DNA from: a bacterium
GTDB lineage: Bacteria > Hinthialibacterota > Hinthialibacteria > Hinthialibacterales > Hinthialibacteraceae
Length of the DNA stretch: 64,000 nt
Assembly: GCA_963662285.2 (NCBI GenBank)
Contig: CAXXMV010000006.1
Coordinates: forward strand, 416,001-480,000
Direction: 5' to 3'
Shown piece by piece: positions 1-64,000 of the stretch. The translations under genes and the position numbers were made by a program. A model generated the notes under the pieces. It had not been told where the DNA came from, did not search any database, and saw only the letters and a program-made list of their open reading frames with translations. Numbering within the stretch: position 1 is the first letter of the stretch; the number at the start of each line of letters is the position of its first letter.

Positions 1-1236
1 ACTCAAGGCGCCAAAGAATTGATGGAACTCTATGCTCTCTATTCAAACAAAATCACCATCAATATTATCGATCCTGACAAGGAGCCGGAAAAAGTTCAAG
101 ACTTGTCTCCCATTACTCCAAATTCCATCTATGTTAGAAAAGGCGACCAGAAAATAACTCCGGTTAATGTAACCCCCATTAACGAAAACACTCTTACCAA
201 TGCCATGATGAAACTGGTACAAGGCGGTCAAAAGGTTGTTTATTTCGTCTCGGGTCATAATGAACGCATTCTTACGGATATAACCAACCGCGACGCTATG
301 GGTGGAATGACCAAACTGCTGGAACAAGAGGGATACGCAGTTAAGGAACTTAAACTGACTACTGTAAAAGACGTACCGGCAGATGCAGTAGCCGTGGTTA
401 TCGCTGGTCCTCAACTGCCTTTCTATGATCCTGAAATAGCCGCTCTTGAGAATTATCTCAAGTTCGGCGGCAGGATGATGGTTATGCTCGATCCTGAAAA
501 TCAATCTGGATTGGAAAAATTCTTTAATGAATCTTATGGCATCGAATTCGGTAATAACTATGTTATCGAACAAAATCCACTTATGCAGATGTTTGGTCAG
601 GGAAGCCCTCTCTCACCCACTATCGGTGCGGTTGAAGCGCATCCGATTATTGATGCCTTTAAGAATGGGCTTCTACCTATACCTTTCCCTGTCGCTCAGA
701 GTATAAAAAAGTCTGATGAACTTCCTGAAGGCGTAGAAGCCACGGAATTCATCAAGACCAGTAATAAAGCATTCGGAGAAACCGATATCGCTACTCTGAA
801 AACAACTCATAAGGCGCAATTTGATCAAGGAGTAGACGTAATCGGACCAATTACTTTAGGTATAGCTTTATCCAAACCGGCTGAAGAAAAGGTCTCCGAA
901 GCAACCTCGGTCGAAGTAGCTGAAGCCAAAGAGGAAGATTCAGGCAGCGAAAAGGTTGAAGAAAAACCAGAGACGCGGCTGGTGGTCTTCGGCGACTCAG
1001 ATTTCGCTACTAACAAAGTTATCCAGAACAGTTATGATTTGTTCATCAACTCGGTTAACTGGCTCACCAATCAGGAAGACCTGATCTCTATTCGTCCTAA
1101 AGACGATTCAGGCCAACCTATTATGATCAGTAAGGTAGACGCCCGTTTCGTATTCTATACATCTTTGGTGATTCTACCTTTGTTGATCGCGATTATCGGA
1201 ATTGTGGTAATTTCGCGGAAACGTTTCCAGGGATAA
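1..1236 (+). CDS. GldG-family ABC-type uncharacterized transport system auxiliary protein (5' end outside window)
   Basis: Frame is open from base 1. Motifs VYFVSGHNE, VIAGP..F...E...L..YL..GG, RLVVFGDSDF and FINSVNWL...EDLISIRPK, plus a C-terminal TM helix; typical of the GldG/ABC_transp_aux family. Confidence 0.85.
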   Translation, partial: TQGAKELMELYALYSNKITINIIDPDKEPEKVQDLSPITPNSIYVRKGDQKITPVNVTPINENTLTNAMMKLVQGGQKVVYFVSGHNERILTDITNRDAMGGMTKLLEQEGYAVKELKLTTVKDVPADAVAVVIAGPQLPFYDPEIAALENYLKFGGRMMVMLDPENQSGLEKFFNESYGIEFGNNYVIEQNPLMQMFGQGSPLSPTIGAVEAHPIIDAFKNGLLPIPFPVAQSIKKSDELPEGVEATEFIKTSNKAFGETDIATLKTTHKAQFDQGVDVIGPITLGIALSKPAEEKVSEATSVEVAEAKEEDSGSEKVEEKPETRLVVFGDSDFATNKVIQNSYDLFINSVNWLTNQEDLISIRPKDDSGQPIMISKVDARFVFYTSLVILPLLIAIIGIVVISRKRFQG

Positions 1237-1252
1237 GAGTGAGGAATTAATT

Positions 1253-2662
1253 ATGAAAAAGAATCTCATCCTTCTTGTCCTGTTGGCCATCATCGGCGCC
1301 TATTTCTACTGGGATCGTGAACAGACAAAACAGAAGGAAGAACGCGAAGATAAACAAAGCCAGCTCTTCACTATCGAAAAAGATCAGGTTGAAGAGATCA
1401 GCGTTATCAAAGGCAATGAGACTTTCCAGGCGGTCAAGCAAGGTGATCGCTGGAAACTTATCAAACCTTTTGAAACTGATGGCGACAAAAGCACTTTGAA
1501 CAACATCGCCCGATCCTTCACCGGCGGTAAACGGCAGCGCGTCATTGTTGAAAGCGCTACTAATGTTACTGCTTTCGGATTGGATAATCCTAAATTGCAG
1601 GTTAGTCTCGCCGGAGTGAATGGAGCAACCAAATCTACTCTGCTGTTTGGAGACAAAACGCCAACCGCAGGCAAGTATTTCGCTATGGTGCAAGGCGCCA
1701 GTGATGTTATGACCGTTCAAAGCAACCTTTACACTACGGCTGACAAGCAATTATACGATTTCCGCGATAAAACCATTATCGATATGGAAACCGATCAAGT
1801 TCAAAAGATCGACATTACTCATGATAACGCAAACTTTACCCTGGAACGTAAAGACCCGGATCAATGGATTGTCTCCAGTCCGATTCAAGCGAAGGCTGAC
1901 CAGGGTAAAATCAATGAGATGATCAATGCTATAAAAAATGGAAAGATCAAACAATTCATTGATGAGAAGCCTGAGTCATTGAATGCATACGGATTGGTAT
2001 ATCCTGCGACTAAACTGGTCTTCTGGACAGGTAAAGACAGTAATCAATCCAGCTGGGCTTCGCGTGAACTTATTCTTGGTGGTACAACCTCCACCGAGAA
2101 CTTGTACGCTAAACGCGGCGGGCAGGAGAATGTCTTCGCCGTTGGTCCAACCGATTTTAATAATGTACCGGTTTCTTTAGATGCTCTACGTTTGAAGAAA
2201 ATCTTCACCCTGCGAAACTGGGAAGTTGATTACATTAAAATAACTTCGGCAGGATCAGTCTTGGTTGAAGCAACCAAGAGCGTAAGCGACTGGACCCTGC
2301 TTCAGCCGCAACAGGGTAAATCCACTTTCACTCAAACTTCCAACCTGGTTCGTGACGCAGCCATTTTGGAAGCGGCTGCTTTCGTCCATGGTACTACTCA
2401 GGAATACGGACTGGATAAGGTTGACCTGGAGATAGTGCTGGGGAAAACTGACGAAGGCAAGCAAGATGTAATCCAACTGGCTAAAGGCGATGATGGCAAT
2501 TATTACGGCGCCCGAACAGAACCATTGGAAATCTACTATTTAAGCGCTGAAAGCATCAATGCTCTTTTCGATAAAGTCAATCAGGTCAAACTCGAAGAGC
2601 AAGTCGCTGCTGAGTCGGTTGAAGATGCTATTAGCGCCGAAGCAGGCCAAGAAGAAAATTAG
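1253..2662 (+). CDS. DUF4340 domain-containing membrane-anchored protein
   Basis: N-terminal TM anchor and repeated FGLDNP/YGLVYP/YGLDK modules with W..P motifs; lies directly after GldG, the usual context; RBS gagga upstream. Confidence 0.8.
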   Translation: MKKNLILLVLLAIIGAYFYWDREQTKQKEEREDKQSQLFTIEKDQVEEISVIKGNETFQAVKQGDRWKLIKPFETDGDKSTLNNIARSFTGGKRQRVIVESATNVTAFGLDNPKLQVSLAGVNGATKSTLLFGDKTPTAGKYFAMVQGASDVMTVQSNLYTTADKQLYDFRDKTIIDMETDQVQKIDITHDNANFTLERKDPDQWIVSSPIQAKADQGKINEMINAIKNGKIKQFIDEKPESLNAYGLVYPATKLVFWTGKDSNQSSWASRELILGGTTSTENLYAKRGGQENVFAVGPTDFNNVPVSLDALRLKKIFTLRNWEVDYIKITSAGSVLVEATKSVSDWTLLQPQQGKSTFTQTSNLVRDAAILEAAAFVHGTTQEYGLDKVDLEIVLGKTDEGKQDVIQLAKGDDGNYYGARTEPLEIYYLSAESINALFDKVNQVKLEEQVAAESVEDAISAEAGQEEN

Positions 2663-2750
2663 TTATGGTTTAAGTACCATTATGTTTTGCAATTTTTGTT
2701 CCTACATAATTACATGCTGTATTAGATAGGTTTGCATAATAAAAATCTTA

Positions 2751-2793
2751 TTCGCGTTCAAAAAACCCTGAAAACAGGTTTTTTGAACGCGAA
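2751..2793. terminator. Long near-perfect inverted repeat (terminator-like hairpin)
   Basis: ttcgcgttcaaaaaaccctg-aaaa-caggttttttgaacgcgaa downstream of the DUF4340 gene. Confidence 0.5.
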
Positions 2794-3008
2794 ATACAGA
2801 TAAGAATAATGTGTACGCCAACTTAAGGTATAATAACTTTGTTATTTTGGGTGATTTTTACGGAACATTGCTCACCCGGTTTCATCAAGCCCATCGAGAA
2901 AAAATTGGATCAAGACCTGCTTTTCTAACCTCCACTGCTGGAAACTTCACCTCATTCATGATAAAACTATCTTGTGCTTGGAAAACATAATGAAAGGCCG
3001 GATATATC

Positions 3009-5063
3009 ATGAGAAATATTAAACTATTATTAATCGTTATCGCAACTTCATTTGTTTTGGGATCATGCGTCTCGAATCAGATCGTTGTTCCACCCGATAC
3101 TACCGTCTACTACGTTTCTCCCGACGGTAATGACTCATGGTCTGGAACTATAGCGTCTCCCAGCGGCATTAACGGTCCATTCGCCACTATCAGCCGCGCC
3201 CGCGACGCCATTAGAACGTTGAAAAAAGAAGGTCTTTTTAATCAATCAGTCATAGTCTACGTACGCCAGGGGACTTATTTCCTGGATCAGGCGCTTGAAT
3301 TTACGCCGGAAGATTCTGGCGACCAGAGCCGTAGTATCACCTATTGCGCTTATCCCGGTGAGAAGGTTGTGTTGAGTGGAGGGGAAAAGATAACTTCGAA
3401 ATTGATTCCAACCGAATCGGGCGTGGTCAAGACAGCCATCCCCCAAGTAACCCAAGGCGATTGGTTCTTTTATCAACTGTTCATCAATGGAGAACGCCGC
3501 ACCCGCGCCCGCACGCCCAATGATGGTTTCTTTAATATGGTCGGCCAGATGAAACTGGAAGGTCCGGCGCATTTCACATTTAATAAAGATGACATAAAAG
3601 CAGAGTGGGCAGGCCGGGGCGACGTGGATGTAATTGGTCTGGCCAAGTGGGCAGAAATCCGTATGCCTATTGCTGCGGTTGATGCTAAAGAGAATACAGC
3701 GACGCTGACCAAACAGGTTCCTCCCAGCAACTGGAACGGCGCCGAGAATCCACGTTATTGGATCGAAAACGCTCCCCAGGCGCTGGATCAACCCGGCGAA
3801 TGGCGGCTGGACAAACATACCGGCATATTGTCATTAATCCCCAAAGCGGATGATGATATCAATGACCTGTGCATCATCGCCCCGCGTTTAGAGCATATCA
3901 TTCGTATAGCGGGCGAACCTGAGAAAGAGCGTTTTGTGAGCAACCTATGTTTTAAGGATTTCGCGTTTAAGCACACCATCGCTCCTAAATTGCAGGAAGG
4001 GTATGACGACGTACAGGCGGCCTATAATATTTCTGCGGCCTTCAGCGCAGAGGGCGCCAGGAACTGCCGCGTGCAGAATTGCCAGTTTACCCAAATCGGA
4101 AACTACGCAGTCGAATTCGCCAAAGGCTGCCAGGATAACGTCATCATTGGAAATGAAATGGGCGACATCGGCGCCGGCGGTGTGAAGATTGGCGAACCAG
4201 TCATGCGTGAAGGGGCATTAGATGCACGGGGCAACCAGGTTACCGACAACCATATTCACCATATAGGAGTGATGTATCCAGCAGCGGTTGGCATCTGGGT
4301 CGGTCAAAGCAGTTATAACCTTCTGGCTTATAACCACATTCATCATTCCTACTACACTGGTTTATCTGTGGGCTGGTCATGGGGATATCATCCAACCGGC
4401 GCCCATCATAACATAGTTGAATTCAATGACGTCCATCATATAGGGCAGGGCATCCTGAGCGACATGGGCGGCATCTATACCCTGGGAACCCAACCGGGAA
4501 CCGTGATTCGTTACAACCTGTTCCATGATATCTATTCATTCAGTTACGGCGGTTGGGGCATCTATCCCGACGAAGGCAGTACGCGCATCCTGGTTGAGAA
4601 TAATGTGACCTACCGCACCAAAAGCGCGGGCTTCCATCAGCACTATGGTAAAGAGAATACCATCAGAAATAATATTTTCGCCTTCGCCAAGGAGTATCAG
4701 GTAATGCGCACCCGCGCTGAAGAACACCTCTCATTGACCTTTGAGCGAAATATCGTAATCTTCGACCAGGGAGAATTATTGGGCAGCAACTGGTCAGGTG
4801 AGAATTACAAATTAGATAATAATATCTATTGGGATACCCGTCAGAAAGAGATTCGTTTCTCCAAATGGTCATGGGATGAATGGCGCGCTAAAGGCAACGA
4901 CAAAAATTCGCTTATCGTCGATCCCATGTTTGAAAATGCGCTGGAATATGATTTCCGTTTGAAAGAGAATTCGCCAGCACAGAAGATTGGATTCAAGCCG
5001 ATAGATTTAAGCAAAATCGGCCCTAGGGAAGAATTCGCTTTTGATTGCCCAAGCGCAAAATAA
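3009..5063 (+). CDS. Right-handed parallel beta-helix lipoprotein, GH141-like glycoside hydrolase
   Basis: Lipobox LGSC; YYVSPDGNDSWSG..GPFATISRARDA, QLFINGER..RAR.PN, DMGGIYTLG and GWGIYPDEGS motifs. Confidence 0.7.
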   Translation: MRNIKLLLIVIATSFVLGSCVSNQIVVPPDTTVYYVSPDGNDSWSGTIASPSGINGPFATISRARDAIRTLKKEGLFNQSVIVYVRQGTYFLDQALEFTPEDSGDQSRSITYCAYPGEKVVLSGGEKITSKLIPTESGVVKTAIPQVTQGDWFFYQLFINGERRTRARTPNDGFFNMVGQMKLEGPAHFTFNKDDIKAEWAGRGDVDVIGLAKWAEIRMPIAAVDAKENTATLTKQVPPSNWNGAENPRYWIENAPQALDQPGEWRLDKHTGILSLIPKADDDINDLCIIAPRLEHIIRIAGEPEKERFVSNLCFKDFAFKHTIAPKLQEGYDDVQAAYNISAAFSAEGARNCRVQNCQFTQIGNYAVEFAKGCQDNVIIGNEMGDIGAGGVKIGEPVMREGALDARGNQVTDNHIHHIGVMYPAAVGIWVGQSSYNLLAYNHIHHSYYTGLSVGWSWGYHPTGAHHNIVEFNDVHHIGQGILSDMGGIYTLGTQPGTVIRYNLFHDIYSFSYGGWGIYPDEGSTRILVENNVTYRTKSAGFHQHYGKENTIRNNIFAFAKEYQVMRTRAEEHLSLTFERNIVIFDQGELLGSNWSGENYKLDNNIYWDTRQKEIRFSKWSWDEWRAKGNDKNSLIVDPMFENALEYDFRLKENSPAQKIGFKPIDLSKIGPREEFAFDCPSAK

Positions 5064-5160
5064 GCAGTATTATTAGTTAATAATATTTTGCTATAAAACT
5101 AAAAACAGCAGTCAGATTATGCTTATTCAGTCAATTGAAATGTATAAGGTTTTTGATAAC

Positions 5161-5299
5161 AACCCCCCTTGAATTCTCCCCCAACTTGGGGGAGAGGGAT
5201 TTTGGAGAAATAACTAGTGATATTGTTGAGACTTAGTTATACAAAAAACCGAAGATAATAATTCCTCTCCCAAGATTGGGAGAGGTTAGGAGAGGGTTG
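5161..5299. repeat. Inverted pair of REP-like palindromes (family A)
   Basis: 5161-5200 is a reverse-oriented copy and 5261-5299 a forward copy of cctctccc-aagatt-gggagagg-ttaggagagggtt. Confidence 0.7.
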
Positions 5300-5368
5300 A
5301 TATTGGTAATCTTCGTAGATAAATAACCAACAATATCAAGTGTGCTTCTCAGTAAAGCGAGAACGATC

Positions 5369-5932
5369 ATGCCGATCCTGAAAGAAAAAGAACGGTATAC
5401 CTACAAGGATTATTGCGGTTGGCCGGATGAAGAACGGTGGGAACTGATCGACGGCGTAGCTTATGATATGACGCCCGCGCCCATCTTAAGACATCAGGAT
5501 ATTGTTTTAAATCTTGGCGGCATCCTCAAAAATGCGCTCAAGGAAAAGCAATGCATAGTCGGCATTGCTCCAACGGATATAGTTTTGTCGGATCATGATG
5601 TCGTGCAGCCGGATGTTTACGTCGTTTCTGATAAAACCAAGATAACCGAAAAGAACATCCAGGGAGCGCCTGATTTCGTAGCGGAAATATTGAACCCTTC
5701 AACATCCAAAAAAGACCGTTGGATTAAGAAGAAACTTTATGAAAAATATGGCGTCCGCGAATACCTTATTATCGATCCGGATGGTGAATATATCGAACGT
5801 TATCTATTAGTGGATAAAGGTAAATTCGATCAAGGCGAGGCCTTTGATACGGATAGCGTCATGCAACTGAAATCTCTATCCGGTCTGAAAATTTCAGTAC
5901 AGGATATGTTTAGCAAATCAATTGATGTGTGA
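5369..5932 (+). CDS. Uma2 family (DUF820) PD-(D/E)XK endonuclease, copy 1
   Basis: RWELIDG..Y.M.PAP..RHQ, VVQPD, GAPD.V.EI..PST and K..LYEKYGVREY motifs. ATG 5369 preferred over GTG 5342. Confidence 0.9.
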   Translation: MPILKEKERYTYKDYCGWPDEERWELIDGVAYDMTPAPILRHQDIVLNLGGILKNALKEKQCIVGIAPTDIVLSDHDVVQPDVYVVSDKTKITEKNIQGAPDFVAEILNPSTSKKDRWIKKKLYEKYGVREYLIIDPDGEYIERYLLVDKGKFDQGEAFDTDSVMQLKSLSGLKISVQDMFSKSIDV

Positions 5933-5955
5933 TTATAAATAATCTGTGTCCAAAC

Positions 5956-5994
5956 ATTCCTCTCCCAAGATTGGGAGAGGTCAGGAGAGGGTTG
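5956..5994. repeat. REP-like palindrome family A copy at the start of the duplicated unit
   Basis: attcctctcccaagattgggagaggtcaggagagggttg, near-identical to 5261-5299. Confidence 0.8.
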
Positions 5995-6064
5995 ATAAAG
6001 GTAATCTTCGCATAAGCATAAGCAATAATATCAAGTGTACTTCTTCCGCAAAGCGAGAATGATT

Positions 6065-6628
6065 ATGCCGATCCCGAAAGAGAAAGAGCCATATTCCTAT
6101 AAGGATTATTGCGGTTGGCCGGATGAAGAACGGTGGGAAATAATCGACGGTGTAGCTTATGATATGACGCCCGCGCCCATCTTAAGGCATCAGGATATTG
6201 CCGGGAACTTTTTTGTTATCCTCAAAAATGCGTTAAAGGAAAAGCAATGCGTAGTCGGCATTGCTCCAACGGATATAGTTCTGTCGGAGCATGATGTTGT
6301 GCAACCGGATGTTTACGTCGTTTGCGATAAAGAGAAACTAACCGAAAAGAACATCCAGGGGGCGCCTGATTGCGTCGCGGAAATATTGAGTCCTTCCACA
6401 TCCAGAAAAGACCGTTGGATCAAGAAGAAACTTTATGAAAAATACGGCGTCCGTGAATATCTTATTATCGATCCGTCTGGTGAGTATATCGAACGTTATC
6501 TATTAGTGGATAAAAGTAAATTCGATCAAGGCGAGGCCTTTGATACAGATAGCGTCATGCAACTGAAATCTCTATCCGGTCTTGAAATTTCAGTACAGGA
6601 TGTGTTCAGTAAATCAATTGGCTTATGA
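6065..6628 (+). CDS. Uma2 family endonuclease, copy 2 (tandem duplicate)
   Basis: Highly similar to 5369-5932 at both protein and DNA level. Confidence 0.9.
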   Translation: MPIPKEKEPYSYKDYCGWPDEERWEIIDGVAYDMTPAPILRHQDIAGNFFVILKNALKEKQCVVGIAPTDIVLSEHDVVQPDVYVVCDKEKLTEKNIQGAPDCVAEILSPSTSRKDRWIKKKLYEKYGVREYLIIDPSGEYIERYLLVDKSKFDQGEAFDTDSVMQLKSLSGLEISVQDVFSKSIGL

Positions 6629-6675
6629 TTATACATTGATATATATTTTATACCCGCTCAAAAAAGGAAGAAGAG

Positions 6676-8595
6676 ATGAAATCATTCTACGCATTGCTGT
6701 TAATGGCAATCATAGTACAGACTGCATCCAGCCGGGAATTTCATGTTTCCATCCAAGGCGCCGACGACAATGAAGGTTCATTATCCCAGCCTTTCAGAAC
6801 CATATCCGCTGCAGCAGAGGCCGCTCAGCCGGGCGATGTAATCACTGTGCATGAAGGGACGTATCGCGAACGGATCACTCCACCCCGCGGCGGCGAATCA
6901 GATGACAAGCGGATCGTGTATCAAGCCGCCCAAGGCGAAGAGGTAATCATCAAAGGTTCGGAGATTATTGATGAATGGCAACACTTCATGGGTAATGTCT
7001 GGAAGGCGATTATACCCAATTCATTCTTCGGCGAATACAATCCTTATAAGGATTTGATAGAGGGCGACTGGTTTACCGATAAAGGACGGCCTCATCATAC
7101 TGGAGATGTATATCTCAACGGAAAATCTCTGTTTGAAACCAACCTTCTGGAACAGGTTCTGAATCCCAAACCATATCCAGACGCCCGCGACCCGCAAGCC
7201 TCGTTACTAACCTGGTTTTGTGAAAGCGACAAGCAAAACACTTACATCTACGCCAATTTCCAAGGCGCGAATCCTAACAACGAACTGATAGAAATCAACG
7301 CCCGCGATGCATGTTTTTATCCCGATGAACCAGGGCGCAACTATATCACCATCCGGGGCTTCCGCATTTGCCAGGCGGCCACCCAATGGGCTGCGCCGAC
7401 CGCTGAACAAAACGGCATGATCGGTACGCACTGGAGCAAGGGCTGGATCATCGAAAACAACATCATCAGCGACTCGCGCTGTTCCGGCATCACCCTGGGC
7501 AAAGACCGCAAGACCGGACATAACGTCTGGAGTAATAATACCTACAAAGGTGGCGCCACGCATTACAACGAAGTAATCATTCGCGCCTTAAAAATTGGTT
7601 GGTCAAAAGAAAATATCGGCTCGCATATCGTCAGAAACAACACCATCTTCAATTGCCAGCAGACCGGAATCTGCGGCAGCCTGGGCGCTGTCTTCAGCCG
7701 GATTGAAAACAACCACATCTATGATATCTGGACCAAACGTCAGTTCACCGGCGCCGAAATGGGCGGCATCAAAATCCATGCCTCTATCGATATGGTCATC
7801 AAAAACAACCTAATCCACAACACTGGCCGGGGCATGTGGATGGACTGGATGGCTCAGGGAACCCGCATCTCCAACAATATTCTCTATGACAACACCGATG
7901 ACGATCTTTTTGTTGAAGTCAACCACGGCCCGTTTCTGGTCGATAATAACCTATTCCTGTCTGACGTCAGCCTGCGCGACCAATCTGAAGGCGGCGCCTA
8001 CGTCCATAATTTGATGACGGGTCAAATTAACATGTACTCCGAACTGAGCCGCGTTACTCCCTATCATGAAGCCCATTCAACCGAACTGGCCGGAGTCACT
8101 CAAATCCATGGCGGCGATCACCGTTTCTTTAATAACATCCTGATCGGCGACGGTGAAGTCCCCGATGATATTCCATCAGGAGACCAGAAAAGCAACCAAG
8201 GCTTATCTGATTATGGACTGTGGATGTACAACATCAGGGAGCATCCCTTAAGCGCAGCTGGTAATATATATTTCAACGGCGCTCAACCATATTACGAAGA
8301 AGCCAGACCGCTTGTCATGAATGACCATGATCCTCAGGTTGAGATAGTGGAAGAAGGCGGAAAGGTTTTTCTTAAAATCAACTTAGGCGACGATTTGAAT
8401 AAAGCAGTCACATCACTGGTCACAACAGAAAGCCTCGGAGAGGCGCGGATTCCTCAATTGGGCTTTGAGAATGCGGATGGTTCGCCCTTGGTAATAGATG
8501 CTGATTTCTTTGGCGCCAAAAGAAGCGAGACTGCTCCAACCGCTGGTCCATTCGAAAATCCAGGCCAGGGCAATCTTAAAATCCAACTCTGGTAG
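6676..8595 (+). CDS. Secreted right-handed beta-helix protein, GH120-like (putative beta-xylosidase)
   Basis: Signal peptide; PFRTISAAA..AQPGD.ITVHEGTYRE, AATQWAAPTAEQ.G.IGTHWSKGWIIENN and W.DWMAQGTRIS motifs. Confidence 0.7.
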   Translation: MKSFYALLLMAIIVQTASSREFHVSIQGADDNEGSLSQPFRTISAAAEAAQPGDVITVHEGTYRERITPPRGGESDDKRIVYQAAQGEEVIIKGSEIIDEWQHFMGNVWKAIIPNSFFGEYNPYKDLIEGDWFTDKGRPHHTGDVYLNGKSLFETNLLEQVLNPKPYPDARDPQASLLTWFCESDKQNTYIYANFQGANPNNELIEINARDACFYPDEPGRNYITIRGFRICQAATQWAAPTAEQNGMIGTHWSKGWIIENNIISDSRCSGITLGKDRKTGHNVWSNNTYKGGATHYNEVIIRALKIGWSKENIGSHIVRNNTIFNCQQTGICGSLGAVFSRIENNHIYDIWTKRQFTGAEMGGIKIHASIDMVIKNNLIHNTGRGMWMDWMAQGTRISNNILYDNTDDDLFVEVNHGPFLVDNNLFLSDVSLRDQSEGGAYVHNLMTGQINMYSELSRVTPYHEAHSTELAGVTQIHGGDHRFFNNILIGDGEVPDDIPSGDQKSNQGLSDYGLWMYNIREHPLSAAGNIYFNGAQPYYEEARPLVMNDHDPQVEIVEEGGKVFLKINLGDDLNKAVTSLVTTESLGEARIPQLGFENADGSPLVIDADFFGAKRSETAPTAGPFENPGQGNLKIQLW

Positions 8596-8613
8596 ATAAA
8601 AGTAACCTCACTA

Positions 8614-8650
8614 TTCTCCCCCCAAGTTTGGGGGGAGTTAGAGGGGGGTT
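8614..8650. repeat. REP-like palindrome family A copy between convergent genes
   Basis: ttctccccccaagtttggggggagttagaggggggtt. Confidence 0.7.
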
Positions 8651-8677
8651 GCCCTCCGAATATTCAAAACCTGATAA

Positions 8678-9973
8678 TCATCCCCCAATTTCCTGCATAA
8701 CAACTTCCGCCCAATCCCACAGCCGTTCAGGGTGATAACACACCGTAGAAATATCCTTCATGATGAATTCAATAGGCGCCTTGCCCTCAGATATATCCAG
8801 AATTTCACGAATCGCTTTAAGAGCCAGTTCGGGACGCCAGTCGTCTTCAACAAAGATGGCCGGGCTGGGTTTGATGCTATAAACTATCGAATCTTCGAAA
8901 CCTTCCACCATTTTGGCGAAGTTGCACCAGGGGCTGACCGAGACTTTCCTGAGCCGGGGAATCCGTTTAAGAATATCAATCTTGTTGTGTAGATGTTCGC
9001 AGCAGCCGTAGTAATTCAACCCCCAATGCTCCAACCAACGCATATCATGTTCGATGGCGAAATCCCAATGCATCTTTGGCGAGACGCTGGAGAAAATCTG
9101 CGAATTCGAACAGCCCCACATGTTATGCGGCTTGATATATGCGGGATCAAAATCCTCTCCCGGCAATTCTGAAGTATAACCGTATCCACCGGAACCGACG
9201 CGTACATTACTGCAATCCAATGCCAGTAAATTCTGTTCGACAAATTGATCTAATTCAATCATCCAGGCATCCACCAGCCGGTCTACCGCCGCATGAACCA
9301 GATCAGGTTCTTCACACAAAGCCATCATGGCATTCTCAACGCCCATCCACCGGATCAAATAATCCCAGGGCGTGAACCAGATATGGGTCTGCCCCATTTT
9401 CCTAACTGGAAGGATCCCTTCAAACACATCACAGAACGCTTGATATCTATAAGAGGTTGCTTCTTCATTATGAATCACCTCAGGCATCTGGATTTTATCC
9501 AGGTCTTTTAGGCAAGCGATCTGAATCTTAAAACGCCGTGAGACAATATCATTGGCTTCATCGGTTTTTGCAATGTCAGTATCTTCGATGATGCCGAAAT
9601 CCGTACTGTGTATAGCTAACGGGCACTCTATCCAGGGTGAGACAACCATGTCTCCCCGCATATGATCCCACTGATAAATTTCCCGACGCAAAAGCAGTTC
9701 TTGTTCCCTAGCCCATTCACCTTCACAGCGCAGCGTCAGTTCGTCGCCAAAATTCATTTCATGCCAAGGGATTTCATTAATCCAAACCATGGGGCGTTCA
9801 GGTTTAAGATCGTTGAGCAATCCCCAGAGATGAGCAGTGTGCTTATGGCAAGGCAGTGAAGCAATGTGGGCTTTTTTATCAGCTAATTCACGCAAGACCG
9901 AGCGGTCTTTATTTGAAACGGTTATTTCCCTGGCAAGAACCATCGGTGTGTAATGGCTGGGATCATGCAACAT
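8678..9973 (-). CDS. Uroporphyrinogen decarboxylase (URO-D/CIMS-like) superfamily protein, function unknown
   Basis: VSPKMHWDF, YYGCCEHLH, RKVSVSPW and KPSP motifs. Start placed at MLHDP (9973); the ORF track extends to 10075. Confidence 0.6.
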   Translation of the reverse strand: MLHDPSHYTPMVLAREITVSNKDRSVLRELADKKAHIASLPCHKHTAHLWGLLNDLKPERPMVWINEIPWHEMNFGDELTLRCEGEWAREQELLLRREIYQWDHMRGDMVVSPWIECPLAIHSTDFGIIEDTDIAKTDEANDIVSRRFKIQIACLKDLDKIQMPEVIHNEEATSYRYQAFCDVFEGILPVRKMGQTHIWFTPWDYLIRWMGVENAMMALCEEPDLVHAAVDRLVDAWMIELDQFVEQNLLALDCSNVRVGSGGYGYTSELPGEDFDPAYIKPHNMWGCSNSQIFSSVSPKMHWDFAIEHDMRWLEHWGLNYYGCCEHLHNKIDILKRIPRLRKVSVSPWCNFAKMVEGFEDSIVYSIKPSPAIFVEDDWRPELALKAIREILDISEGKAPIEFIMKDISTVCYHPERLWDWAEVVMQEIGG

Positions 9974-10084
9974 AAGATATTCCTCAATTATTGTATAGTC
10001 TGATATTGTTTGAAATATTCTAACATAACGATGTTCGGTTGAAAACAAAAGAATCTTATGCTTTTTCTTTTTCATGGAGTTTTT

Positions 10085-13000
10085 TTATTCGGCATGAATC
10101 TCCAGTCCGGATAAAATTGGAGTATATTTCTGATTACCTCCGGAGCGTTTTAAGGTAATCGTTAAATCATCTTTCACTTGAACGTTCTCAATAATTTTTA
10201 CGATGGAACCTTTTGCATTGCCGGTTTCTTTAACAATATCAAAATCTTTTAATCGCATCTCACCTTGTATGAGAACGTCGAAAATCCGGTCTCCTGCCTG
10301 AAGGTCTTCCGCTTCGAAGAAATGCAGCACGATTTTATATGGCTGGGATGTTGCGTGACTCCCGGTTACCTCATTAAAACGGTTGCCGAACTGATTTGTA
10401 TGAGCGTTATTTTCAAACGCCTTTATTTCTATGCTCTCTTCAGTATTGGAGGGTTGGAGAAAAGGCCGGATCACGAGCTCGAACTCACCGGAAATTCCAG
10501 AAGCGGATACCCAAAGGGCTGACGCATCATTTTCTTCAGAAAACAATGAGGAATGATGCCGGAAAATGGTTGGCGATACGTCTTTGATATGAATGGGAAT
10601 ATCCGGAGATGGTCCACCAACGCTGGGAAATTCAATCCACAATAGACCTTCGTCATTGAATCGATTACCGGCGGCGCCGAAATTTATTCCAAGATGCTTG
10701 ACTGGTCTTGGTTCTTTTGGAGTCGGGTAGTAATCAAAACTCCAACTTTCAACCGGGGGGAATTGATAAAAATCATCAGGCATATTTATTAATGCCAGCG
10801 AAGTCTGGTTTTGATACGAACAGGTGCAGGTACGGGTAAAATCGGGTGCGTTAAGCACGCCATCTGCGGCGACTAAATTGGAAGTACACCCGGAACGGAA
10901 TCCCCCTATGGTTGTTGTTTCTCCCTGGTTGGAAAGATCAACATAAGCCGCTGCCGCCGAACGGAAGGTTAAAAGGTGTTCGCTGGCGATGGCGGTATTG
11001 CATCCCTTAAAACGCACCCAACTCTGTGGAATTGCATCCCCTGTCAACGGATGGGTAGTTGTTACTATCTCGCCGGTAAGTAGATTGTAGACTTTTGCAG
11101 GAGATGCGGTTTGATTTGAACCGCCTGTTTGAGTGATAATTGTATCATGGTGCAGGATGCATGGTCCGGAATATTTATCGTTGTTCTTCCAGATAAGGTT
11201 GCCATTAGACGCATTCAATACAGACATGCCCTGGTCTATCTCATCGAAAGCACGATCACCGGAACGGCTTCCCGCCTGCAATAATAGATCATATTCTTTA
11301 GAATAACTCAACCAGGTTCCAAATACATTCTCCTCAACATTCCATATTTCCATGCCGGTTCTAATATCAAAAGCATGTATGGTTGAGTTATCTTTAATCG
11401 GTATTCCACGTCTTTTTGAAATATTTACTCTCTTATCTGTTATGGAATCTATGCAGAATAGTTTTCCATTCCCCGCGACAATAGCATTATGTCTATAATT
11501 AGAGACCGCTTTCCGTTCCCACAGCTTCTCACCGGAATAGCGGTTTAATGCAATGATATACTTGCTTCCCATACCAAACTGATTATTCGACATAACAACG
11601 AATTTCTTGTCATGCTCGAAGACATGCAAAGGAGATGCGCCTGCGATTAGCAAATCTTCGTAAACTCCGATATACCCCCAATTCTGGTTTTCTCCTTCTT
11701 CATCAACCGGAAGTTCAAACCGGTCTAGTACATCGCCGGTTGCCGGATCGAGAACAAGGCATGCATTTTCACAAACCAGATAAATTCGATCCTTGGTTGC
11801 AATAAAATTAGTACCGAAAGCATTGGCGCCGGGATAATGCCGTTGATTTCCTCCACGGTAAAAAGGATCGGGATTATAGGTATCAGTGTAATACATATCA
11901 AGCGTATTAAGTTCGGGAAATTCCCTGCGCCACAACACTCGCCCGGTATAAACATCCCGCGCGCTCAATACATTGATGCCTTCTATGAATAGACGGCCGC
12001 CAACGATTTGCTGCGGGGGGCCATGCCCGTGCCGGGGCAGCACATCCAAATTGGATGGACCGCCAAACCATAGCGGACCCAACGGCGCTTTTACGATACT
12101 ATCTTTTGAGCACACTGTATTGGCGATATCACCATATTGATGAGTCCATTCCGCCGAACCGGGCAATGCTCCCTCGCGCTTTAAAATCACAGTATTTTCT
12201 TTTAACTGGAATTTTGCATTGGGGAGTATGCTGGTTTTGGCTTGCGCCATAAATATACTGCGCAATGGGTCGGGTATGGAAAAATAAGCCGCGCCTCCGT
12301 AAGGACGCAAAACACTGAAGACCTGTTGCGCAAAATCAGGATTGCCAATCAATCCTGAATGGTTGATATCTTCTGATACAACCAAATTAGCCAGATATGG
12401 CGATATGGGAATAGACGCAATAGTTCCGTTTATTAGAGAGATGCGTGAGCCATACAATCCCAGGCGGTCAAATTTTTTACGTAGAGAATCCACTTTTCGG
12501 GGATCGGAATCAAAACCGATGATATTGAGATTGGTTTGGCGAATGAGTTCTTCCGCCAGGCGTCCTGTTCCCATGCCTAGAATTATGCAATATCCATCTT
12601 TTATACCTGTTTCTCGAAGCATATCTTTAGTCAAACGGGATAGGGGATCATTCTTTGGAAGCAGAGCCGCTGTTGTTCGCTTAAGAATAACGGGTTGCGT
12701 TGCCTTCGCTCCGAAACAGTATAAGAGTCCTTCTTTGGTGGTAACGAATAATTTCCTATTAGCAGCCGCCATGCTCCACGGTTCACCTTCAATAGGGCTT
12801 CGCCAAACGGTGGAAGGTTTTGCATTTTCCCCTTTTTCAGGAATTGCATAGGAACAGACGTGATCGTTTGATGCTCCATACAAACGGGAACCAGCCTTGA
12901 GAAAGACGCGATCAAACGCATTTTCGATTTTCCATAAATCAGAGAATCGAATGCGTTTTTGTTTTATGCCTTTTCGATCTGTATATTCGCTAATAACCGG

Positions 13001-14005
13001 TTCCACATCTCTTGCAATGATCGATTTGTCTGTATCTACTCCTAGTATGAAATCTGGAGTAAATATCGATACTGGATAGGAGGCTAAATATTCTCCATCT
13101 TCCATGTTATATATTCGACCATCGTTAAAAAACAATTTATCCCCGGCAATAAAATCGTATCCACCATATTTTGTTACCGCCTGATAATAAAGGAATTCTC
13201 CGGAATGACGGTCGTAACAAGCTGGAACCGAGCGTCCACCGGATACAAGCAGTTTGTCTCCGCTAATCCCCAGATATCCCTGCGGCGCCACTCCTGCGAA
13301 TGCCGGACTGTTATGGGGTTGCAAGGTGAAATCTGATCCGCTACGGCTATTAGTCCAAATAACCTGGCCGCTTGTAGCATCCACTGCATGGATAAAGGTT
13401 CCCATGAAGGGCCATATACTGGCAGCGAAATAAATAATCCCATCGGCAAGCACCGGGCCTCCCCGCGCCGGCCACATGGAAATCACCCTTTCGTTACCGA
13501 GTAGTCTATAATCGGAGGGACTGCCTTGAAATTTCCATTGCAAGACGCCGTCTTCAGCATTAAGGCAATAAAGATAACTATCGTCAGAAATGAAGTAGAC
13601 TTTTCCTTGCCAGGCGACCGGAGCGAACCGGACAGGACCCTCTGCATAAAAGGTCCACTTTTCACGCCCAGTTTCCGTATCGAACGCCATTAAACAATCA
13701 CGAACCATTGAAGAGATGAAAAGAGTATCTCCTATAACGATTGGTTCATAGGAAGCGTCGAACTGCATGCGGTATTCTGAACTTGGCCAACATGATTTCG
13801 GCGTATCCAGGCGCCTGACCCATTGCAGGTATAGATCATCATGCAATTCTTCCGGCGAGTTGGCCGTTCGACCGGCGTCGAAATGCCTCATAGGCCAGTC
13901 TTCGGCATAAATGGGAATAATAGATGCAAGCCCGATAAAAAGAATCAACAAATAACGAAACTTTTGTTGAAATATTCTAGATGTAATTCTTATTTGTCCA
14001 ACCAT
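10085..14005 (-). CDS. Secreted PQQ-like beta-propeller protein with internal SAM-methyltransferase-like domain and C-terminal malectin-like domain
   Basis: DWPM..FDAGRT and WPARGGPV propeller motifs; ILGMGTGRL Rossmann segment; second propeller EWTHQYGD; RSGCTS..CTCSY; C-terminal LHFFE..GDRIFDV.IQG..LKDFDI..PILSGLEI. Confidence 0.75.
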   Translation of the reverse strand: MVGQIRITSRIFQQKFRYLLILFIGLASIIPIYAEDWPMRHFDAGRTANSPEELHDDLYLQWVRRLDTPKSCWPSSEYRMQFDASYEPIVIGDTLFISSMVRDCLMAFDTETGREKWTFYAEGPVRFAPVAWQGKVYFISDDSYLYCLNAEDGVLQWKFQGSPSDYRLLGNERVISMWPARGGPVLADGIIYFAASIWPFMGTFIHAVDATSGQVIWTNSRSGSDFTLQPHNSPAFAGVAPQGYLGISGDKLLVSGGRSVPACYDRHSGEFLYYQAVTKYGGYDFIAGDKLFFNDGRIYNMEDGEYLASYPVSIFTPDFILGVDTDKSIIARDVEPVISEYTDRKGIKQKRIRFSDLWKIENAFDRVFLKAGSRLYGASNDHVCSYAIPEKGENAKPSTVWRSPIEGEPWSMAAANRKLFVTTKEGLLYCFGAKATQPVILKRTTAALLPKNDPLSRLTKDMLRETGIKDGYCIILGMGTGRLAEELIRQTNLNIIGFDSDPRKVDSLRKKFDRLGLYGSRISLINGTIASIPISPYLANLVVSEDINHSGLIGNPDFAQQVFSVLRPYGGAAYFSIPDPLRSIFMAQAKTSILPNAKFQLKENTVILKREGALPGSAEWTHQYGDIANTVCSKDSIVKAPLGPLWFGGPSNLDVLPRHGHGPPQQIVGGRLFIEGINVLSARDVYTGRVLWRREFPELNTLDMYYTDTYNPDPFYRGGNQRHYPGANAFGTNFIATKDRIYLVCENACLVLDPATGDVLDRFELPVDEEGENQNWGYIGVYEDLLIAGASPLHVFEHDKKFVVMSNNQFGMGSKYIIALNRYSGEKLWERKAVSNYRHNAIVAGNGKLFCIDSITDKRVNISKRRGIPIKDNSTIHAFDIRTGMEIWNVEENVFGTWLSYSKEYDLLLQAGSRSGDRAFDEIDQGMSVLNASNGNLIWKNNDKYSGPCILHHDTIITQTGGSNQTASPAKVYNLLTGEIVTTTHPLTGDAIPQSWVRFKGCNTAIASEHLLTFRSAAAAYVDLSNQGETTTIGGFRSGCTSNLVAADGVLNAPDFTRTCTCSYQNQTSLALINMPDDFYQFPPVESWSFDYYPTPKEPRPVKHLGINFGAAGNRFNDEGLLWIEFPSVGGPSPDIPIHIKDVSPTIFRHHSSLFSEENDASALWVSASGISGEFELVIRPFLQPSNTEESIEIKAFENNAHTNQFGNRFNEVTGSHATSQPYKIVLHFFEAEDLQAGDRIFDVLIQGEMRLKDFDIVKETGNAKGSIVKIIENVQVKDDLTITLKRSGGNQKYTPILSGLEIHAE

Positions 14006-14174
14006 TTTGTCTTTTTCTAATTTGATGTTTTTTAAGCCGAATCACTAAATTCATTGATAAGCGGCTATCAATGAATTGGGGAGTAAGCATAATTGCTCTA
14101 CATCAATCCTAATCTCATAGATACGGCTAGGCAAGATTGATATCTTACCCGGCCTTTTATATATTTTGGATTAT

Positions 14175-17100
14175 CTAGAACAGATGCCAATTCATAACTT
14201 TGGTATCTTCTTGAAACTCATAGGCTCCGATATCCGGCGCAATACTATAAGGGCGTTGGTTTCCGATGTAATCAACCAGTACATCAGTAGCGATCCCGGA
14301 ATCAATAAGTGGGGAAGTTACCGAAAGACTGACATTCAGGTTTGGCATATCTTGAAATTCCGGATTGATTGAAAAGTTAGTTTCAACCAGACTAGAAGGC
14401 AATTGCATCAAGTTGGAATGGCTTAATGTTGCTATTGAAATTCCATCAACCTGTAGGCTCTGTTCGGAATCCCAGATTATACAATTTATAATCTCTCCGG
14501 TTCCGCCTCCTTGATTGGGATTCTTTTCATAGATCCCGATGCCCGTCTTGCAGGAAACAATTGTGTTATGAATGATTTGCGCAACGCATTCATCTTTGAT
14601 CGCGATGCCAATTGCGCAACCGGCAATCACCGTATTGATAACCGAAGGAGTACTGCTTCCTTCAAGTGAGATTCCCTTATCTGCGCAATTTTCAATCCAG
14701 TTTCTTTCCATCAGCGGCGAAGAAAAGCCCAAATCAATTCCATCATCTTCAGAGCCTGAAATGACATTTCCACGAATCACGGAACCGCTTCCTAGTTCAC
14801 CATCAAAGTCGATAGCGTCACTGTACCCTATCGTATTCTCGAAGCGGTTGTTCTCTACAATGCTGAAGCAGTTACTGCAATGCAGCATCTCGCCTAAATT
14901 GAGAAATCGGTTTGCGCGAATGGTTAAATACGAATTGTGCGCCTCAATTCCGGCGCCTGCGCCATTGCCGAGTGAGATATCATGGATGAAACATCCAACG
15001 ACCTCTATGGTGCTGTCGTTAATTGTAATCGCAGCGGGATACTGTTTATTATTGTATCCGGTTGGACTGGTTTGGGTTAATTCTGCATAATGAATTCTGA
15101 CCGTTCCAACTGCTCTTTCTACAGCGATCACGCCCCAATTTTGTTCTGGATTCTCTGGAAGAAAACGTACCGGATGGTCTTCTTCTCCATTCACGATCAG
15201 AGTTCCGTAAACAATAATTGAAGCAGCTGGCGCCATCTTAAACGTAATACCCGGTTCGATTGTCAATGAACTTGTCGAGGGAATGATAATATTCCGATCA
15301 ACCGTTATCGGGCTTTGATCTGTCGTCCAGATTTCATCTCCTTGGATTTCCCACTCATCTCCAACTGGTTCAGATTGCCAATTGACAACAACATCCGTTG
15401 CTTCGAGAATCTGACCACCCGCATTCAAAGCTTCGATATGAAATGAATTTTTGCCCGGTTGAAGAGTATAGGGATACGTCCATTCCGCTTTCCAGGGGAC
15501 ATAGTTAACCGGTGCGCCGTTAACGTGTACCGAGTAAGTCAGAATCGCGTTGGCATTGCCTTTTACTTCAATATTCCTTGCTTCTTTAGTCGCTCCGTCA
15601 AGTTGCGCCGCCAATGAAAAATCGGAACTGTTTAAATCTACATTAGCGCCAAAAAGCGCCAGAACATTCTCGCCCTTCACGAGCAAGGCGGAAGCATTAT
15701 CAATGGAGAAAGATTCGGGGCTTTGCGCTTCATGATTTCCATCCGCAAAAGAGTTGAATGTTGGCGTCATCGAGTAATTGTTACGTGCGACTTCCGTTCC
15801 ATTCAAATAAGCCACAAAGCCATCATCATATAAAACGTGTAAAATTAAACTCGTTAAATTTTCAGGATCTTCGATTTGAAACGTTTTACGAATAAAAACC
15901 GTCGAATATTGATTCTGCATATCATTTAGAATAGTACGGTCATCGTTGTCTCCGTATCCAATGCCGATGGGGCCGGATTCCCATGAAGAATCATCGAATC
16001 CAATTTGATTCCAATCAGCAGGTAAAGCCTGTTGTCCACGGAAAAAGCGCCATTGCGCTCCATCGGGGATAACTACCAATCCACTTTCCATACTGACTTC
16101 AGCAGTTAGCGAGCGTGGGATTGACGATTGAATGAAATCCCTTAATTCTCTTGAAACTTGTTTCATATCGTTGCGGACATCTTCATTCGCAACTGAAGAT
16201 GTCCGGTCGATTATGGCATCCATTTTTTCCTGAGTAATTTCATTATCGAGGATGCTGGCCAATTCCGCATAATAAAACCGTGCTATACCTGGATGGGTTA
16301 GAAAACGATAGATGGCTGGAGTATCGTATTGAAAAATTGGTCGGAACGGCCGGATAATAACACTATCCAGATCCCAGGGTAACAGATAGAACAGATCATC
16401 ATTTGGATTGTTATACATATAGTAATCATCTCCCCGTTCTTTGGAGAGACCGCCTTCGAGATCATTAAGTATTTTCTTGAGAGCAAACCAGCGAAGCCAT
16501 TGATGAACATTGATATTCTGTTGCAATGCCTCAACAAACTGGTCGTCGCTTGTCGTGGAGAACGCGGTGCATAATCGGATAACATCGGAATAATCATCTT
16601 CCAGTGCGTTGGTGATTTTTTCGTAGTTGGATCGATACCGATTGGGATCATCGCCCCGGTAATCCAGATTGGCTTCTTCTATACCCCGGTACAGATTGCC
16701 GCTTTCATCCCCGAATTGACGACCCATCATGTCTTTATCGGTTCGTTCCATTTCAATGTAATTGGGAACAAATTTCTTGTTGAATACCAGCGAAACAAAT
16801 TGCGTGTTTGGCGCTGGCAGTTGAAGAAGCTTAAAACATTCCATGCCCACATACTGACGATGCGGTTCTATCGCATTTAGATTAAGTTTACGAACTGTAT
16901 CGAAATAATGGCTTAGAGAAAAATTTACGCGGTACGATTTAGGTTCTTTTCCTCTCGAACCTTTACCGCGGAATCGCACGCCGACGTTATAGTAGATAGC
17001 ATCATTATAAATGAATGAAGAATCAAGTTCTTCATTACTCTGTGCAGAGCGGGTGCGCAATGTACGCTCATCTTCATCCCGCATAATAATGCGATACAGT

Positions 17101-18026
17101 GGTATATCGGTGTTATAGACTGTATCATCAACTCGATATATTGCTGGCCGGTCCTCGCCTTGGATCGGAAAGAATCCACTATTCAAATCTGTATCAATCG
17201 CTTCAATATAAAATTCAACAACGCTTCCCGTGGTTTGAGCGGGAATATTTGTTCCCCAAATACTATCCTTGGCGGAACCATCGTTATGTTTACCATCATC
17301 GTACATTTCCGATGTTATAAAGAGAGTTTCCTGCTCGAGTTTGAACCATACATTGGCTTCTTGAATAGGTAGGGGATGATCCATCTGGCAGATAATGGTT
17401 ACTGTATCACCGCTTGTTGGCGATACAGGACTTTGGGTAACATCTTTTACAATAGGAAATGGTGAAGGAACCATTGAAGAGTTTGGTTTACCTGGAGTAC
17501 CTCCAATCGGTCCTTTCCGCCAACTTTCAGGTCGGTTGCTAGACATAAATGGATTTATTCGTTCGATTGATGCGCCCAATCCATCCGCTTCAGGCGGCCA
17601 TCCTCCTTCATCACGATATAAAACACTATCCACCATTTCATGTAAATCATTGAGTAAACTAATAGTCTCGCCGTCGTTGCTTAATTTCCCCTTGAAGGGT
17701 CCAAATGCAGAAATGTCAGGATAAAGTTTTTGCATTGCGACAGGTGATGCGGATACAACTAAGTAGCCCGCAGCTGGAAAAATAGTGTCCGGTGGAAAAG
17801 CAAACCGGATACCTTCATCGATTTGCCAGTTCGATATATCCACATCACTCGTAGTCGGATTGAACAACTCAATGTATTCATCATCATTATCCAGGGAAGA
17901 TGGATAATACATGATTTCATTAATGACAATTTGAGCATTGCTTGTAGAGACAAATATAATAGAAACCACAAAAATCAGGGGAAAAAGACGCATGACTGGA
18001 TGTTTCCTCTCGATATTTCGATACAT
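14175..18026 (-). CDS. Secreted lamin-tail domain + CotH kinase + beta-helix protein with C-terminal VxNWxLF tail
   Basis: IVINEIMY.P/EYIELFN (LTD); GVRFRG and LLPWDLD (CotH); LYDDGFVAYLNG; DAIDFD/DDGID beta-helix; APDIGAYE; ends KVMNWHLF. Confidence 0.8.
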   Translation of the reverse strand: MYRNIERKHPVMRLFPLIFVVSIIFVSTSNAQIVINEIMYYPSSLDNDDEYIELFNPTTSDVDISNWQIDEGIRFAFPPDTIFPAAGYLVVSASPVAMQKLYPDISAFGPFKGKLSNDGETISLLNDLHEMVDSVLYRDEGGWPPEADGLGASIERINPFMSSNRPESWRKGPIGGTPGKPNSSMVPSPFPIVKDVTQSPVSPTSGDTVTIICQMDHPLPIQEANVWFKLEQETLFITSEMYDDGKHNDGSAKDSIWGTNIPAQTTGSVVEFYIEAIDTDLNSGFFPIQGEDRPAIYRVDDTVYNTDIPLYRIIMRDEDERTLRTRSAQSNEELDSSFIYNDAIYYNVGVRFRGKGSRGKEPKSYRVNFSLSHYFDTVRKLNLNAIEPHRQYVGMECFKLLQLPAPNTQFVSLVFNKKFVPNYIEMERTDKDMMGRQFGDESGNLYRGIEEANLDYRGDDPNRYRSNYEKITNALEDDYSDVIRLCTAFSTTSDDQFVEALQQNINVHQWLRWFALKKILNDLEGGLSKERGDDYYMYNNPNDDLFYLLPWDLDSVIIRPFRPIFQYDTPAIYRFLTHPGIARFYYAELASILDNEITQEKMDAIIDRTSSVANEDVRNDMKQVSRELRDFIQSSIPRSLTAEVSMESGLVVIPDGAQWRFFRGQQALPADWNQIGFDDSSWESGPIGIGYGDNDDRTILNDMQNQYSTVFIRKTFQIEDPENLTSLILHVLYDDGFVAYLNGTEVARNNYSMTPTFNSFADGNHEAQSPESFSIDNASALLVKGENVLALFGANVDLNSSDFSLAAQLDGATKEARNIEVKGNANAILTYSVHVNGAPVNYVPWKAEWTYPYTLQPGKNSFHIEALNAGGQILEATDVVVNWQSEPVGDEWEIQGDEIWTTDQSPITVDRNIIIPSTSSLTIEPGITFKMAPAASIIVYGTLIVNGEEDHPVRFLPENPEQNWGVIAVERAVGTVRIHYAELTQTSPTGYNNKQYPAAITINDSTIEVVGCFIHDISLGNGAGAGIEAHNSYLTIRANRFLNLGEMLHCSNCFSIVENNRFENTIGYSDAIDFDGELGSGSVIRGNVISGSEDDGIDLGFSSPLMERNWIENCADKGISLEGSSTPSVINTVIAGCAIGIAIKDECVAQIIHNTIVSCKTGIGIYEKNPNQGGGTGEIINCIIWDSEQSLQVDGISIATLSHSNLMQLPSSLVETNFSINPEFQDMPNLNVSLSVTSPLIDSGIATDVLVDYIGNQRPYSIAPDIGAYEFQEDTKVMNWHLF

Positions 18027-18049
18027 GGAATACTCCTGGATATACTTTG

Positions 18050-18080
18050 AAAACGGGGCAGACGAAGAGACGCCTGCCCC
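18050..18080 (-). terminator. Intrinsic terminator-like hairpin
   Basis: Minus strand ggggcaggcg-tctctt-cgtctgcccc-gttt, downstream of 18171-20813. Confidence 0.6.
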
Positions 18081-18170
18081 TTAATAAAGTATATCAAGAA
18101 ATTAGTAATACATCGACCAATTTGTTCTCTCCAGAAAATAGATTCTGCATCATCAGCGAAATTACTAAAT

Positions 18171-20813
18171 TTAGTAAATAGACCATTCGTAGACCGGTGT
18201 GGTATCTACCAAGTCTACTTTAATGAAAAATCTACGTGCTTCTGACTGTGTGAAGGTGGAGGGATTATCGGCAATACCTCCGCTATCGGTTCCTGTAGTG
18301 GTATCGAAGACATAGTCAGGAGGAACCTCACCACGGTCGCTTGTACCTTCGCCTGCAAATCCAATGTAGACGCCATTCAACCATGCCAGCCCGGCATCGT
18401 CAGCTTCCAGCAGCAAATAGAGACCGGAGATGGAATCGTAATTGGCCGCATCGAATATAGTGCGCGTGTAAACGGTTTCATCCGCTGTTGTGAGTCGAGT
18501 TTCACCATTTTCACCGTCATTACCACCGTGGCCAATGGAAAATCCAATATCGGATTGCTGGGTCCAGCCGCTGTCATCAAAATCTCGCTGTTGCCAATTC
18601 GGTTCCTCTTCACCTGTAAGGTCATCGGATAAGACCACTTTCCAGTTAAATTGTGATCCCTGAGGCCAGCCGCCTTCCGCGCTGCTATCTTGAACATAAA
18701 TTACGCCATTGTTGTCGGATAAATCTGCTGTAGCAGCTAAATCACTGCTTCCATTGTCATCATTCCATAATCCAATAGCGAGTACATTACCCTGTTTGTA
18801 TAGGGGGACATCTTCCACTACCTCAAAGGGGGTAAGTGAAGTTGGACCAGTCGCGATTACGACATAGGAGCCATCGTCGCCTGAACCATTCCAATCACCA
18901 CTTGATGCATCCGGGGGAGAAGTCACATCATAAGTAAGCGTATTGCTTCCTCTAGCGCCGGTTAGAGTCCAGACAATGTTGCCATCAGCGTCAACACTGG
19001 CTGCTCCTGCGCTTTGGCTTACAATTGATGCAGTCCAGCCAGACGGTGGAGTTTCGGTGATGATTACGTCCGATTGCTGTCCATCAGGGATGTTCGCCGT
19101 CAACTGGATCCCTTCAAGCGCCTGTCCGGGTATAAAGCCGGATGATGGCATTGTACGGCTAAGAGTGAAAGGAGTTGCTTTTATAAGAATCTTAAAAGTT
19201 CGCGCTTCGGGCTGCGTGTAAGTGGATGGATTAGCTTCAATGCCTCCGCTGTCTGTTCCTGTTGTAGTGTCAAATACAAAGTTGGGTGGAACCTCACCCC
19301 GGTCGCTTGCAGCCTCACCTGCTAAACCGATATAGACGCCATTGAACCAAGCCAATGCGGCGTCATCGCCTTCCAGTTTCAAGGTTAATTCAAAAATCCC
19401 TTCATAATCGACGGCGTCAAAGATGGAGCGCGTGTACACGGTTTCTTCATCTTCGGAGAGAATAGTTTCACCATTTTCTCCATCATTACCGCCATGTCCG
19501 ATAGTAAAGCCCACATCAGTCTGGATAGCCCACCAGTTATCTTCCAGGGCGACGAAATCACGGTTCTGCCACCCAGGTTCCTCTTCTCCATATCCATCAG
19601 CAAAAAGCACGGTCTTCCATTGGAACACCGTGCCTTGCGGCCAACCGCCCTCTGCGCTGGTGTCCTGTACATAGATCACGCCATTGTTGTCGGACAATTC
19701 CGCCGTAGCGGCCAGGTCGGAGCTGCTGTTACTATCATTCCAAACACCGATAGCTAGAACATTGCCAGTTTCGAAGAACGGAACCAGCATTTGGATCAAG
19801 TCATCGCCGGTAACACTGAAAAATTCATTAACGGTTCCGCTGAAGGTGTTATAAGCGGCTGCGTTAATTCCCGCCTGGATCGAGTAAGTAAGTGTTTTCG
19901 ATCCGCTGAAACCGGGCAAGTTCCAGGTTATTTTACCATCAACCGCCACGCCGCCATCACTGATATTTTCGGCTGTCCATCCGAATGGAATATCCTCGAC
20001 TATCACTACATCACTGGTTCCTACCGCGAGCGATACATCCATAGAAATGTCTGAAGAGCCACCGGCCGAGATTATCTTCGTCGATATATCACGCACGCAT
20101 TGCGCAATAGGCACATTATCGAGCAGCACGGTAAGTTTTGGTTGATTTTCGGAGCCATACGATGAAATTACCCCATGACCACCTCCTGAGACGGGAATAA
20201 ATATCCAGCCATAGTTTGTTCCTCCATTGACGATATTTTGAATGGCATCGGTCATGTCAATTTTCAGTATATCGCCCTCGTTACTTGAACCGGGGCAGAA
20301 AGCAATAGCGGACGCGGCGTAATCCTCACCAGCCCGGGGAGCAACTCCGTCGCCAAAATCAATCAAATCACTGGCGTCATCAAAAGGAATCAGCAACTCA
20401 TGAATATCCGCGCTTCCTCCTTCATCATCAACTACTAAGTCTAATTGCGCGAGTTGAACGATGCTGTTTGGTGGAATCTGATTGACCCCGGTTCCTACGA
20501 TATCTTCGAACCGGATAAAACCATAATTGACTCCATTCGCATCAGAATCATCCCATTCCCATGTCTCATCAAATCCATGTACAGCGTCAGGAACTCCTGT
20601 TTGGAAGAAGGTGTCGTAAGTTCCCTCATAACCGTTTACTTCCTGTTGAAATTCATAGATTCCATCCTGAGCGTGAGCGAGTGTTCCCAATACTAATACT
20701 AAGCATAATGCGCCCAGAAAAATTACTGTTCCTTCATTGATAATTCCCATCGAGTGCTTGCGTGATTTGCCCATTATTTTTTCCTTTATTTTGAAATAAT
20801 TGATCTTATGCAA
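18171..20813 (-). CDS. Secreted acidic multidomain protein (DNRLRE-like N-domain, duplicated Ig-like and beta-sandwich modules) with C-terminal VxEWSIY tail
   Basis: Signal peptide ending AHA; FQQEVNGYEGT.DT/GFIRF/NYGWIF/PKLTV; two copies each of E..P.GWTA..I.W.L..LTY and GNVLAIG.WND...DD..AW.NGVYIG. True start may be MGKS (20774) or MGII. Confidence 0.7.
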   Translation of the reverse strand: MHKINYFKIKEKIMGKSRKHSMGIINEGTVIFLGALCLVLVLGTLAHAQDGIYEFQQEVNGYEGTYDTFFQTGVPDAVHGFDETWEWDDSDANGVNYGFIRFEDIVGTGVNQIPPNSIVQLAQLDLVVDDEGGSADIHELLIPFDDASDLIDFGDGVAPRAGEDYAASAIAFCPGSSNEGDILKIDMTDAIQNIVNGGTNYGWIFIPVSGGGHGVISSYGSENQPKLTVLLDNVPIAQCVRDISTKIISAGGSSDISMDVSLAVGTSDVVIVEDIPFGWTAENISDGGVAVDGKITWNLPGFSGSKTLTYSIQAGINAAAYNTFSGTVNEFFSVTGDDLIQMLVPFFETGNVLAIGVWNDSNSSSDLAATAELSDNNGVIYVQDTSAEGGWPQGTVFQWKTVLFADGYGEEEPGWQNRDFVALEDNWWAIQTDVGFTIGHGGNDGENGETILSEDEETVYTRSIFDAVDYEGIFELTLKLEGDDAALAWFNGVYIGLAGEAASDRGEVPPNFVFDTTTGTDSGGIEANPSTYTQPEARTFKILIKATPFTLSRTMPSSGFIPGQALEGIQLTANIPDGQQSDVIITETPPSGWTASIVSQSAGAASVDADGNIVWTLTGARGSNTLTYDVTSPPDASSGDWNGSGDDGSYVVIATGPTSLTPFEVVEDVPLYKQGNVLAIGLWNDDNGSSDLAATADLSDNNGVIYVQDSSAEGGWPQGSQFNWKVVLSDDLTGEEEPNWQQRDFDDSGWTQQSDIGFSIGHGGNDGENGETRLTTADETVYTRTIFDAANYDSISGLYLLLEADDAGLAWLNGVYIGFAGEGTSDRGEVPPDYVFDTTTGTDSGGIADNPSTFTQSEARRFFIKVDLVDTTPVYEWSIY

Positions 20814-21058
20814 CCGCAGTTATACTACGTGCGCATTTTTATTAGTCCCTTCAAAGCGATTTAATCCGTTTTGATATCCAATTTGCTTTTCATGCAAAAT
20901 AATTAAGATGTTGCTTCATAAAATTTGATACAACATGGATAAAGAGTTGTTCTTTAACTTGAATATTTCTACATTATCACCACCTTTCGTAAGAGTTCTC
21001 TATTGAAATCAAATTGTTGTTTAATATTCATATATTGTTTTTGATTGATTTTTTACGC

Positions 21059-21637
21059 TCATCCACCAGCAATGAATTTTCCATCTAACATGATGCGGCC
21101 TGAATTATATTGACCTCCCAAGCGAATAATATCTCCGCCGCTGCTTAATCCATTGCTGGTATCGTAACTTCGGATAGTTGTACCAAACGGAAAACCATCG
21201 TTTCCACTGACTTCTTCTGTCCGGTCCGGACCGGCGGAAATGATGATATAGGCCTGGGCTGGCCATTGTTTTCCTGCTTTAGAAGCATTCCCCGAACCAA
21301 ACTCAAAGGTGGGGTTATCTTCCGTGTAATTCCCGGCAGGCCCTCCGGCGAAAGCATCTCGCGGCAATGATGACATGTAAGCCATTGGAGTAGTCAGGCG
21401 GAATAGACCTCTTTCGTCCATTCCTCCACTGGGCCAGTCATGATCTTCCACATACGTGTTATTATCCAGATAATATTGTTCCAGCGCCGTAGAAAGCGCT
21501 TTCATATCCGCTTGCGTCCGGCTGACTTTGGCCCGCATTTGCGCATTCAGAAAATTCGGAACCGCAATAGCAGCAAGAATTCCAATAATTGCCACAACGA
21601 TCAACAGTTCTATCAACGTAAATCCATGTTTTTGCAT
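21059..21637 (-). CDS. Prepilin-type N-terminal cleavage/methylation domain protein (GspG-like pseudopilin) 1
   Basis: Class III signal KHG|FTLIELLIVVAIIGILAAIAVP; SAGPD motif. Start at MQKHG (21637). Confidence 0.9.
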   Translation of the reverse strand: MQKHGFTLIELLIVVAIIGILAAIAVPNFLNAQMRAKVSRTQADMKALSTALEQYYLDNNTYVEDHDWPSGGMDERGLFRLTTPMAYMSSLPRDAFAGGPAGNYTEDNPTFEFGSGNASKAGKQWPAQAYIIISAGPDRTEEVSGNDGFPFGTTIRSYDTSNGLSSGGDIIRLGGQYNSGRIMLDGKFIAGG

Positions 21638-21691
21638 TTCAGCAACCTGCCTATCTTCTAAAATATTTTTTGAATCACTCAACAAAATAAT

Positions 21692-21728
21692 CGCTTGATT
21701 CCCTGAGATTGCTTCAAGGAATCAAGCG
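21692..21728. terminator. Hairpin between the beta-helix gene and the pilin gene
   Basis: cgcttgattcc...ggaatcaagcg, an 11-bp perfect stem; weak T-run on the minus strand. Confidence 0.45.
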
Positions 21729-21768
21729 TGCAATATAAATCAAATTTATCTGGGAGGTAAAACTCATA

Positions 21769-22767
21769 TTAGTAAATAGACCAGTTGCCAACATCTGCAG
21801 GAGTTGCACCCTGCGACCCGGCAAAGGTCGGATCGCCAGTTGGATCCAAATTTTCGTCGAAACTGGTGTTTCCTGCCGTTAATGCAGGGGAACCAGACTG
21901 CAAATGAAGATCCATAGTTGTTGCGGTAAATCCCATCCCTGGAGCGGCAACATAAAGTGGATCTTCACCAATGCTATAATCATCGATCCACACGGCGCCG
22001 CCATTTACATCCAGACGGCCCATTAGCATACCCGTTATACCTGAAGGATCACTATCAAGTGGATCCCAACCAACGCAATGGACAACGCTGATAAAGCCCA
22101 ATGTTTCGATATCGTTGGCGCCGGGTCCGGCATAAAGAATGCAATTCTTCAATATGGCTTCTGATGTATCCGCCGCTTCAATGATATCGCTCATACCGAG
22201 GAACATATCGCAGTTGGTAAAAACTCCGATCGAACTTCCGGCTAAGTTCACTGTGTCGCCAGTTGCCCAGCCCAACACACAGAAATTAAACGCCGCCTCA
22301 GCTGTGTCATTAATATCAATTACGTTTTCCATTGCTTTCAATGCCCACACATTATTAAATGTGTTATCAAACGACCCGGCATCAAACTCAATAATCGAAT
22401 CTACCGCATTGATTGCGGTGAAATCCTCAAAGAGGCAACCATCAATGCCATCATCGATTTTGATGGCGGAATCGAAAGCGAATCCGCAGTCGAGAATCGT
22501 TGCTGTAGAAGGATCCATCCCCGATCCTGCGCCTCTCACTGTTGTGCCCGCAGGAAGGCGCATTAGATCCGGTCGACCTGTTTCATCTTCTTTGGGAACT
22601 AATTTGTAATAACCAGCTTCGAATGTTATCGTACTTTCGGCGTCGACGACTGTCTGAATAATTCCGACTACATCGTCGCCTGGTTTAATGGTCACATTTT
22701 GTTGGGCCATCGCAGAGAGCCCAATTATTGAGAGAATAAAGACCTGTATAGATATGCGTGTAATCAT
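21769..22767 (-). CDS. Secreted acidic beta-helix (pectin-lyase-like fold) protein with C-terminal VGNWSIY tail
   Basis: Signal peptide SAMA|Q; F.NC repeats; DPLYV..DLHLQSGSPAL.AG; paralogous to 22794. Confidence 0.65.
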   Translation of the reverse strand: MITRISIQVFILSIIGLSAMAQQNVTIKPGDDVVGIIQTVVDAESTITFEAGYYKLVPKEDETGRPDLMRLPAGTTVRGAGSGMDPSTATILDCGFAFDSAIKIDDGIDGCLFEDFTAINAVDSIIEFDAGSFDNTFNNVWALKAMENVIDINDTAEAAFNFCVLGWATGDTVNLAGSSIGVFTNCDMFLGMSDIIEAADTSEAILKNCILYAGPGANDIETLGFISVVHCVGWDPLDSDPSGITGMLMGRLDVNGGAVWIDDYSIGEDPLYVAAPGMGFTATTMDLHLQSGSPALTAGNTSFDENLDPTGDPTFAGSQGATPADVGNWSIY

Positions 22768-22793
22768 AATATCAATCTCCTTTCTTTGGGCTA

Positions 22794-23753
22794 TTATTGT
22801 GCCGGTCCCATGGCGCCGGCGTATGTTTGGTTTCCGTCTGCATCTTTACCAATCGTGAGAGCGGGCGATCCTGCTTGTAAATGGAAATCCAAATCCAGCC
22901 AGAAAACGTGCGGACCAACATTAACATAAAGTGGATCACCACCGATTCCATCGATTTCATAGGCGCCGCCTTCGAAGGCGATTCCTCCTAATCCATCAGC
23001 ATCCTCGCCCGGAGGATCGAAGAATACGCTGTTGTGAATTTCTGTAAGACCGCTTCCGCCATCGACATCGTCTGAAAGACTTCCGGCATGGAAAATACAA
23101 TTTTTGACGATTACTGTTGAATTATCTTCATTATCGAAAATATCGCTGTCCCAGTCATAGAAATCACAATTCTGGAACAGGACGGCGCTATCACCTTCCA
23201 GATCAGTGCCATCATCTCCACCACGGGCGAAGACGCAGTTGTAGTAACGGATCATTTCGTCAAAAAATTCTGGATCACCCATCCCTCCGGTTCCATCGTT
23301 ATCGGCGCCGGAATCGCAAGCGAGAAACCAGCAATTTCTGATTTCTATGTTGAGTGCATCACTATTGCCTTCCACGGCTTCATCATAAATGTTGATCATT
23401 GTAAAACCGTCTATGACTATATCGACCGTGGCAATTTGGAAGCCTGTTGCGATAAACCAGGCTTCTCCATCCAGGATTGTCGCTGTTTCAGGATCCGTGC
23501 CTGGACCGGCGCCTTGCAGGGTAATTCCTTCGAATTCCGAGTGTAAATCAATACCTACTCCACTGCCGGGCTCGACTGGTACCAGGTCGTACCATCCCGG
23601 TGCAAAAATCACCGTCCCTTTAAATCCCGCCTCTATCAAAGCGGCTCCAATATCATCCCCAGGGCTTACATTCACAGTGGTTTGTCCGAAAACGCCTGCT
23701 GCTGACCCCAGGACAAGTGCGAATACTGCTATTGCCGAGGTTTTTAATCTCAT
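22794..23753 (-). CDS. Secreted acidic beta-helix protein, paralogue of 21769-22767, without the tail
   Basis: Shared blocks GAG.G.DP.TATILD and DPLYV..D.HLQ.GSPAL. Start at MRLK (23753) with RBS gaggag. Confidence 0.65.
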   Translation of the reverse strand: MRLKTSAIAVFALVLGSAAGVFGQTTVNVSPGDDIGAALIEAGFKGTVIFAPGWYDLVPVEPGSGVGIDLHSEFEGITLQGAGPGTDPETATILDGEAWFIATGFQIATVDIVIDGFTMINIYDEAVEGNSDALNIEIRNCWFLACDSGADNDGTGGMGDPEFFDEMIRYYNCVFARGGDDGTDLEGDSAVLFQNCDFYDWDSDIFDNEDNSTVIVKNCIFHAGSLSDDVDGGSGLTEIHNSVFFDPPGEDADGLGGIAFEGGAYEIDGIGGDPLYVNVGPHVFWLDLDFHLQAGSPALTIGKDADGNQTYAGAMGPAQ

Positions 23754-23797
23754 TCCTTTGCTCCTCTCTTTTTGATCATTTTTCAATTAATTCTTAG

Positions 23798-23886
23798 TGA
23801 GGTGACTCGGACGGAGTTCAGAAATAGAAATCTATTCTTTAACGAAATTCATTCAATTAAAGAATTCCAAGTCTTGAGCCACCTCA
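23798..23886 (-). promoter_or_regulatory. Candidate structured 5' leader RNA
   Basis: Minus strand UGAGGUGGCUC pairs with GAGUCACCUCA (11 bp, one G-U), extended by GAC/GUC and GGAAUUC/GAACUCC, about 45 nt upstream of the 23753 start. Confidence 0.4.
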
Positions 23887-24128
23887 AAATGAACAAAGTT
23901 AAAAAAAATCAATGTCAATAATTAATCAGGCAACGAATTGATTAATTATTAAATCAAAATGAATTAACTATATCTATAAGGTTTGGCCTGTTTTTTGTGC
24001 GCAATATTACACGTCGAACTATGTAATCTTTTTGATTACAGAAGATAACAGAACATGAAATATGAAGACTATTAAAAGGGAAAAACCAGGCAGGAGGTAT
24101 ACATTATCAAAGGATATCGTAATCAAAT

Positions 24129-24812
24129 TTATTCCTTACTTACCCATTGAATTGCATATTTCAATAAGTCAGAGGTTTTCTCGATATTCATTTTCTCTTT
24201 GATCCTTACCCGGTATGATTGGACGGTTTTTGGACTGACATGGATTTTGTCCGCGATTTCTTGGGTGCTCATACCCAATCCGAATAGCCGGAAAACTTCC
24301 AACTCCCGGTCGCTCAGTTTTTCAACCGGAGATTCAGAAATATCGGGAAAAGGCGTAACAAGTTTATCCAACATCTTTTCGGATATTTGACTGCTTAAAT
24401 AAAGTTTCCCTCTCATGATTCGCCGAATTGCCGTAACTACATTATCCGTTAATTCCTCTTTCATAATGTAACCCCGGGCGCCCGCCCGGAGGGCGCGTTC
24501 TGCGTAGATCGACTCATCATGGACGGATAGAACCAAAACCGGTAGATTCTTATTCTGGCTTTTAATTTGTTTGATAAGTTCCAAACCGTTGCTATTTTTT
24601 AGAGAAATATCTACGATGGCAATATCCGGTTCGAGAACGGCGATTTGCTCCAGCGCTGTTTCCACACTATCGGCTTCTCCGCATACTTTCATATCGTTTT
24701 TCTGGGAAAACAATAGAGCAAGGCCTTGCCGGATAATCGGATGATCGTCGACCACCAGTACTTTTATTTTGGATTCCCGAAAAGTAGTTTTAATTTCTGG
24801 ATTTTCACTCAT
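24129..24812 (-). CDS. NarL/FixJ family response regulator (REC + LuxR HTH)
   Basis: VVDDHP, VDISL..NGLELI, GARGYIMK and LSDRELEVF...SPKTV motifs; ATGA overlap with the kinase gene. Confidence 0.95.
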   Translation of the reverse strand: MSENPEIKTTFRESKIKVLVVDDHPIIRQGLALLFSQKNDMKVCGEADSVETALEQIAVLEPDIAIVDISLKNSNGLELIKQIKSQNKNLPVLVLSVHDESIYAERALRAGARGYIMKEELTDNVVTAIRRIMRGKLYLSSQISEKMLDKLVTPFPDISESPVEKLSDRELEVFRLFGLGMSTQEIADKIHVSPKTVQSYRVRIKEKMNIEKTSDLLKYAIQWVSKE

Positions 24813-27800
24813 TGGACGCCTACAGGAAATTCAGTATTTTGGAAACAACATGTTACCAGTGTTCCGCAATCGTTATTTCTTCGAATATCAAACTTCGCAT
24901 GGATTATATGAGAGCGGTATTCCATAATCTGTAATCCCATGCCATGGGTGTTTTCAATATCATCGGGAATGCCTACGCCGTCATCTTTTACAGCTAACGA
25001 AATCTCTTTGCCATTTTGGATCACCTCGATCCATACATTACTGGCATGCCCGTGACGAATTGCGTTATTGAGAGCTTCTTGAACAATCCGGTAGAGATGA
25101 ATAGCGTGCTCATCTTTTAAGAGAGTAACTTCTTTACCATAATTGAGATGACAATGGATAGGATATAATTTCCTGGTATTTGAGATCATTTCTTCCAAGG
25201 CCGATTGAAGCCCATGAAGTTCCAATGCAATGGGATGAAGACCACGGGCGATAGCCCTGGTTTTACTGATTGCATTATTAATCCAATTGGTTATTTCTAT
25301 GGCGCTTTTTGTATCGGAAGATGAAATGCCTGATAAACGTTCCTCCAAAACTTTACTTCGCAAAGCGATCCCCGTAAGACATTGGCACAAATCGTCGTGT
25401 AATTCATCCCCGATTCGTTTTCGTTCGGTATCGCGTATCTGTAAAATCTGTTTTTCCAATCTTTTTCTTTCTGTTATATCCCGAACAATTGCCAATACTT
25501 CATCTACACTACTCAACACGATCCTCGTTTCGCAATCAAACTTGCTGCCATTGTGTTCGATATGGTATTCAAAAGTTTGAGATTCCCCTGTTGTTACCGC
25601 TTTTCTCAAGTAATACATCCATTGATGAGCCGCTTGCGTCGGTAAAACATCGAAAATATTCGTTCCAACAATTTCGTCCGATAAATAAGCAGGTTGAAAT
25701 TCTCTTGGCGCTTTATAATCAAGATACGTCCCGTCGCTTCTGATTCGAACCATTAAATCTGGGATCGCATTCAACAAAGCCCGGTTCTTCGATTCACTAT
25801 TACGTAATGCTTTTTCGACCTGCTTCCGGGAGGTTATGTTTTGAAGCATTCCTAAAGAACCGACAATAGTTCCATCTTCATTTTTCACTTCAATCGCTGC
25901 GTTAGACATCCAACGTTGTTCACCACTGGGGGTTGTAATGAGATAATCGGCGCGCCAGCTGACTTCAGCGCTGGATCTGGTTTTCTCTATAGCTTCTTGG
26001 CGGGTCAATCCAGCCAGTTCTCCAAGTGGTATGCAATCCATGGTTATTTTTTCCCAAATATCAGGAGTAATTTCATGTTTAGAATAACCGGTAATCGATT
26101 CAATACCGTCACCCATAAAATCGTATTGATTGGTTTCATAATTTCGGTAATAGGGTACGGCATTGGCGACTTCGATTGCGTCCCGGTATAATTTTTCACT
26201 TTTTTGCAGCGCTTCTTCCGCAACTTTACGTTCATGGATTTCGTGTTCTAATTCTTTGTTAATCCGGGTAAGGTTAGCTGTACGATTTTTGACAAGTTGG
26301 TCTAGTTTGATATTATGGAAAACAATTACTGTACATATCAATGCAATAAATAATATCATCGCCATACTAATAATGATGAATTCCGATGAATGATGCCATG
26401 GCGAGAGCACCGCAAATTCATAAGAATCCCCCGATGGATCGATATTCTGGTTCAGATCCATAGACCTGACTTCAAAACGATGTTTCCCTGCTTTCAATTT
26501 AGAAAAAGTTGTGCTTGTGTTATTCTTGAATGAAGACCAGTTTCCATTATCCAACCGCAAGGAATATTTTAACTTATCTTTGGGCGTTCGTTTCCACTTG
26601 TCGATCCCTGAAAATTGAAGATAAAGAGTCCCGCCTGACGGTATTTCATTTGGATTTTCAGAATGAATCATGAATGTTTGAGGAGCATCCAAATCGGTTT
26701 CGGGATGATAAAGACTTATTCCACGGGCTGTCCCCAGCCAGATTCGACCATTGCTTTCCTGATATACTCTATGGACAATCGAGGAAGGCAGGCCTTCTTC
26801 CCTGGTATAAGCAGTCCATGAACCGTTGCTATATCGATGAAGGCCTGAATTAGATGCAACCCAAATGCTTCCATCACTTGATGTATGCATGGAGTTTACT
26901 CTATCTAAATCAGAAATAACCGTGTTCCATGTTTTCCCGTCATATTGATGAATAGCATTGCGGCTTCCCGCCCATATAATATTTTCTGTAAGTTCTTGTA
27001 TCCAAAAAGTCCCGGAACCCCATTCTCCTTTTCCAACATTTAACGATTCTAATTTTCCATTTTTGTAGACATAAAGTTCGCTCAAACATCCAATCCAGAT
27101 TTCACCGTTTGCTCGTTCTTTGACGTGCCTGACATGTATAATTTCTTTCTCTTTGCTGAAATCAAGCACTGTTTTGAAACTGCTGCCATCATAAGTCTCC
27201 AGACGAAAATCATAAACATCTTCGCCTTGTGTACGCACCCAGGCAGTCTCCCCATCTCGAGCCGCGATCAACCGTAATCTTCGTCCTTCTGGATGCTGTA
27301 TGAACGTATACTCTTCTTTCGATGGATCAAATGTAAGTAGATTCCGTGACTTTGTACAATTCAGTATCAAGCGCCCATTACCTACAAAACAAAAAGCATC
27401 GGATTCATGATAGTGAGAATAGACCCCCATCGGAAAAGGAAATGTTTTCCATTGATTGTCATGATTGAGTACCAGTGCGTTTCTGCTGATAAACCATAGA
27501 CCGCCATTCTCTTGTTCGAGAATGGCATGCACTTCGCTTGTAACATTCCTAATAGTTATGGGTGTTCTGAATAATGAGGGTGCATATTGTGCCAGACCGG
27601 AAGAAATTGCCAGCCAAAAAGATCCATCTGTTTCACACGCAACATCAAATATCTCCCCGGATAGAATCTCTTCTTCATTGACGCGGTTTATGATCCCCTC
27701 AGCTGAGATTCGAAATAAACCATCCTTTTTTTGCAGCCATATGCATTCTTGAGGTCCTTTCCAACCGCGAACTATGCTCTCTTCCGATTCATGGAGCGTC

Positions 27801-28555
27801 TGCCAGTTTTTTCCATCAAAACAAATAAGCCGGGATAATGAATCATTGTTTGACGAATCAGCCACCAGATATACATGTCCGTTTTTTCCATCCAATGGCT
27901 CTTTCAGGTCATGAAGATCATTGTCCGGGGGAATATATTCAATCAATTCTAATTTTGAGACAAAAGGAGTTTCAGGTTTTTTAACTTTCAAAAGTCCTTT
28001 TTCTCCACTGATCCATACCCCTCCGTCCTTGGCTGGAGTTAAATCTATAAAATGCCCCAAACTCGTATTTTCACTCGCGACAAACGGCAGATTCTGTTTT
28101 GAAGCAAGATTGAACCCCATTACAGATTCAGGTTGCAAATAGAGAATAAAATCAAGTGAGATCGGAAAAAATTGCGTATCGGTTTTAATGCCTTCAACAT
28201 CATACCTGATCCACTTGTTATTTTTATAAACCTGAAATCCCCCATCATATATTGACCATATTTGTTCATAAGAATTTTCAAATATTGGAACATAAGCTCC
28301 TGGATTATCTGAATTTTTAACTGAGTATCCATCCAGGCGACTCATATGAGTGATGCTGCCATGGTTGATCCATAACTGGTTTTTCGAATTGATAGAGACA
28401 GTCCTTGAGTAAGATTCCGCCAGACCATCTCCGGCTCTCCAATAACGCCAGTTAAATGAAGTCTGGCTCAAACAAATTTGGGGAATAGCTAACAAAATAA
28501 TTAACAACTCTAAAAAGAAGAGTCGATTTCGGCTTATCTTAATTAAAGTAGACAT
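24809..28555 (-). CDS. Sensor histidine kinase: periplasmic two-component-regulator beta-propeller + Y_Y_Y + TM + 2 PAS + HisKA_3 + HATPase
   Basis: YT.EEGLPS..V..ESNGRIWLGT..G propeller repeats; YSLRLDN.NWS..GKHRFEVRS; one TM; RDITERK; ER.RIGDELHDDLCQ; RIVQEALNNAIRH; DDGVG; GMGL. Confidence 0.9.
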   Translation of the reverse strand: MSTLIKISRNRLFFLELLIILLAIPQICLSQTSFNWRYWRAGDGLAESYSRTVSINSKNQLWINHGSITHMSRLDGYSVKNSDNPGAYVPIFENSYEQIWSIYDGGFQVYKNNKWIRYDVEGIKTDTQFFPISLDFILYLQPESVMGFNLASKQNLPFVASENTSLGHFIDLTPAKDGGVWISGEKGLLKVKKPETPFVSKLELIEYIPPDNDLHDLKEPLDGKNGHVYLVADSSNNDSLSRLICFDGKNWQTLHESEESIVRGWKGPQECIWLQKKDGLFRISAEGIINRVNEEEILSGEIFDVACETDGSFWLAISSGLAQYAPSLFRTPITIRNVTSEVHAILEQENGGLWFISRNALVLNHDNQWKTFPFPMGVYSHYHESDAFCFVGNGRLILNCTKSRNLLTFDPSKEEYTFIQHPEGRRLRLIAARDGETAWVRTQGEDVYDFRLETYDGSSFKTVLDFSKEKEIIHVRHVKERANGEIWIGCLSELYVYKNGKLESLNVGKGEWGSGTFWIQELTENIIWAGSRNAIHQYDGKTWNTVISDLDRVNSMHTSSDGSIWVASNSGLHRYSNGSWTAYTREEGLPSSIVHRVYQESNGRIWLGTARGISLYHPETDLDAPQTFMIHSENPNEIPSGGTLYLQFSGIDKWKRTPKDKLKYSLRLDNGNWSSFKNNTSTTFSKLKAGKHRFEVRSMDLNQNIDPSGDSYEFAVLSPWHHSSEFIIISMAMILFIALICTVIVFHNIKLDQLVKNRTANLTRINKELEHEIHERKVAEEALQKSEKLYRDAIEVANAVPYYRNYETNQYDFMGDGIESITGYSKHEITPDIWEKITMDCIPLGELAGLTRQEAIEKTRSSAEVSWRADYLITTPSGEQRWMSNAAIEVKNEDGTIVGSLGMLQNITSRKQVEKALRNSESKNRALLNAIPDLMVRIRSDGTYLDYKAPREFQPAYLSDEIVGTNIFDVLPTQAAHQWMYYLRKAVTTGESQTFEYHIEHNGSKFDCETRIVLSSVDEVLAIVRDITERKRLEKQILQIRDTERKRIGDELHDDLCQCLTGIALRSKVLEERLSGISSSDTKSAIEITNWINNAISKTRAIARGLHPIALELHGLQSALEEMISNTRKLYPIHCHLNYGKEVTLLKDEHAIHLYRIVQEALNNAIRHGHASNVWIEVIQNGKEISLAVKDDGVGIPDDIENTHGMGLQIMEYRSHIIHAKFDIRRNNDCGTLVTCCFQNTEFPVGVQ

Positions 28556-28730
28556 AAAACCGCACCAGCCAGTTTCTGAAGATATGGAAATAAGAAAATT
28601 GAATTTTCACTAGAGTAGTTCTAAAAAATATATTTATTTATTATCATGCTTGATCGTCATAAAAGCAAACATTTTCCCCATTTTCAAAACACGAACAAGA
28701 ATGGAACTACCAGTATTACTCTAAGGCGTA

Positions 28731-31721
28731 TTACTTGCAGGCGCGGTTGACCGTCATATCCGGTTTTCCGCCCGGCATATCAATTCGTGGTCTTTGCGCC
28801 AACATTTGTTTTACCGAATCAAATGCGGCCAGAATGGCTAGATAGTCGGGGTCGCTGGCGTCCTTAAAAATAGCCTTGCCGCATGTTTCATTCCCACCAG
28901 CCGTTTTTGCCAATGGCGCCGTCAGGAATGTATTGTATTGCGGATCGGTGATTCGCGTCCAAACAGCTCTAGGCATTTTATCAGTTTGATGACATGGAGT
29001 GCATCTCCGTTCCGCCACATCATTCAATACTTCATCTAGTTGATCAGGATAGATGCGTCGACAACCGGTCATTTCCGGATATGCCGTCTCGCTGCTGCCA
29101 TAGTAGGGGACATTCAGATCAATCCAGGCCAGCATCCGGCGAATGCTTAGCGAATCCATCTTGACTCTTGGATCACCCTTGCTATCCGGATGTCCAGTGA
29201 TAATAAGGTCTGCCAAGCGGCTTTGTGGAGAACCCCATGACAATGGAGTCGTCACCAAAATGTTCTGTTCCTGACCGTTATAGGTTGGAATCCAATTGAC
29301 GTATGGGCTGCCTTTGGAACCTTGGTTTTGCCTGGCGAGTATATCATAGGATACATTGAAATAATCCGTCTTGGCGCCAGTCAAATCAATGCCATTCGGC
29401 GTATGACCAGGTTTATGACACTCAACGCAATAACGGTCCAGTACCGGTTGCACTAAACGCGAATAATCAAATCCCCCTACGCCCCATTCCGGTTCTTCCA
29501 ATTCGTTGGGAGCCTCTTTATAAGCCATCTGTGAAGATAATAAGGGAGTCGTATGTCTGGATTCATGGCAGCCGACGCAACCTTGGGTCTCGCCCGGCAT
29601 GAGATGGGTGAAACTCCGCATTCTTTGCAAGGCCCGTCCATGTTTATCCAAAACCATAAAATAAATGGGAACATTGGCGGGAACTTTGAAATAAGCTGAT
29701 CCATCAGGATCAATATCTATTTCTCCCAACACTGTTTTTCCGGCATAGGTCGCTCCACACGATATAACGGGGAATTGAAATCCGAACGCACGCTTTTCCG
29801 GATCAATCCGAACCGTTTTGGGCATCTCCCGCACTACGCGAATACGCTTGATTTCACCCTGTTTAATATGCGGTTTCAAACCGTGATATACATCCTGCAA
29901 ATAGATATAGGCGTATTGTTCCGTCTCTTGGTTCAAATCCAATTGTGCGGGAATCACCGGAGGCCGCGACCGGACGCGCACTGGAATTGGATTGAAATAT
30001 TGGAATCCATCTTGCGGCGCTGGAATCGCTATCGATTGACAATTATCAGTAAATGTCCTGATCAGAACCGGACCCTGGGCGGAAAGAAGCAGCCTTTCTG
30101 AATCAACCGGCCAAGGCCCGCTGTATGGTTTCGGTTCCGGCGTATTGCCGTTTCCTTGATCAACCGCTGGCATCAAGACATCGGGAGTAATGTTGGTAAT
30201 CGCGTCTTGCGTATTCACTCCCTTTGAACGGTCAATGATCCCAATAGCGCCCCGGGTAGGCCCGTTATGCCCGGTCATGGTGCATACAATTTTTTCTGTA
30301 CCGGGGATGGGACGCGCTTCCATAAATGTACCTGGTGACAATACTCCGTTGCCGAAATACATGGAGAGATTTGTCCCATCAGGATGAATAGTCCACAAAC
30401 TTTGAATCGGGATTGCCGGTTTATCCACATATTCCCAACGGCTGTATATAATCCGGCCATCATTGAGTACGTACGGAGTGAAATCGTTGAGATAATTGGC
30501 TGAAAGTTGACGTGCGCCGCTGCCATCCGCATTCATCCGGTATACCACTCCCACCGGAGCGTGCCAGCAATAAGCGAACTGCGGCGACCGGGTGCTCAGA
30601 AAGGCAATACCTCCATCCGGAAGCCAACATGCGTTGTAATCATGCCAGGGGCCATCGGTAAGTTGCGTAAGATTCGATCCATCGGTGTTGATAGTCCACA
30701 GATGATATCCTTCATCCTGGTTTTGCCGCCAACTGAACATGATCTTTGTTGCATCATAAGAAAGGTCGCAATCCAGTATTTGACCTTTGGTCGAGTTGAC
30801 TAATTCTTGCGGTTCTTGAAGGGGATTTTTGGCATCAAATACATACAAACCGCTTCCGGGAGAGAATCCTTCATAATGATAGGTATAAACATGAGAAGCC
30901 AGGATTTCACGCCGTTTGATTGCAATGATTTTATCAACGTCAAACAAAAGAACATCACGCTGTAGTTGGATAAATTTTTCGTCTGATCGGGGCGTCGTAT
31001 TCCCAATGGCTGCTAGTTGCGCTTCATGTCGTTCTGCTATGACATAGTCATCTCCATGTAAATTTTTAAGCCGTACAATAAGGTCTTGCAGTTCATTTGC
31101 ATCTAACGTTTTCACATAAGAAGATGAATTGGTTTTCTGATTTAAAAGCGTTGCCTCTTTGCTTGATAAACGCCTTGGATATATTTCAATTTCTGCAGCG
31201 CCAGGATTCGATCCACCATAAGAACTGGTGAATCGTATAGTCAGGTTTAGCGTTTGAACCGGAGGATCGATAGATATCCTTTGTGGGCCGTGACGCTTCT
31301 CAAAACGTCCCTGTTTGATCGCGTCGTTTGATGAGTCAATAGAAATTTCATAATCCTTCCAGCATTCATTCATTTCCCATGACGTTCGACCATAATAATA
31401 AATCTCCGATATACTTTTTGTTGTTTCCCACTCAAAGCGTATTAAAGAACCATTACGGTGAGTTTCTCCATTCACGCACCATGCTTTTGATGCGTCATTA
31501 TTACTTAAGGCCGCAGGTATTTCTCCATCGGTTGCATAACGCGCTTCGTATGATGAATTGTAATCTGAGTCAGCCTCGACATTGGCTTGTAATGCAAGGT
31601 TTTCCGGCAGAGTTACATTCTCTTTAGACTCTGAACAATAGATCAAAAACATCATGGAAAACAATAGAAGAAAAGAGTGAATGATATATCGCATATTAAA
31701 TTGCCTTTTGATTGAATTCAA
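28731..31721 (-). CDS. HzsA-related (hydrazine synthase alpha-like) beta-propeller c-type cytochrome with N-terminal discoidin/F5-8-like domain
   Basis: ENLALQA.V.ADS..Y.ARYATDG; DGRIIYSRWEYVD; DGSAYFKVPA..PIYF..LD..GRALQRMRS..PGE..GCVGCHE; CxxCH three times (CVGCH, CVECH, CTPCH). Confidence 0.75.
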   Translation of the reverse strand: MNSIKRQFNMRYIIHSFLLLFSMMFLIYCSESKENVTLPENLALQANVEADSDYNSSYEARYATDGEIPAALSNNDASKAWCVNGETHRNGSLIRFEWETTKSISEIYYYGRTSWEMNECWKDYEISIDSSNDAIKQGRFEKRHGPQRISIDPPVQTLNLTIRFTSSYGGSNPGAAEIEIYPRRLSSKEATLLNQKTNSSSYVKTLDANELQDLIVRLKNLHGDDYVIAERHEAQLAAIGNTTPRSDEKFIQLQRDVLLFDVDKIIAIKRREILASHVYTYHYEGFSPGSGLYVFDAKNPLQEPQELVNSTKGQILDCDLSYDATKIMFSWRQNQDEGYHLWTINTDGSNLTQLTDGPWHDYNACWLPDGGIAFLSTRSPQFAYCWHAPVGVVYRMNADGSGARQLSANYLNDFTPYVLNDGRIIYSRWEYVDKPAIPIQSLWTIHPDGTNLSMYFGNGVLSPGTFMEARPIPGTEKIVCTMTGHNGPTRGAIGIIDRSKGVNTQDAITNITPDVLMPAVDQGNGNTPEPKPYSGPWPVDSERLLLSAQGPVLIRTFTDNCQSIAIPAPQDGFQYFNPIPVRVRSRPPVIPAQLDLNQETEQYAYIYLQDVYHGLKPHIKQGEIKRIRVVREMPKTVRIDPEKRAFGFQFPVISCGATYAGKTVLGEIDIDPDGSAYFKVPANVPIYFMVLDKHGRALQRMRSFTHLMPGETQGCVGCHESRHTTPLLSSQMAYKEAPNELEEPEWGVGGFDYSRLVQPVLDRYCVECHKPGHTPNGIDLTGAKTDYFNVSYDILARQNQGSKGSPYVNWIPTYNGQEQNILVTTPLSWGSPQSRLADLIITGHPDSKGDPRVKMDSLSIRRMLAWIDLNVPYYGSSETAYPEMTGCRRIYPDQLDEVLNDVAERRCTPCHQTDKMPRAVWTRITDPQYNTFLTAPLAKTAGGNETCGKAIFKDASDPDYLAILAAFDSVKQMLAQRPRIDMPGGKPDMTVNRACK

Positions 31722-31954
31722 AATTACTATTTTTAATTGGCGTAATTATATTCTCATAACAAATCGCTTAACGTCAAGCATTCTTATTGATTCTCTAACC
31801 GGTTTCAGGCCAAATCAGTCAAGTCCAAATTATAATAGTAGCAAATATGAGTTCTTCCCTTCACTTATATAACTTCGTTTATATAGAATGATTTTAATTT
31901 CCCTGTAGAAAAGTTGAATTTACCAAACGCCATTTAATTAAGTTATTCTATAAT

Positions 31955-32593
31955 ATGCTTTGCAAAGCCTATGTGGACAGGACTGAAATTGTGAAAAAGA
32001 ATGCGTTTACTCTTATAGAACTGCTGATTGTAGTTGCGATTATCGGTATTCTGGCCGCTATTGCTGTTCCCAACTTCCTCAATGCTCAGGTAAGAGCTAA
32101 AGTATCCCGCACCAAAGCCGACTTACGGATGCTTGATAACCAGTCGGCCATCCGTCAAATGGATTGCGGACTATGGCTGATTGATGGGAATGACTGTGAC
32201 GGGAAAATAAATTCCAAGTGCTGTTTCGTTGATGGGTCGAGAATGTTCGGCAAGAAACCCAGTGAAGTGGGGATAGCCAATCCGTCTTTGGGGGATAACC
32301 ACTTCGACGGGCGGATATGGGCTTTGCTGACCACTCCCGTCAGTTATATTTCCTCAATTCCACACGATCCATTCACCAAAGGATTGTTCTACGGGTATGA
32401 GGATAAGGAGTGCTCGAATACTACTGGTACTCATTATTTCATGTTCGCCTCAGGTCCCGATGGCGCCCATGGCAACTGGGGTATGCCCTATAATTCCAGC
32501 AATGGCGTCTCATCAATCGGCGATATCTGGCGCTCCCGTAAACTGCGTGAAGGCGCTTACGATTGGATAGGCAAAGGTGATTCCTGGGAATAA
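31955..32593 (+). CDS. Prepilin-type N-terminal cleavage/methylation domain protein 2
   Basis: KNA|FTLIELLIVVAIIGILAAIAVP; LTTP..Y....P.DPF; SGPDG. True start may be GTG 31991. Confidence 0.9.
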   Translation: MLCKAYVDRTEIVKKNAFTLIELLIVVAIIGILAAIAVPNFLNAQVRAKVSRTKADLRMLDNQSAIRQMDCGLWLIDGNDCDGKINSKCCFVDGSRMFGKKPSEVGIANPSLGDNHFDGRIWALLTTPVSYISSIPHDPFTKGLFYGYEDKECSNTTGTHYFMFASGPDGAHGNWGMPYNSSNGVSSIGDIWRSRKLREGAYDWIGKGDSWE

Positions 32594-32615
32594 TGCATTT
32601 CCTGGAGAACAATAA

Positions 32616-34067
32616 ATGACTCAGGCGATTACACGGAACCGGTCTTTTGTTCTGGTTCTTATGGTATTCGGAACTCTCATGTCACTGGGTTGGGCGATCA
32701 ACGGCATGATTGGCAATGCACCCGGCTCGGCCATTCCCGGCGCCTTCGCCGCGTTGGCGGCGGTAGTTATTATCCGACCGCTGAGTAGTGAATCTAAAGG
32801 GCTACGGCTGACGCGGATTGCGGCTTTTGGAGCCATGGGTTATTGGTTCGGGGGTGAGATGACCTATGGTCAGACATTCAGTCTGATGAATCCCAGTACC
32901 GCTGATGGCGCTTATTATTGGTGGGCGTTATTAGGAGTGGCGGTTAAAGGCGGCGCCTGGAGCGGTGTGGGTGCGGCGTTTATCGGATTGGGTCTGATGG
33001 CCCGGCGATACCGCTGGTATGAAATAGCGCTGCTGGTTCTTGCCATGACGGGCGCTTCGATAGCCGGGCAATGGTTTTTTAATACTCCCAATGCAATTTC
33101 CGGTGTTTTACCTTTGATCAGGTTTTCCTTCGATCCGGCCAATCCCGGTAATCCCGGTCGTACGGAATGCTGGGGCGCTTTATGGAGCGGACTGATTGTT
33201 CTACTGGTTTACGTCCGCTGGTTCAAGAAAGATCGCGTCACATTGCGTTTCGGATTATGCGGCGTCCTGGGCGGCGCCTTGGGATTCGCACTCGGTCAGG
33301 TGTTTCAAGCTTATACATGGTGGCATCCCGCCATCGCGCTTAGACCTTGGATCGATTGGTGGAAAGTCATGGAGTTAACTCATGGCTTTGTGATCGGACT
33401 CTTCCTCGCCTATGCGTCGCTAACCACGCACCGCAGCGAATTGGTTGAGGGCGAACCGGGAAGTAAACCTTTATCGCAGACGGTAGAATGGATCGTCATA
33501 ATCATCTGGTTGACGCTTCTAATTGAGTATTTTGCGCGTAACGAATTTTCTGATTTACTGGCAGCCTTTCCCTTTGTAGTTGGCATCCCTCTCTTCGCTG
33601 CGCTGCTCTCTGCGCGTTGGCTGCCCTGGATTATCGTGGGCGTCCAGGTTCCCCTCGCCACTGGATTAATCTCAGCCAATGAGTGTATGCGCACCTTTCC
33701 CTACGACAACGGCTACAAAACGCCCGAAGGCGTTATGATCAGTCTCTTATCGGTATTGAGTTACGCCTGGCCTATGATTCTTCTGGGAGTAATAATGTGC
33801 GCCATCCCCATCTATATATACTTGTACCGCAAGTCTGATTCGGCCAAGAGTGCAATGTTTATCTTTCATTGCTTCATCGGATATCATGTGATTGCGGTTC
33901 TAATCCAATTTGTTTGGGCCACGCTGCATTTCGCGCCGTCATGGAATATCAACGACCTGTTCTTGTTCTCCCGTCCTTATATCACGCTATCCGTGGTTTA
34001 TATCTTTTTCTGGATAGTTATCATTATCGGTTTTTCCAAAAACAAATTGTTTTCTGAGAATGTATAA
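32616..34067 (+). CDS. Polytopic integral membrane protein of unknown function
   Basis: More than 10 Gly/Ala-rich hydrophobic segments; GGEMTYGQT and DWWKVME..HG motifs; 22 nt after the pilin stop with RBS ggag. Confidence 0.7.
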   Translation: MTQAITRNRSFVLVLMVFGTLMSLGWAINGMIGNAPGSAIPGAFAALAAVVIIRPLSSESKGLRLTRIAAFGAMGYWFGGEMTYGQTFSLMNPSTADGAYYWWALLGVAVKGGAWSGVGAAFIGLGLMARRYRWYEIALLVLAMTGASIAGQWFFNTPNAISGVLPLIRFSFDPANPGNPGRTECWGALWSGLIVLLVYVRWFKKDRVTLRFGLCGVLGGALGFALGQVFQAYTWWHPAIALRPWIDWWKVMELTHGFVIGLFLAYASLTTHRSELVEGEPGSKPLSQTVEWIVIIIWLTLLIEYFARNEFSDLLAAFPFVVGIPLFAALLSARWLPWIIVGVQVPLATGLISANECMRTFPYDNGYKTPEGVMISLLSVLSYAWPMILLGVIMCAIPIYIYLYRKSDSAKSAMFIFHCFIGYHVIAVLIQFVWATLHFAPSWNINDLFLFSRPYITLSVVYIFFWIVIIIGFSKNKLFSENV

Positions 34068-34076
34068 AACTATCAG

Positions 34077-36417
34077 TTATTGGAGTTTTGGCATCGGGAT
34101 AACGCTACCGTTTCTTTGCGCGACTTGTTCTGTTGAAGAGAAACTGCCATAGAAGGATGAGTTGCCATCCAGCCACAGATAAATTATTCTCAATTCTTCA
34201 TCACTCAAATTGACTTTATTCTCTTGAATATGACCGGATAAGATTTGCGGCAATGCGCTGACATCAGCAGGCATATTACCCGGACGGGTCAAAAGAGGCT
34301 CAATCGTATTACCCCCCCCATTCATACCATTTGACGAATGGTTTGATGCTTTCGTATGAGAGCGAAAATTCGTTGAGAGGATCGCTCCTTAAATCGAGGT
34401 GATTTTGTTTATCCGTTTTTGATCCATTATGACAACCGATGCAATGCTGATTGAGAATGGGTTGGATAAGACGGGTATAACTCCAGGGCAGGGAACCGTC
34501 CGGTCCTGGTTTGAGGATTGATGGTTCTCGTAGCATAGCAATGGGGCGTTGCGATGGAGACGTTATGGTTCCAACCGACTCATGACAGCCAACGCATCCC
34601 CGGCGTTCACCCGGCTGGAGGTAAGTGATGCTGCGCATACCCTGAACGGCGCGTCCTGCTTTATCCACTGCTTGAAACATGAGGGGTTTCCGTGCTGGAG
34701 CGCGAAAATATGCTGAACCATCTTTTTCCACAGGAATCGTACCGAGCAGCATGCGGGCGGATTCGGCGTTGGCATATCCCAGGCGGGGTTTATTGGCAAT
34801 GTGAGTTTCGCTTTTGGGAATGACTTGAAAGACGCGCAACTCTCGAATAGGTCTTGATGATGGCAAAGGAAAATGGCTCTTGTTTATATCCGTCAGAAAG
34901 AACTCGCCTTCCTCAACCATATTGGAGTCGAGAGCACTGGGTATAACTGATGGTCTTTCACGCTTACGCAAAGGAATGGGATACATTGATGAAATGCCTT
35001 CTTCGCGATAGAGCAGTTCAAGATTGCCAAATCGATCAAAAAGATAAATTCCGGTCTCTGTATCACGGGTGACATTTGGACCCATCCCTGGCAGGGGATC
35101 ATGGCTGTAAGAGACCAGGAAATAATTTTCTGAAAGAGGCCAGGGGCTGTGAAAATAGGCGTCAGGCCATCCCGGCGCTTCCGGGAAACAGATTTCAGGG
35201 GTCAGGGATTCTATAGAATTAAAATCATCTTGTCCCGTTTTGGCGTCAAGACCTGTTTTATTTGGGTCTAGAATGACCAGCGATCCACCAACGCTGGCAT
35301 GATGCGCTCCTGCCAGAAACATGATTTTATCAGAACCGGGAATGGCGCGGGGTTGATAACACGCATTGATGCGCTGGGTGAAATTCCCGAAAAGCGCATG
35401 TGAATTGCTGCCATCGGGTTTCGTAACCCACAAACCGTGAAAATGAGCTGCGGAACGATCCACATAATCCCATCGGGTATAAATGATCCCTCCATCGTTG
35501 AGCACGCTTGGGTGCCATTCATTGGTTTCGTGGAAAGAGAGTAATTTTATGTTGCTCCCATCGGGATTCATCCGGTGAAGATTATACGACAAAAGCGGTT
35601 CCCACTCGCCGCTGCAGCGAATGAAGCCTCCCCGGCGGGTTGACATGAATGCGATATCTCTATTTGGCAGTTCACATGGATCAAAATAATCGTTCAAGCC
35701 CGAAGTTAATTGATGTAAATTGGTGCCATCAATATCCATAGAGTAAAGTTGGAAACAGCTCCGGTCTGGTGAGTAAAAGTTGGTTTTTCTCTCGTTGCGT
35801 TGGGCAAAGGCAAAGTAAATCTTTCTTGCGTCATAAGTGAGCGACAAGGTGGTAAAGTTACCGCGTGGGAAACGGGCGTCTGTGAGGCTTGTGGTTTTGA
35901 AGGATTTCCCCGGCTCTTCGAGAATGTGAATTCCTCCTCCAGCAATGTCGCCATAGTCATAATAGTATCCCATATATTCGTGAAGCATTTGGCAAATAAA
36001 TCGTCGGCGCTTCATAAAAACGATTCGTTCTGATCCCAACAGAGGATTCTTTAAAGCAGCCGAACGAGATAGCCACCGGATGCTGTAATATAATTCAAGT
36101 CTTTCCTCTTCATTGAAGCCCTCCATGCCTTCGAGTTTTTCCCGAAGACTTTGAAGAATTTCCAAATCACTGGAGGTATTCATCACCATCGGTTCCGTCA
36201 TTTTTGATAAATCATTCAGCAAAATATCGCATCTTTGAAATGCATCCTTGATAGCATTGGGATCGCTTGGCTGTCTGTTTCTCTCAAGTTCCTGCTTACG
36301 CCAGTCTTGTTGAATCGTATCGCAATACAGATCGTTATGTTCTATGGATGCGTGAGTTAGGGAGGATAGAGAGATAAGAATAATAAGAGGAAGAAAATTG
36401 AATATTAGTTGAACCAT
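34077..36417 (-). pseudogene. Second HzsA-related haem-c beta-propeller protein, frameshifted at a G8 tract near its 3' end
   Basis: DGGIIYTRWDYVDR, DGSAYFRAPA, GCVGCHE and CIGCH motifs. ORF 34309-36417 stops at WYEWGG; the remainder (LWLDGN..FYG) is in another frame at 34077-34325. Removing one G at 34312-34319 fuses them. Confidence 0.75.
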
Positions 36418-36946
36418 GGTTTATATGTAATTTCTCCAAGATATTTTAGTCTAGAGTGTTCTCAAAATAAATACGCCCTGAAAACGTTGGATTTGTTACA
36501 AGTTCCGTCTTTTGGGGACTTTTAACAACCACATAGACGCACGCTATTTTGAGAATCGCTCTAATCTACAATATTTCTATAAATATTACTACTTGCCATC
36601 TTGCAAAATAATTAACTTACGTCGAGGAAATAGCGTTTCTGTGAAGCGATTTTCTAAATTATGTTCGATTATTATTGCGTTTGTTTATCGAAAAAGCGAC
36701 CTTTTCCGGTTTTTGCTAATCGCGAATTACAGCGTTATTCTGAAAACCACTCTAACTGCCTGATAAATCATGAAAAATTAGCTGATTTCGGGATATTTAA
36801 AAAAGTTAAAAAAGGAGTTGTAATTGTATCGATTATATATTATAAAGGTATTAAATTAATATTGTTTGTTATTTGTGAAAAAGCGTTGATCTTGAACAAA
36901 TTTTTTTTGTTCAAGAATAAAATACTCAGAGAAAGAGAGGAAAAGA

Positions 36947-38494
36947 ATGTTTAGCAAATCGATTGTATTTAGAACCTGCTTTGTATATCTACCACTTTTC
37001 GCTGTATGTATTTGTTCAAATAGTGTGACTTATGCACAGGAAAGAACAGAGATTACTGCCTATATTCCGCATATCCCGGATATAGCTCCTCCTGTCATAG
37101 ATGGCTACCTGGATGATGAGGCCTGGATTTATGCGACCCAGGGAAATGCTACAGCCAATGCATCAGATTGGTATGTCCGGATCAATCCGGATTTCGATGT
37201 CGATGATCCGGTTCAGACAGGAGCGATAGCTGGTCAGAATAATGGAGATCGACCAGAAGATGATGCAGATGCTTCTTTCCGCGTATGGACATTGTATGAC
37301 GATGAATATCTCTATGTCGCAGTGGCAACGCAGGACTGGGATTACGTCAACCATCTACCTCCAGACAGCGTTAACGAAGCAACATGGTACGAAGATTCCG
37401 TGGAAATCTTTGTGGATGGTGATTTCAGCCGGACTCCGGGAAGTGTAAACAGCCTTCCTGATCCATCTGCAGAATATGCGACAGGCGGACAGTTCGTCAT
37501 AACTTCCGCTGGAGCGATTCGCCACGCAGAAGCAGGAAATCCCGTTTTTGGTGATACGCCGGAAGCGGATTGGTTCGCATCCGTGTTTGATAATGACAAC
37601 GCTGACGGATCGAATTATGAATTCCGCATAAAACTTTCAAAAATCGGAAATCCTGTTTTTGGTAGTAAAATCGGATTTAATGTCGCAATGAATGACGCCG
37701 ACGATTCCGGTTCTTCCAGCGCCGATTATCAAATTCTCTGGACCGGTGCAAGTCATCAAGAAGATACCTATGGGGCGCTCGAATTCGGTAGACGTTCCAT
37801 TACTGCTCCATTGATAACAGACGCAGTTGTAATCGACGGTAAAATGGACGAGTCGATCTGGTCCAGCGCTGCAACTGGTAAGGGTGGTATGCCTTATGGA
37901 CCATATACTGGCAGCACAGTGCCCAAAGACCTGGCCGATCTATCTTTCGACTTTTGGGTCATGCATGATGCGGACTATCTCTATGTCGCCTTTGATGTAA
38001 AAGACGAAGAGGTATTCGCGGACAGCACCGATCCGGAATCAGGAAACGGTAGCACATGGTATGATGACTCGGTGGAAATATTTATCGATGGAAATCACAC
38101 TCATACTTCTGGGCGAACCGGGCAGACCGGATTCCATTTTGGCGGCCAGCTCGTAATTACCACCAACCAATCCTGGCGGGATAACGAAGCCTCCGAAGTT
38201 GAGGTAGTCTTCTATGGTCCTGAAGATGATCGTGATTGGTATGCTCTGACATCATTGACCGATACTGGTTATATTGCCGAATATCGCGTCAAGAAGAGTT
38301 CCCTGTTCGATGATCCAGCCAGGGATGTGATCGGTTTCGACATCTGCGTCAATGAAGACGATTCGGATCCGCCCAACGAAAAGGATGCGGGTCAACAGAT
38401 TACCTGGAATGGTCATTGTCATAATGAAGCGTCTTATGGCGATCTGATTCTAGGCGGCCCTGCCACCAATGTGCTGGATTGGGAAGTATATTAA
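36947..38494 (+). CDS. Secreted tandem CBM9-like (DOMON-type) sugar-binding protein with C-terminal VLDWEVY tail
   Basis: Signal peptide TYA|Q; two copies of IDG..D..W / D..YLYVA...D / WY.DSVEIF.DG / IGF....N.D. Confidence 0.75.
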   Translation: MFSKSIVFRTCFVYLPLFAVCICSNSVTYAQERTEITAYIPHIPDIAPPVIDGYLDDEAWIYATQGNATANASDWYVRINPDFDVDDPVQTGAIAGQNNGDRPEDDADASFRVWTLYDDEYLYVAVATQDWDYVNHLPPDSVNEATWYEDSVEIFVDGDFSRTPGSVNSLPDPSAEYATGGQFVITSAGAIRHAEAGNPVFGDTPEADWFASVFDNDNADGSNYEFRIKLSKIGNPVFGSKIGFNVAMNDADDSGSSSADYQILWTGASHQEDTYGALEFGRRSITAPLITDAVVIDGKMDESIWSSAATGKGGMPYGPYTGSTVPKDLADLSFDFWVMHDADYLYVAFDVKDEEVFADSTDPESGNGSTWYDDSVEIFIDGNHTHTSGRTGQTGFHFGGQLVITTNQSWRDNEASEVEVVFYGPEDDRDWYALTSLTDTGYIAEYRVKKSSLFDDPARDVIGFDICVNEDDSDPPNEKDAGQQITWNGHCHNEASYGDLILGGPATNVLDWEVY

Positions 38495-38527
38495 CGAGTT
38501 ATGGAATCGTTAATCCATTGAATTACG

Positions 38528-38560
38528 AAGGGCTGGATGAACGCTTGTCCAGCCCTTTTT
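38528..38560 (+). terminator. Intrinsic terminator
   Basis: aagggctggatgaacgcttgtccagccc followed by ttttt. Confidence 0.75.
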
Positions 38561-38615
38561 CTTTATAAGTGTTATATTCATTAAAAAATTGCAAAATCAT
38601 CATGAGAATCGTAAT

Positions 38616-41441
38616 ATGAAAAAAACCTGGATTATAGTTATCTTGCTCTTTGCTCTGTTTATCACAATAGGAGTGACATGGTTAAATTCCCCTGAAGACT
38701 ATTCAAGAGTGATAGATGAAGCAGGATTAGCGGAAGAGGGATTAGTTGAAGAAGATATCCCTGATGACTTATCTTTAGATGTTGCGGGAATGGAACAATT
38801 ACGCGCTTTGGGTTATGCGGGTGGAACGCATGAAAAACCAGCCCCCCGGCAGGCGATTAGCGTGTTTACTCCCAATACGGGTGATACAGTAATCCCTATA
38901 TCATTTCATCTCAGTGAAAAATCAGTCACGAATCTTTTAACTAATCAAGCTAATCTTCAGCAAGTTGAAATTGCCAGTCAAACACGAATGTCATTGAACG
39001 TTCTGCCTGGAACTGCTGTTTCTTTTCAAGGTCTTGTCAATGAAAAATGTAAATTACTCTTTGGAGCTGGGCAGGTATACGCCAAAATAAAACCCAATTC
39101 CCTTGTTCTCCAGCTGGATATTTTTGACTCCAAGGCCAATCTGCTGCAACAGGAAATCGTATCATCAATCGCGGGAGATTGGGTGGACCGGGTGATTGAT
39201 CTTAACCGTTATTCCGGTGAAACGATTCGGCTGGTATTTTCCGTCCTTTCATTCGATCCCTCCCAGGATCAAAATCCGGTCTCTATCAGCCCTCTGTTAG
39301 TAACCCATCCTGTATCCAATGAATCCAGGCATCCTCATGTGTTTTTTGTCCTGATCGATACGCTGAGATCGGATGCGTTGGGTTGCTATGGTCAGGCAGC
39401 GCCAGTGACTCCCCACCTCGATAAATTGGCGGAAGGAGGAATTCTGGCCGAAAACATGATCGTTCAATCTCCACATACCGAAACATCCATTCCAACAATC
39501 CTTCTAGGCGTTTATCCGCATATTCATGGTCGGATGCTGCGCGATTCAAAACACAATGCCGCTAATCCGGTCTATTTGAAGAAAAATAAATTAAGTGAAG
39601 AACACACCGTTATCTCTGAGGTGTTTCAAAAGGCGGGCTATTTAACCTATGGTTTTTACAATAATATTCTGATTTCTGCTGCGTTCGGATTTCACCGGGG
39701 ATTTTATAACTACACCGATTACGCAGCTGGTAGCGGGATGACCGACCCCTGGGGACGCATTGCCTTGCCCACCGCCCATCTGGGAGTGGAAGAGGCGGTC
39801 AAACTGATTGAACAGGCGCCGGAAGACATCCCTTTATTTGTATTTCTGCACATTCTCGATCCACACAATCCTTACACTCCGCCTGATAAATATAATTTGA
39901 GTATTAAACGAAAGGCTAAAAATATCGATGAAGCTGCCTATCTTGGCGAAGTCGCTTATGTTGATGAACAGGTTGGTAAACTCACTAACGCCTTAAAACG
40001 ATTGGGGCTTTATAAGAATAGCATTGTTGTGGTAACCAGTGATCATGGAGAGGAATTCGTGAATCCGCATGGGCGTCCCATCGGACATGGCCGCACCATG
40101 TTCCAGACCTTGTTGCACGTTCCATTTATATGCAGCTACCCGGAAATGGAATTACCCGGATATCGAATAAAGTCCATCGTGGAATCTGTCGATGTATTTC
40201 CCACAATACTCGATTTAGCGGGACTTAGTCTGGATCAGAAACTATCGGGGGAAAGTTTTGTTCCTTTAATGAAAAATATAGAGGCGACTTTGGATAAAAA
40301 AGAAGCCATCGCCGAAGGAATCCGTAAAGGCGAAGAGCGTAAGTGCCTAATTATAGATCAGTATAAACTCATTTATTATCGGGATTCAGACCGCACGGTT
40401 TTATACAATCTGCAAAACGATCCAAACGAATTGGAAGATATCACAGACCAAAACCAGGCGTTAGTTGCCACGATGAAAAAACGCATCCTCGAACGGTTCC
40501 AGATCGAGGAACCGGTTATTCATCCTCTGGAAGTCGTTTCTCTTGGGCAGGATGGAATGGATTTGGTCCATACATTCACATCAGGTTCCTCCTGGTGGCA
40601 GCCCGGTATATCCGACATCCATTTGAACGTTAAACCGTTTTCTGATGAGATTCAAAGGATTGATATCTGGGCTGACGACCGTCTGCATGGCAACCGTAAT
40701 TACTCCTTCGGATGGCGATGGCCTCCCATGGGAGAAAATCCGGTCGCTGTTCAATCCAGCAACGATTCTTTAGACTTGTATTTCGAAGCGTCTGAAAGTT
40801 TTCAAGCGTCTGATGTTTTTGTGAGGATAGTGGATAAGCAAGATAAAATCCATCTTGGATCGTTCCAGGGTGGAGATGTTACCGTTGTACCGCAAAAAGT
40901 GAAAAACAACTATCCGGCTTTAGTTTATTGGGATTTCGAGCGAGCCGAACCGTTTGAACGCTGGCGCATCGGTCAAGGGGGAACTTTGAACCGGATAACC
41001 AAAGGCGCCGGAAAAAGCAATACCATAATGCAGTTCGAATCGAATGCCCGTTCCGGTTCTTTTCGGGCTTATAACGTCATCCCCAAAGTTCCTGCGGGAC
41101 GTCGTTTAGCCGTTTCTTTTGAAATGGTCATCGAATCCGGTGGGGTGAAAATTGAACTTATTCATCCCCGGTCCGCCAAAAATATTGCGTCCCATACGTT
41201 TTCTATCGACGATTCGGGAACTCATATTACAAAAATAGCGCCGCAAACCATGAAAATCTGTGGATTAACTGGCGTCAGCGTGGCTCAGGAAGAACTATTG
41301 TTTTTGATATCTAATTATTCAACACAAAGTAAGCCGACCCGTGTTTTGTTTAATGATATTAAAGCCTATCTGTATCCGGTTGAATTAGAAACAGAGTCAC
41401 AATCTTCAATCAGTACCGAATCTCTTGATCATTCCTTGTAG
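38616..41441 (+). CDS. Membrane-anchored sulfatase-like (alkaline phosphatase superfamily) hydrolase
   Basis: HVFFVLIDTLRSD, H.LDPHNPY, YLGEVAYVD, TSDHGEEF..GHG, D..PT.LDL and LYNL.NDP.E motifs. Start at MKKTW (38616). Confidence 0.8.
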   Translation: MKKTWIIVILLFALFITIGVTWLNSPEDYSRVIDEAGLAEEGLVEEDIPDDLSLDVAGMEQLRALGYAGGTHEKPAPRQAISVFTPNTGDTVIPISFHLSEKSVTNLLTNQANLQQVEIASQTRMSLNVLPGTAVSFQGLVNEKCKLLFGAGQVYAKIKPNSLVLQLDIFDSKANLLQQEIVSSIAGDWVDRVIDLNRYSGETIRLVFSVLSFDPSQDQNPVSISPLLVTHPVSNESRHPHVFFVLIDTLRSDALGCYGQAAPVTPHLDKLAEGGILAENMIVQSPHTETSIPTILLGVYPHIHGRMLRDSKHNAANPVYLKKNKLSEEHTVISEVFQKAGYLTYGFYNNILISAAFGFHRGFYNYTDYAAGSGMTDPWGRIALPTAHLGVEEAVKLIEQAPEDIPLFVFLHILDPHNPYTPPDKYNLSIKRKAKNIDEAAYLGEVAYVDEQVGKLTNALKRLGLYKNSIVVVTSDHGEEFVNPHGRPIGHGRTMFQTLLHVPFICSYPEMELPGYRIKSIVESVDVFPTILDLAGLSLDQKLSGESFVPLMKNIEATLDKKEAIAEGIRKGEERKCLIIDQYKLIYYRDSDRTVLYNLQNDPNELEDITDQNQALVATMKKRILERFQIEEPVIHPLEVVSLGQDGMDLVHTFTSGSSWWQPGISDIHLNVKPFSDEIQRIDIWADDRLHGNRNYSFGWRWPPMGENPVAVQSSNDSLDLYFEASESFQASDVFVRIVDKQDKIHLGSFQGGDVTVVPQKVKNNYPALVYWDFERAEPFERWRIGQGGTLNRITKGAGKSNTIMQFESNARSGSFRAYNVIPKVPAGRRLAVSFEMVIESGGVKIELIHPRSAKNIASHTFSIDDSGTHITKIAPQTMKICGLTGVSVAQEELLFLISNYSTQSKPTRVLFNDIKAYLYPVELETESQSSISTESLDHSL

Positions 41442-41720
41442 ATACGGCGCCCCGCATGTGTAAGTATTTTTGAAAATCACTCTGGACTGTTTTTTCATAA
41501 TAGCCGGAAGGTTCGTATTAGTACGGTCTTAATGTTGTGAAACATTGAATTCTAATAACCATAAGGCTACCTTATCAAGAGAACATTCCGCAATTCACAT
41601 GCTTGTGACACAGTAAGCCAGGTTTTCCGGGAGGGACTGGACGCTATTGCTCTGCATGATGGTTTGATAGCGCCATGGATGTAATTTATATTCATATTTT
41701 CTACCAAAGGATGATTTATA

Positions 41721-42497
41721 ATGAAAACGTTACCCCTGATTATTTCCTTGATTCTCTTATCTAGCCCCTGTTTCGCACAGAGACCACCCCAAGACCCGAT
41801 GTCGCAGACCCGTTACACTCCGGAAAGTATGGGGTACAAACTTTTTTGGGAAGATCAATTCAATGGGGACAAACTGGATAATGAAAAATGGGAGGTCAGA
41901 GGCGTAGGGCCGCGGGCCTTGGGTTTTGTTTCCCCTGAAGCCGTTAAAGTCGAAGACGGATTCCTGAAATTGTCTGCTTTCGTCAAAGATGACAAAATTC
42001 AGATAAGCGCCGTTGGAACTCAAAATCATTTCATGACCAAATACGGCTACTTCGAGTGCAGGGCGCAGCTGCAAAAGTCGCCGGGCGTCTGGGCGGCGTT
42101 TTGGATTCAATCAACCGACATTGCCAAAGGCGAAGATCCTGCAAAATTCGGCGCTGAAATAGATATTATGGAATTCTTCAAAAAACTTGGAACCGACATT
42201 GTTTCGCATAATGTTCATTGGGCCTACGGACCAAATCAGCAGACCACTCATGGTATGCAAAGTTACCTAAAGGGCGTAAGCCAAGGCTTTCATACCTTTG
42301 CCTTGGAGTGGACGCCTGAAAAATATGTCTTCTTTATCGATGGATATAAGTTCTATGAGGTAACCACTGCAATATCTCATATTGAAGAATACATGATCCT
42401 CAGTATGGAACTTCCCTCGAAAAAGGAAGAACTGAAGAATGCCGTATTTCCTGACGTGTTTATTGTTGATTATGTGAAAGTTTACAAAAAGAAATAA
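41721..42497 (+). CDS. Glycoside hydrolase family 16 protein
   Basis: Signal peptide; YGYFECR, WAAFW, catalytic EIDIME, FHTFALEW and VDYVKVY motifs. Confidence 0.9.
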   Translation: MKTLPLIISLILLSSPCFAQRPPQDPMSQTRYTPESMGYKLFWEDQFNGDKLDNEKWEVRGVGPRALGFVSPEAVKVEDGFLKLSAFVKDDKIQISAVGTQNHFMTKYGYFECRAQLQKSPGVWAAFWIQSTDIAKGEDPAKFGAEIDIMEFFKKLGTDIVSHNVHWAYGPNQQTTHGMQSYLKGVSQGFHTFALEWTPEKYVFFIDGYKFYEVTTAISHIEEYMILSMELPSKKEELKNAVFPDVFIVDYVKVYKKK

Positions 42498-42548
42498 GAT
42501 CAATTCCAGGCTAGAGTTCATAGTATTATACATTTATATGCGCTACTT

Positions 42549-42577
42549 AAAAAAAGCCAGTTTAGTCTGGCTTTTTT
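42549..42577. terminator. Bidirectional terminator-like hairpin
   Basis: aaaaaagccag-tttagt-ctggctttttt. Confidence 0.6.
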
Positions 42578-42789
42578 GTCATCATAAATCATCAGAATCT
42601 CTTTTTTCCAATCCAATCCAATCCAATCTGTAAATGCTTCCCACTCTTCATGTTTTCCGTTCTGATTTTCATCAGTACAGGTTTCTTGTCTATTTATGAT
42701 GCAATTGAACAATACATAGGGAATTCCAACATTTCTTAATATCCCACCACGTCGGATTACTCCATCAATTACTGTCTAAGGACATCCAC

Positions 42790-43202
42790 TTTCCCGAAAG
42801 TCTTTTAGAACAATGCAAACCATGTTCAAAACGCCACACAATCCTATTCCGAAGTTTTAGACTATGCTCTTTAATTATTTGATATAGGAAAATATCTAAT
42901 GGAAAAATCTCACCTTTTTGAATGTGGTTTCCAACCTACCAACAAATTGAACCATTTGGATGCAATAAGCGGACGCATTCAGAAATTGTTTGTATCTGCT
43001 GGTGAATATAACTATCTAAAGTGATTCTCTTTTCATAATTCTTGCCTATATTATATGGTGGAGATGTGACAATAAGATTCATGCTTTCATCTGCTAATGA
43101 ACGCATGAAAGACAAATTATCTTCACATCTCATATTAACTTTTGTTTCAGCAAAAAGCCATTTGACAGTAGCAGTAACCATTTTAATATAACCATACCCC
43201 AA
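42790..43202 (-). pseudogene. Truncated N4/N6 DNA methyltransferase (beta class, BglII-like R-M type)
   Basis: LIVTSPPYNIGK motif IV. In-frame TAG at 42936 (GSICW*VGNH), then LKLRNRIVWRFEHGLHCSKRLSG, after which similarity ends; no SAM-binding motif present. Confidence 0.75.
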
Positions 43203-43462
43203 ACATTCTATTCAGTGGTTCTTCGCCATTCTCCGTAGTCCCTCCGCTATGGGCGATAGTCATCGCTTCCCGAAGCGTAACCAGCCCGTCATCAGGATTT
43301 ACATTATCGAAGATAGAGGTGATGACAATTGAGTTAGCGTTGTCAAATTGCTGTGGAGAGGTCGCCTGAGCTTCATTTGTACACGGTAAACAAAGCATCA
43401 GATAGAATAATACTAATAAAGTTAATGCTGTACGAAGAAAAATAGTGGCTGTTTTTAATCAT
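43183..43462 (-). pseudogene. N-terminal remnant of a secreted CSLREA-like protein
   Basis: ATG 43462 with ggag RBS. Removing one A from an A5 run restores the signal peptide MIKTATIFLRTALTLLVLFYLMLCLP, followed by IVITSIFD....DGLVTLREAM, then truncation. Confidence 0.55.
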
Positions 43463-43577
43463 AACAAACTCCAAAAACAACGAATTCAAAAAAAAACATT
43501 TCACAATCATGCGATACAATAACAAAATTTTAACAGATTATCTAAGGGTTAAAACATTAGTAGAGAGATTAACAAAG

Positions 43578-43606
43578 AAAACGGGCTGCCCAAATGACAG
43601 CCCGTA
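43578..43606 (-). terminator. Intrinsic terminator
   Basis: Minus strand acgggctg-tcatttggg-cagcccgt-tttc. Confidence 0.65.
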
Positions 43607-43625
43607 AGTGATAAATTATCCGCAT

Positions 43626-43686
43626 GTAGGTGGACTAAAAAGCATGTAGCACGTAGGGTGGGCTAAAAGCGAAAGCGTAGCCCACC
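43626..43686 (+). repeat. GTAG-type REP element (family B): one degenerate and one full copy
   Basis: gtagggtgggctaaaagcgaaagcgtagcccacc at 43653-43686, preceded by gtaggtggactaaaaagc; reverse copy at 46605-46634. Confidence 0.7.
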
Positions 43687-43713
43687 AAAACCACCTATAT
43701 TATAAGATCAAGA

Positions 43714-44997
43714 TCAGCCGGGTTTCCAACCTTCTTCGCCAGTGTATATCTGTCCACCGGGTACAGGGATGGGAACTTTGGGCAGGTCTCTTAATTCATA
43801 ATATATAGGATAAGATTCATCGGATTTGATGGCTTCATCCCAGGTCATTTCTTTACCGGCGTATTCGGCCATGCGTCCAAAGATAGCGGTCATGGTGCTT
43901 TCGGCGATGTTGCGCGCTTCGTTGATTGGCTTATCCTTGCGGATGCAATCAATCAGGTCGGCATGTTCCTGGACGTAAGGAGAACTCTGCTCTCCCTGGT
44001 GACGCCAGATATCTTTACCTTTGTCATCCAGCAGGAACCAGGGGCCGCCTTGTGATGTACGGGCGGAACCTTTAGAACCTTGTACCCGTTCTTCAACGCG
44101 TCCCTGACCGGGGATTTGTTTGCACATGCTGAGCACATTTAGACCGTTTCCAAATTGATAATGGACGGAATGATGATCCCAGATGTCGCCGCGCTCTTGC
44201 CATGCGCGTCCACCCGAACCATAGGCTTTAACCGGATGATCGCCGACGATCCAGTTGATGACGTCCAGGTTATGGACGTGTTGCTCAACGATATGGTCGC
44301 CCGATAACCAGCCAAAGTGATACCAACTGCGCATCTGCCATTCCAGATCGGTCATACCCGGTTTTCTGTCGCCGAATCCGATAGGGCCGCCGCACCAGAA
44401 AGTCTGGGCGTTAATGACATCACCAATAGCGCCATTACGGATTTTATCGATAGCTTCAATATACTCAGCCTGATGGCGGCGTTGCGAGCCTGCAACAATT
44501 TTCAAGCCTGATTGTTTGGCTTTTTCACCTGCCGCAATAATGCGGCGGATTCCAGGAGGATCAACGCCCGCCGGTTTCTCCATGAAAACGTTTCGTTTCA
44601 GACCAACTGCATATTCCAGAGTTTCTGGACGATAGCAGGGTGGAGTAGCCAGAATTACATAATCAGTTTCAATCTTGATCGCTTCTTTGTAGGCTTTGAA
44701 GCCCAGGAAGGTCTCAATATCTGTGGGACGGCCTAGTTTTTCCAGTTCAGCTTTGGCTAGTTCAATTCGATCAGGAAAAATATCAACCAGATATTTGATT
44801 TGAACATCTTCACAGGCCTGGATGCTATTCATCATAGCGCCGCGTCCACGACCGCCGCATCCGACCAGACCTACAGTAACCGGCGCCGCCGCTCTTGCTT
44901 CTTTGGAGGGAAGAACGTTAAACGCAGTAACCACTGCAGCCGCTGCCGCTCCGCTCTTCACAAAATCTCTTCTAGTCACATCAGGTTTATTTGTCAT
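43714..44997 (-). CDS. Tat-exported Gfo/Idh/MocA oxidoreductase
   Basis: TRRDFVK twin-arginine signal; GLVGCGGRG, ATPP, MEKP and EQHVHNLD motifs. Confidence 0.9.
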   Translation of the reverse strand: MTNKPDVTRRDFVKSGAAAAAVVTAFNVLPSKEARAAAPVTVGLVGCGGRGRGAMMNSIQACEDVQIKYLVDIFPDRIELAKAELEKLGRPTDIETFLGFKAYKEAIKIETDYVILATPPCYRPETLEYAVGLKRNVFMEKPAGVDPPGIRRIIAAGEKAKQSGLKIVAGSQRRHQAEYIEAIDKIRNGAIGDVINAQTFWCGGPIGFGDRKPGMTDLEWQMRSWYHFGWLSGDHIVEQHVHNLDVINWIVGDHPVKAYGSGGRAWQERGDIWDHHSVHYQFGNGLNVLSMCKQIPGQGRVEERVQGSKGSARTSQGGPWFLLDDKGKDIWRHQGEQSSPYVQEHADLIDCIRKDKPINEARNIAESTMTAIFGRMAEYAGKEMTWDEAIKSDESYPIYYELRDLPKVPIPVPGGQIYTGEEGWKPG

Positions 44998-45124
44998 AAC
45001 CTATGCTCCCCATCTTACAAAATGGCCGCTTTTTTCCCCTCAAGCGGGCTGCGGCTATACTTATTCTTAATACTATCAAGCCAAACAGCAAGATCAACAA
45101 GCCGGATTTATTGGATTTCCCAGA

Positions 45125-46576
45125 TTAATAAGTCATCCAATCAGAAACGCCGACTTGAACAGAACCCTGCGACCCTATATAACCGCCATTACTTCCAGCA
45201 GTCAGTACTGGCGAGTTTTCCTGTAATTGGAATCCTGCACGGCTGAATGAGTCTGGATCAGTGGTTGGGTTAACATACAGTGGATCGACGGATAGTTCAT
45301 TATCCAATGTGACATTAAGAAATGCTTCGAATTCAGTTAGTACGTTGCAATAGGATGCGATAAGCGAATCCTCTTCGAAATAATCAAAATCATCGAGTTT
45401 ACCATTGAGCATCCCGGCCACTCCCACCACATTGGTATTGCTTACATTGATTTTTCTATCTTGATCGATAGGCGGTTCGAGACGTAACTCGAAGGATCCC
45501 GGCGCGTCGACCAGGTTCTGATAAAAATCGCAATGTTCGATGGTGACGATGGCTTCTTCACCATTCTCCTGCACAAATAGACCTTCCTGCAAACAACCAG
45601 CGATGATGCAGTTGGTCATATTGACATTACCATGCTTGACCCTGAGGCCGATGTTTCCCGAACCGATGATGGCAACATCGTCAAACTCAGCGAGGATAGG
45701 AAATTCTCCTGTCGCTTGTTTATCGATGTTCACATTACCACGGTTGCCTAAGAAAGAGCAGCGTCGGAAAACGATCTTGCCGCCGCCCAATGTTGCGGGA
45801 TTCTGACAATTGGTAATTATAGTGTCTTCGATCAGATGCCCCGCGCCGCTCGCTGTCCGGGCGGGATCGGCGGGAGAGGGCAGGGCGGCGCAATCCATCT
45901 CGATCCCGTTACCATTGCAATTCTGAATAGTGCATCCCCGTAGGGTGATGGAAGGATCGGTGGGAACGCCCTCAGTGGCTTTGATGACTTGGACGCCATA
46001 GTGGCATTCTTCAACCAGGCAATTATCCATGACGATGCCGACAGGCGCCAGAGTCGCTCCATATATGATGATGCCGAAATTAAATCCTTCGTAGGCCGTT
46101 CCTTCTCCACCGGCGCCCCGGATAGTGCAGTTGCGCAGCGTGGTATCATTGCAATCCATCAAAGCTATGGCGCTGGAGATATCGTTGGCGGATACTTCGG
46201 TGGTTTGATTCTCGAAGATGATGCCTTCAAACACAGCCCCCACGCACCCTGACGCAAGAACGCCAAGACGGTCAATTCCTGGGATGCCCAAGTCTCCCAG
46301 GCGTTCTGCAGTGTTTACCGCACGGATAGTAGGCGTTTGACCTTCAGCGGCTTTCAGGGTGAACTGAGCCGCAAAACCAGCCCCGGCGCCAGCCGTAAGG
46401 TCTTCTTCATAAACAGCGCTATCCAGGATGATAATCTCATCGCCATTGGCGGAGGTGGCGACGGCAATCTGGATGCTGTTGACATCACCGGATCCGTCCT
46501 GCGCTACAGTAATCGTCCCGGCGAAAACAGGTGATGCCATAACGATGAGCAGCATAATTACAAATGTAATTCGCAT
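45125..46576 (-). CDS. Secreted acidic right-handed beta-helix protein with C-terminal VSDWMTY tail
   Basis: Signal peptide VFA|G; ITVAQDGSGD..SIQ.A; repeated .NC.I turns; DPLYV..FQLQENSP.L.AG. Confidence 0.7.
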   Translation of the reverse strand: MRITFVIMLLIVMASPVFAGTITVAQDGSGDVNSIQIAVATSANGDEIIILDSAVYEEDLTAGAGAGFAAQFTLKAAEGQTPTIRAVNTAERLGDLGIPGIDRLGVLASGCVGAVFEGIIFENQTTEVSANDISSAIALMDCNDTTLRNCTIRGAGGEGTAYEGFNFGIIIYGATLAPVGIVMDNCLVEECHYGVQVIKATEGVPTDPSITLRGCTIQNCNGNGIEMDCAALPSPADPARTASGAGHLIEDTIITNCQNPATLGGGKIVFRRCSFLGNRGNVNIDKQATGEFPILAEFDDVAIIGSGNIGLRVKHGNVNMTNCIIAGCLQEGLFVQENGEEAIVTIEHCDFYQNLVDAPGSFELRLEPPIDQDRKINVSNTNVVGVAGMLNGKLDDFDYFEEDSLIASYCNVLTEFEAFLNVTLDNELSVDPLYVNPTTDPDSFSRAGFQLQENSPVLTAGSNGGYIGSQGSVQVGVSDWMTY

Positions 46577-46604
46577 TACTTATTCTCCTTAAACAAGTGG
46601 TTCA

Positions 46605-46634
46605 GGTGGGCTACGCTTCGCTTTTAACCAACCT
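46605..46634 (-). repeat. GTAG-type REP family B, reverse copy
   Basis: ggtgggctacgcttcgcttttaaccaacct is the reverse complement of the 43655-43686 pattern. Confidence 0.65.
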
Positions 46635-46783
46635 GGCTATGACGCATTCCAGCGCCTTAAGCATCCTAACATATATGCAATGAAGCCTCAATAAGAAAAT
46701 TTGATTTTTTGAAGTAATAAATTAGGAGATGCAATTTCGCTTTGTCTACACCCGGCGGGAGAGGAGAGATTGCTGTTCTGTAT

Positions 46784-47677
46784 TTACTTGTTTAGTTTTC
46801 TCTTGGAATTAATAATAACAACTCCAACAATGGCCATCGCTCCACCGGCGAAAGTCAGCATTGTTGGTATGATGCCGTACCATAACCATGCCGTAAATAT
46901 GGCTACAATAGGTGATATATACAAGAAAAAAGCGGTTCTGCTTGCTCCGATTTTCTTCATGGAATTCATCCATATAGCGTAAGCGATCACCGTCGGACAA
47001 ACTCCCAGATAAAGCACTGCCAGCATTGACGCCAATCTAGCATTGGGCAGTTGAGTAATTGCTGAAGGTAGAAAGATTAACATGGGAACGGTTCCAATCC
47101 AAAGGCTCCAGGCGGTGAAACAGATCGATCCATACTTGATGGTCAATGGACGCCCGAACACAAAATAAACCGCTGTTGAGAAAGAAGCCGCTAGAATCAA
47201 AAACGCGCTGCTGGAGAAAGAAATCCCCTTGCCTTGGCCTATGATAATGATAACCGCGCCGCTAAAAGCGATGGCCACTCCCAGCCACTCCCTGGAGCGG
47301 ATATGCTCCCGGCCAAACCAGCTGGCCAACAGAGCAGTCCACATCGGAACGGTTTGCACCAGAAGAGAAGCCGTTCCGGGAGGCACCACGCGCTGCCCGA
47401 AATTTAACAGCAAGTGATAACTGGTGATGCCGAAGAGGCTGACAATGATCAACCGCGGCGCGTCTCTGCGCTGAGGCAATCCGATTTTTCCAAACCAGAT
47501 AACTCCCGCCAACACACTGGCCGTACTAAATCTCAATACAGCCAGTTCTCCAGCGCCGAATATTTCTAATCCTATAGATATTGCGGTAAAGGCCGATCCC
47601 CAAAACAGAATCGCAAGCCCCATCGCTGCATAGACCATATATTTATTTATTGAATCGAACATAATTTTAATAACCAC
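46784..47677 (-). CDS. DMT/EamA family transporter
   Basis: FWG..F.AI..G, LRF, GTASLLVQT.P, LYLGV.PT..AY.IW and about 10 TM segments. Confidence 0.9.
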   Translation of the reverse strand: MVIKIMFDSINKYMVYAAMGLAILFWGSAFTAISIGLEIFGAGELAVLRFSTASVLAGVIWFGKIGLPQRRDAPRLIIVSLFGITSYHLLLNFGQRVVPPGTASLLVQTVPMWTALLASWFGREHIRSREWLGVAIAFSGAVIIIIGQGKGISFSSSAFLILAASFSTAVYFVFGRPLTIKYGSICFTAWSLWIGTVPMLIFLPSAITQLPNARLASMLAVLYLGVCPTVIAYAIWMNSMKKIGASRTAFFLYISPIVAIFTAWLWYGIIPTMLTFAGGAMAIVGVVIINSKRKLNK

Positions 47678-47719
47678 TCTATTATTCTATTAAAACGAAT
47701 GTATCTCACTTAAGGGAAT

Positions 47720-47750
47720 AAAAAAGCCCCCTGTGTTAAAAGGGGGCTTG
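47720..47750 (-). terminator. Intrinsic terminator
   Basis: Minus strand aagccccc-ttttaacaca-gggggct-ttttt. Confidence 0.7.
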
Positions 47751-47780
47751 ATTTAATTGGTTTATAATAAAGCGATTATT

Positions 47781-49028
47781 TTAATCTTTCAAACCTTTAG
47801 TCTTGAACTCCAACTTTTCAGCCTTTTTGAGCATCTCATCCCAGGTCACAATATCGCCGGAGTAGGCGGCGCTGCGTCCCAGAACTGTGATCAGATTGCT
47901 GCGCACGCTTGGTTCGATAGTGGGGTTATCGACATTCTTCTCCATGATGTTTTTATGGAAAGTGGCGATATTGTTGGCGGCGCCTTCCTCAAATATAGGG
48001 CCGGTGTTGCCGCCTTTATAGGCTTTCTTGCCGCGAATCAGAACCTCTCCGCCGTATTCAGTTTCCAATACGCCATCCGAACCATACATGCGGTTCTTGA
48101 TGCCCCCGTCTGATTTATAGCCCTCGAACTGGCGCGATGTGAAAGATACGCCCACGTTATCGGGATATTGATAAACCAGCATGAATGAGTCATGGCAATC
48201 GCCGCCGTCGTCACGTACTTTATGACCATTGGCGCCACTGGCCTGTATTGGCGGAACACCCATGATCCAATTCATAACATCCAGAGTGTGAATATTCTGT
48301 TCGGTAATAATGTCTCCCGACAGAACCTTGTCTAATCCCCACCCGCGCAGGCGGTTTTCAGGATTAGTAGGATCAGCTTTCATATATTCAATATGCGGTG
48401 GAAAAGGGAATCCCGCATGGTAGTAAGCTTCACCAAAGGCTAACTGCCCGATATCTCCATCATGCACGCGGCGCAACGCTTCCTTGTAGAAATCATTGGC
48501 GCGGGTTTGGAAATCGATCTGGAAACAGAGCCCCAAACGGGTCGCTTTATGACCGCTGGCTTCAATAGTCCGGCAGCCGGGGACGTCAACCGCAATCGGC
48601 TTGGCGACGTATACATGTTTTCCCGCGTCCACTCCAGCCGCCGCTTGTTCGGGGTGGAAATAGGGCGGGCTTTCGACGGCGATAGCATCTATGTCGCCCT
48701 TTTCGAGCATACGCTTATATGCTGATAGTCCGGTATAGCGCTGCGCCTGCGGAATTTCAAATAAATCTCCATATCGGTCAACCCGATCCTGGAAATAATC
48801 CGCCACAGCGCTGAGAATATAACCGCCGTGTTTTGCGAATAGACGCGATATCCAAATGCCCCGGCCTCCACAACCGCTCAGCCCCAGTTTTACTTTAGAA
48901 TTGGCCGATGATCCATGAACCAGGTTGGCGTTGATAATGGAACAGGATGCGGCCACAGCGCCCGAACGTGCCAGAAATGAACGGCGGCTAACATGTTTTG
49001 GTGAATTTGCATCTGTATTGTCAGGCAT
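47781..49028 (-). CDS. Tat-exported Gfo/Idh/MocA oxidoreductase
   Basis: SRRSFL twin-arginine signal; GCGGRG, ESPPYFH, VAKP and EQNIHTLD motifs. Start at MPDN (49028) with RBS gagg. Confidence 0.9.
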   Translation of the reverse strand: MPDNTDANSPKHVSRRSFLARSGAVAASCSIINANLVHGSSANSKVKLGLSGCGGRGIWISRLFAKHGGYILSAVADYFQDRVDRYGDLFEIPQAQRYTGLSAYKRMLEKGDIDAIAVESPPYFHPEQAAAGVDAGKHVYVAKPIAVDVPGCRTIEASGHKATRLGLCFQIDFQTRANDFYKEALRRVHDGDIGQLAFGEAYYHAGFPFPPHIEYMKADPTNPENRLRGWGLDKVLSGDIITEQNIHTLDVMNWIMGVPPIQASGANGHKVRDDGGDCHDSFMLVYQYPDNVGVSFTSRQFEGYKSDGGIKNRMYGSDGVLETEYGGEVLIRGKKAYKGGNTGPIFEEGAANNIATFHKNIMEKNVDNPTIEPSVRSNLITVLGRSAAYSGDIVTWDEMLKKAEKLEFKTKGLKD

Positions 49029-49245
49029 AATTGACCTCTCGCTTTTTGATTGATATTTCATTGAACTGCCAAAGAGATAATATTCTTAGGTTCTATTCTC
49101 TCAGAAAAGGACAGGTTTAGTCAAGCGGGAGTTTACGATATTATAGGCTAAATCCTTCATGGCAGCCCGATGATAGATGCACTCTGTGTATACCAAAGAG
49201 TTTTGAGCGCCACAAGAAGCCAATGTCATTATGTTAACCGCGTCT

Positions 49246-49282
49246 TCCCCTCTCCCGGCGGAAGAGGATTAAAGTAAGGGGG
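49246..49282. repeat. Degenerate REP-like family A copy
   Basis: tcccctctcccggcggaagaggattaaagtaaggggg. Confidence 0.45.
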
Positions 49283-49345
49283 AAATATCACCTACCCCAA
49301 GCGTAGGATGGATCAGTCTCACCGACTCATCAAAAGGCCACTATT

Positions 49346-50422
49346 ATGAAACAACTCATCAGTTATATAGCTCTATCCGCTCCCGCTACGCGCCGGTATG
49401 CGCAAGGCGATGAACCATTACTGCGGCCGGAAATCGGATTCACTCCGCAGTGGTTTCATCAATCCCTGGGAATAGATTTTGGCGGGCAATGGCATAATAA
49501 TCCAGCGTGTCGACGTGACGCGATTATTGCTATGCGCCAGGAGATTAGAAGACGGTTTCCTGATACTTCTATTGGTTTAGTGAATCAACCGGATGAGCCG
49601 CTTGATTTGCTGACTGGAACATTTGGCGCTAATACCATCGCGGCGATTTATGGAATCCCTATACAGTATTTCTCTAACCAGTGGCCTACTGCTATAAAAA
49701 AATATTTCAGCAATGAACAAATTGATCAACTGGAACCTCCGCATCTGGTGGAAAACTCATTTTTCAATAAACTGATAGAGCAACTCGATTGGATTGCTGA
49801 TCATGAAGGTAAAATCACGGGTTTCATCAATTGGCAGGGAATATTGAATAATGCGCATCGGCTGCGCGGCGAAAAGATATTCATCGATCTGATTGATGAT
49901 CCTGATAGATGCTTGCAATTGTTTGAATGTATATGCGCCACAATGATCGAAGCGGCTCAACTAATTCAGGAACGCCAGCGCAAAAGCGGCGTGGATATCC
50001 GATTTTTCACAATCAGCAATTGTCTGGTTAACATGATCTCGCCCAAACATTATGAGAGATTGATTCTTCCCTTTGATCGTAAAATTGCGGAATCATTTGA
50101 ATGCATCGGCATACACAACTGCGCGTGGAAAGCCGATCCCTATTTGAATGCTTATGCTTCCATCACCAATGTCGGCTATATTGATATGGGGATGGAGTCC
50201 GATCTGAACCGGGCGCGAGACCTCTTCCCTGAAACTCGTCGAGCGATTATGTATCCCCCGACAAAACTGCTCAATGGATCAAAAGAGGAAATAGAACAAG
50301 ACCTGCTTCGCATTGCTCAAACCTATGCTCCCTGCGATATTGTCTTTGCCGATATCGAAGAGAATGTACCCGATGATAAAATCCTCTTCATCATCCAGGC
50401 ATGCCAAAAAATCAGTACTTGA
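49346..50422 (+). CDS. Uroporphyrinogen decarboxylase family-like protein, function unknown
   Basis: QGILNNAHRLRGE.IF.D...DP, NMISP..YE..ILPFD and IHNCAW motifs. Confidence 0.65.
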   Translation: MKQLISYIALSAPATRRYAQGDEPLLRPEIGFTPQWFHQSLGIDFGGQWHNNPACRRDAIIAMRQEIRRRFPDTSIGLVNQPDEPLDLLTGTFGANTIAAIYGIPIQYFSNQWPTAIKKYFSNEQIDQLEPPHLVENSFFNKLIEQLDWIADHEGKITGFINWQGILNNAHRLRGEKIFIDLIDDPDRCLQLFECICATMIEAAQLIQERQRKSGVDIRFFTISNCLVNMISPKHYERLILPFDRKIAESFECIGIHNCAWKADPYLNAYASITNVGYIDMGMESDLNRARDLFPETRRAIMYPPTKLLNGSKEEIEQDLLRIAQTYAPCDIVFADIEENVPDDKILFIIQACQKIST

Positions 50423-50447
50423 GCGAAACAGGTTTATTTCAAATAAA

Positions 50448-50486
50448 CGCCAAGGGCAAGAGCGCATTGCGCTCAGCTCTTGATCA
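50448..50486 (+). repeat. Palindromic repeat family C, copy 1
   Basis: cgccaagggcaagagcgcattgcgctcagctcttgatca; overlaps the pilin stop codon. Confidence 0.8.
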
Positions 50487-51170
50487 ACCGCCATCAAACC
50501 CACCGCCGGAACGATACGAGATATTACCAGCGCTTCTCAATCCATTTGAAGATTGATAAGGAATCCCGCGGAATCCGCTTTGGACGATGCTGCCATCCGG
50601 CCCGCTTCCAATCAGCGCAAATTCCCCCCGGGTTAAAGGTCTGACAGAACCGGGAAAGCCCTGGTTGCTTGGTTGATAGGCGTCAATATTATGATTATGG
50701 GGCGACCATGCATCAGTGCAGCGGGGATCATGATCGACATAGGTATAGGTATCAAGTTGGCCGCTCCATGTTTCACTAGCGGCTTGTTTTTTTGGCTCCC
50801 GTAAAAATGGGTCTTGGGGAATCGATGCTATGTAGTTAGTCGGCGTGGTCAGCGGCGCCATAACATCACGCATTAACCGGGTGCCTTTCTGAGGATTAGC
50901 GATTTTACTGAAATATTTATTCAGAAGCCCCAGGCATATCTCACCATCATCATCCCAGATATCAATCAGCAGGAATCCACGGTCAATCCTGAACGACTCG
51001 ATGGCGGTTCCCAGGTTCTTGGTATCAGCCTGTGACCGGGCCACTTTGGCGCGGGTTTGCGCGTTAAGAAAATTGGGCACGGCAATCGCCGCCAGAATGC
51101 CGATAATCGCAACTACAATTAACAATTCTATAAGCGTAAATGCTTTGTGGTTGTAATAATTTTTATTCAT
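50484..51170 (-). CDS. Prepilin-type N-terminal cleavage/methylation domain protein 3
   Basis: HKA|FTLIELLIVVAIIGILAAIAVP; LTTP..Y....P.DPF; GSGPDG; Y.SSNG. Confidence 0.9.
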   Translation of the reverse strand: MNKNYYNHKAFTLIELLIVVAIIGILAAIAVPNFLNAQTRAKVARSQADTKNLGTAIESFRIDRGFLLIDIWDDDGEICLGLLNKYFSKIANPQKGTRLMRDVMAPLTTPTNYIASIPQDPFLREPKKQAASETWSGQLDTYTYVDHDPRCTDAWSPHNHNIDAYQPSNQGFPGSVRPLTRGEFALIGSGPDGSIVQSGFRGIPYQSSNGLRSAGNISYRSGGGFDGG

Positions 51171-51310
51171 GGTTCATCTGGCTCTTATCTTTTTGCTTTA
51201 AAATTTTGTGTCTATTGAGTCTTAACCACATAATAGCAAAAAGACAGTTGAGATGTCGAGGGATCAGGTACTAAATGCTTATATCCACACTAACTGAATC
51301 GACGGACGGG

Positions 51311-51347
51311 CGCCAAGGGCAAGAGCGCAATGCGCTCAGCCCTTGAT
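51311..51347 (+). repeat. Palindromic repeat family C, copy 2
   Basis: cgccaagggcaagagcgcaatgcgctcagcccttgat, a direct repeat of the copy at 50448. Confidence 0.8.
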
Positions 51348-51413
51348 GCGATCACTTCCGATTTTATTAAACTATCGTCACTGAATTCCAGCGGGCGCTT
51401 GCATTGCAGAGGC

Positions 51414-53060
51414 TTAATAAATAGACCAGTCCATTACTCCTACGGCAATATCGAAATTATCCGAAAAAACGACTTGCCCATCGACCAGAACTTCGACGTT
51501 ATCAAATTGAGATGTTATACCGATTTCGGTGCTGCCCGCCAGACCGGGATATCCAGTGCGTTCGCTGTTGGATGCATTATCCCAAAGCGGTAGTTCGAAA
51601 ATGTCGGCGCCGCCTTTTTCGACGATGCTGCCAGTCACAAGAGTACCTTCACCAATCAGGGTCATTGTGTACCATTGATTGAGTTCCCAGGCGTAATCGC
51701 TTCTCGAAGCCCATTCGACATGATCGTTGAGCATATCCACGCTGTTCACGTCGTCATGAAACATGAGGTTCAGCGCCATCTCACTGGAACCACTGGCATC
51801 CGGTTCGGGATTGCAGCGAATCATAACTCCTGACCGGGAAAGGTCATCGTCCACCCAGCTGGTCATCATTACATCGGCGCGAATGGTATAGTCTTGACCG
51901 CCAAAATCCTTCTCAATCCAAATGTGTTTCGGATCGAGACCCGAATCGGCGTAATGCTTCAAAACTCCATCGATGACCGCCCAGACGCCGTTCGCGCCGA
52001 TCTTCCAATCCGGTCCCAGACCGATTGCATGTTTTAACATGACATCCTTTAAATTGATGGATTCGCTTCCCTTGGTTACGCTGCCACAGAGTAGGCTGAT
52101 GATGGGAGCGTCTGCAGAAGGTATCTCCAGATCATAACTCATTTCCGCTGAACCGGTCTCATTACCAATATCCCAGATAATTTTATTATCGGTGATTTGG
52201 GCGTCGCCAACCGTGGTCACGATATTGGTCGCTGTCAAACCTGCGGGAATATTTTCTTCCACTGTTGTCGGGGTTGTGGGGTCAATCAACCCATCCAGAT
52301 TGATTTTGATGCCGGAAACGGTAGTTCCACCTTTATATATAATTTGCGGAACGGTGCGTTGCGCCAAAAAGGGAATCACCGTCAGTTTGACATCAGGAAA
52401 GTAACCGATAGTCGAGGCGTCCCTCTCGTTAGAGGTTACGGCCAATCCGACGTAAACCGGATCGGATAGATTATCCAGCACTCGCACCTCGTGCAGAATC
52501 GGCTGACCCGTATCGTAATCAATGTAATAACTCATTAAAGTGTTGCCCAGGCGGACCAGCTGGGCGCCGTCCTGTATATCGAAGGGGATCAATTCATGCC
52601 GCCAGTGATAGTTGGATTTACGGTCCAGAACCCCGCCCGCCGTCTCGCGCCATTCAGTATCCAATTGACCGTCGTTACGTACGAACATATCGAAATGCAC
52701 GGCGTCCGTGTCGAGAGAATCGCGAATCATCAAGGCCACTTTCACTTCGTTGCTTGAACTCTCGAAGGGATCGACCTCCAGCCTTGCGGAAATCGTAAAC
52801 GGCCCGCTCATTTCCTTGTAAACAAAATGAAAGTTGTCCGTTGCATCGCCGATTCCCGCTCCGCTGCCGGTTACTACATACTCTGCGTTTTGGAAAACGG
52901 CTGTTCCGGGAACGCCAACATCTCCTATGTCTATGTTATTTTCGAAAATTCCTACTTGTGAGAATCCGGGAATTGCCGCGAACAGAAACGCTGTTACAAC
53001 AACACAGCCCAAAGAAATCATTCTATTTCTTCTCATTGTCTTATCCCCTTTTACAAGCAA
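51414..53060 (-). CDS. Secreted ConA/lectin-like multidomain protein with C-terminal VMDWSIY tail
   Basis: Signal peptide GFS|Q; GIFENNIDIGD..GSGA.I...DNFHFVYK..SG.F and VYVGLAVTS; EE.IP.G..IIW..SYD Ig-like module; QFDNV. Start probably MRRN (53036). Confidence 0.65.
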   Translation of the reverse strand: MLVKGDKTMRRNRMISLGCVVVTAFLFAAIPGFSQVGIFENNIDIGDVGVPGTAVFQNAEYVVTGSGAGIGDATDNFHFVYKEMSGPFTISARLEVDPFESSSNEVKVALMIRDSLDTDAVHFDMFVRNDGQLDTEWRETAGGVLDRKSNYHWRHELIPFDIQDGAQLVRLGNTLMSYYIDYDTGQPILHEVRVLDNLSDPVYVGLAVTSNERDASTIGYFPDVKLTVIPFLAQRTVPQIIYKGGTTVSGIKINLDGLIDPTTPTTVEENIPAGLTATNIVTTVGDAQITDNKIIWDIGNETGSAEMSYDLEIPSADAPIISLLCGSVTKGSESINLKDVMLKHAIGLGPDWKIGANGVWAVIDGVLKHYADSGLDPKHIWIEKDFGGQDYTIRADVMMTSWVDDDLSRSGVMIRCNPEPDASGSSEMALNLMFHDDVNSVDMLNDHVEWASRSDYAWELNQWYTMTLIGEGTLVTGSIVEKGGADIFELPLWDNASNSERTGYPGLAGSTEIGITSQFDNVEVLVDGQVVFSDNFDIAVGVMDWSIY

Positions 53061-53360
53061 TTAGTATGTTGCTTTCGATGGATTTTAATAATACGATATA
53101 TCGATTCAATTCCGATATTACTAAAGCAACGCGAAAAAGTCAACAAAGGTTTTCATAACTACCATAATTGGTGGATATTTATATGTATCATCTCAATGAA
53201 TATCCTCATGATTTAAGTAAGAATCCTGAGAGAATGAATATCAAGAGCAAACGCAATAATTATGTGGATGCTTATTAGAGTGGTTGAAAAATAAAAACTC
53301 TGTACAATATGAAAGCGTCAAGAAACGAAAACTGCTCTATATGATAAAGTGGAGTGTAAA

Positions 53361-54593
53361 ATGAAAAATAGATTATTAGTTTTGTTTGTACTCATATTCA
53401 GCATTAATAATTTAAACGCTGCGGACATAACAAGTATCCAGAAATTCGGCGTCAAACCGGAAAACAGTGCAGCCCTGAACAAAATGAACCTTCAAAAGGC
53501 TATCGACTGGGCGTCAGTGCGTGGCGCCGCTTTACAGGTTGAAGCATCTGACGAACCATACCATATTGATGGCGGCATTATCCTGAAAAAGAATGTTTCC
53601 CTTATTGGCGTTCATGGCCCAACTCCACGCGGAACAGTTCATCAAACCAAGAAACAGCCCGTCGGCAGCGTCTTCAAAATTACAGATCAAGATAACCCTT
53701 TCATAACAGTGGAAACCGGTTCTCAAATTAAAGGGATTCAGTTTTGGTATCCCGAACAAACCATTCGCGATCCTAAATCAATTATTCCATATAAAGCAAC
53801 CATTAAAGTTTCCGATACGAGCAATACGCAGGGAGTCTATTTTTCCTGCTTGACTTTTTACGGTGAATATCTGGCATTTGATTTTAATGCAAAACGCAAA
53901 TTCGCATGTGAATTAATGACCTTTGAACATTGCTATGGCTATCCACTCAGTGGAGAATTTATACGCATTGACTATTGTTATGATATTCCTCGTATTTTGC
54001 ATTGTCATGTTAATCCGGCCATTCAAAGATATATCGGCGGACAATATAGTCGAGAAGTTGTTGATGCCGTAATTGCCAAAAAAAGTTTTGCATATGCAAT
54101 AAATCATACTGATAATGCTCAGATAATAGACTTATTTACATTCGGAACCTATGGCGGGATTCTATTAGGCAGTGAAACCTATGGACAACTAACCAACTTC
54201 AATCTCGACTGTGTTGCAGTCGGAATTTTGAAACGCGGCAGCAATACAAAAAATCGTAACTGGCAAATTGCGCAAGGTTCAATTATCGCCAATACCGGCG
54301 AAGATATAAAAAATATCCACCCCATAATTATTGAAGGAGAGGGTCATACATCGCTTACGAATGTTGAATCTTTTTCTGGAGAAAACACAGCATTAACAAC
54401 TGTTCCAGAAAAAATGTCCTGGGATTATCTACTTGTGAGAGGCGACCAAAAACTGACTGTATCAATATTGGGCGGCCGGATGAGAAACTACGTTTCAGAC
54501 TCCCCCGTTACCATCGAAAACAAGAACGCAATCCTTTTCTTCTCTGGTTGTTTCGATAATGATGAAAACTTATATAACAAGACTTTTGAGTAA
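53361..54593 (+). CDS. Secreted pectin-lyase-fold (GH28/pectate lyase superfamily-related) protein
   Basis: Signal peptide LNA|A; SIQKFGV......N...LQKAID; KKNVSLIG; GIQFWYPEQ. Confidence 0.6.
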   Translation: MKNRLLVLFVLIFSINNLNAADITSIQKFGVKPENSAALNKMNLQKAIDWASVRGAALQVEASDEPYHIDGGIILKKNVSLIGVHGPTPRGTVHQTKKQPVGSVFKITDQDNPFITVETGSQIKGIQFWYPEQTIRDPKSIIPYKATIKVSDTSNTQGVYFSCLTFYGEYLAFDFNAKRKFACELMTFEHCYGYPLSGEFIRIDYCYDIPRILHCHVNPAIQRYIGGQYSREVVDAVIAKKSFAYAINHTDNAQIIDLFTFGTYGGILLGSETYGQLTNFNLDCVAVGILKRGSNTKNRNWQIAQGSIIANTGEDIKNIHPIIIEGEGHTSLTNVESFSGENTALTTVPEKMSWDYLLVRGDQKLTVSILGGRMRNYVSDSPVTIENKNAILFFSGCFDNDENLYNKTFE

Positions 54594-54630
54594 GAAAAAA
54601 TTAACTAACCTTCGCATTTAATCTACTGTG

Positions 54631-54668
54631 CGCCAAGGGCAAGACGACATTGTGTCCAGCCTTTGATC
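54631..54668 (+). repeat. Palindromic repeat family C, degenerate copy 3
   Basis: cgccaagggcaagacgacattgtgtccagcctttgatc. Confidence 0.65.
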
Positions 54669-54707
54669 AAACGACCAAAGATAGGATGAAATAACTTAAT
54701 GTCATTG

Positions 54708-54736
54708 CCTCCTAACCTCACCCAGGCTTGGGGGAT
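54708..54736. repeat. REP-like family A, reverse copy
   Basis: Reverse complement is atcccccaagcctgggtgaggttaggagg. Confidence 0.55.
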
Positions 54737-54755
54737 AAATGTTTTATAGATTTAG

Positions 54756-54971
54756 GTGATTACCGCTGTTTCAAATATGGCGCCCCCCCATCGGTCCTGC
54801 TGCCGCGTGTTCGAGTACAGCGCATACCCGACAGAAATGGCGATGCTGGGTAATGCGGCGATTGGCGCCGGAGAGATGCTCTACTGGGATGGCGAAAACA
54901 TGAAAGCAACCAACACTGACAAAGCCGAACCGTTTCTCAAATCCGAATATTACAACGGCTTTTCCATTTAA
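54756..54971 (+). pseudogene. C-terminal remnant of a Gfo/Idh/MocA oxidoreductase
   Basis: FEYSA..TE..MLGN.A..GE.LYWD.ENMK.TN..A..FLK.EY..GF resembles the family's C-terminus; no N-terminal Rossmann part. Confidence 0.65.
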
Positions 54972-54999
54972 TCGCAGTTGTTATATACAAAGAAACACG

Positions 55000-55032
55000 A
55001 ACGCCCCACCAGTTTTTGGTGGAGCGTTTTTT
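55000..55032 (+). terminator. Intrinsic terminator
   Basis: aacgccccacca-gtttt-tggtggagcg-tttttt. Confidence 0.65.
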
Positions 55033-55260
55033 GATTCCTTTAAGGTGACTTTCCAGCGTCAAGGCTTCTCTACCTATAACAAGAATTTCGTAATCGCTTA
55101 ACAAAAGTTCAGAGTCGATTGTTTAAAAGGTTAAAGGATTGGATTGTAGTAATTGCTTTGTTTCTCCTTTTGGATCGTATAAAGCAATCTTGGATTGAAT
55201 GGATGAAACTTGTTATTATGCTCACAATCCACTCCCTTTATTATCACATTGCGGTTTTGT

Positions 55261-57861
<2,601 letters not shown>

Positions 57862-58167
57862 TCATGAACGTTTCAATGTTTTAACCACCGTCTTTGAAAT
57901 ATCATGAATGCAATCAATCAATAATACCACATCAGAGGCATCAATTGCTAGATTGAAATGGTGGGATATATTAAGATTATTTATCTCATTGATGGTAAAT
58001 GTGCTGTTATTCATTAACTGTTTGCTACTATAAAATTGAGTAATTACAACGAATTTTCGCATTACTTGTTTCCTCAAGGGAATTTAAAAATACCTTTTAA
58101 GCACTGAGGATTATGCATTTATGTATTGTATTTAGCTTTACAGGACTTGTATATATCTGGTATGGTT

Positions 58168-58317
58168 ATTGGCGGCGGCTTCGAGTTAAATATCCGGTGG
58201 CGGGACGACAAACTCGTCAACACCACCGTACGTTCACTTGTGGGCGTTTCATGCCGTCTTCGCTATAGCGCAAATACGCGATGCCTGAATCTAGCCAAAG
58301 GCAAGAGCGCTCAATAG
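58168..58317 (+). pseudogene. C-terminal remnant of a GH95-like alpha-fucosidase
   Basis: GGFE.NIRW.D.KL....V.S..G..C.LRY resembles GH95 C-termini; no upstream body. Confidence 0.45.
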
Positions 58318-58362
58318 GATGGCATCCAATAACCCTGAACGAGCAACTTAAGGAGTGAAGAC

Positions 58363-61300
58363 ATGCAACGTTTTCATTATGTTTTAGGATTAGCAACTCT
58401 ATTTCTGCTGATCGCAATTGAAATTCCCTCATGTTCTGTAGAATCAACCGGGACAAACTCTCTGGTCTCAAAACACTGGACTGCCGACAACGGAAACGGC
58501 GCTTATTCCAATCCTTTGTTTTATGAAGAATTCGAAGATCCGGATATCATCCGTGTTGGAGAAGACTATTACCTCGTCGGTACGACCATGCACATGAATC
58601 CCGCTCTTCAGATCATGCATTCTAAGGATTTGGTTAACTGGGAATTGGTTGGTTATTGTATGGATAGGCTTGATTTTGGCCCAGCATTCCGTCTGGAAGA
58701 CGGTAAGAATATTTATGGTCAAGGCATCTGGGCGCCTTGTATCCGTTATCACAACGGCATGTTCTATATCTTTGCGAATGTAAACGGTGCAGGCCTACAA
58801 GTCTTTCGCTCCAAGTCAATCCATGGTCCATGGGAGCGCAACCAATTGCCCGGAAGGCACGACTTATCAGTTCTATTTGATGACGATGGAAAGGTATACA
58901 TCATCTCCGGTAATAGGAATCCTTATCCTATCGAAGAACTCACTCCAGATATCAAATCCATTGTTCCCAACTCACGGCGTATGATGCATGCTCCAGGTAT
59001 GGGAGAGGGCCATCATCTCTACAAGATTAATGGCAAATATTACGACATCTCAGCTATACCCGGCGCGACCACAGATCAAATGGTCGCTCGCGCCGATTCC
59101 ATCAATGGTCCCTGGACAGTCGAACTTATGGTACAGGGCGAATCGCTTGGAGTAACGACTGTGGCGCTTGATTATGCTAACGCCGATGATCGTGGTTTAA
59201 CGCTACACCAAGGGGGCATGTGCGATACTCCCTCTGGTGAATGGTGGAGCGTCATTATGTCTGATCACGGTAGTATCGGTCGTTTGGTATCTCTGGCGCC
59301 CATTACTTGGGAAAACGGTTTCCCTCTCATTGGCTTGCCCGGCAATCTTCGCAAAGCGCCCAATACCTGGATAAAACCCGATACAGGCTGCACTCAATAC
59401 CCCAAGCCGTCCTTCATACATAACGATAATTTCAATAGTGGTAAACTCAATAACGAGTGGCAGTGGAATCATGCGCCCGATGACAGCAAGTGGTCTCTCA
59501 CCGAGAAGTCTGGCGTTCTTCGATTGCATTCCCTGCCTGCCGAGAATTTCTATTCAGCAAGAAACAGCATTTGTCAGAGACCTCCAGGCCCCGAATCCAT
59601 TATGACTGTCGAGTTGGATACGACGGGTATGCTTGAAGGAGATACCGCTGGTTTGGCTCTATTAAGTTCTCCATACGCATGGATCGGAGTGGTGAAATCT
59701 ACCGAAGGAACTACTCTACAGATGTTCGACAGCACTGGCAGCGGCAGGGGGCTTAGTCGCGACCCTTCAGCTCCTGCAAATCCACCAACCATCAGCGCAG
59801 ATCAATCACCCGCGAATCTGTGGTTGCGAGTCGCATGTAATTTTGATAATGACAAAGCTATCTTTAGTTGGAGCACCGATGGTGAGACATTTACGCCTGT
59901 GGGTAATCCCTTTACCATGATATTCCAACTGCGAACTTTCCAAGGCGTTCGTCCCTCCCTGTTCCACTACAACACTTCTGGCAAGCCTGGCGGTTATGTT
60001 GACTTTGACAACTTTACTGTCGATGAACCAAGGGCGCGCGGCATCGAACGTGAAATTCCCATAGGCAAGACCATCATCCTAACCAGTGGCGCAGACGGCT
60101 CCATATTGGCCGCCGATCTCGCAACCTCGACTCTGATTAATATACCAGCGACCGACGCCCTACCTGACAATGCCAGGTTTCAAGTCATTGATCTTGGTAA
60201 AGGACGCATGATGCTCAAGGCTGTTAATGACAAAGTTGTCTCTGTAAGTGATGATAACGTGATTATCAAATATCTCGGTGATGCCGACCCTGGTAACTCC
60301 GAAACTTTCCAATGGGTAAACCTCATGAATGGCGATACCATGCTGATGTCTCTCACCAATCATCGCTATCTGACCACTAAACCCAACTCCACGGGGCCAG
60401 TAACCGTTTCTGCTGCCGGACCTAATCCGGCCCGTAAGGGCGGTGCTTGTTTTAAATGGAAAGATGCGAGTGCGCAGAAGACAACCATTAGGATTGAAGC
60501 GTCACAATCAGGCAAGCCAATCAGCCCCGATCTCTTTGGTATTTTCTTTGAAGACCTGAACTATGCAGCCGATGGAGGGATTTATGCCGAACTAATCCAA
60601 AACCGTTCCTTCGAATATAGCCCTACCGAGCAACCCGATTGGCATCCCCTCAAGTTTTGGGATATTGAGAAGCGAGGCGAAGGTGATGGCTCTGTCACTG
60701 TTGCCGAAATGCGTCCTATTCATGAGAACAATCCGCATTACGCTCTGTTGACTGTGCTCAATCCAGGGGAAGGTGTGGGCATTTCCAACAGCGGATTTGA
60801 CAGTATCCCTCTCAAATCTGGAGAAACGTACGTAGCGTCATTCTGGACATATCAGGCTTTCATGGGACAAATGTGGGGGCGGGGCGATAACAGCAAGCCC
60901 ATGACCGTAACTATACGTCTTGAAACTAAGAATGGTGAAGTGTTGGCTAACGCTTCAATGCAAATTAAGGGACGCGAATGGAGGAGGGTGAGTGCGAGAT
61001 TCACACCAACCCGTACGGTCAAAGATGCGCGCCTGGTCCTGCTGGCTCACGAAAAAGGATGCATTGCGCTAGACATGATTTCATTGTTCCCGGAGAAGAC
61101 CTTTCGTAATCATCCAAACGGATTGCGCGCCGACCTCGCTCAGGCTATTGCCGACCTGAATCCTAAATTCATTCGTTTCCCCGGCGGCTGTCTGGTACAT
61201 GGTGGAGGCATTCACCGATACTACGACTGGAAGGAATCAGTGGGACCGGTGGAAACGCGCAAAGCCCGGCGCAATTCCTGGGGCTATCATCAGACCCGAG

Positions 61301-62403
61301 GATTTGGATATTTCGAATTTTTCCAGTTCTGCGAAGACATAAACGCCTTGCCGTTGCCAGTCGTTACTGCTGGCGTATGTTGCCAACATGCGGGCAGTTC
61401 TCCGAACCGTGGGCAGGAAGGTTTACCTCTTGAAGAAATGCCCGACTATATTCAGGATGTCTTGGATCTGATCGAGTGGGCTAATGGTCCAGCGAACTCA
61501 AAGTGGGGTAAAGTGCGAACCGAGGCCGGATATCCCAAACCTTTTGGCTTGAAATACCTAGGAGTCGGTAACGAAGACGCCATCACACCGATCTTCAAGG
61601 AACGTTTCAAAATGATCTATGACGTGCTCAAGGAGAAGCATCCCGAAATCACAGTGATTGGAACAGTAGGCCCCTTCGCCAGTGGTGAAGATTTCGATAA
61701 CGGTTGGGATTTTGCGAATGAACTTAAACTCGAAATGGTGGATGAGCACTATTACGTTCCTCCACAGTGGTTCTGGGATAACCTGGATCGTTACGATTCC
61801 AATGACCGAAATGGTGCAAAAGTATACGTAGGCGAATACGCTGCTCATGATCGGGATCGCCGCCGGAACAGCCTTCGCTCTGCGATTGCCGAGGCCGCTG
61901 GACTAATCAGTTTTGAGCGCAACGGCGATGTCGTTCATTTCGCTTCTTACGCCCCATTGCTTGCGCGTCGAAACCACACTCAGTGGCATCCAGACATGAT
62001 CTATTTCAACGCGACGGAAGTTTTCGTTACGCCAAACTATTTTGTCCAACAACTCTTCGCTCAAAACAGCGGCGACGAGTATCTTCAGACGGTGATTCAC
62101 TCAAATTCCAAACAATCAAAACTAGCAGTTTCTACAGTCCGCGATTCGAAATCGGGTGATATTATTATAAAGATCGTCAACGGCGCAGATGAACCGACCG
62201 CATTGAAAGTAGAAATTAAAGGTTTGATGGATAGGGATTGGCGCGCGATCCAAACCGTCCTCACAGGTTCGTCAGCCGATCTTTTTAATGAGGATGGTCA
62301 ACCCCTCAAAGTAAAACCCGTCGCAAGTGATGTGACAATAAAGCCAACCTTTGATTACGAAGCGCCGACCAATTCACTCACTGTGTATCGAATTATGGAA
62401 TAA
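58363..62403 (+). CDS. Secreted GH43 + beta-trefoil-like linker + GH51 alpha-L-arabinofuranosidase fusion
   Basis: GH43: NP.F....DPDIIRVGEDYY, GIWAP, EGHH, HQGG. GH51: LFGIFFEDLNYAADGGIYAELIQNRSFE, RFPGGC, GVGNE, DEHYY, YVGEYA, RNGDVV..ASYAPL. Confidence 0.9.
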   Translation: MQRFHYVLGLATLFLLIAIEIPSCSVESTGTNSLVSKHWTADNGNGAYSNPLFYEEFEDPDIIRVGEDYYLVGTTMHMNPALQIMHSKDLVNWELVGYCMDRLDFGPAFRLEDGKNIYGQGIWAPCIRYHNGMFYIFANVNGAGLQVFRSKSIHGPWERNQLPGRHDLSVLFDDDGKVYIISGNRNPYPIEELTPDIKSIVPNSRRMMHAPGMGEGHHLYKINGKYYDISAIPGATTDQMVARADSINGPWTVELMVQGESLGVTTVALDYANADDRGLTLHQGGMCDTPSGEWWSVIMSDHGSIGRLVSLAPITWENGFPLIGLPGNLRKAPNTWIKPDTGCTQYPKPSFIHNDNFNSGKLNNEWQWNHAPDDSKWSLTEKSGVLRLHSLPAENFYSARNSICQRPPGPESIMTVELDTTGMLEGDTAGLALLSSPYAWIGVVKSTEGTTLQMFDSTGSGRGLSRDPSAPANPPTISADQSPANLWLRVACNFDNDKAIFSWSTDGETFTPVGNPFTMIFQLRTFQGVRPSLFHYNTSGKPGGYVDFDNFTVDEPRARGIEREIPIGKTIILTSGADGSILAADLATSTLINIPATDALPDNARFQVIDLGKGRMMLKAVNDKVVSVSDDNVIIKYLGDADPGNSETFQWVNLMNGDTMLMSLTNHRYLTTKPNSTGPVTVSAAGPNPARKGGACFKWKDASAQKTTIRIEASQSGKPISPDLFGIFFEDLNYAADGGIYAELIQNRSFEYSPTEQPDWHPLKFWDIEKRGEGDGSVTVAEMRPIHENNPHYALLTVLNPGEGVGISNSGFDSIPLKSGETYVASFWTYQAFMGQMWGRGDNSKPMTVTIRLETKNGEVLANASMQIKGREWRRVSARFTPTRTVKDARLVLLAHEKGCIALDMISLFPEKTFRNHPNGLRADLAQAIADLNPKFIRFPGGCLVHGGGIHRYYDWKESVGPVETRKARRNSWGYHQTRGFGYFEFFQFCEDINALPLPVVTAGVCCQHAGSSPNRGQEGLPLEEMPDYIQDVLDLIEWANGPANSKWGKVRTEAGYPKPFGLKYLGVGNEDAITPIFKERFKMIYDVLKEKHPEITVIGTVGPFASGEDFDNGWDFANELKLEMVDEHYYVPPQWFWDNLDRYDSNDRNGAKVYVGEYAAHDRDRRRNSLRSAIAEAAGLISFERNGDVVHFASYAPLLARRNHTQWHPDMIYFNATEVFVTPNYFVQQLFAQNSGDEYLQTVIHSNSKQSKLAVSTVRDSKSGDIIIKIVNGADEPTALKVEIKGLMDRDWRAIQTVLTGSSADLFNEDGQPLKVKPVASDVTIKPTFDYEAPTNSLTVYRIME

Positions 62404-62658
62404 CTAAAATGAGTCAATCCTAAGAAATAATTCAATTGAAGGAAAAGTACGCACACCTGACGAAAATCAGGTACGCGTGAATTCATAAACCATTATTTCA
62501 ATGACGCTTAAAGAAAACCTACAAACAAATCTAAAATTTTATAAACCTTTATTTTACAGAAGGTTATGAAATAAATTATACGAAATTGCACGATACAACA
62601 AAACCAATTCACTGCCCTCCTGTCTAGTATCGTAAAATAAAGTCATCTCAACACAGTA

Positions 62659-62874
62659 TTAAACCGCAATCGGGGTAAGCGTATACACTCGACTATGTTT
62701 TGATGCTGTTTTTATATCCCCGACTCGCAATGCATCTCTAACAATATCCAGTTTATAAGCGTCTTCCAAAGAAAGATATGGCGACCATTCATCATTTGTT
62801 TTTAGCAGTTCCACATCAATTTCTGCCACATACTTCCCTTCATGCACTAGTTTAGTTCTAAGTCGCTTTTTCAT
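62659..62874 (-). CDS. Small putative antitoxin partner of DUF4258
   Basis: KLVHEGKYVAE.DVEL......WSPYLS.EDA.KLD.VR.AL..GD; ATGA overlap with the upstream gene. Confidence 0.65.
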   Translation of the reverse strand: MKKRLRTKLVHEGKYVAEIDVELLKTNDEWSPYLSLEDAYKLDIVRDALRVGDIKTASKHSRVYTLTPIAV

Positions 62875-63194
62875 GACCGTCTCCTCAAAAATCCTTCTTC
62901 CCATAATTCCAGATCTGGCCGATAAGCTGTAACTAGAACCACTGGACTTGTATAGCCCTTCGGGATTCCCCCTACAACATGAATCGGCTTATTATCTCTA
63001 TCTTTTTCTAAGACCAAGATACACGGGCCTTTGTGGTAGTCTGGATAGTCTTCTACCTGGATAGCGTCTTTAAATCCTTCAATCACATCCCGCGCAAAGA
63101 TATCATCTGCCGACAACTCATCATAACCATGTTCAGATACACGAACCTGATCCTCCAGAATAAGCTGTCGAATTTGTTCAATTGTTGAGAGCAC
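62871..63194 (-). CDS. DUF4258 domain-containing protein (putative type II toxin)
   Basis: SEHG..E...D.I, EDYPD..KGPC.LVL, PIHVV and VTAYRPD...W motifs. Confidence 0.8.
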   Translation of the reverse strand: MLSTIEQIRQLILEDQVRVSEHGYDELSADDIFARDVIEGFKDAIQVEDYPDYHKGPCILVLEKDRDNKPIHVVGGIPKGYTSPVVLVTAYRPDLELWEEGFLRRRS

Positions 63195-63464
63195 ACGTTT
63201 TCCTTTATCATTTAATCACTTTTATTATTTTATACGAATCATCAAACAATTCAATTTCAGATAAGGAGTTGCAAATTCACTTTAGGCTTAAGTCTCATCA
63301 AATCAATAAGAACCGAATTTTGGGGAGGGATAGATTAACTATGGTCTCACTTTAGCTTAACAGCTACAGATTCATGCTTAACAAGCACAGATTGCTCTGA
63401 TTAAAGATTGCTTAATATAAGATGTTGCGTGAATTTCGTTCTTCACCCACTTTTTGCCGATTCT

Positions 63465-64000
63465 TCAATTACGTGTTTTTTCAAAGTAAACAGTGTCCAA
63501 TGTTTTATTTCTTTTAAGGGGTATATCATTATTTTGAGTTAAAGTTTCCATTGAGCCGATTAATAATTTTCCATCATTCTTCAGAATATCACTGATATTT
63601 TTAAGCACTCTGTGTTTAGCCCAATCGGCAAAATAAATGAGAACATTTCTAAGAAAAATCACATCAAACATCCCTAAAGATTCCAAAGAATCCATTAGGT
63701 TCCAATTTTTAAATTCTACCCGATTTAAAAATCCCTTTTTAAGTCTCCAATTGTGCTCTTCTTGATCGAAAAAATCATTGAGTATGTCGTTGGGCATGCC
63801 GCGTTCCATTTCGAATTTATTAAATTGTCCTATTTTGGCATTCGATAGAACATCCTGAGATATGTCAATAGCTAGTATCTCGAATAAATTTGACGATATA
63901 CCAGAGGATTGATTGCAAAACCGGTCAATCAGCATCATAAGAGAAAAGGCTTCCTGCCCTTTAGCTGAACCGGCGGATAAAATCCTAATATGTTTTCTTG
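63465..64000 (-). CDS. cheR: CheR-type protein-glutamate O-methyltransferase (5' end outside window)
   Basis: Reading in from the window end: IRILSAGSAKGQEAFSL, ILAIDIS, NL.....FDVIFLRNVLIYF, G.LLIGS.E. Confidence 0.8.
   Translation of the reverse strand, partial: RKHIRILSAGSAKGQEAFSLMMLIDRFCNQSSGISSNLFEILAIDISQDVLSNAKIGQFNKFEMERGMPNDILNDFFDQEEHNWRLKKGFLNRVEFKNWNLMDSLESLGMFDVIFLRNVLIYFADWAKHRVLKNISDILKNDGKLLIGSMETLTQNNDIPLKRNKTLDTVYFEKTRN

What the first reader, a model, noticed from the sequence alone, without database searches (positions are those of the whole stretch)
14175..53060. Candidate undescribed C-terminal sorting signal V-x-[DNE]-W-x-[ILVT]-[YF]-stop on six secreted proteins
Seen: VMNWHLF (14175-14198), VYEWSIY (18171-18194), VGNWSIY (21769-21792), VLDWEVY (38471-38494), VSDWMTY (45125-45148) and VMDWSIY (51414-51437). 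V at -7, W at -4 and a terminal aromatic residue are invariant. All six have N-terminal signal peptides, look Asp/Glu-rich and span different folds (CotH/LTD, CBM9-like, beta-helix, ConA-like). The tail follows a short linker after the last domain. No cytoplasmic, Tat-exported or recognisable glycoside hydrolase protein in the window carries it. It does not match LPxTG, PEP-CTERM or GlyGly-CTERM (no TM segment) or the T9SS CTD (far too short), and the carriers are not beta-barrels needing a BAM beta-signal. Inference: a lineage-specific peptide tag for export or surface anchoring.
Basis: partly seen in the sequence, partly recalled or inferred. Interest (0 to 1): 0.9.

Follow-up and report, generated by a model that had tools for sequence, protein, structure and literature searches.

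The report
Short C-terminal tag on secreted proteins
About 160 otherwise unrelated, very acidic secreted proteins of this uncultured bacterium end in the same nine-residue tail (roughly T-x-V-x-D-W-S-L-Y), which looks like an undescribed address label for export or surface display.

Summary
All six tails are at the stated coordinates. In the whole genome the strict motif ends 55 of 11,847 ORFs, against 0.08 expected. A relaxed form ends 110 of 5,396 genes, and about 161 with variants. The motif occurs only at the extreme C-terminus: 124 at offset 0, 20 at +1, and 0-2 at other offsets. Carriers nearly all have signal-peptide-like N-termini (103 of 110), fall in 63 unrelated sequence groups and are very acidic (median pI 4.17). 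The tail is unstructured in an AlphaFold model. It has no TM helix and is not this genome's OMP beta-signal. It recurs across the genome's whole class and in distant Sumerlaeota-labelled genomes. In homologous architectures elsewhere, a T9SS sorting domain or a dockerin occupies the same position. The only enriched gene neighbour is an expanded GspG-like pseudopilin family. I read it as an undescribed TM-less C-terminal sorting or anchoring tag. Its receptor is unknown, and a type-IV-filament (T2SS-like) route is the best lead. Searches found no description in print.

The parts
14175..18026 (-). Carrier 1, 1283 aa: LTD + CotH + beta-helix + choice-of-anchor Q, then the tail TKVMNWHLF and stop (tail and stop at 14175-14204)
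14211..14336 (-). Choice-of-anchor Q region of carrier 1 (residues 1231-1272), ending two residues before the nine-residue tail
   Evidence: NF041518, 31.9 bits, cut-off 25
18171..20813 (-). Carrier 2, 880 aa: LRR_adjacent and a sub-cut-off DNRLRE match; tail TPVYEWSIY and stop (18171-18200). It lies downstream of the pilin gene on the same strand.
21059..21685 (-). GspG-like prepilin-type gene (208 aa; N_methyl plus a weak T2SSG match), 83 bp downstream of carrier 3 and co-oriented with it
21769..22767 (-). Carrier 3, 332 aa beta-helix protein; tail ADVGNWSIY and stop (21769-21798)
22794..23786 (-). Paralogue of carrier 3 (34% identity) without a tail; it ends where the linker of carrier 3 begins
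31955..32593 (+). Second GspG-like prepilin-type gene in the window (212 aa), not beside a tail gene
36947..38494 (+). Carrier 4, 515 aa, CBM9-like; tail TNVLDWEVY and stop (38465-38494)
45125..46576 (-). Carrier 5, 483 aa beta-helix protein; tail VGVSDWMTY and stop (45125-45154)
50484..51170 (-). Third GspG-like prepilin-type gene (228 aa), 243 bp downstream of carrier 6 and co-oriented with it
51414..53060 (-). Carrier 6, 548 aa, no family hit; tail VGVMDWSIY and stop (51414-51443)

Best explanation
The tail is a TM-less C-terminal sorting tag specific to this lineage. Its consensus is [T/V]-x-[V/I]-x-[D/N/E]-W-x-[L/I/M]-[Y/F/H]-COOH. A short flexible linker joins it to about 160 Sec-exported, very acidic, otherwise unrelated proteins (lectin-like, beta-helix, CotH, CBM and others). 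After Sec export and folding, a receptor that reads the free end of the chain recognises the tail. The receptor then directs the protein to a second step, which is passage across the outer membrane, non-covalent display on the cell surface, or both.

Shown here: the tag exists; it depends strictly on the C-terminal position; it is restricted to signal-peptide-bearing acidic proteins; it is independent of the carrier's fold; it is unstructured in a model; it is conserved across two deep lineages; and it is positionally equivalent to T9SS sorting domains and dockerins in homologous proteins of other organisms.

Inferred: the function (export or anchoring) and the receptor. My best guess for the route, at about 0.3, is a type-IV-filament (T2SS-like) machine. 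In that reading the expanded GspG-like pseudopilins, often encoded directly beside cargo genes, bind or carry tail-bearing cargo. This would be analogous to the terminal peptide of TcpF hooking onto the minor pilin TcpB.
For: - **Position.** The core motif occurs 124 times at offset 0 from the C-terminus, 20 times at +1 and 0-2 times at any other offset up to 40, with 0.34 expected per offset.
- **Enrichment.** The tail ends 110 of 5,396 genes; 103 of 110 are signal-peptide-like against 2,017 of 5,286 others.
- **Cargo class.** All 105 core carriers have pI below 5.5 (median 4.17, K+R 5.8%), against a median of 5.58 and K+R 10.3% for 1,198 other SP-like proteins. Tail-family proteins are 86 of 141 SP-like proteins with pI below 4.25 but 3 of 848 with pI above 5.
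- **Modularity.** Carriers fall in 63 unrelated groups. A tail-less paralogue ends at the linker. Linker length varies within one family while the tail is kept in all 19 members. In the AlphaFold2 model (pLDDT 85.8) the tail residues 253-257 are below 50 and follow the last strand.
- **Protein-level selection.** Codons for the tail vary synonymously (lists).
- **Range.** 462 pattern hits against 9 backward-control hits in the 35 genomes of the class; 34 of 35 are positive. 103 hits against 3 controls in 41 genomes around the Sumerlaeota-labelled G041; 26 of 41 are positive. 45 of 60 collection hits are ends of ORFs of at least 183 aa.
- **Slot equivalence.** After the same beta-helix + choice-of-anchor Q module, other proteins carry a T9SS type A sorting domain. 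P0169, P0147 and P0127 pass the TIGR04183 cut-off, and P0169 is CotH + beta-helix like window carrier 1. P0071 carries a dockerin.
- **Pilin link.** The pseudopilin family (105 copies) is the only family clearly enriched near tail genes, 24 observed against 7.9 expected. At direct adjacency the figures are 16 of 110 tail genes, 60 of 1,075 other SP-like genes and 117 of 4,106 remaining genes. 22 of 25 adjacent pairs are co-oriented. The pattern replicates in other genomes: 11 of 46 loci, including Sumerlaeota-labelled L019, L031 and L040. In G043, 4 of 14 tail ends have a pilin match 36-93 bp downstream or overlapping. Orthologues of the window pilin have a tail or W-to-F variant gene directly upstream in 7 of 19 genomes, from at least three cargo families.
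- **Precedent.** A terminal peptide that binds a pilin is described in the abstract of PMC9565799.
Against: - No receptor was identified, and nothing here shows localisation, cleavage or binding.
- Only about 15-23% of tail genes or pilin genes are adjacent to each other.
- Pilin genes also sit near other secreted-protein genes at about twice background.
- Tail-adjacent pilins form no clade (22 changes against 21.8 in shuffles).
- The pilin family is also expanded in the tail-poor genome G028: 53 candidates, no strict pattern hits in 5.0 Mb, and one relaxed tail in a 400-kb sample.
- The correlation between tail and pilin counts across genomes (rho 0.41) is no stronger than either count's correlation with genome size (0.50 and 0.62) and is not corrected for kinship.
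- The 20 '+1' variants and 33 non-aromatic or H endings show that a free carboxylate exactly on Y/F is not strictly required.
- My signal-peptide test is a crude heuristic that also% of other genes positive.
- Gene calls are my own greedy ORF set, not a gene finder's.
Confidence: 0.68

Rival explanations
1. The tail is a miniature docking peptide. Export across the outer membrane does not depend on it. Once the protein is outside, the tail binds non-covalently to a surface receptor (an outer-membrane protein, an S-layer-like scaffold or a glycan), as a dockerin binds a cohesin.
For: A dockerin occupies the same slot in a homologous LTD + CotH + beta-helix protein, P0071. The tail is short, exposed and aromatic-rich. 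The cargo is lectin-like, CBM and beta-helix proteins that would be useful on a cell surface.
Against: No cohesin-like or other many-to-one partner was found. T9SS export domains occupy the same slot more often than dockerins among the proteins I tabulated. The strict requirement for the chain end is not a dockerin feature. This reading overlaps the best explanation and is not exclusive of it.
Confidence: 0.18
2. The tail is a ligand for a periplasmic PDZ-domain protease (DegS/HtrA-type or a C-terminal processing peptidase). It would serve in processing, turnover or envelope-stress sensing, not in sorting.
For: PDZ domains read free C-termini. The commonest ending, S-L-Y-COOH, resembles class I PDZ ligands and the OMP YxF ligand of DegS (recalled knowledge). 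G000 encodes a DegS-like protease (TM anchor + trypsin-like domain + one PDZ) and about seven other PDZ proteins. The position dependence is strict.
Against: S at -3 occurs in only 45 of 110 tails. There are 20 '+1' variants. The conserved T/V at -9 and V at -7 reach beyond a usual PDZ footprint. A degron or stress signal does not explain the restriction to the most acidic exported proteins, the slot equivalence with T9SS domains and dockerins, or the pilin neighbourhood. PDZ proteases are near-universal (14 of 14 control genomes), whereas the tail is confined to two lineages.
Confidence: 0.08
3. The tail mimics the outer-membrane-protein beta-signal and targets carriers to BAM or another Omp85-family machine.
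For: It has a terminal aromatic residue and sits at the extreme C-terminus.
Against: Putative OMPs of G000 end in a canonical alternating signal (...GVGYSF...KLTYRF...VEVVYSF). Only 2 of 105 tails fit that pattern. Carriers are soluble folds: a ConA-like sandwich and beta-helix, CBM9 and CotH proteins. The tail is not part of a barrel.
Confidence: 0.03
4. The tail is not a functional protein feature. It would be a chance pattern, a repeated DNA element at gene ends, or the last strand of one shared domain.
For: None beyond the shortness of the motif.
Against: 55 observed against 0.08 expected. Backward-read DNA controls give 9 against 462 hits. Codons vary synonymously. Carriers fall in 63 unrelated groups. 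The tail is unpacked in the model. It is conserved in homologues down to about 40% identity.
Confidence: 0.01

Closest known systems
Tripartite C-terminal sorting signals (LPXTG/sortase, PEP-CTERM/exosortase, GlyGly-CTERM/rhombosortase, MYXO-CTERM/myxosortase), as defined in Haft's bioRxiv paper 10.1101/2023.06.07.544157 (passages read)
   Same: It lies at the C-terminus and occurs many times per genome. It has at least three near-invariant signature residues. Carriers have N-terminal signal peptides and are otherwise diverse.
   Different: It has no hydrophobic transmembrane segment and no Arg-rich cluster (0 of 105). The whole signal is about 9 residues. It therefore cannot be held in the membrane for an intramembrane or membrane-anchored sorting enzyme. 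No NCBIfam model matches it.
T9SS C-terminal sorting domain (Por_Secre_tail, TIGR04183 / PF18962)
   Same: It occupies the same slot after the same beta-helix + choice-of-anchor Q module, and after CotH/LTD architectures, in other organisms. The cargo is similar: secreted adhesin-like and carbohydrate-active proteins.
   Different: The T9SS signal is a folded Ig-like domain of 70-100 aa, whereas this is a 9-residue unstructured peptide. I found no T9SS domain or SprA in G000, although the tool's control genomes were silent as well. A home-made CTD model found one marginal ORF.
T4bP secretion signal: the flexible N-terminus of TcpF (and CofJ) binding the minor pilins TcpB/CofB (PMC9565799, abstract read; PMC10120004 and PMC6048534, search listing only)
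   Same: It is a short flexible terminal peptide on a Sec-exported protein, encoded beside pilin genes of a type-IV-filament system. This is the proposed working analogy.
   Different: It is C-terminal, not N-terminal. It is carried by about 160 proteins instead of one, and it is paired with about 105 GspG-like paralogues instead of one tip pilin. Binding has not been established here.
Outer-membrane-protein beta-signal read by BAM (PMC1634882, search listing only)
   Same: It has a terminal aromatic residue at the extreme C-terminus, and it is lineage-specific in flavour.
   Different: It lacks alternating hydrophobic residues at -3, -5 and -7 (2 of 105 fit). Carriers are soluble, non-barrel folds.
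PTS1 peroxisomal targeting tripeptide and PDZ-binding C-terminal motifs (recalled, from no call)
   Same: These are very short signals whose function depends on being at the free C-terminus and which are read by a soluble receptor domain.
   Different: They act in a eukaryotic or cytosolic context. No TPR or PDZ receptor has been linked to the tail here.

Membership tests
Tripartite C-terminal sorting signals (Haft criteria) | Located at or very near the C-terminus, with many copies per genome | tested here: met
   124 at offset 0 and 20 at +1; 110-161 genes per genome
Tripartite C-terminal sorting signals (Haft criteria) | [quoted passage not shown] | tested here: met
   Position -7 is V/I/L in 110 of 110 and -4 is W in 110 of 110, both by definition of the regex. 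Position -9 is T or V in 95 of 110, and -1 is Y in 84 and F in 26.
Tripartite C-terminal sorting signals (Haft criteria) | Hydrophobic transmembrane segment after the motif | tested here: not met
   0 of 105 tails have a hydrophobic 19-residue window in the last 40 aa; the chain ends with the motif
Tripartite C-terminal sorting signals (Haft criteria) | Basic (Arg-rich) cluster at the end | tested here: not met
   The chain ends in Y, F or H; the logo shows no K or R
Tripartite C-terminal sorting signals (Haft criteria) | N-terminal signal peptide on most carriers, and carriers otherwise diverse | tested here: met
   103 of 110 are SP-like by a loose heuristic; 63 unrelated groups
Tripartite C-terminal sorting signals (Haft criteria) | Cognate sorting enzyme that co-occurs with the signal | not tested
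   No candidate found; a full phylogenetic profile was not possible with these tools
T9SS C-terminal domain | Folded domain of 70-100 aa matching TIGR04183 / PF18962 | tested here: not met
   No such hit in the six carriers; the tail is 9 residues and unstructured
T9SS C-terminal domain | T9SS machinery present in the genome (SprA and others) | tested here: inconclusive
   No SprA_N or Por_Secre_tail hit in G000, but none of the 14 control genomes gave a hit either. The home-made CTD HMM gave one marginal ORF.
OMP beta-signal | Terminal aromatic residue with alternating hydrophobic residues at -3, -5 and -7, on a beta-barrel protein | tested here: not met
   2 of 105 tails fit, while 23 other SP-like proteins do; carriers are ConA-like, beta-helix, CBM9 and CotH proteins
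PDZ-binding C-terminal ligand | Function depends on a free C-terminal carboxylate on the last motif residue | tested here: inconclusive
   124 at offset 0, but 20 tolerated at +1, of which 12 have E or D as the extra residue
T4bP-type pilin-bound secretion signal | Cargo gene encoded beside pilin genes | tested here: met
   Met in part: 16 of 110 tail genes are directly adjacent, against 60 of 1,075 other SP-like genes. Replicated in other genomes (+ 60).
T4bP-type pilin-bound secretion signal | The terminal peptide binds a pilin domain | not testable with these tools
   Needs a binding assay or a systematic docking screen; see Tried and rejected
Dockerin | Duplicated Ca-binding segment matching PF00404 | tested here: not met
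   No Dockerin_1 hit in the six carriers; the tail is too short
Choice-of-anchor Q domain (NF041518), for carrier 1 only | Score above the curated cut-off, immediately before a C-terminal sorting module | tested here: met
   31.9 bits against a cut-off of 25, residues 1231-1272 of 1283. The same model precedes T9SS domains in P0065 and precedes other endings in P0087, P0088, P0099 and P0110.

The most novel reading that the evidence does not exclude
The tail would be the first linear, portable secretion signal of a type II secretion-like (type-IV-filament) pathway. Dedicated GspG-like pseudopilin paralogues, about 100 per genome and often co-transcribed with their cargo, would bind the free C-terminal peptide of folded acidic exoproteins. 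They would then either push the cargo through a secretin or keep it displayed on a pseudopilus, forming a cellulosome-like 'enzyme-decorated pilus'.
Probability: 0.25. Interest if true: 0.92.

Novelty: new variant of a known kind. Interest (0 to 1): 0.8.

Why it matters
Prokaryotic C-terminal sorting signals known so far are of three kinds: tripartite (motif, TM helix, basic cluster), folded domains (T9SS), or the last strand of a barrel. A nine-residue, TM-less tag on 2-3% of a proteome would be a different design. It resembles PTS1 or a PDZ ligand, but it would act in the bacterial envelope.

Practical uses follow. The tag gives a simple rule for predicting the exoproteome of two poorly known, uncultured lineages that degrade polysaccharides. 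It marks about 160 proteins per genome as probably surface or extracellular. It is also small enough to test by transplantation.

If the link to pseudopilins holds, it would bear on the long-standing question of how type II secretion-like systems choose their substrates. It could also explain the large pseudopilin expansions seen in this and related phyla.

Tried and rejected
1. **Complex prediction.** I submitted the mature window carrier 3 (residues 22-332, alignment A2) with the soluble part of its downstream pilin (residues 44-208, alignment A3). The verdict was 'no answer' (score 0.00, controls not run). This is neither support nor evidence against binding, and the single job is spent.

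2. **Phylogenetic profiling with G028 as a tail-negative genome.** I rejected this. G028 has a similar secretin count (7) and an expanded pilin family. A 400-kb sample (L061-L080) held one relaxed tail-like ORF end, so it is tail-poor and not a clean negative.

3. **GspC-PDZ idea.** The PDZ proteins of G000 are HtrA/DegS-like, S2P-like and others. None looked like GspC.

4. **Homologues of carrier 4 in G028, G026, G041 and G042.** None found with this query.

5. **Classic anchor swaps among close homologues.** Homologues of the 257-aa lectin-like carrier all keep the tail (17 hits). Homologues of carrier 3 keep it too, except P0024 (which ends early) and P0036-P0039 (an extra domain of about 170 aa and no tail). 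The swap was seen only with the wider search.

6. **Pilin subfamily idea.** Tail-adjacent pilins are scattered on the tree.

8. **AlphaFold model of the pilin.** Only the N-terminal helix is confident (mean pLDDT 51.3), so the globular part was not interpreted or searched.

9. **Family searches in G000 for Por_Secre_tail, SprA_N and PEP_CTERM.** No hits, but the tool's control genomes gave none either, so absence is not shown. Exosortase was not searched.

10. **Atlas search with carrier 6.** Only sub-threshold look-alikes (best 0.82).

11. **Supplementary files of papers** were not opened. Those of PMC9324843 and PMC8092238 might list pilin or secretion genes.

Full report
**Observation.** The window is G000:C6:416001-480000 of a 7.29-Mb, 44% GC genome in 8 contigs. 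Their domain content differs:
- Carrier 1: LTD + CotH + beta-helix + choice-of-anchor Q.
- Carrier 2: LRR_adjacent, with a sub-cut-off DNRLRE match.
- Carrier 3: a beta-helix protein (the Pfam hit is on its homologues).
- Carrier 4: CBM9.
- Carrier 5: beta-helix.
- Carrier 6: no family hit.

**Is it more than chance?** I listed all ORFs of at least 80 aa in the genome (11,847). The same regex occurs only 19 times at 2.75 million internal positions, so 0.08 C-terminal matches were expected.

I then built a greedy non-overlapping gene set of 5,396 genes. This is my own rough calling, not a gene finder's. The relaxed form [VIL]xxWx[ILVMTFCA][YF]-stop ends 110 of these genes. The conserved unit is nine residues: T (76 of 110) or V (19) at -9, V/I/L at -7, mostly D/N/E at -5, W at -4, S (45) at -3, L (66) at -2, and Y (84) or F (26) at -1.

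The motif is tied to the chain end. There are 124 matches at offset 0 (counting H as a last residue) and 20 with one extra residue, which is E or D in 12 of the 20. Every other offset up to 40 has 0-2 matches, with 0.34 expected per offset. Including H-terminal, +1 and W-to-F variants, about 161 signal-peptide-like genes belong to the family, which is 3% of the gene set.

**Who carries it?**
- 103 of 110 carriers have a signal-peptide-like N-terminus, against 2,017 of 5,286 other genes. The heuristic is loose (Fisher p = 4e-34).
- Only 2 of 110 have a further TM-like stretch, and none of 105 has a hydrophobic C-terminal stretch.
- 3 of 105 look Tat-like and 8 of 105 lipobox-like.
- Carriers are very acidic. 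All 105 core carriers have pI below 5.5 (median 4.17, K+R 5.8%), against a median of 5.58 and K+R 10.3% for 1,198 other SP-like proteins.
- Tail-family proteins are 86 of 141 SP-like proteins with pI below 4.25, 35 of 101 at 4.25-4.5 and 30 of 189 at 4.5-5, but only 3 of 848 above pI 5. About 20 of the 65 remaining most acidic proteins carry still looser variants.

**Is it part of a shared domain?** No.
- The 110 carriers fall into 63 single-linkage BLAST groups, or 82 if the alignment must reach the C-terminus.
- The window holds a paralogue of carrier 3 (22794-23786, 34% identity) that ends where the linker begins.
- In a 19-member family of about 257 aa, the domain ends '...IIDNIVV-GP'. The linker varies by up to six residues, and the tail is kept down to 41% identity.
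- An AlphaFold2 model of that protein (mean pLDDT 85.8) is a concanavalin A-like sandwich: legume lectins and calreticulin by Foldseek, probability 1.00, TM about 0.5. Its last strand is residues 235-245. The tail residues 253-257 have pLDDT below 50 and do not pack.

**Is it a known signal?** No NCBIfam or Pfam model covers the tail. It meets Haft's criteria for C-terminal sorting signals (C-terminal location, many per genome, near-invariant residues, signal peptides, diverse carriers) except the two that define the tripartite class, namely the TM helix and the basic cluster (passages read). It is far too short for a T9SS domain.

It is not this genome's OMP beta-signal. Twenty-three other SP-like proteins end in a canonical alternating signal (...GVGYSF...KLTYRF), and only 2 of 105 tails fit that pattern.

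Full-text searches gave the following:
- DWSLY, DWTLY and NWSLY had zero occurrences, and the WSLY hits listed were unrelated.
- A search on Sumerlaeota, Hinthialibacter and C-terminal gave nothing relevant in the listing.
- Searches on choice-of-anchor and sorting signals and on Hinthialibacter/OLB16 turned up no description.
- The Hinthialibacterota description paper has no occurrence of 'C-terminal' or 'secretion' (PMC9324843, find mode).
- The Sumerlaeota paper has none of 'pili', 'pilin', 'sorting' or 'secretion system' (PMC8092238, find mode).

Supplements were not opened.

**Taxonomic range.** A degenerate DNA pattern for V-x-[DN]-W-x-x-Y-stop gives 462 hits against 9 for the backward-read control in the 35 genomes of G000's class. 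34 of the 35 are positive, with 2-37 hits each. There is 1 hit in six out-of-class genomes.

A scan of one genome per species for T-x-V-x-D-W-S-L-Y-stop returned 60 stretches. Of these, 45 are ends of ORFs of at least 183 aa with signal-peptide-like starts. One more (L036) was only 29 aa by my start rule. I dropped 14 as not being ends of real ORFs or as single hits in unrelated taxa such as Neisseria and Synechococcus. The true hits lie in MAGs titled Candidatus Sumerlaeota, Hinthialibacteria OLB16, 'Omnitrophota' or plain 'bacterium'.

G000 is closest to low-GC unnamed MAGs. The high-GC Sumerlaeota-labelled loci match its proteins at only 26-40% identity. Around one such genome (G041), 26 of 41 genomes are positive, with 103 hits against 3 control hits. 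Codons for the tail vary synonymously throughout these lists, so selection acts on the peptide.

**What sits in the same slot elsewhere?** In carrier 1 the tail follows an NCBIfam 'choice-of-anchor Q' region (31.9 bits, cut-off 25). I searched 1.84 billion representative proteins with the last 280 residues of carrier 1, which gave 2,378 hits at E up to 0.001. I tabulated the 69 of the 150 listed whose match runs to query residue 256 or beyond. After the conserved '...D[IL]GA[YF]E' end these proteins carry one of several endings:
- **This tail or close variants:** P0045, P0046, P0047, P0048, P0049, P0052, P0056, P0064.
- **A different short ending,** '...YLPL[VIL]xR': 11 proteins.
- **Domains of about 75-105 aa.** Five were tested and three pass the T9SS type A cut-off (P0169 35.9, P0147 34.0 and P0127 33.8 bits against 23; P0065 and P0194 fall below it).
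- **A dockerin:** P0071, 27.5 bits against 22.9.
- **Longer domains ending '...FYR[ILV]'.**

P0169 is CotH + beta-helix + T9SS domain, and P0071 is LTD x3 + CotH + beta-helix + dockerin. These are the architecture of window carrier 1 with a known export or docking module where the tail stands. This is the strongest argument for a sorting or anchoring role, but it is an argument by position, not a demonstration.

**Genomic partner.** After clustering the proteome, I found one family clearly enriched within two genes of tail genes. It is a 105-member family of prepilin-type proteins of about 207 aa, with 24 observed against 7.9 expected. These proteins have the N_methyl motif, a weak T2SSG match and a conserved C-terminal 'SNGxxSxGDI'.

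Within G000:
- Direct adjacency is 16 of 110 for tail genes, 60 of 1,075 for other SP-like genes and 117 of 4,106 for the rest.
- With variants, 24 of 105 pilin genes touch a tail gene, and 22 of 25 such pairs are co-oriented.
- Gaps are often short or overlapping.
- The window shows two such pairs: 21769-22767 with 21059-21685, and 51414-53060 with 50484-51170.

The association replicates elsewhere:
- 11 of 46 tail loci from other genomes hold a prepilin gene, including Sumerlaeota-labelled L019, L031 and L040.
- In G043, 4 of 14 tail ends have a pilin match 36-93 bp downstream or overlapping.
- Orthologues of the window pilin have a tail gene (5) or a W-to-F variant gene (2) directly upstream in 7 of 19 informative genomes. 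One more has a single gene between. The upstream genes come from at least three different cargo families.
- The Sumerlaeota-labelled genomes of 3.5-3.7 Mb also have 50-60 pilin matches, whereas the out-of-class genomes have 1-5.

Against a strict coupling:
- Most tail genes have no adjacent pilin.
- Adjacent pilins form no clade.
- Tail-poor G028 still has 53 pilin candidates.

G000 has the machines such a route would need: eight secretin-domain ORFs, at least three T2SS-like clusters, and Pil-type and Tad-type clusters.

**Most likely mechanism.** The carriers are exported by Sec, fold in the periplasm, and present an exposed nine-residue C-terminal peptide. A receptor that measures the chain end, tolerating at most one extra and usually acidic residue, captures it and commits the protein to outer-membrane passage, surface retention, or both. 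I put about 0.7 on this general reading.

Within it, I put about 0.3 on a route through type-IV-filament machinery with GspG-like pseudopilins as the tail-binding partners. This would work like the terminal peptide of TcpF that hooks onto the minor pilin TcpB (abstract of PMC9565799), but it is not a member of that system. The alternatives are:
- A pure docking peptide, at about 0.18.
- A ligand of a PDZ protease, at about 0.08. G000 has a DegS-like enzyme.
- A beta-signal mimic, at about 0.03.

**Novelty and verdict.** This is a real, strongly supported C-terminal tag that none of my searches found in print. It fails the defining features of every known sorting-signal family I tested, while behaving like one by position and by distribution. 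I file it as a new variant of a known kind (C-terminal sorting signals).

Noticed in passing
Proteins P0087, P0088, P0066, P0171, P0094, P0051, P0077, P0082, P0189, P0193, P0126 (library proteins, not the window): A second short TM-less C-terminal ending, roughly F-x-x-Y-L-P-L-[VIL]-x-R, follows the same choice-of-anchor Q module in proteins of other organisms. No NCBIfam or Pfam model covered it in the three scanned (P0087, P0088, P0082). It may be another undescribed short tag in a different lineage.
   Followed up: partly
Proteins P0110, P0105, P0100, P0099, P0053, P0168, P0055 and many longer ones: A recurrent C-terminal domain ending in '...FYR[ILV]...' follows the same module in many large proteins. 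The models scanned for P0110 and P0099 did not name it.
   Followed up: no
G000 genome-wide; window 21059-21685, 31955-32593, 50484-51170: There are 105 paralogues of a GspG-like prepilin protein of about 207 aa, with an identical N-terminal helix (FTLIELLIVVAIIGILAAIAVPNF) and a conserved C-terminal SNGxxSxGDI. There are also eight secretin-domain ORFs in one genome. The function of this expansion is unknown.
   Followed up: partly
window 5342-5932 and 6035-6628 (+): Two tandem, near-identical ORFs of 196 and 197 aa (both start ...MPI[LP]KEKE.Y.YKDYCGWPDEERWE.IDGVAYDMTP). This is a recent tandem duplication. They were not annotated here.
   Followed up: no
window 28731-31721 (-) and 34309-36417 (-): Two secreted proteins carry a 'hydrazine synthase alpha middle domain' (PF18582, E about 1e-25) in an organism that shows no other sign of anammox in this window. 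One also has an F5/8 type C domain.
   Followed up: no
window 10085-14005 (-): A 1306-aa secreted protein combines a PQQ/BamB-like beta-propeller, a methyltransferase domain and a C-terminal malectin domain. Its family (9 paralogues) appeared three times near tail genes, against 0.84 expected.
   Followed up: no
G028 (L061-L080): A genome of the same class has 65% GC against 44% in G000. It is poor in tails (one relaxed tail-like ORF end in 400 kb) and has fewer pilin-like genes (2 in 400 kb).
   Followed up: partly
G000 genome-wide: Sub-variants of the tail form recognisable groups: endings in H (...DWMLH...EWSLH; 19 genes), endings with one extra acidic residue (...DWFLYE), and '...NWEL[YFM][RK]' endings. 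This suggests either several receptors or graded affinity.
   Followed up: partly
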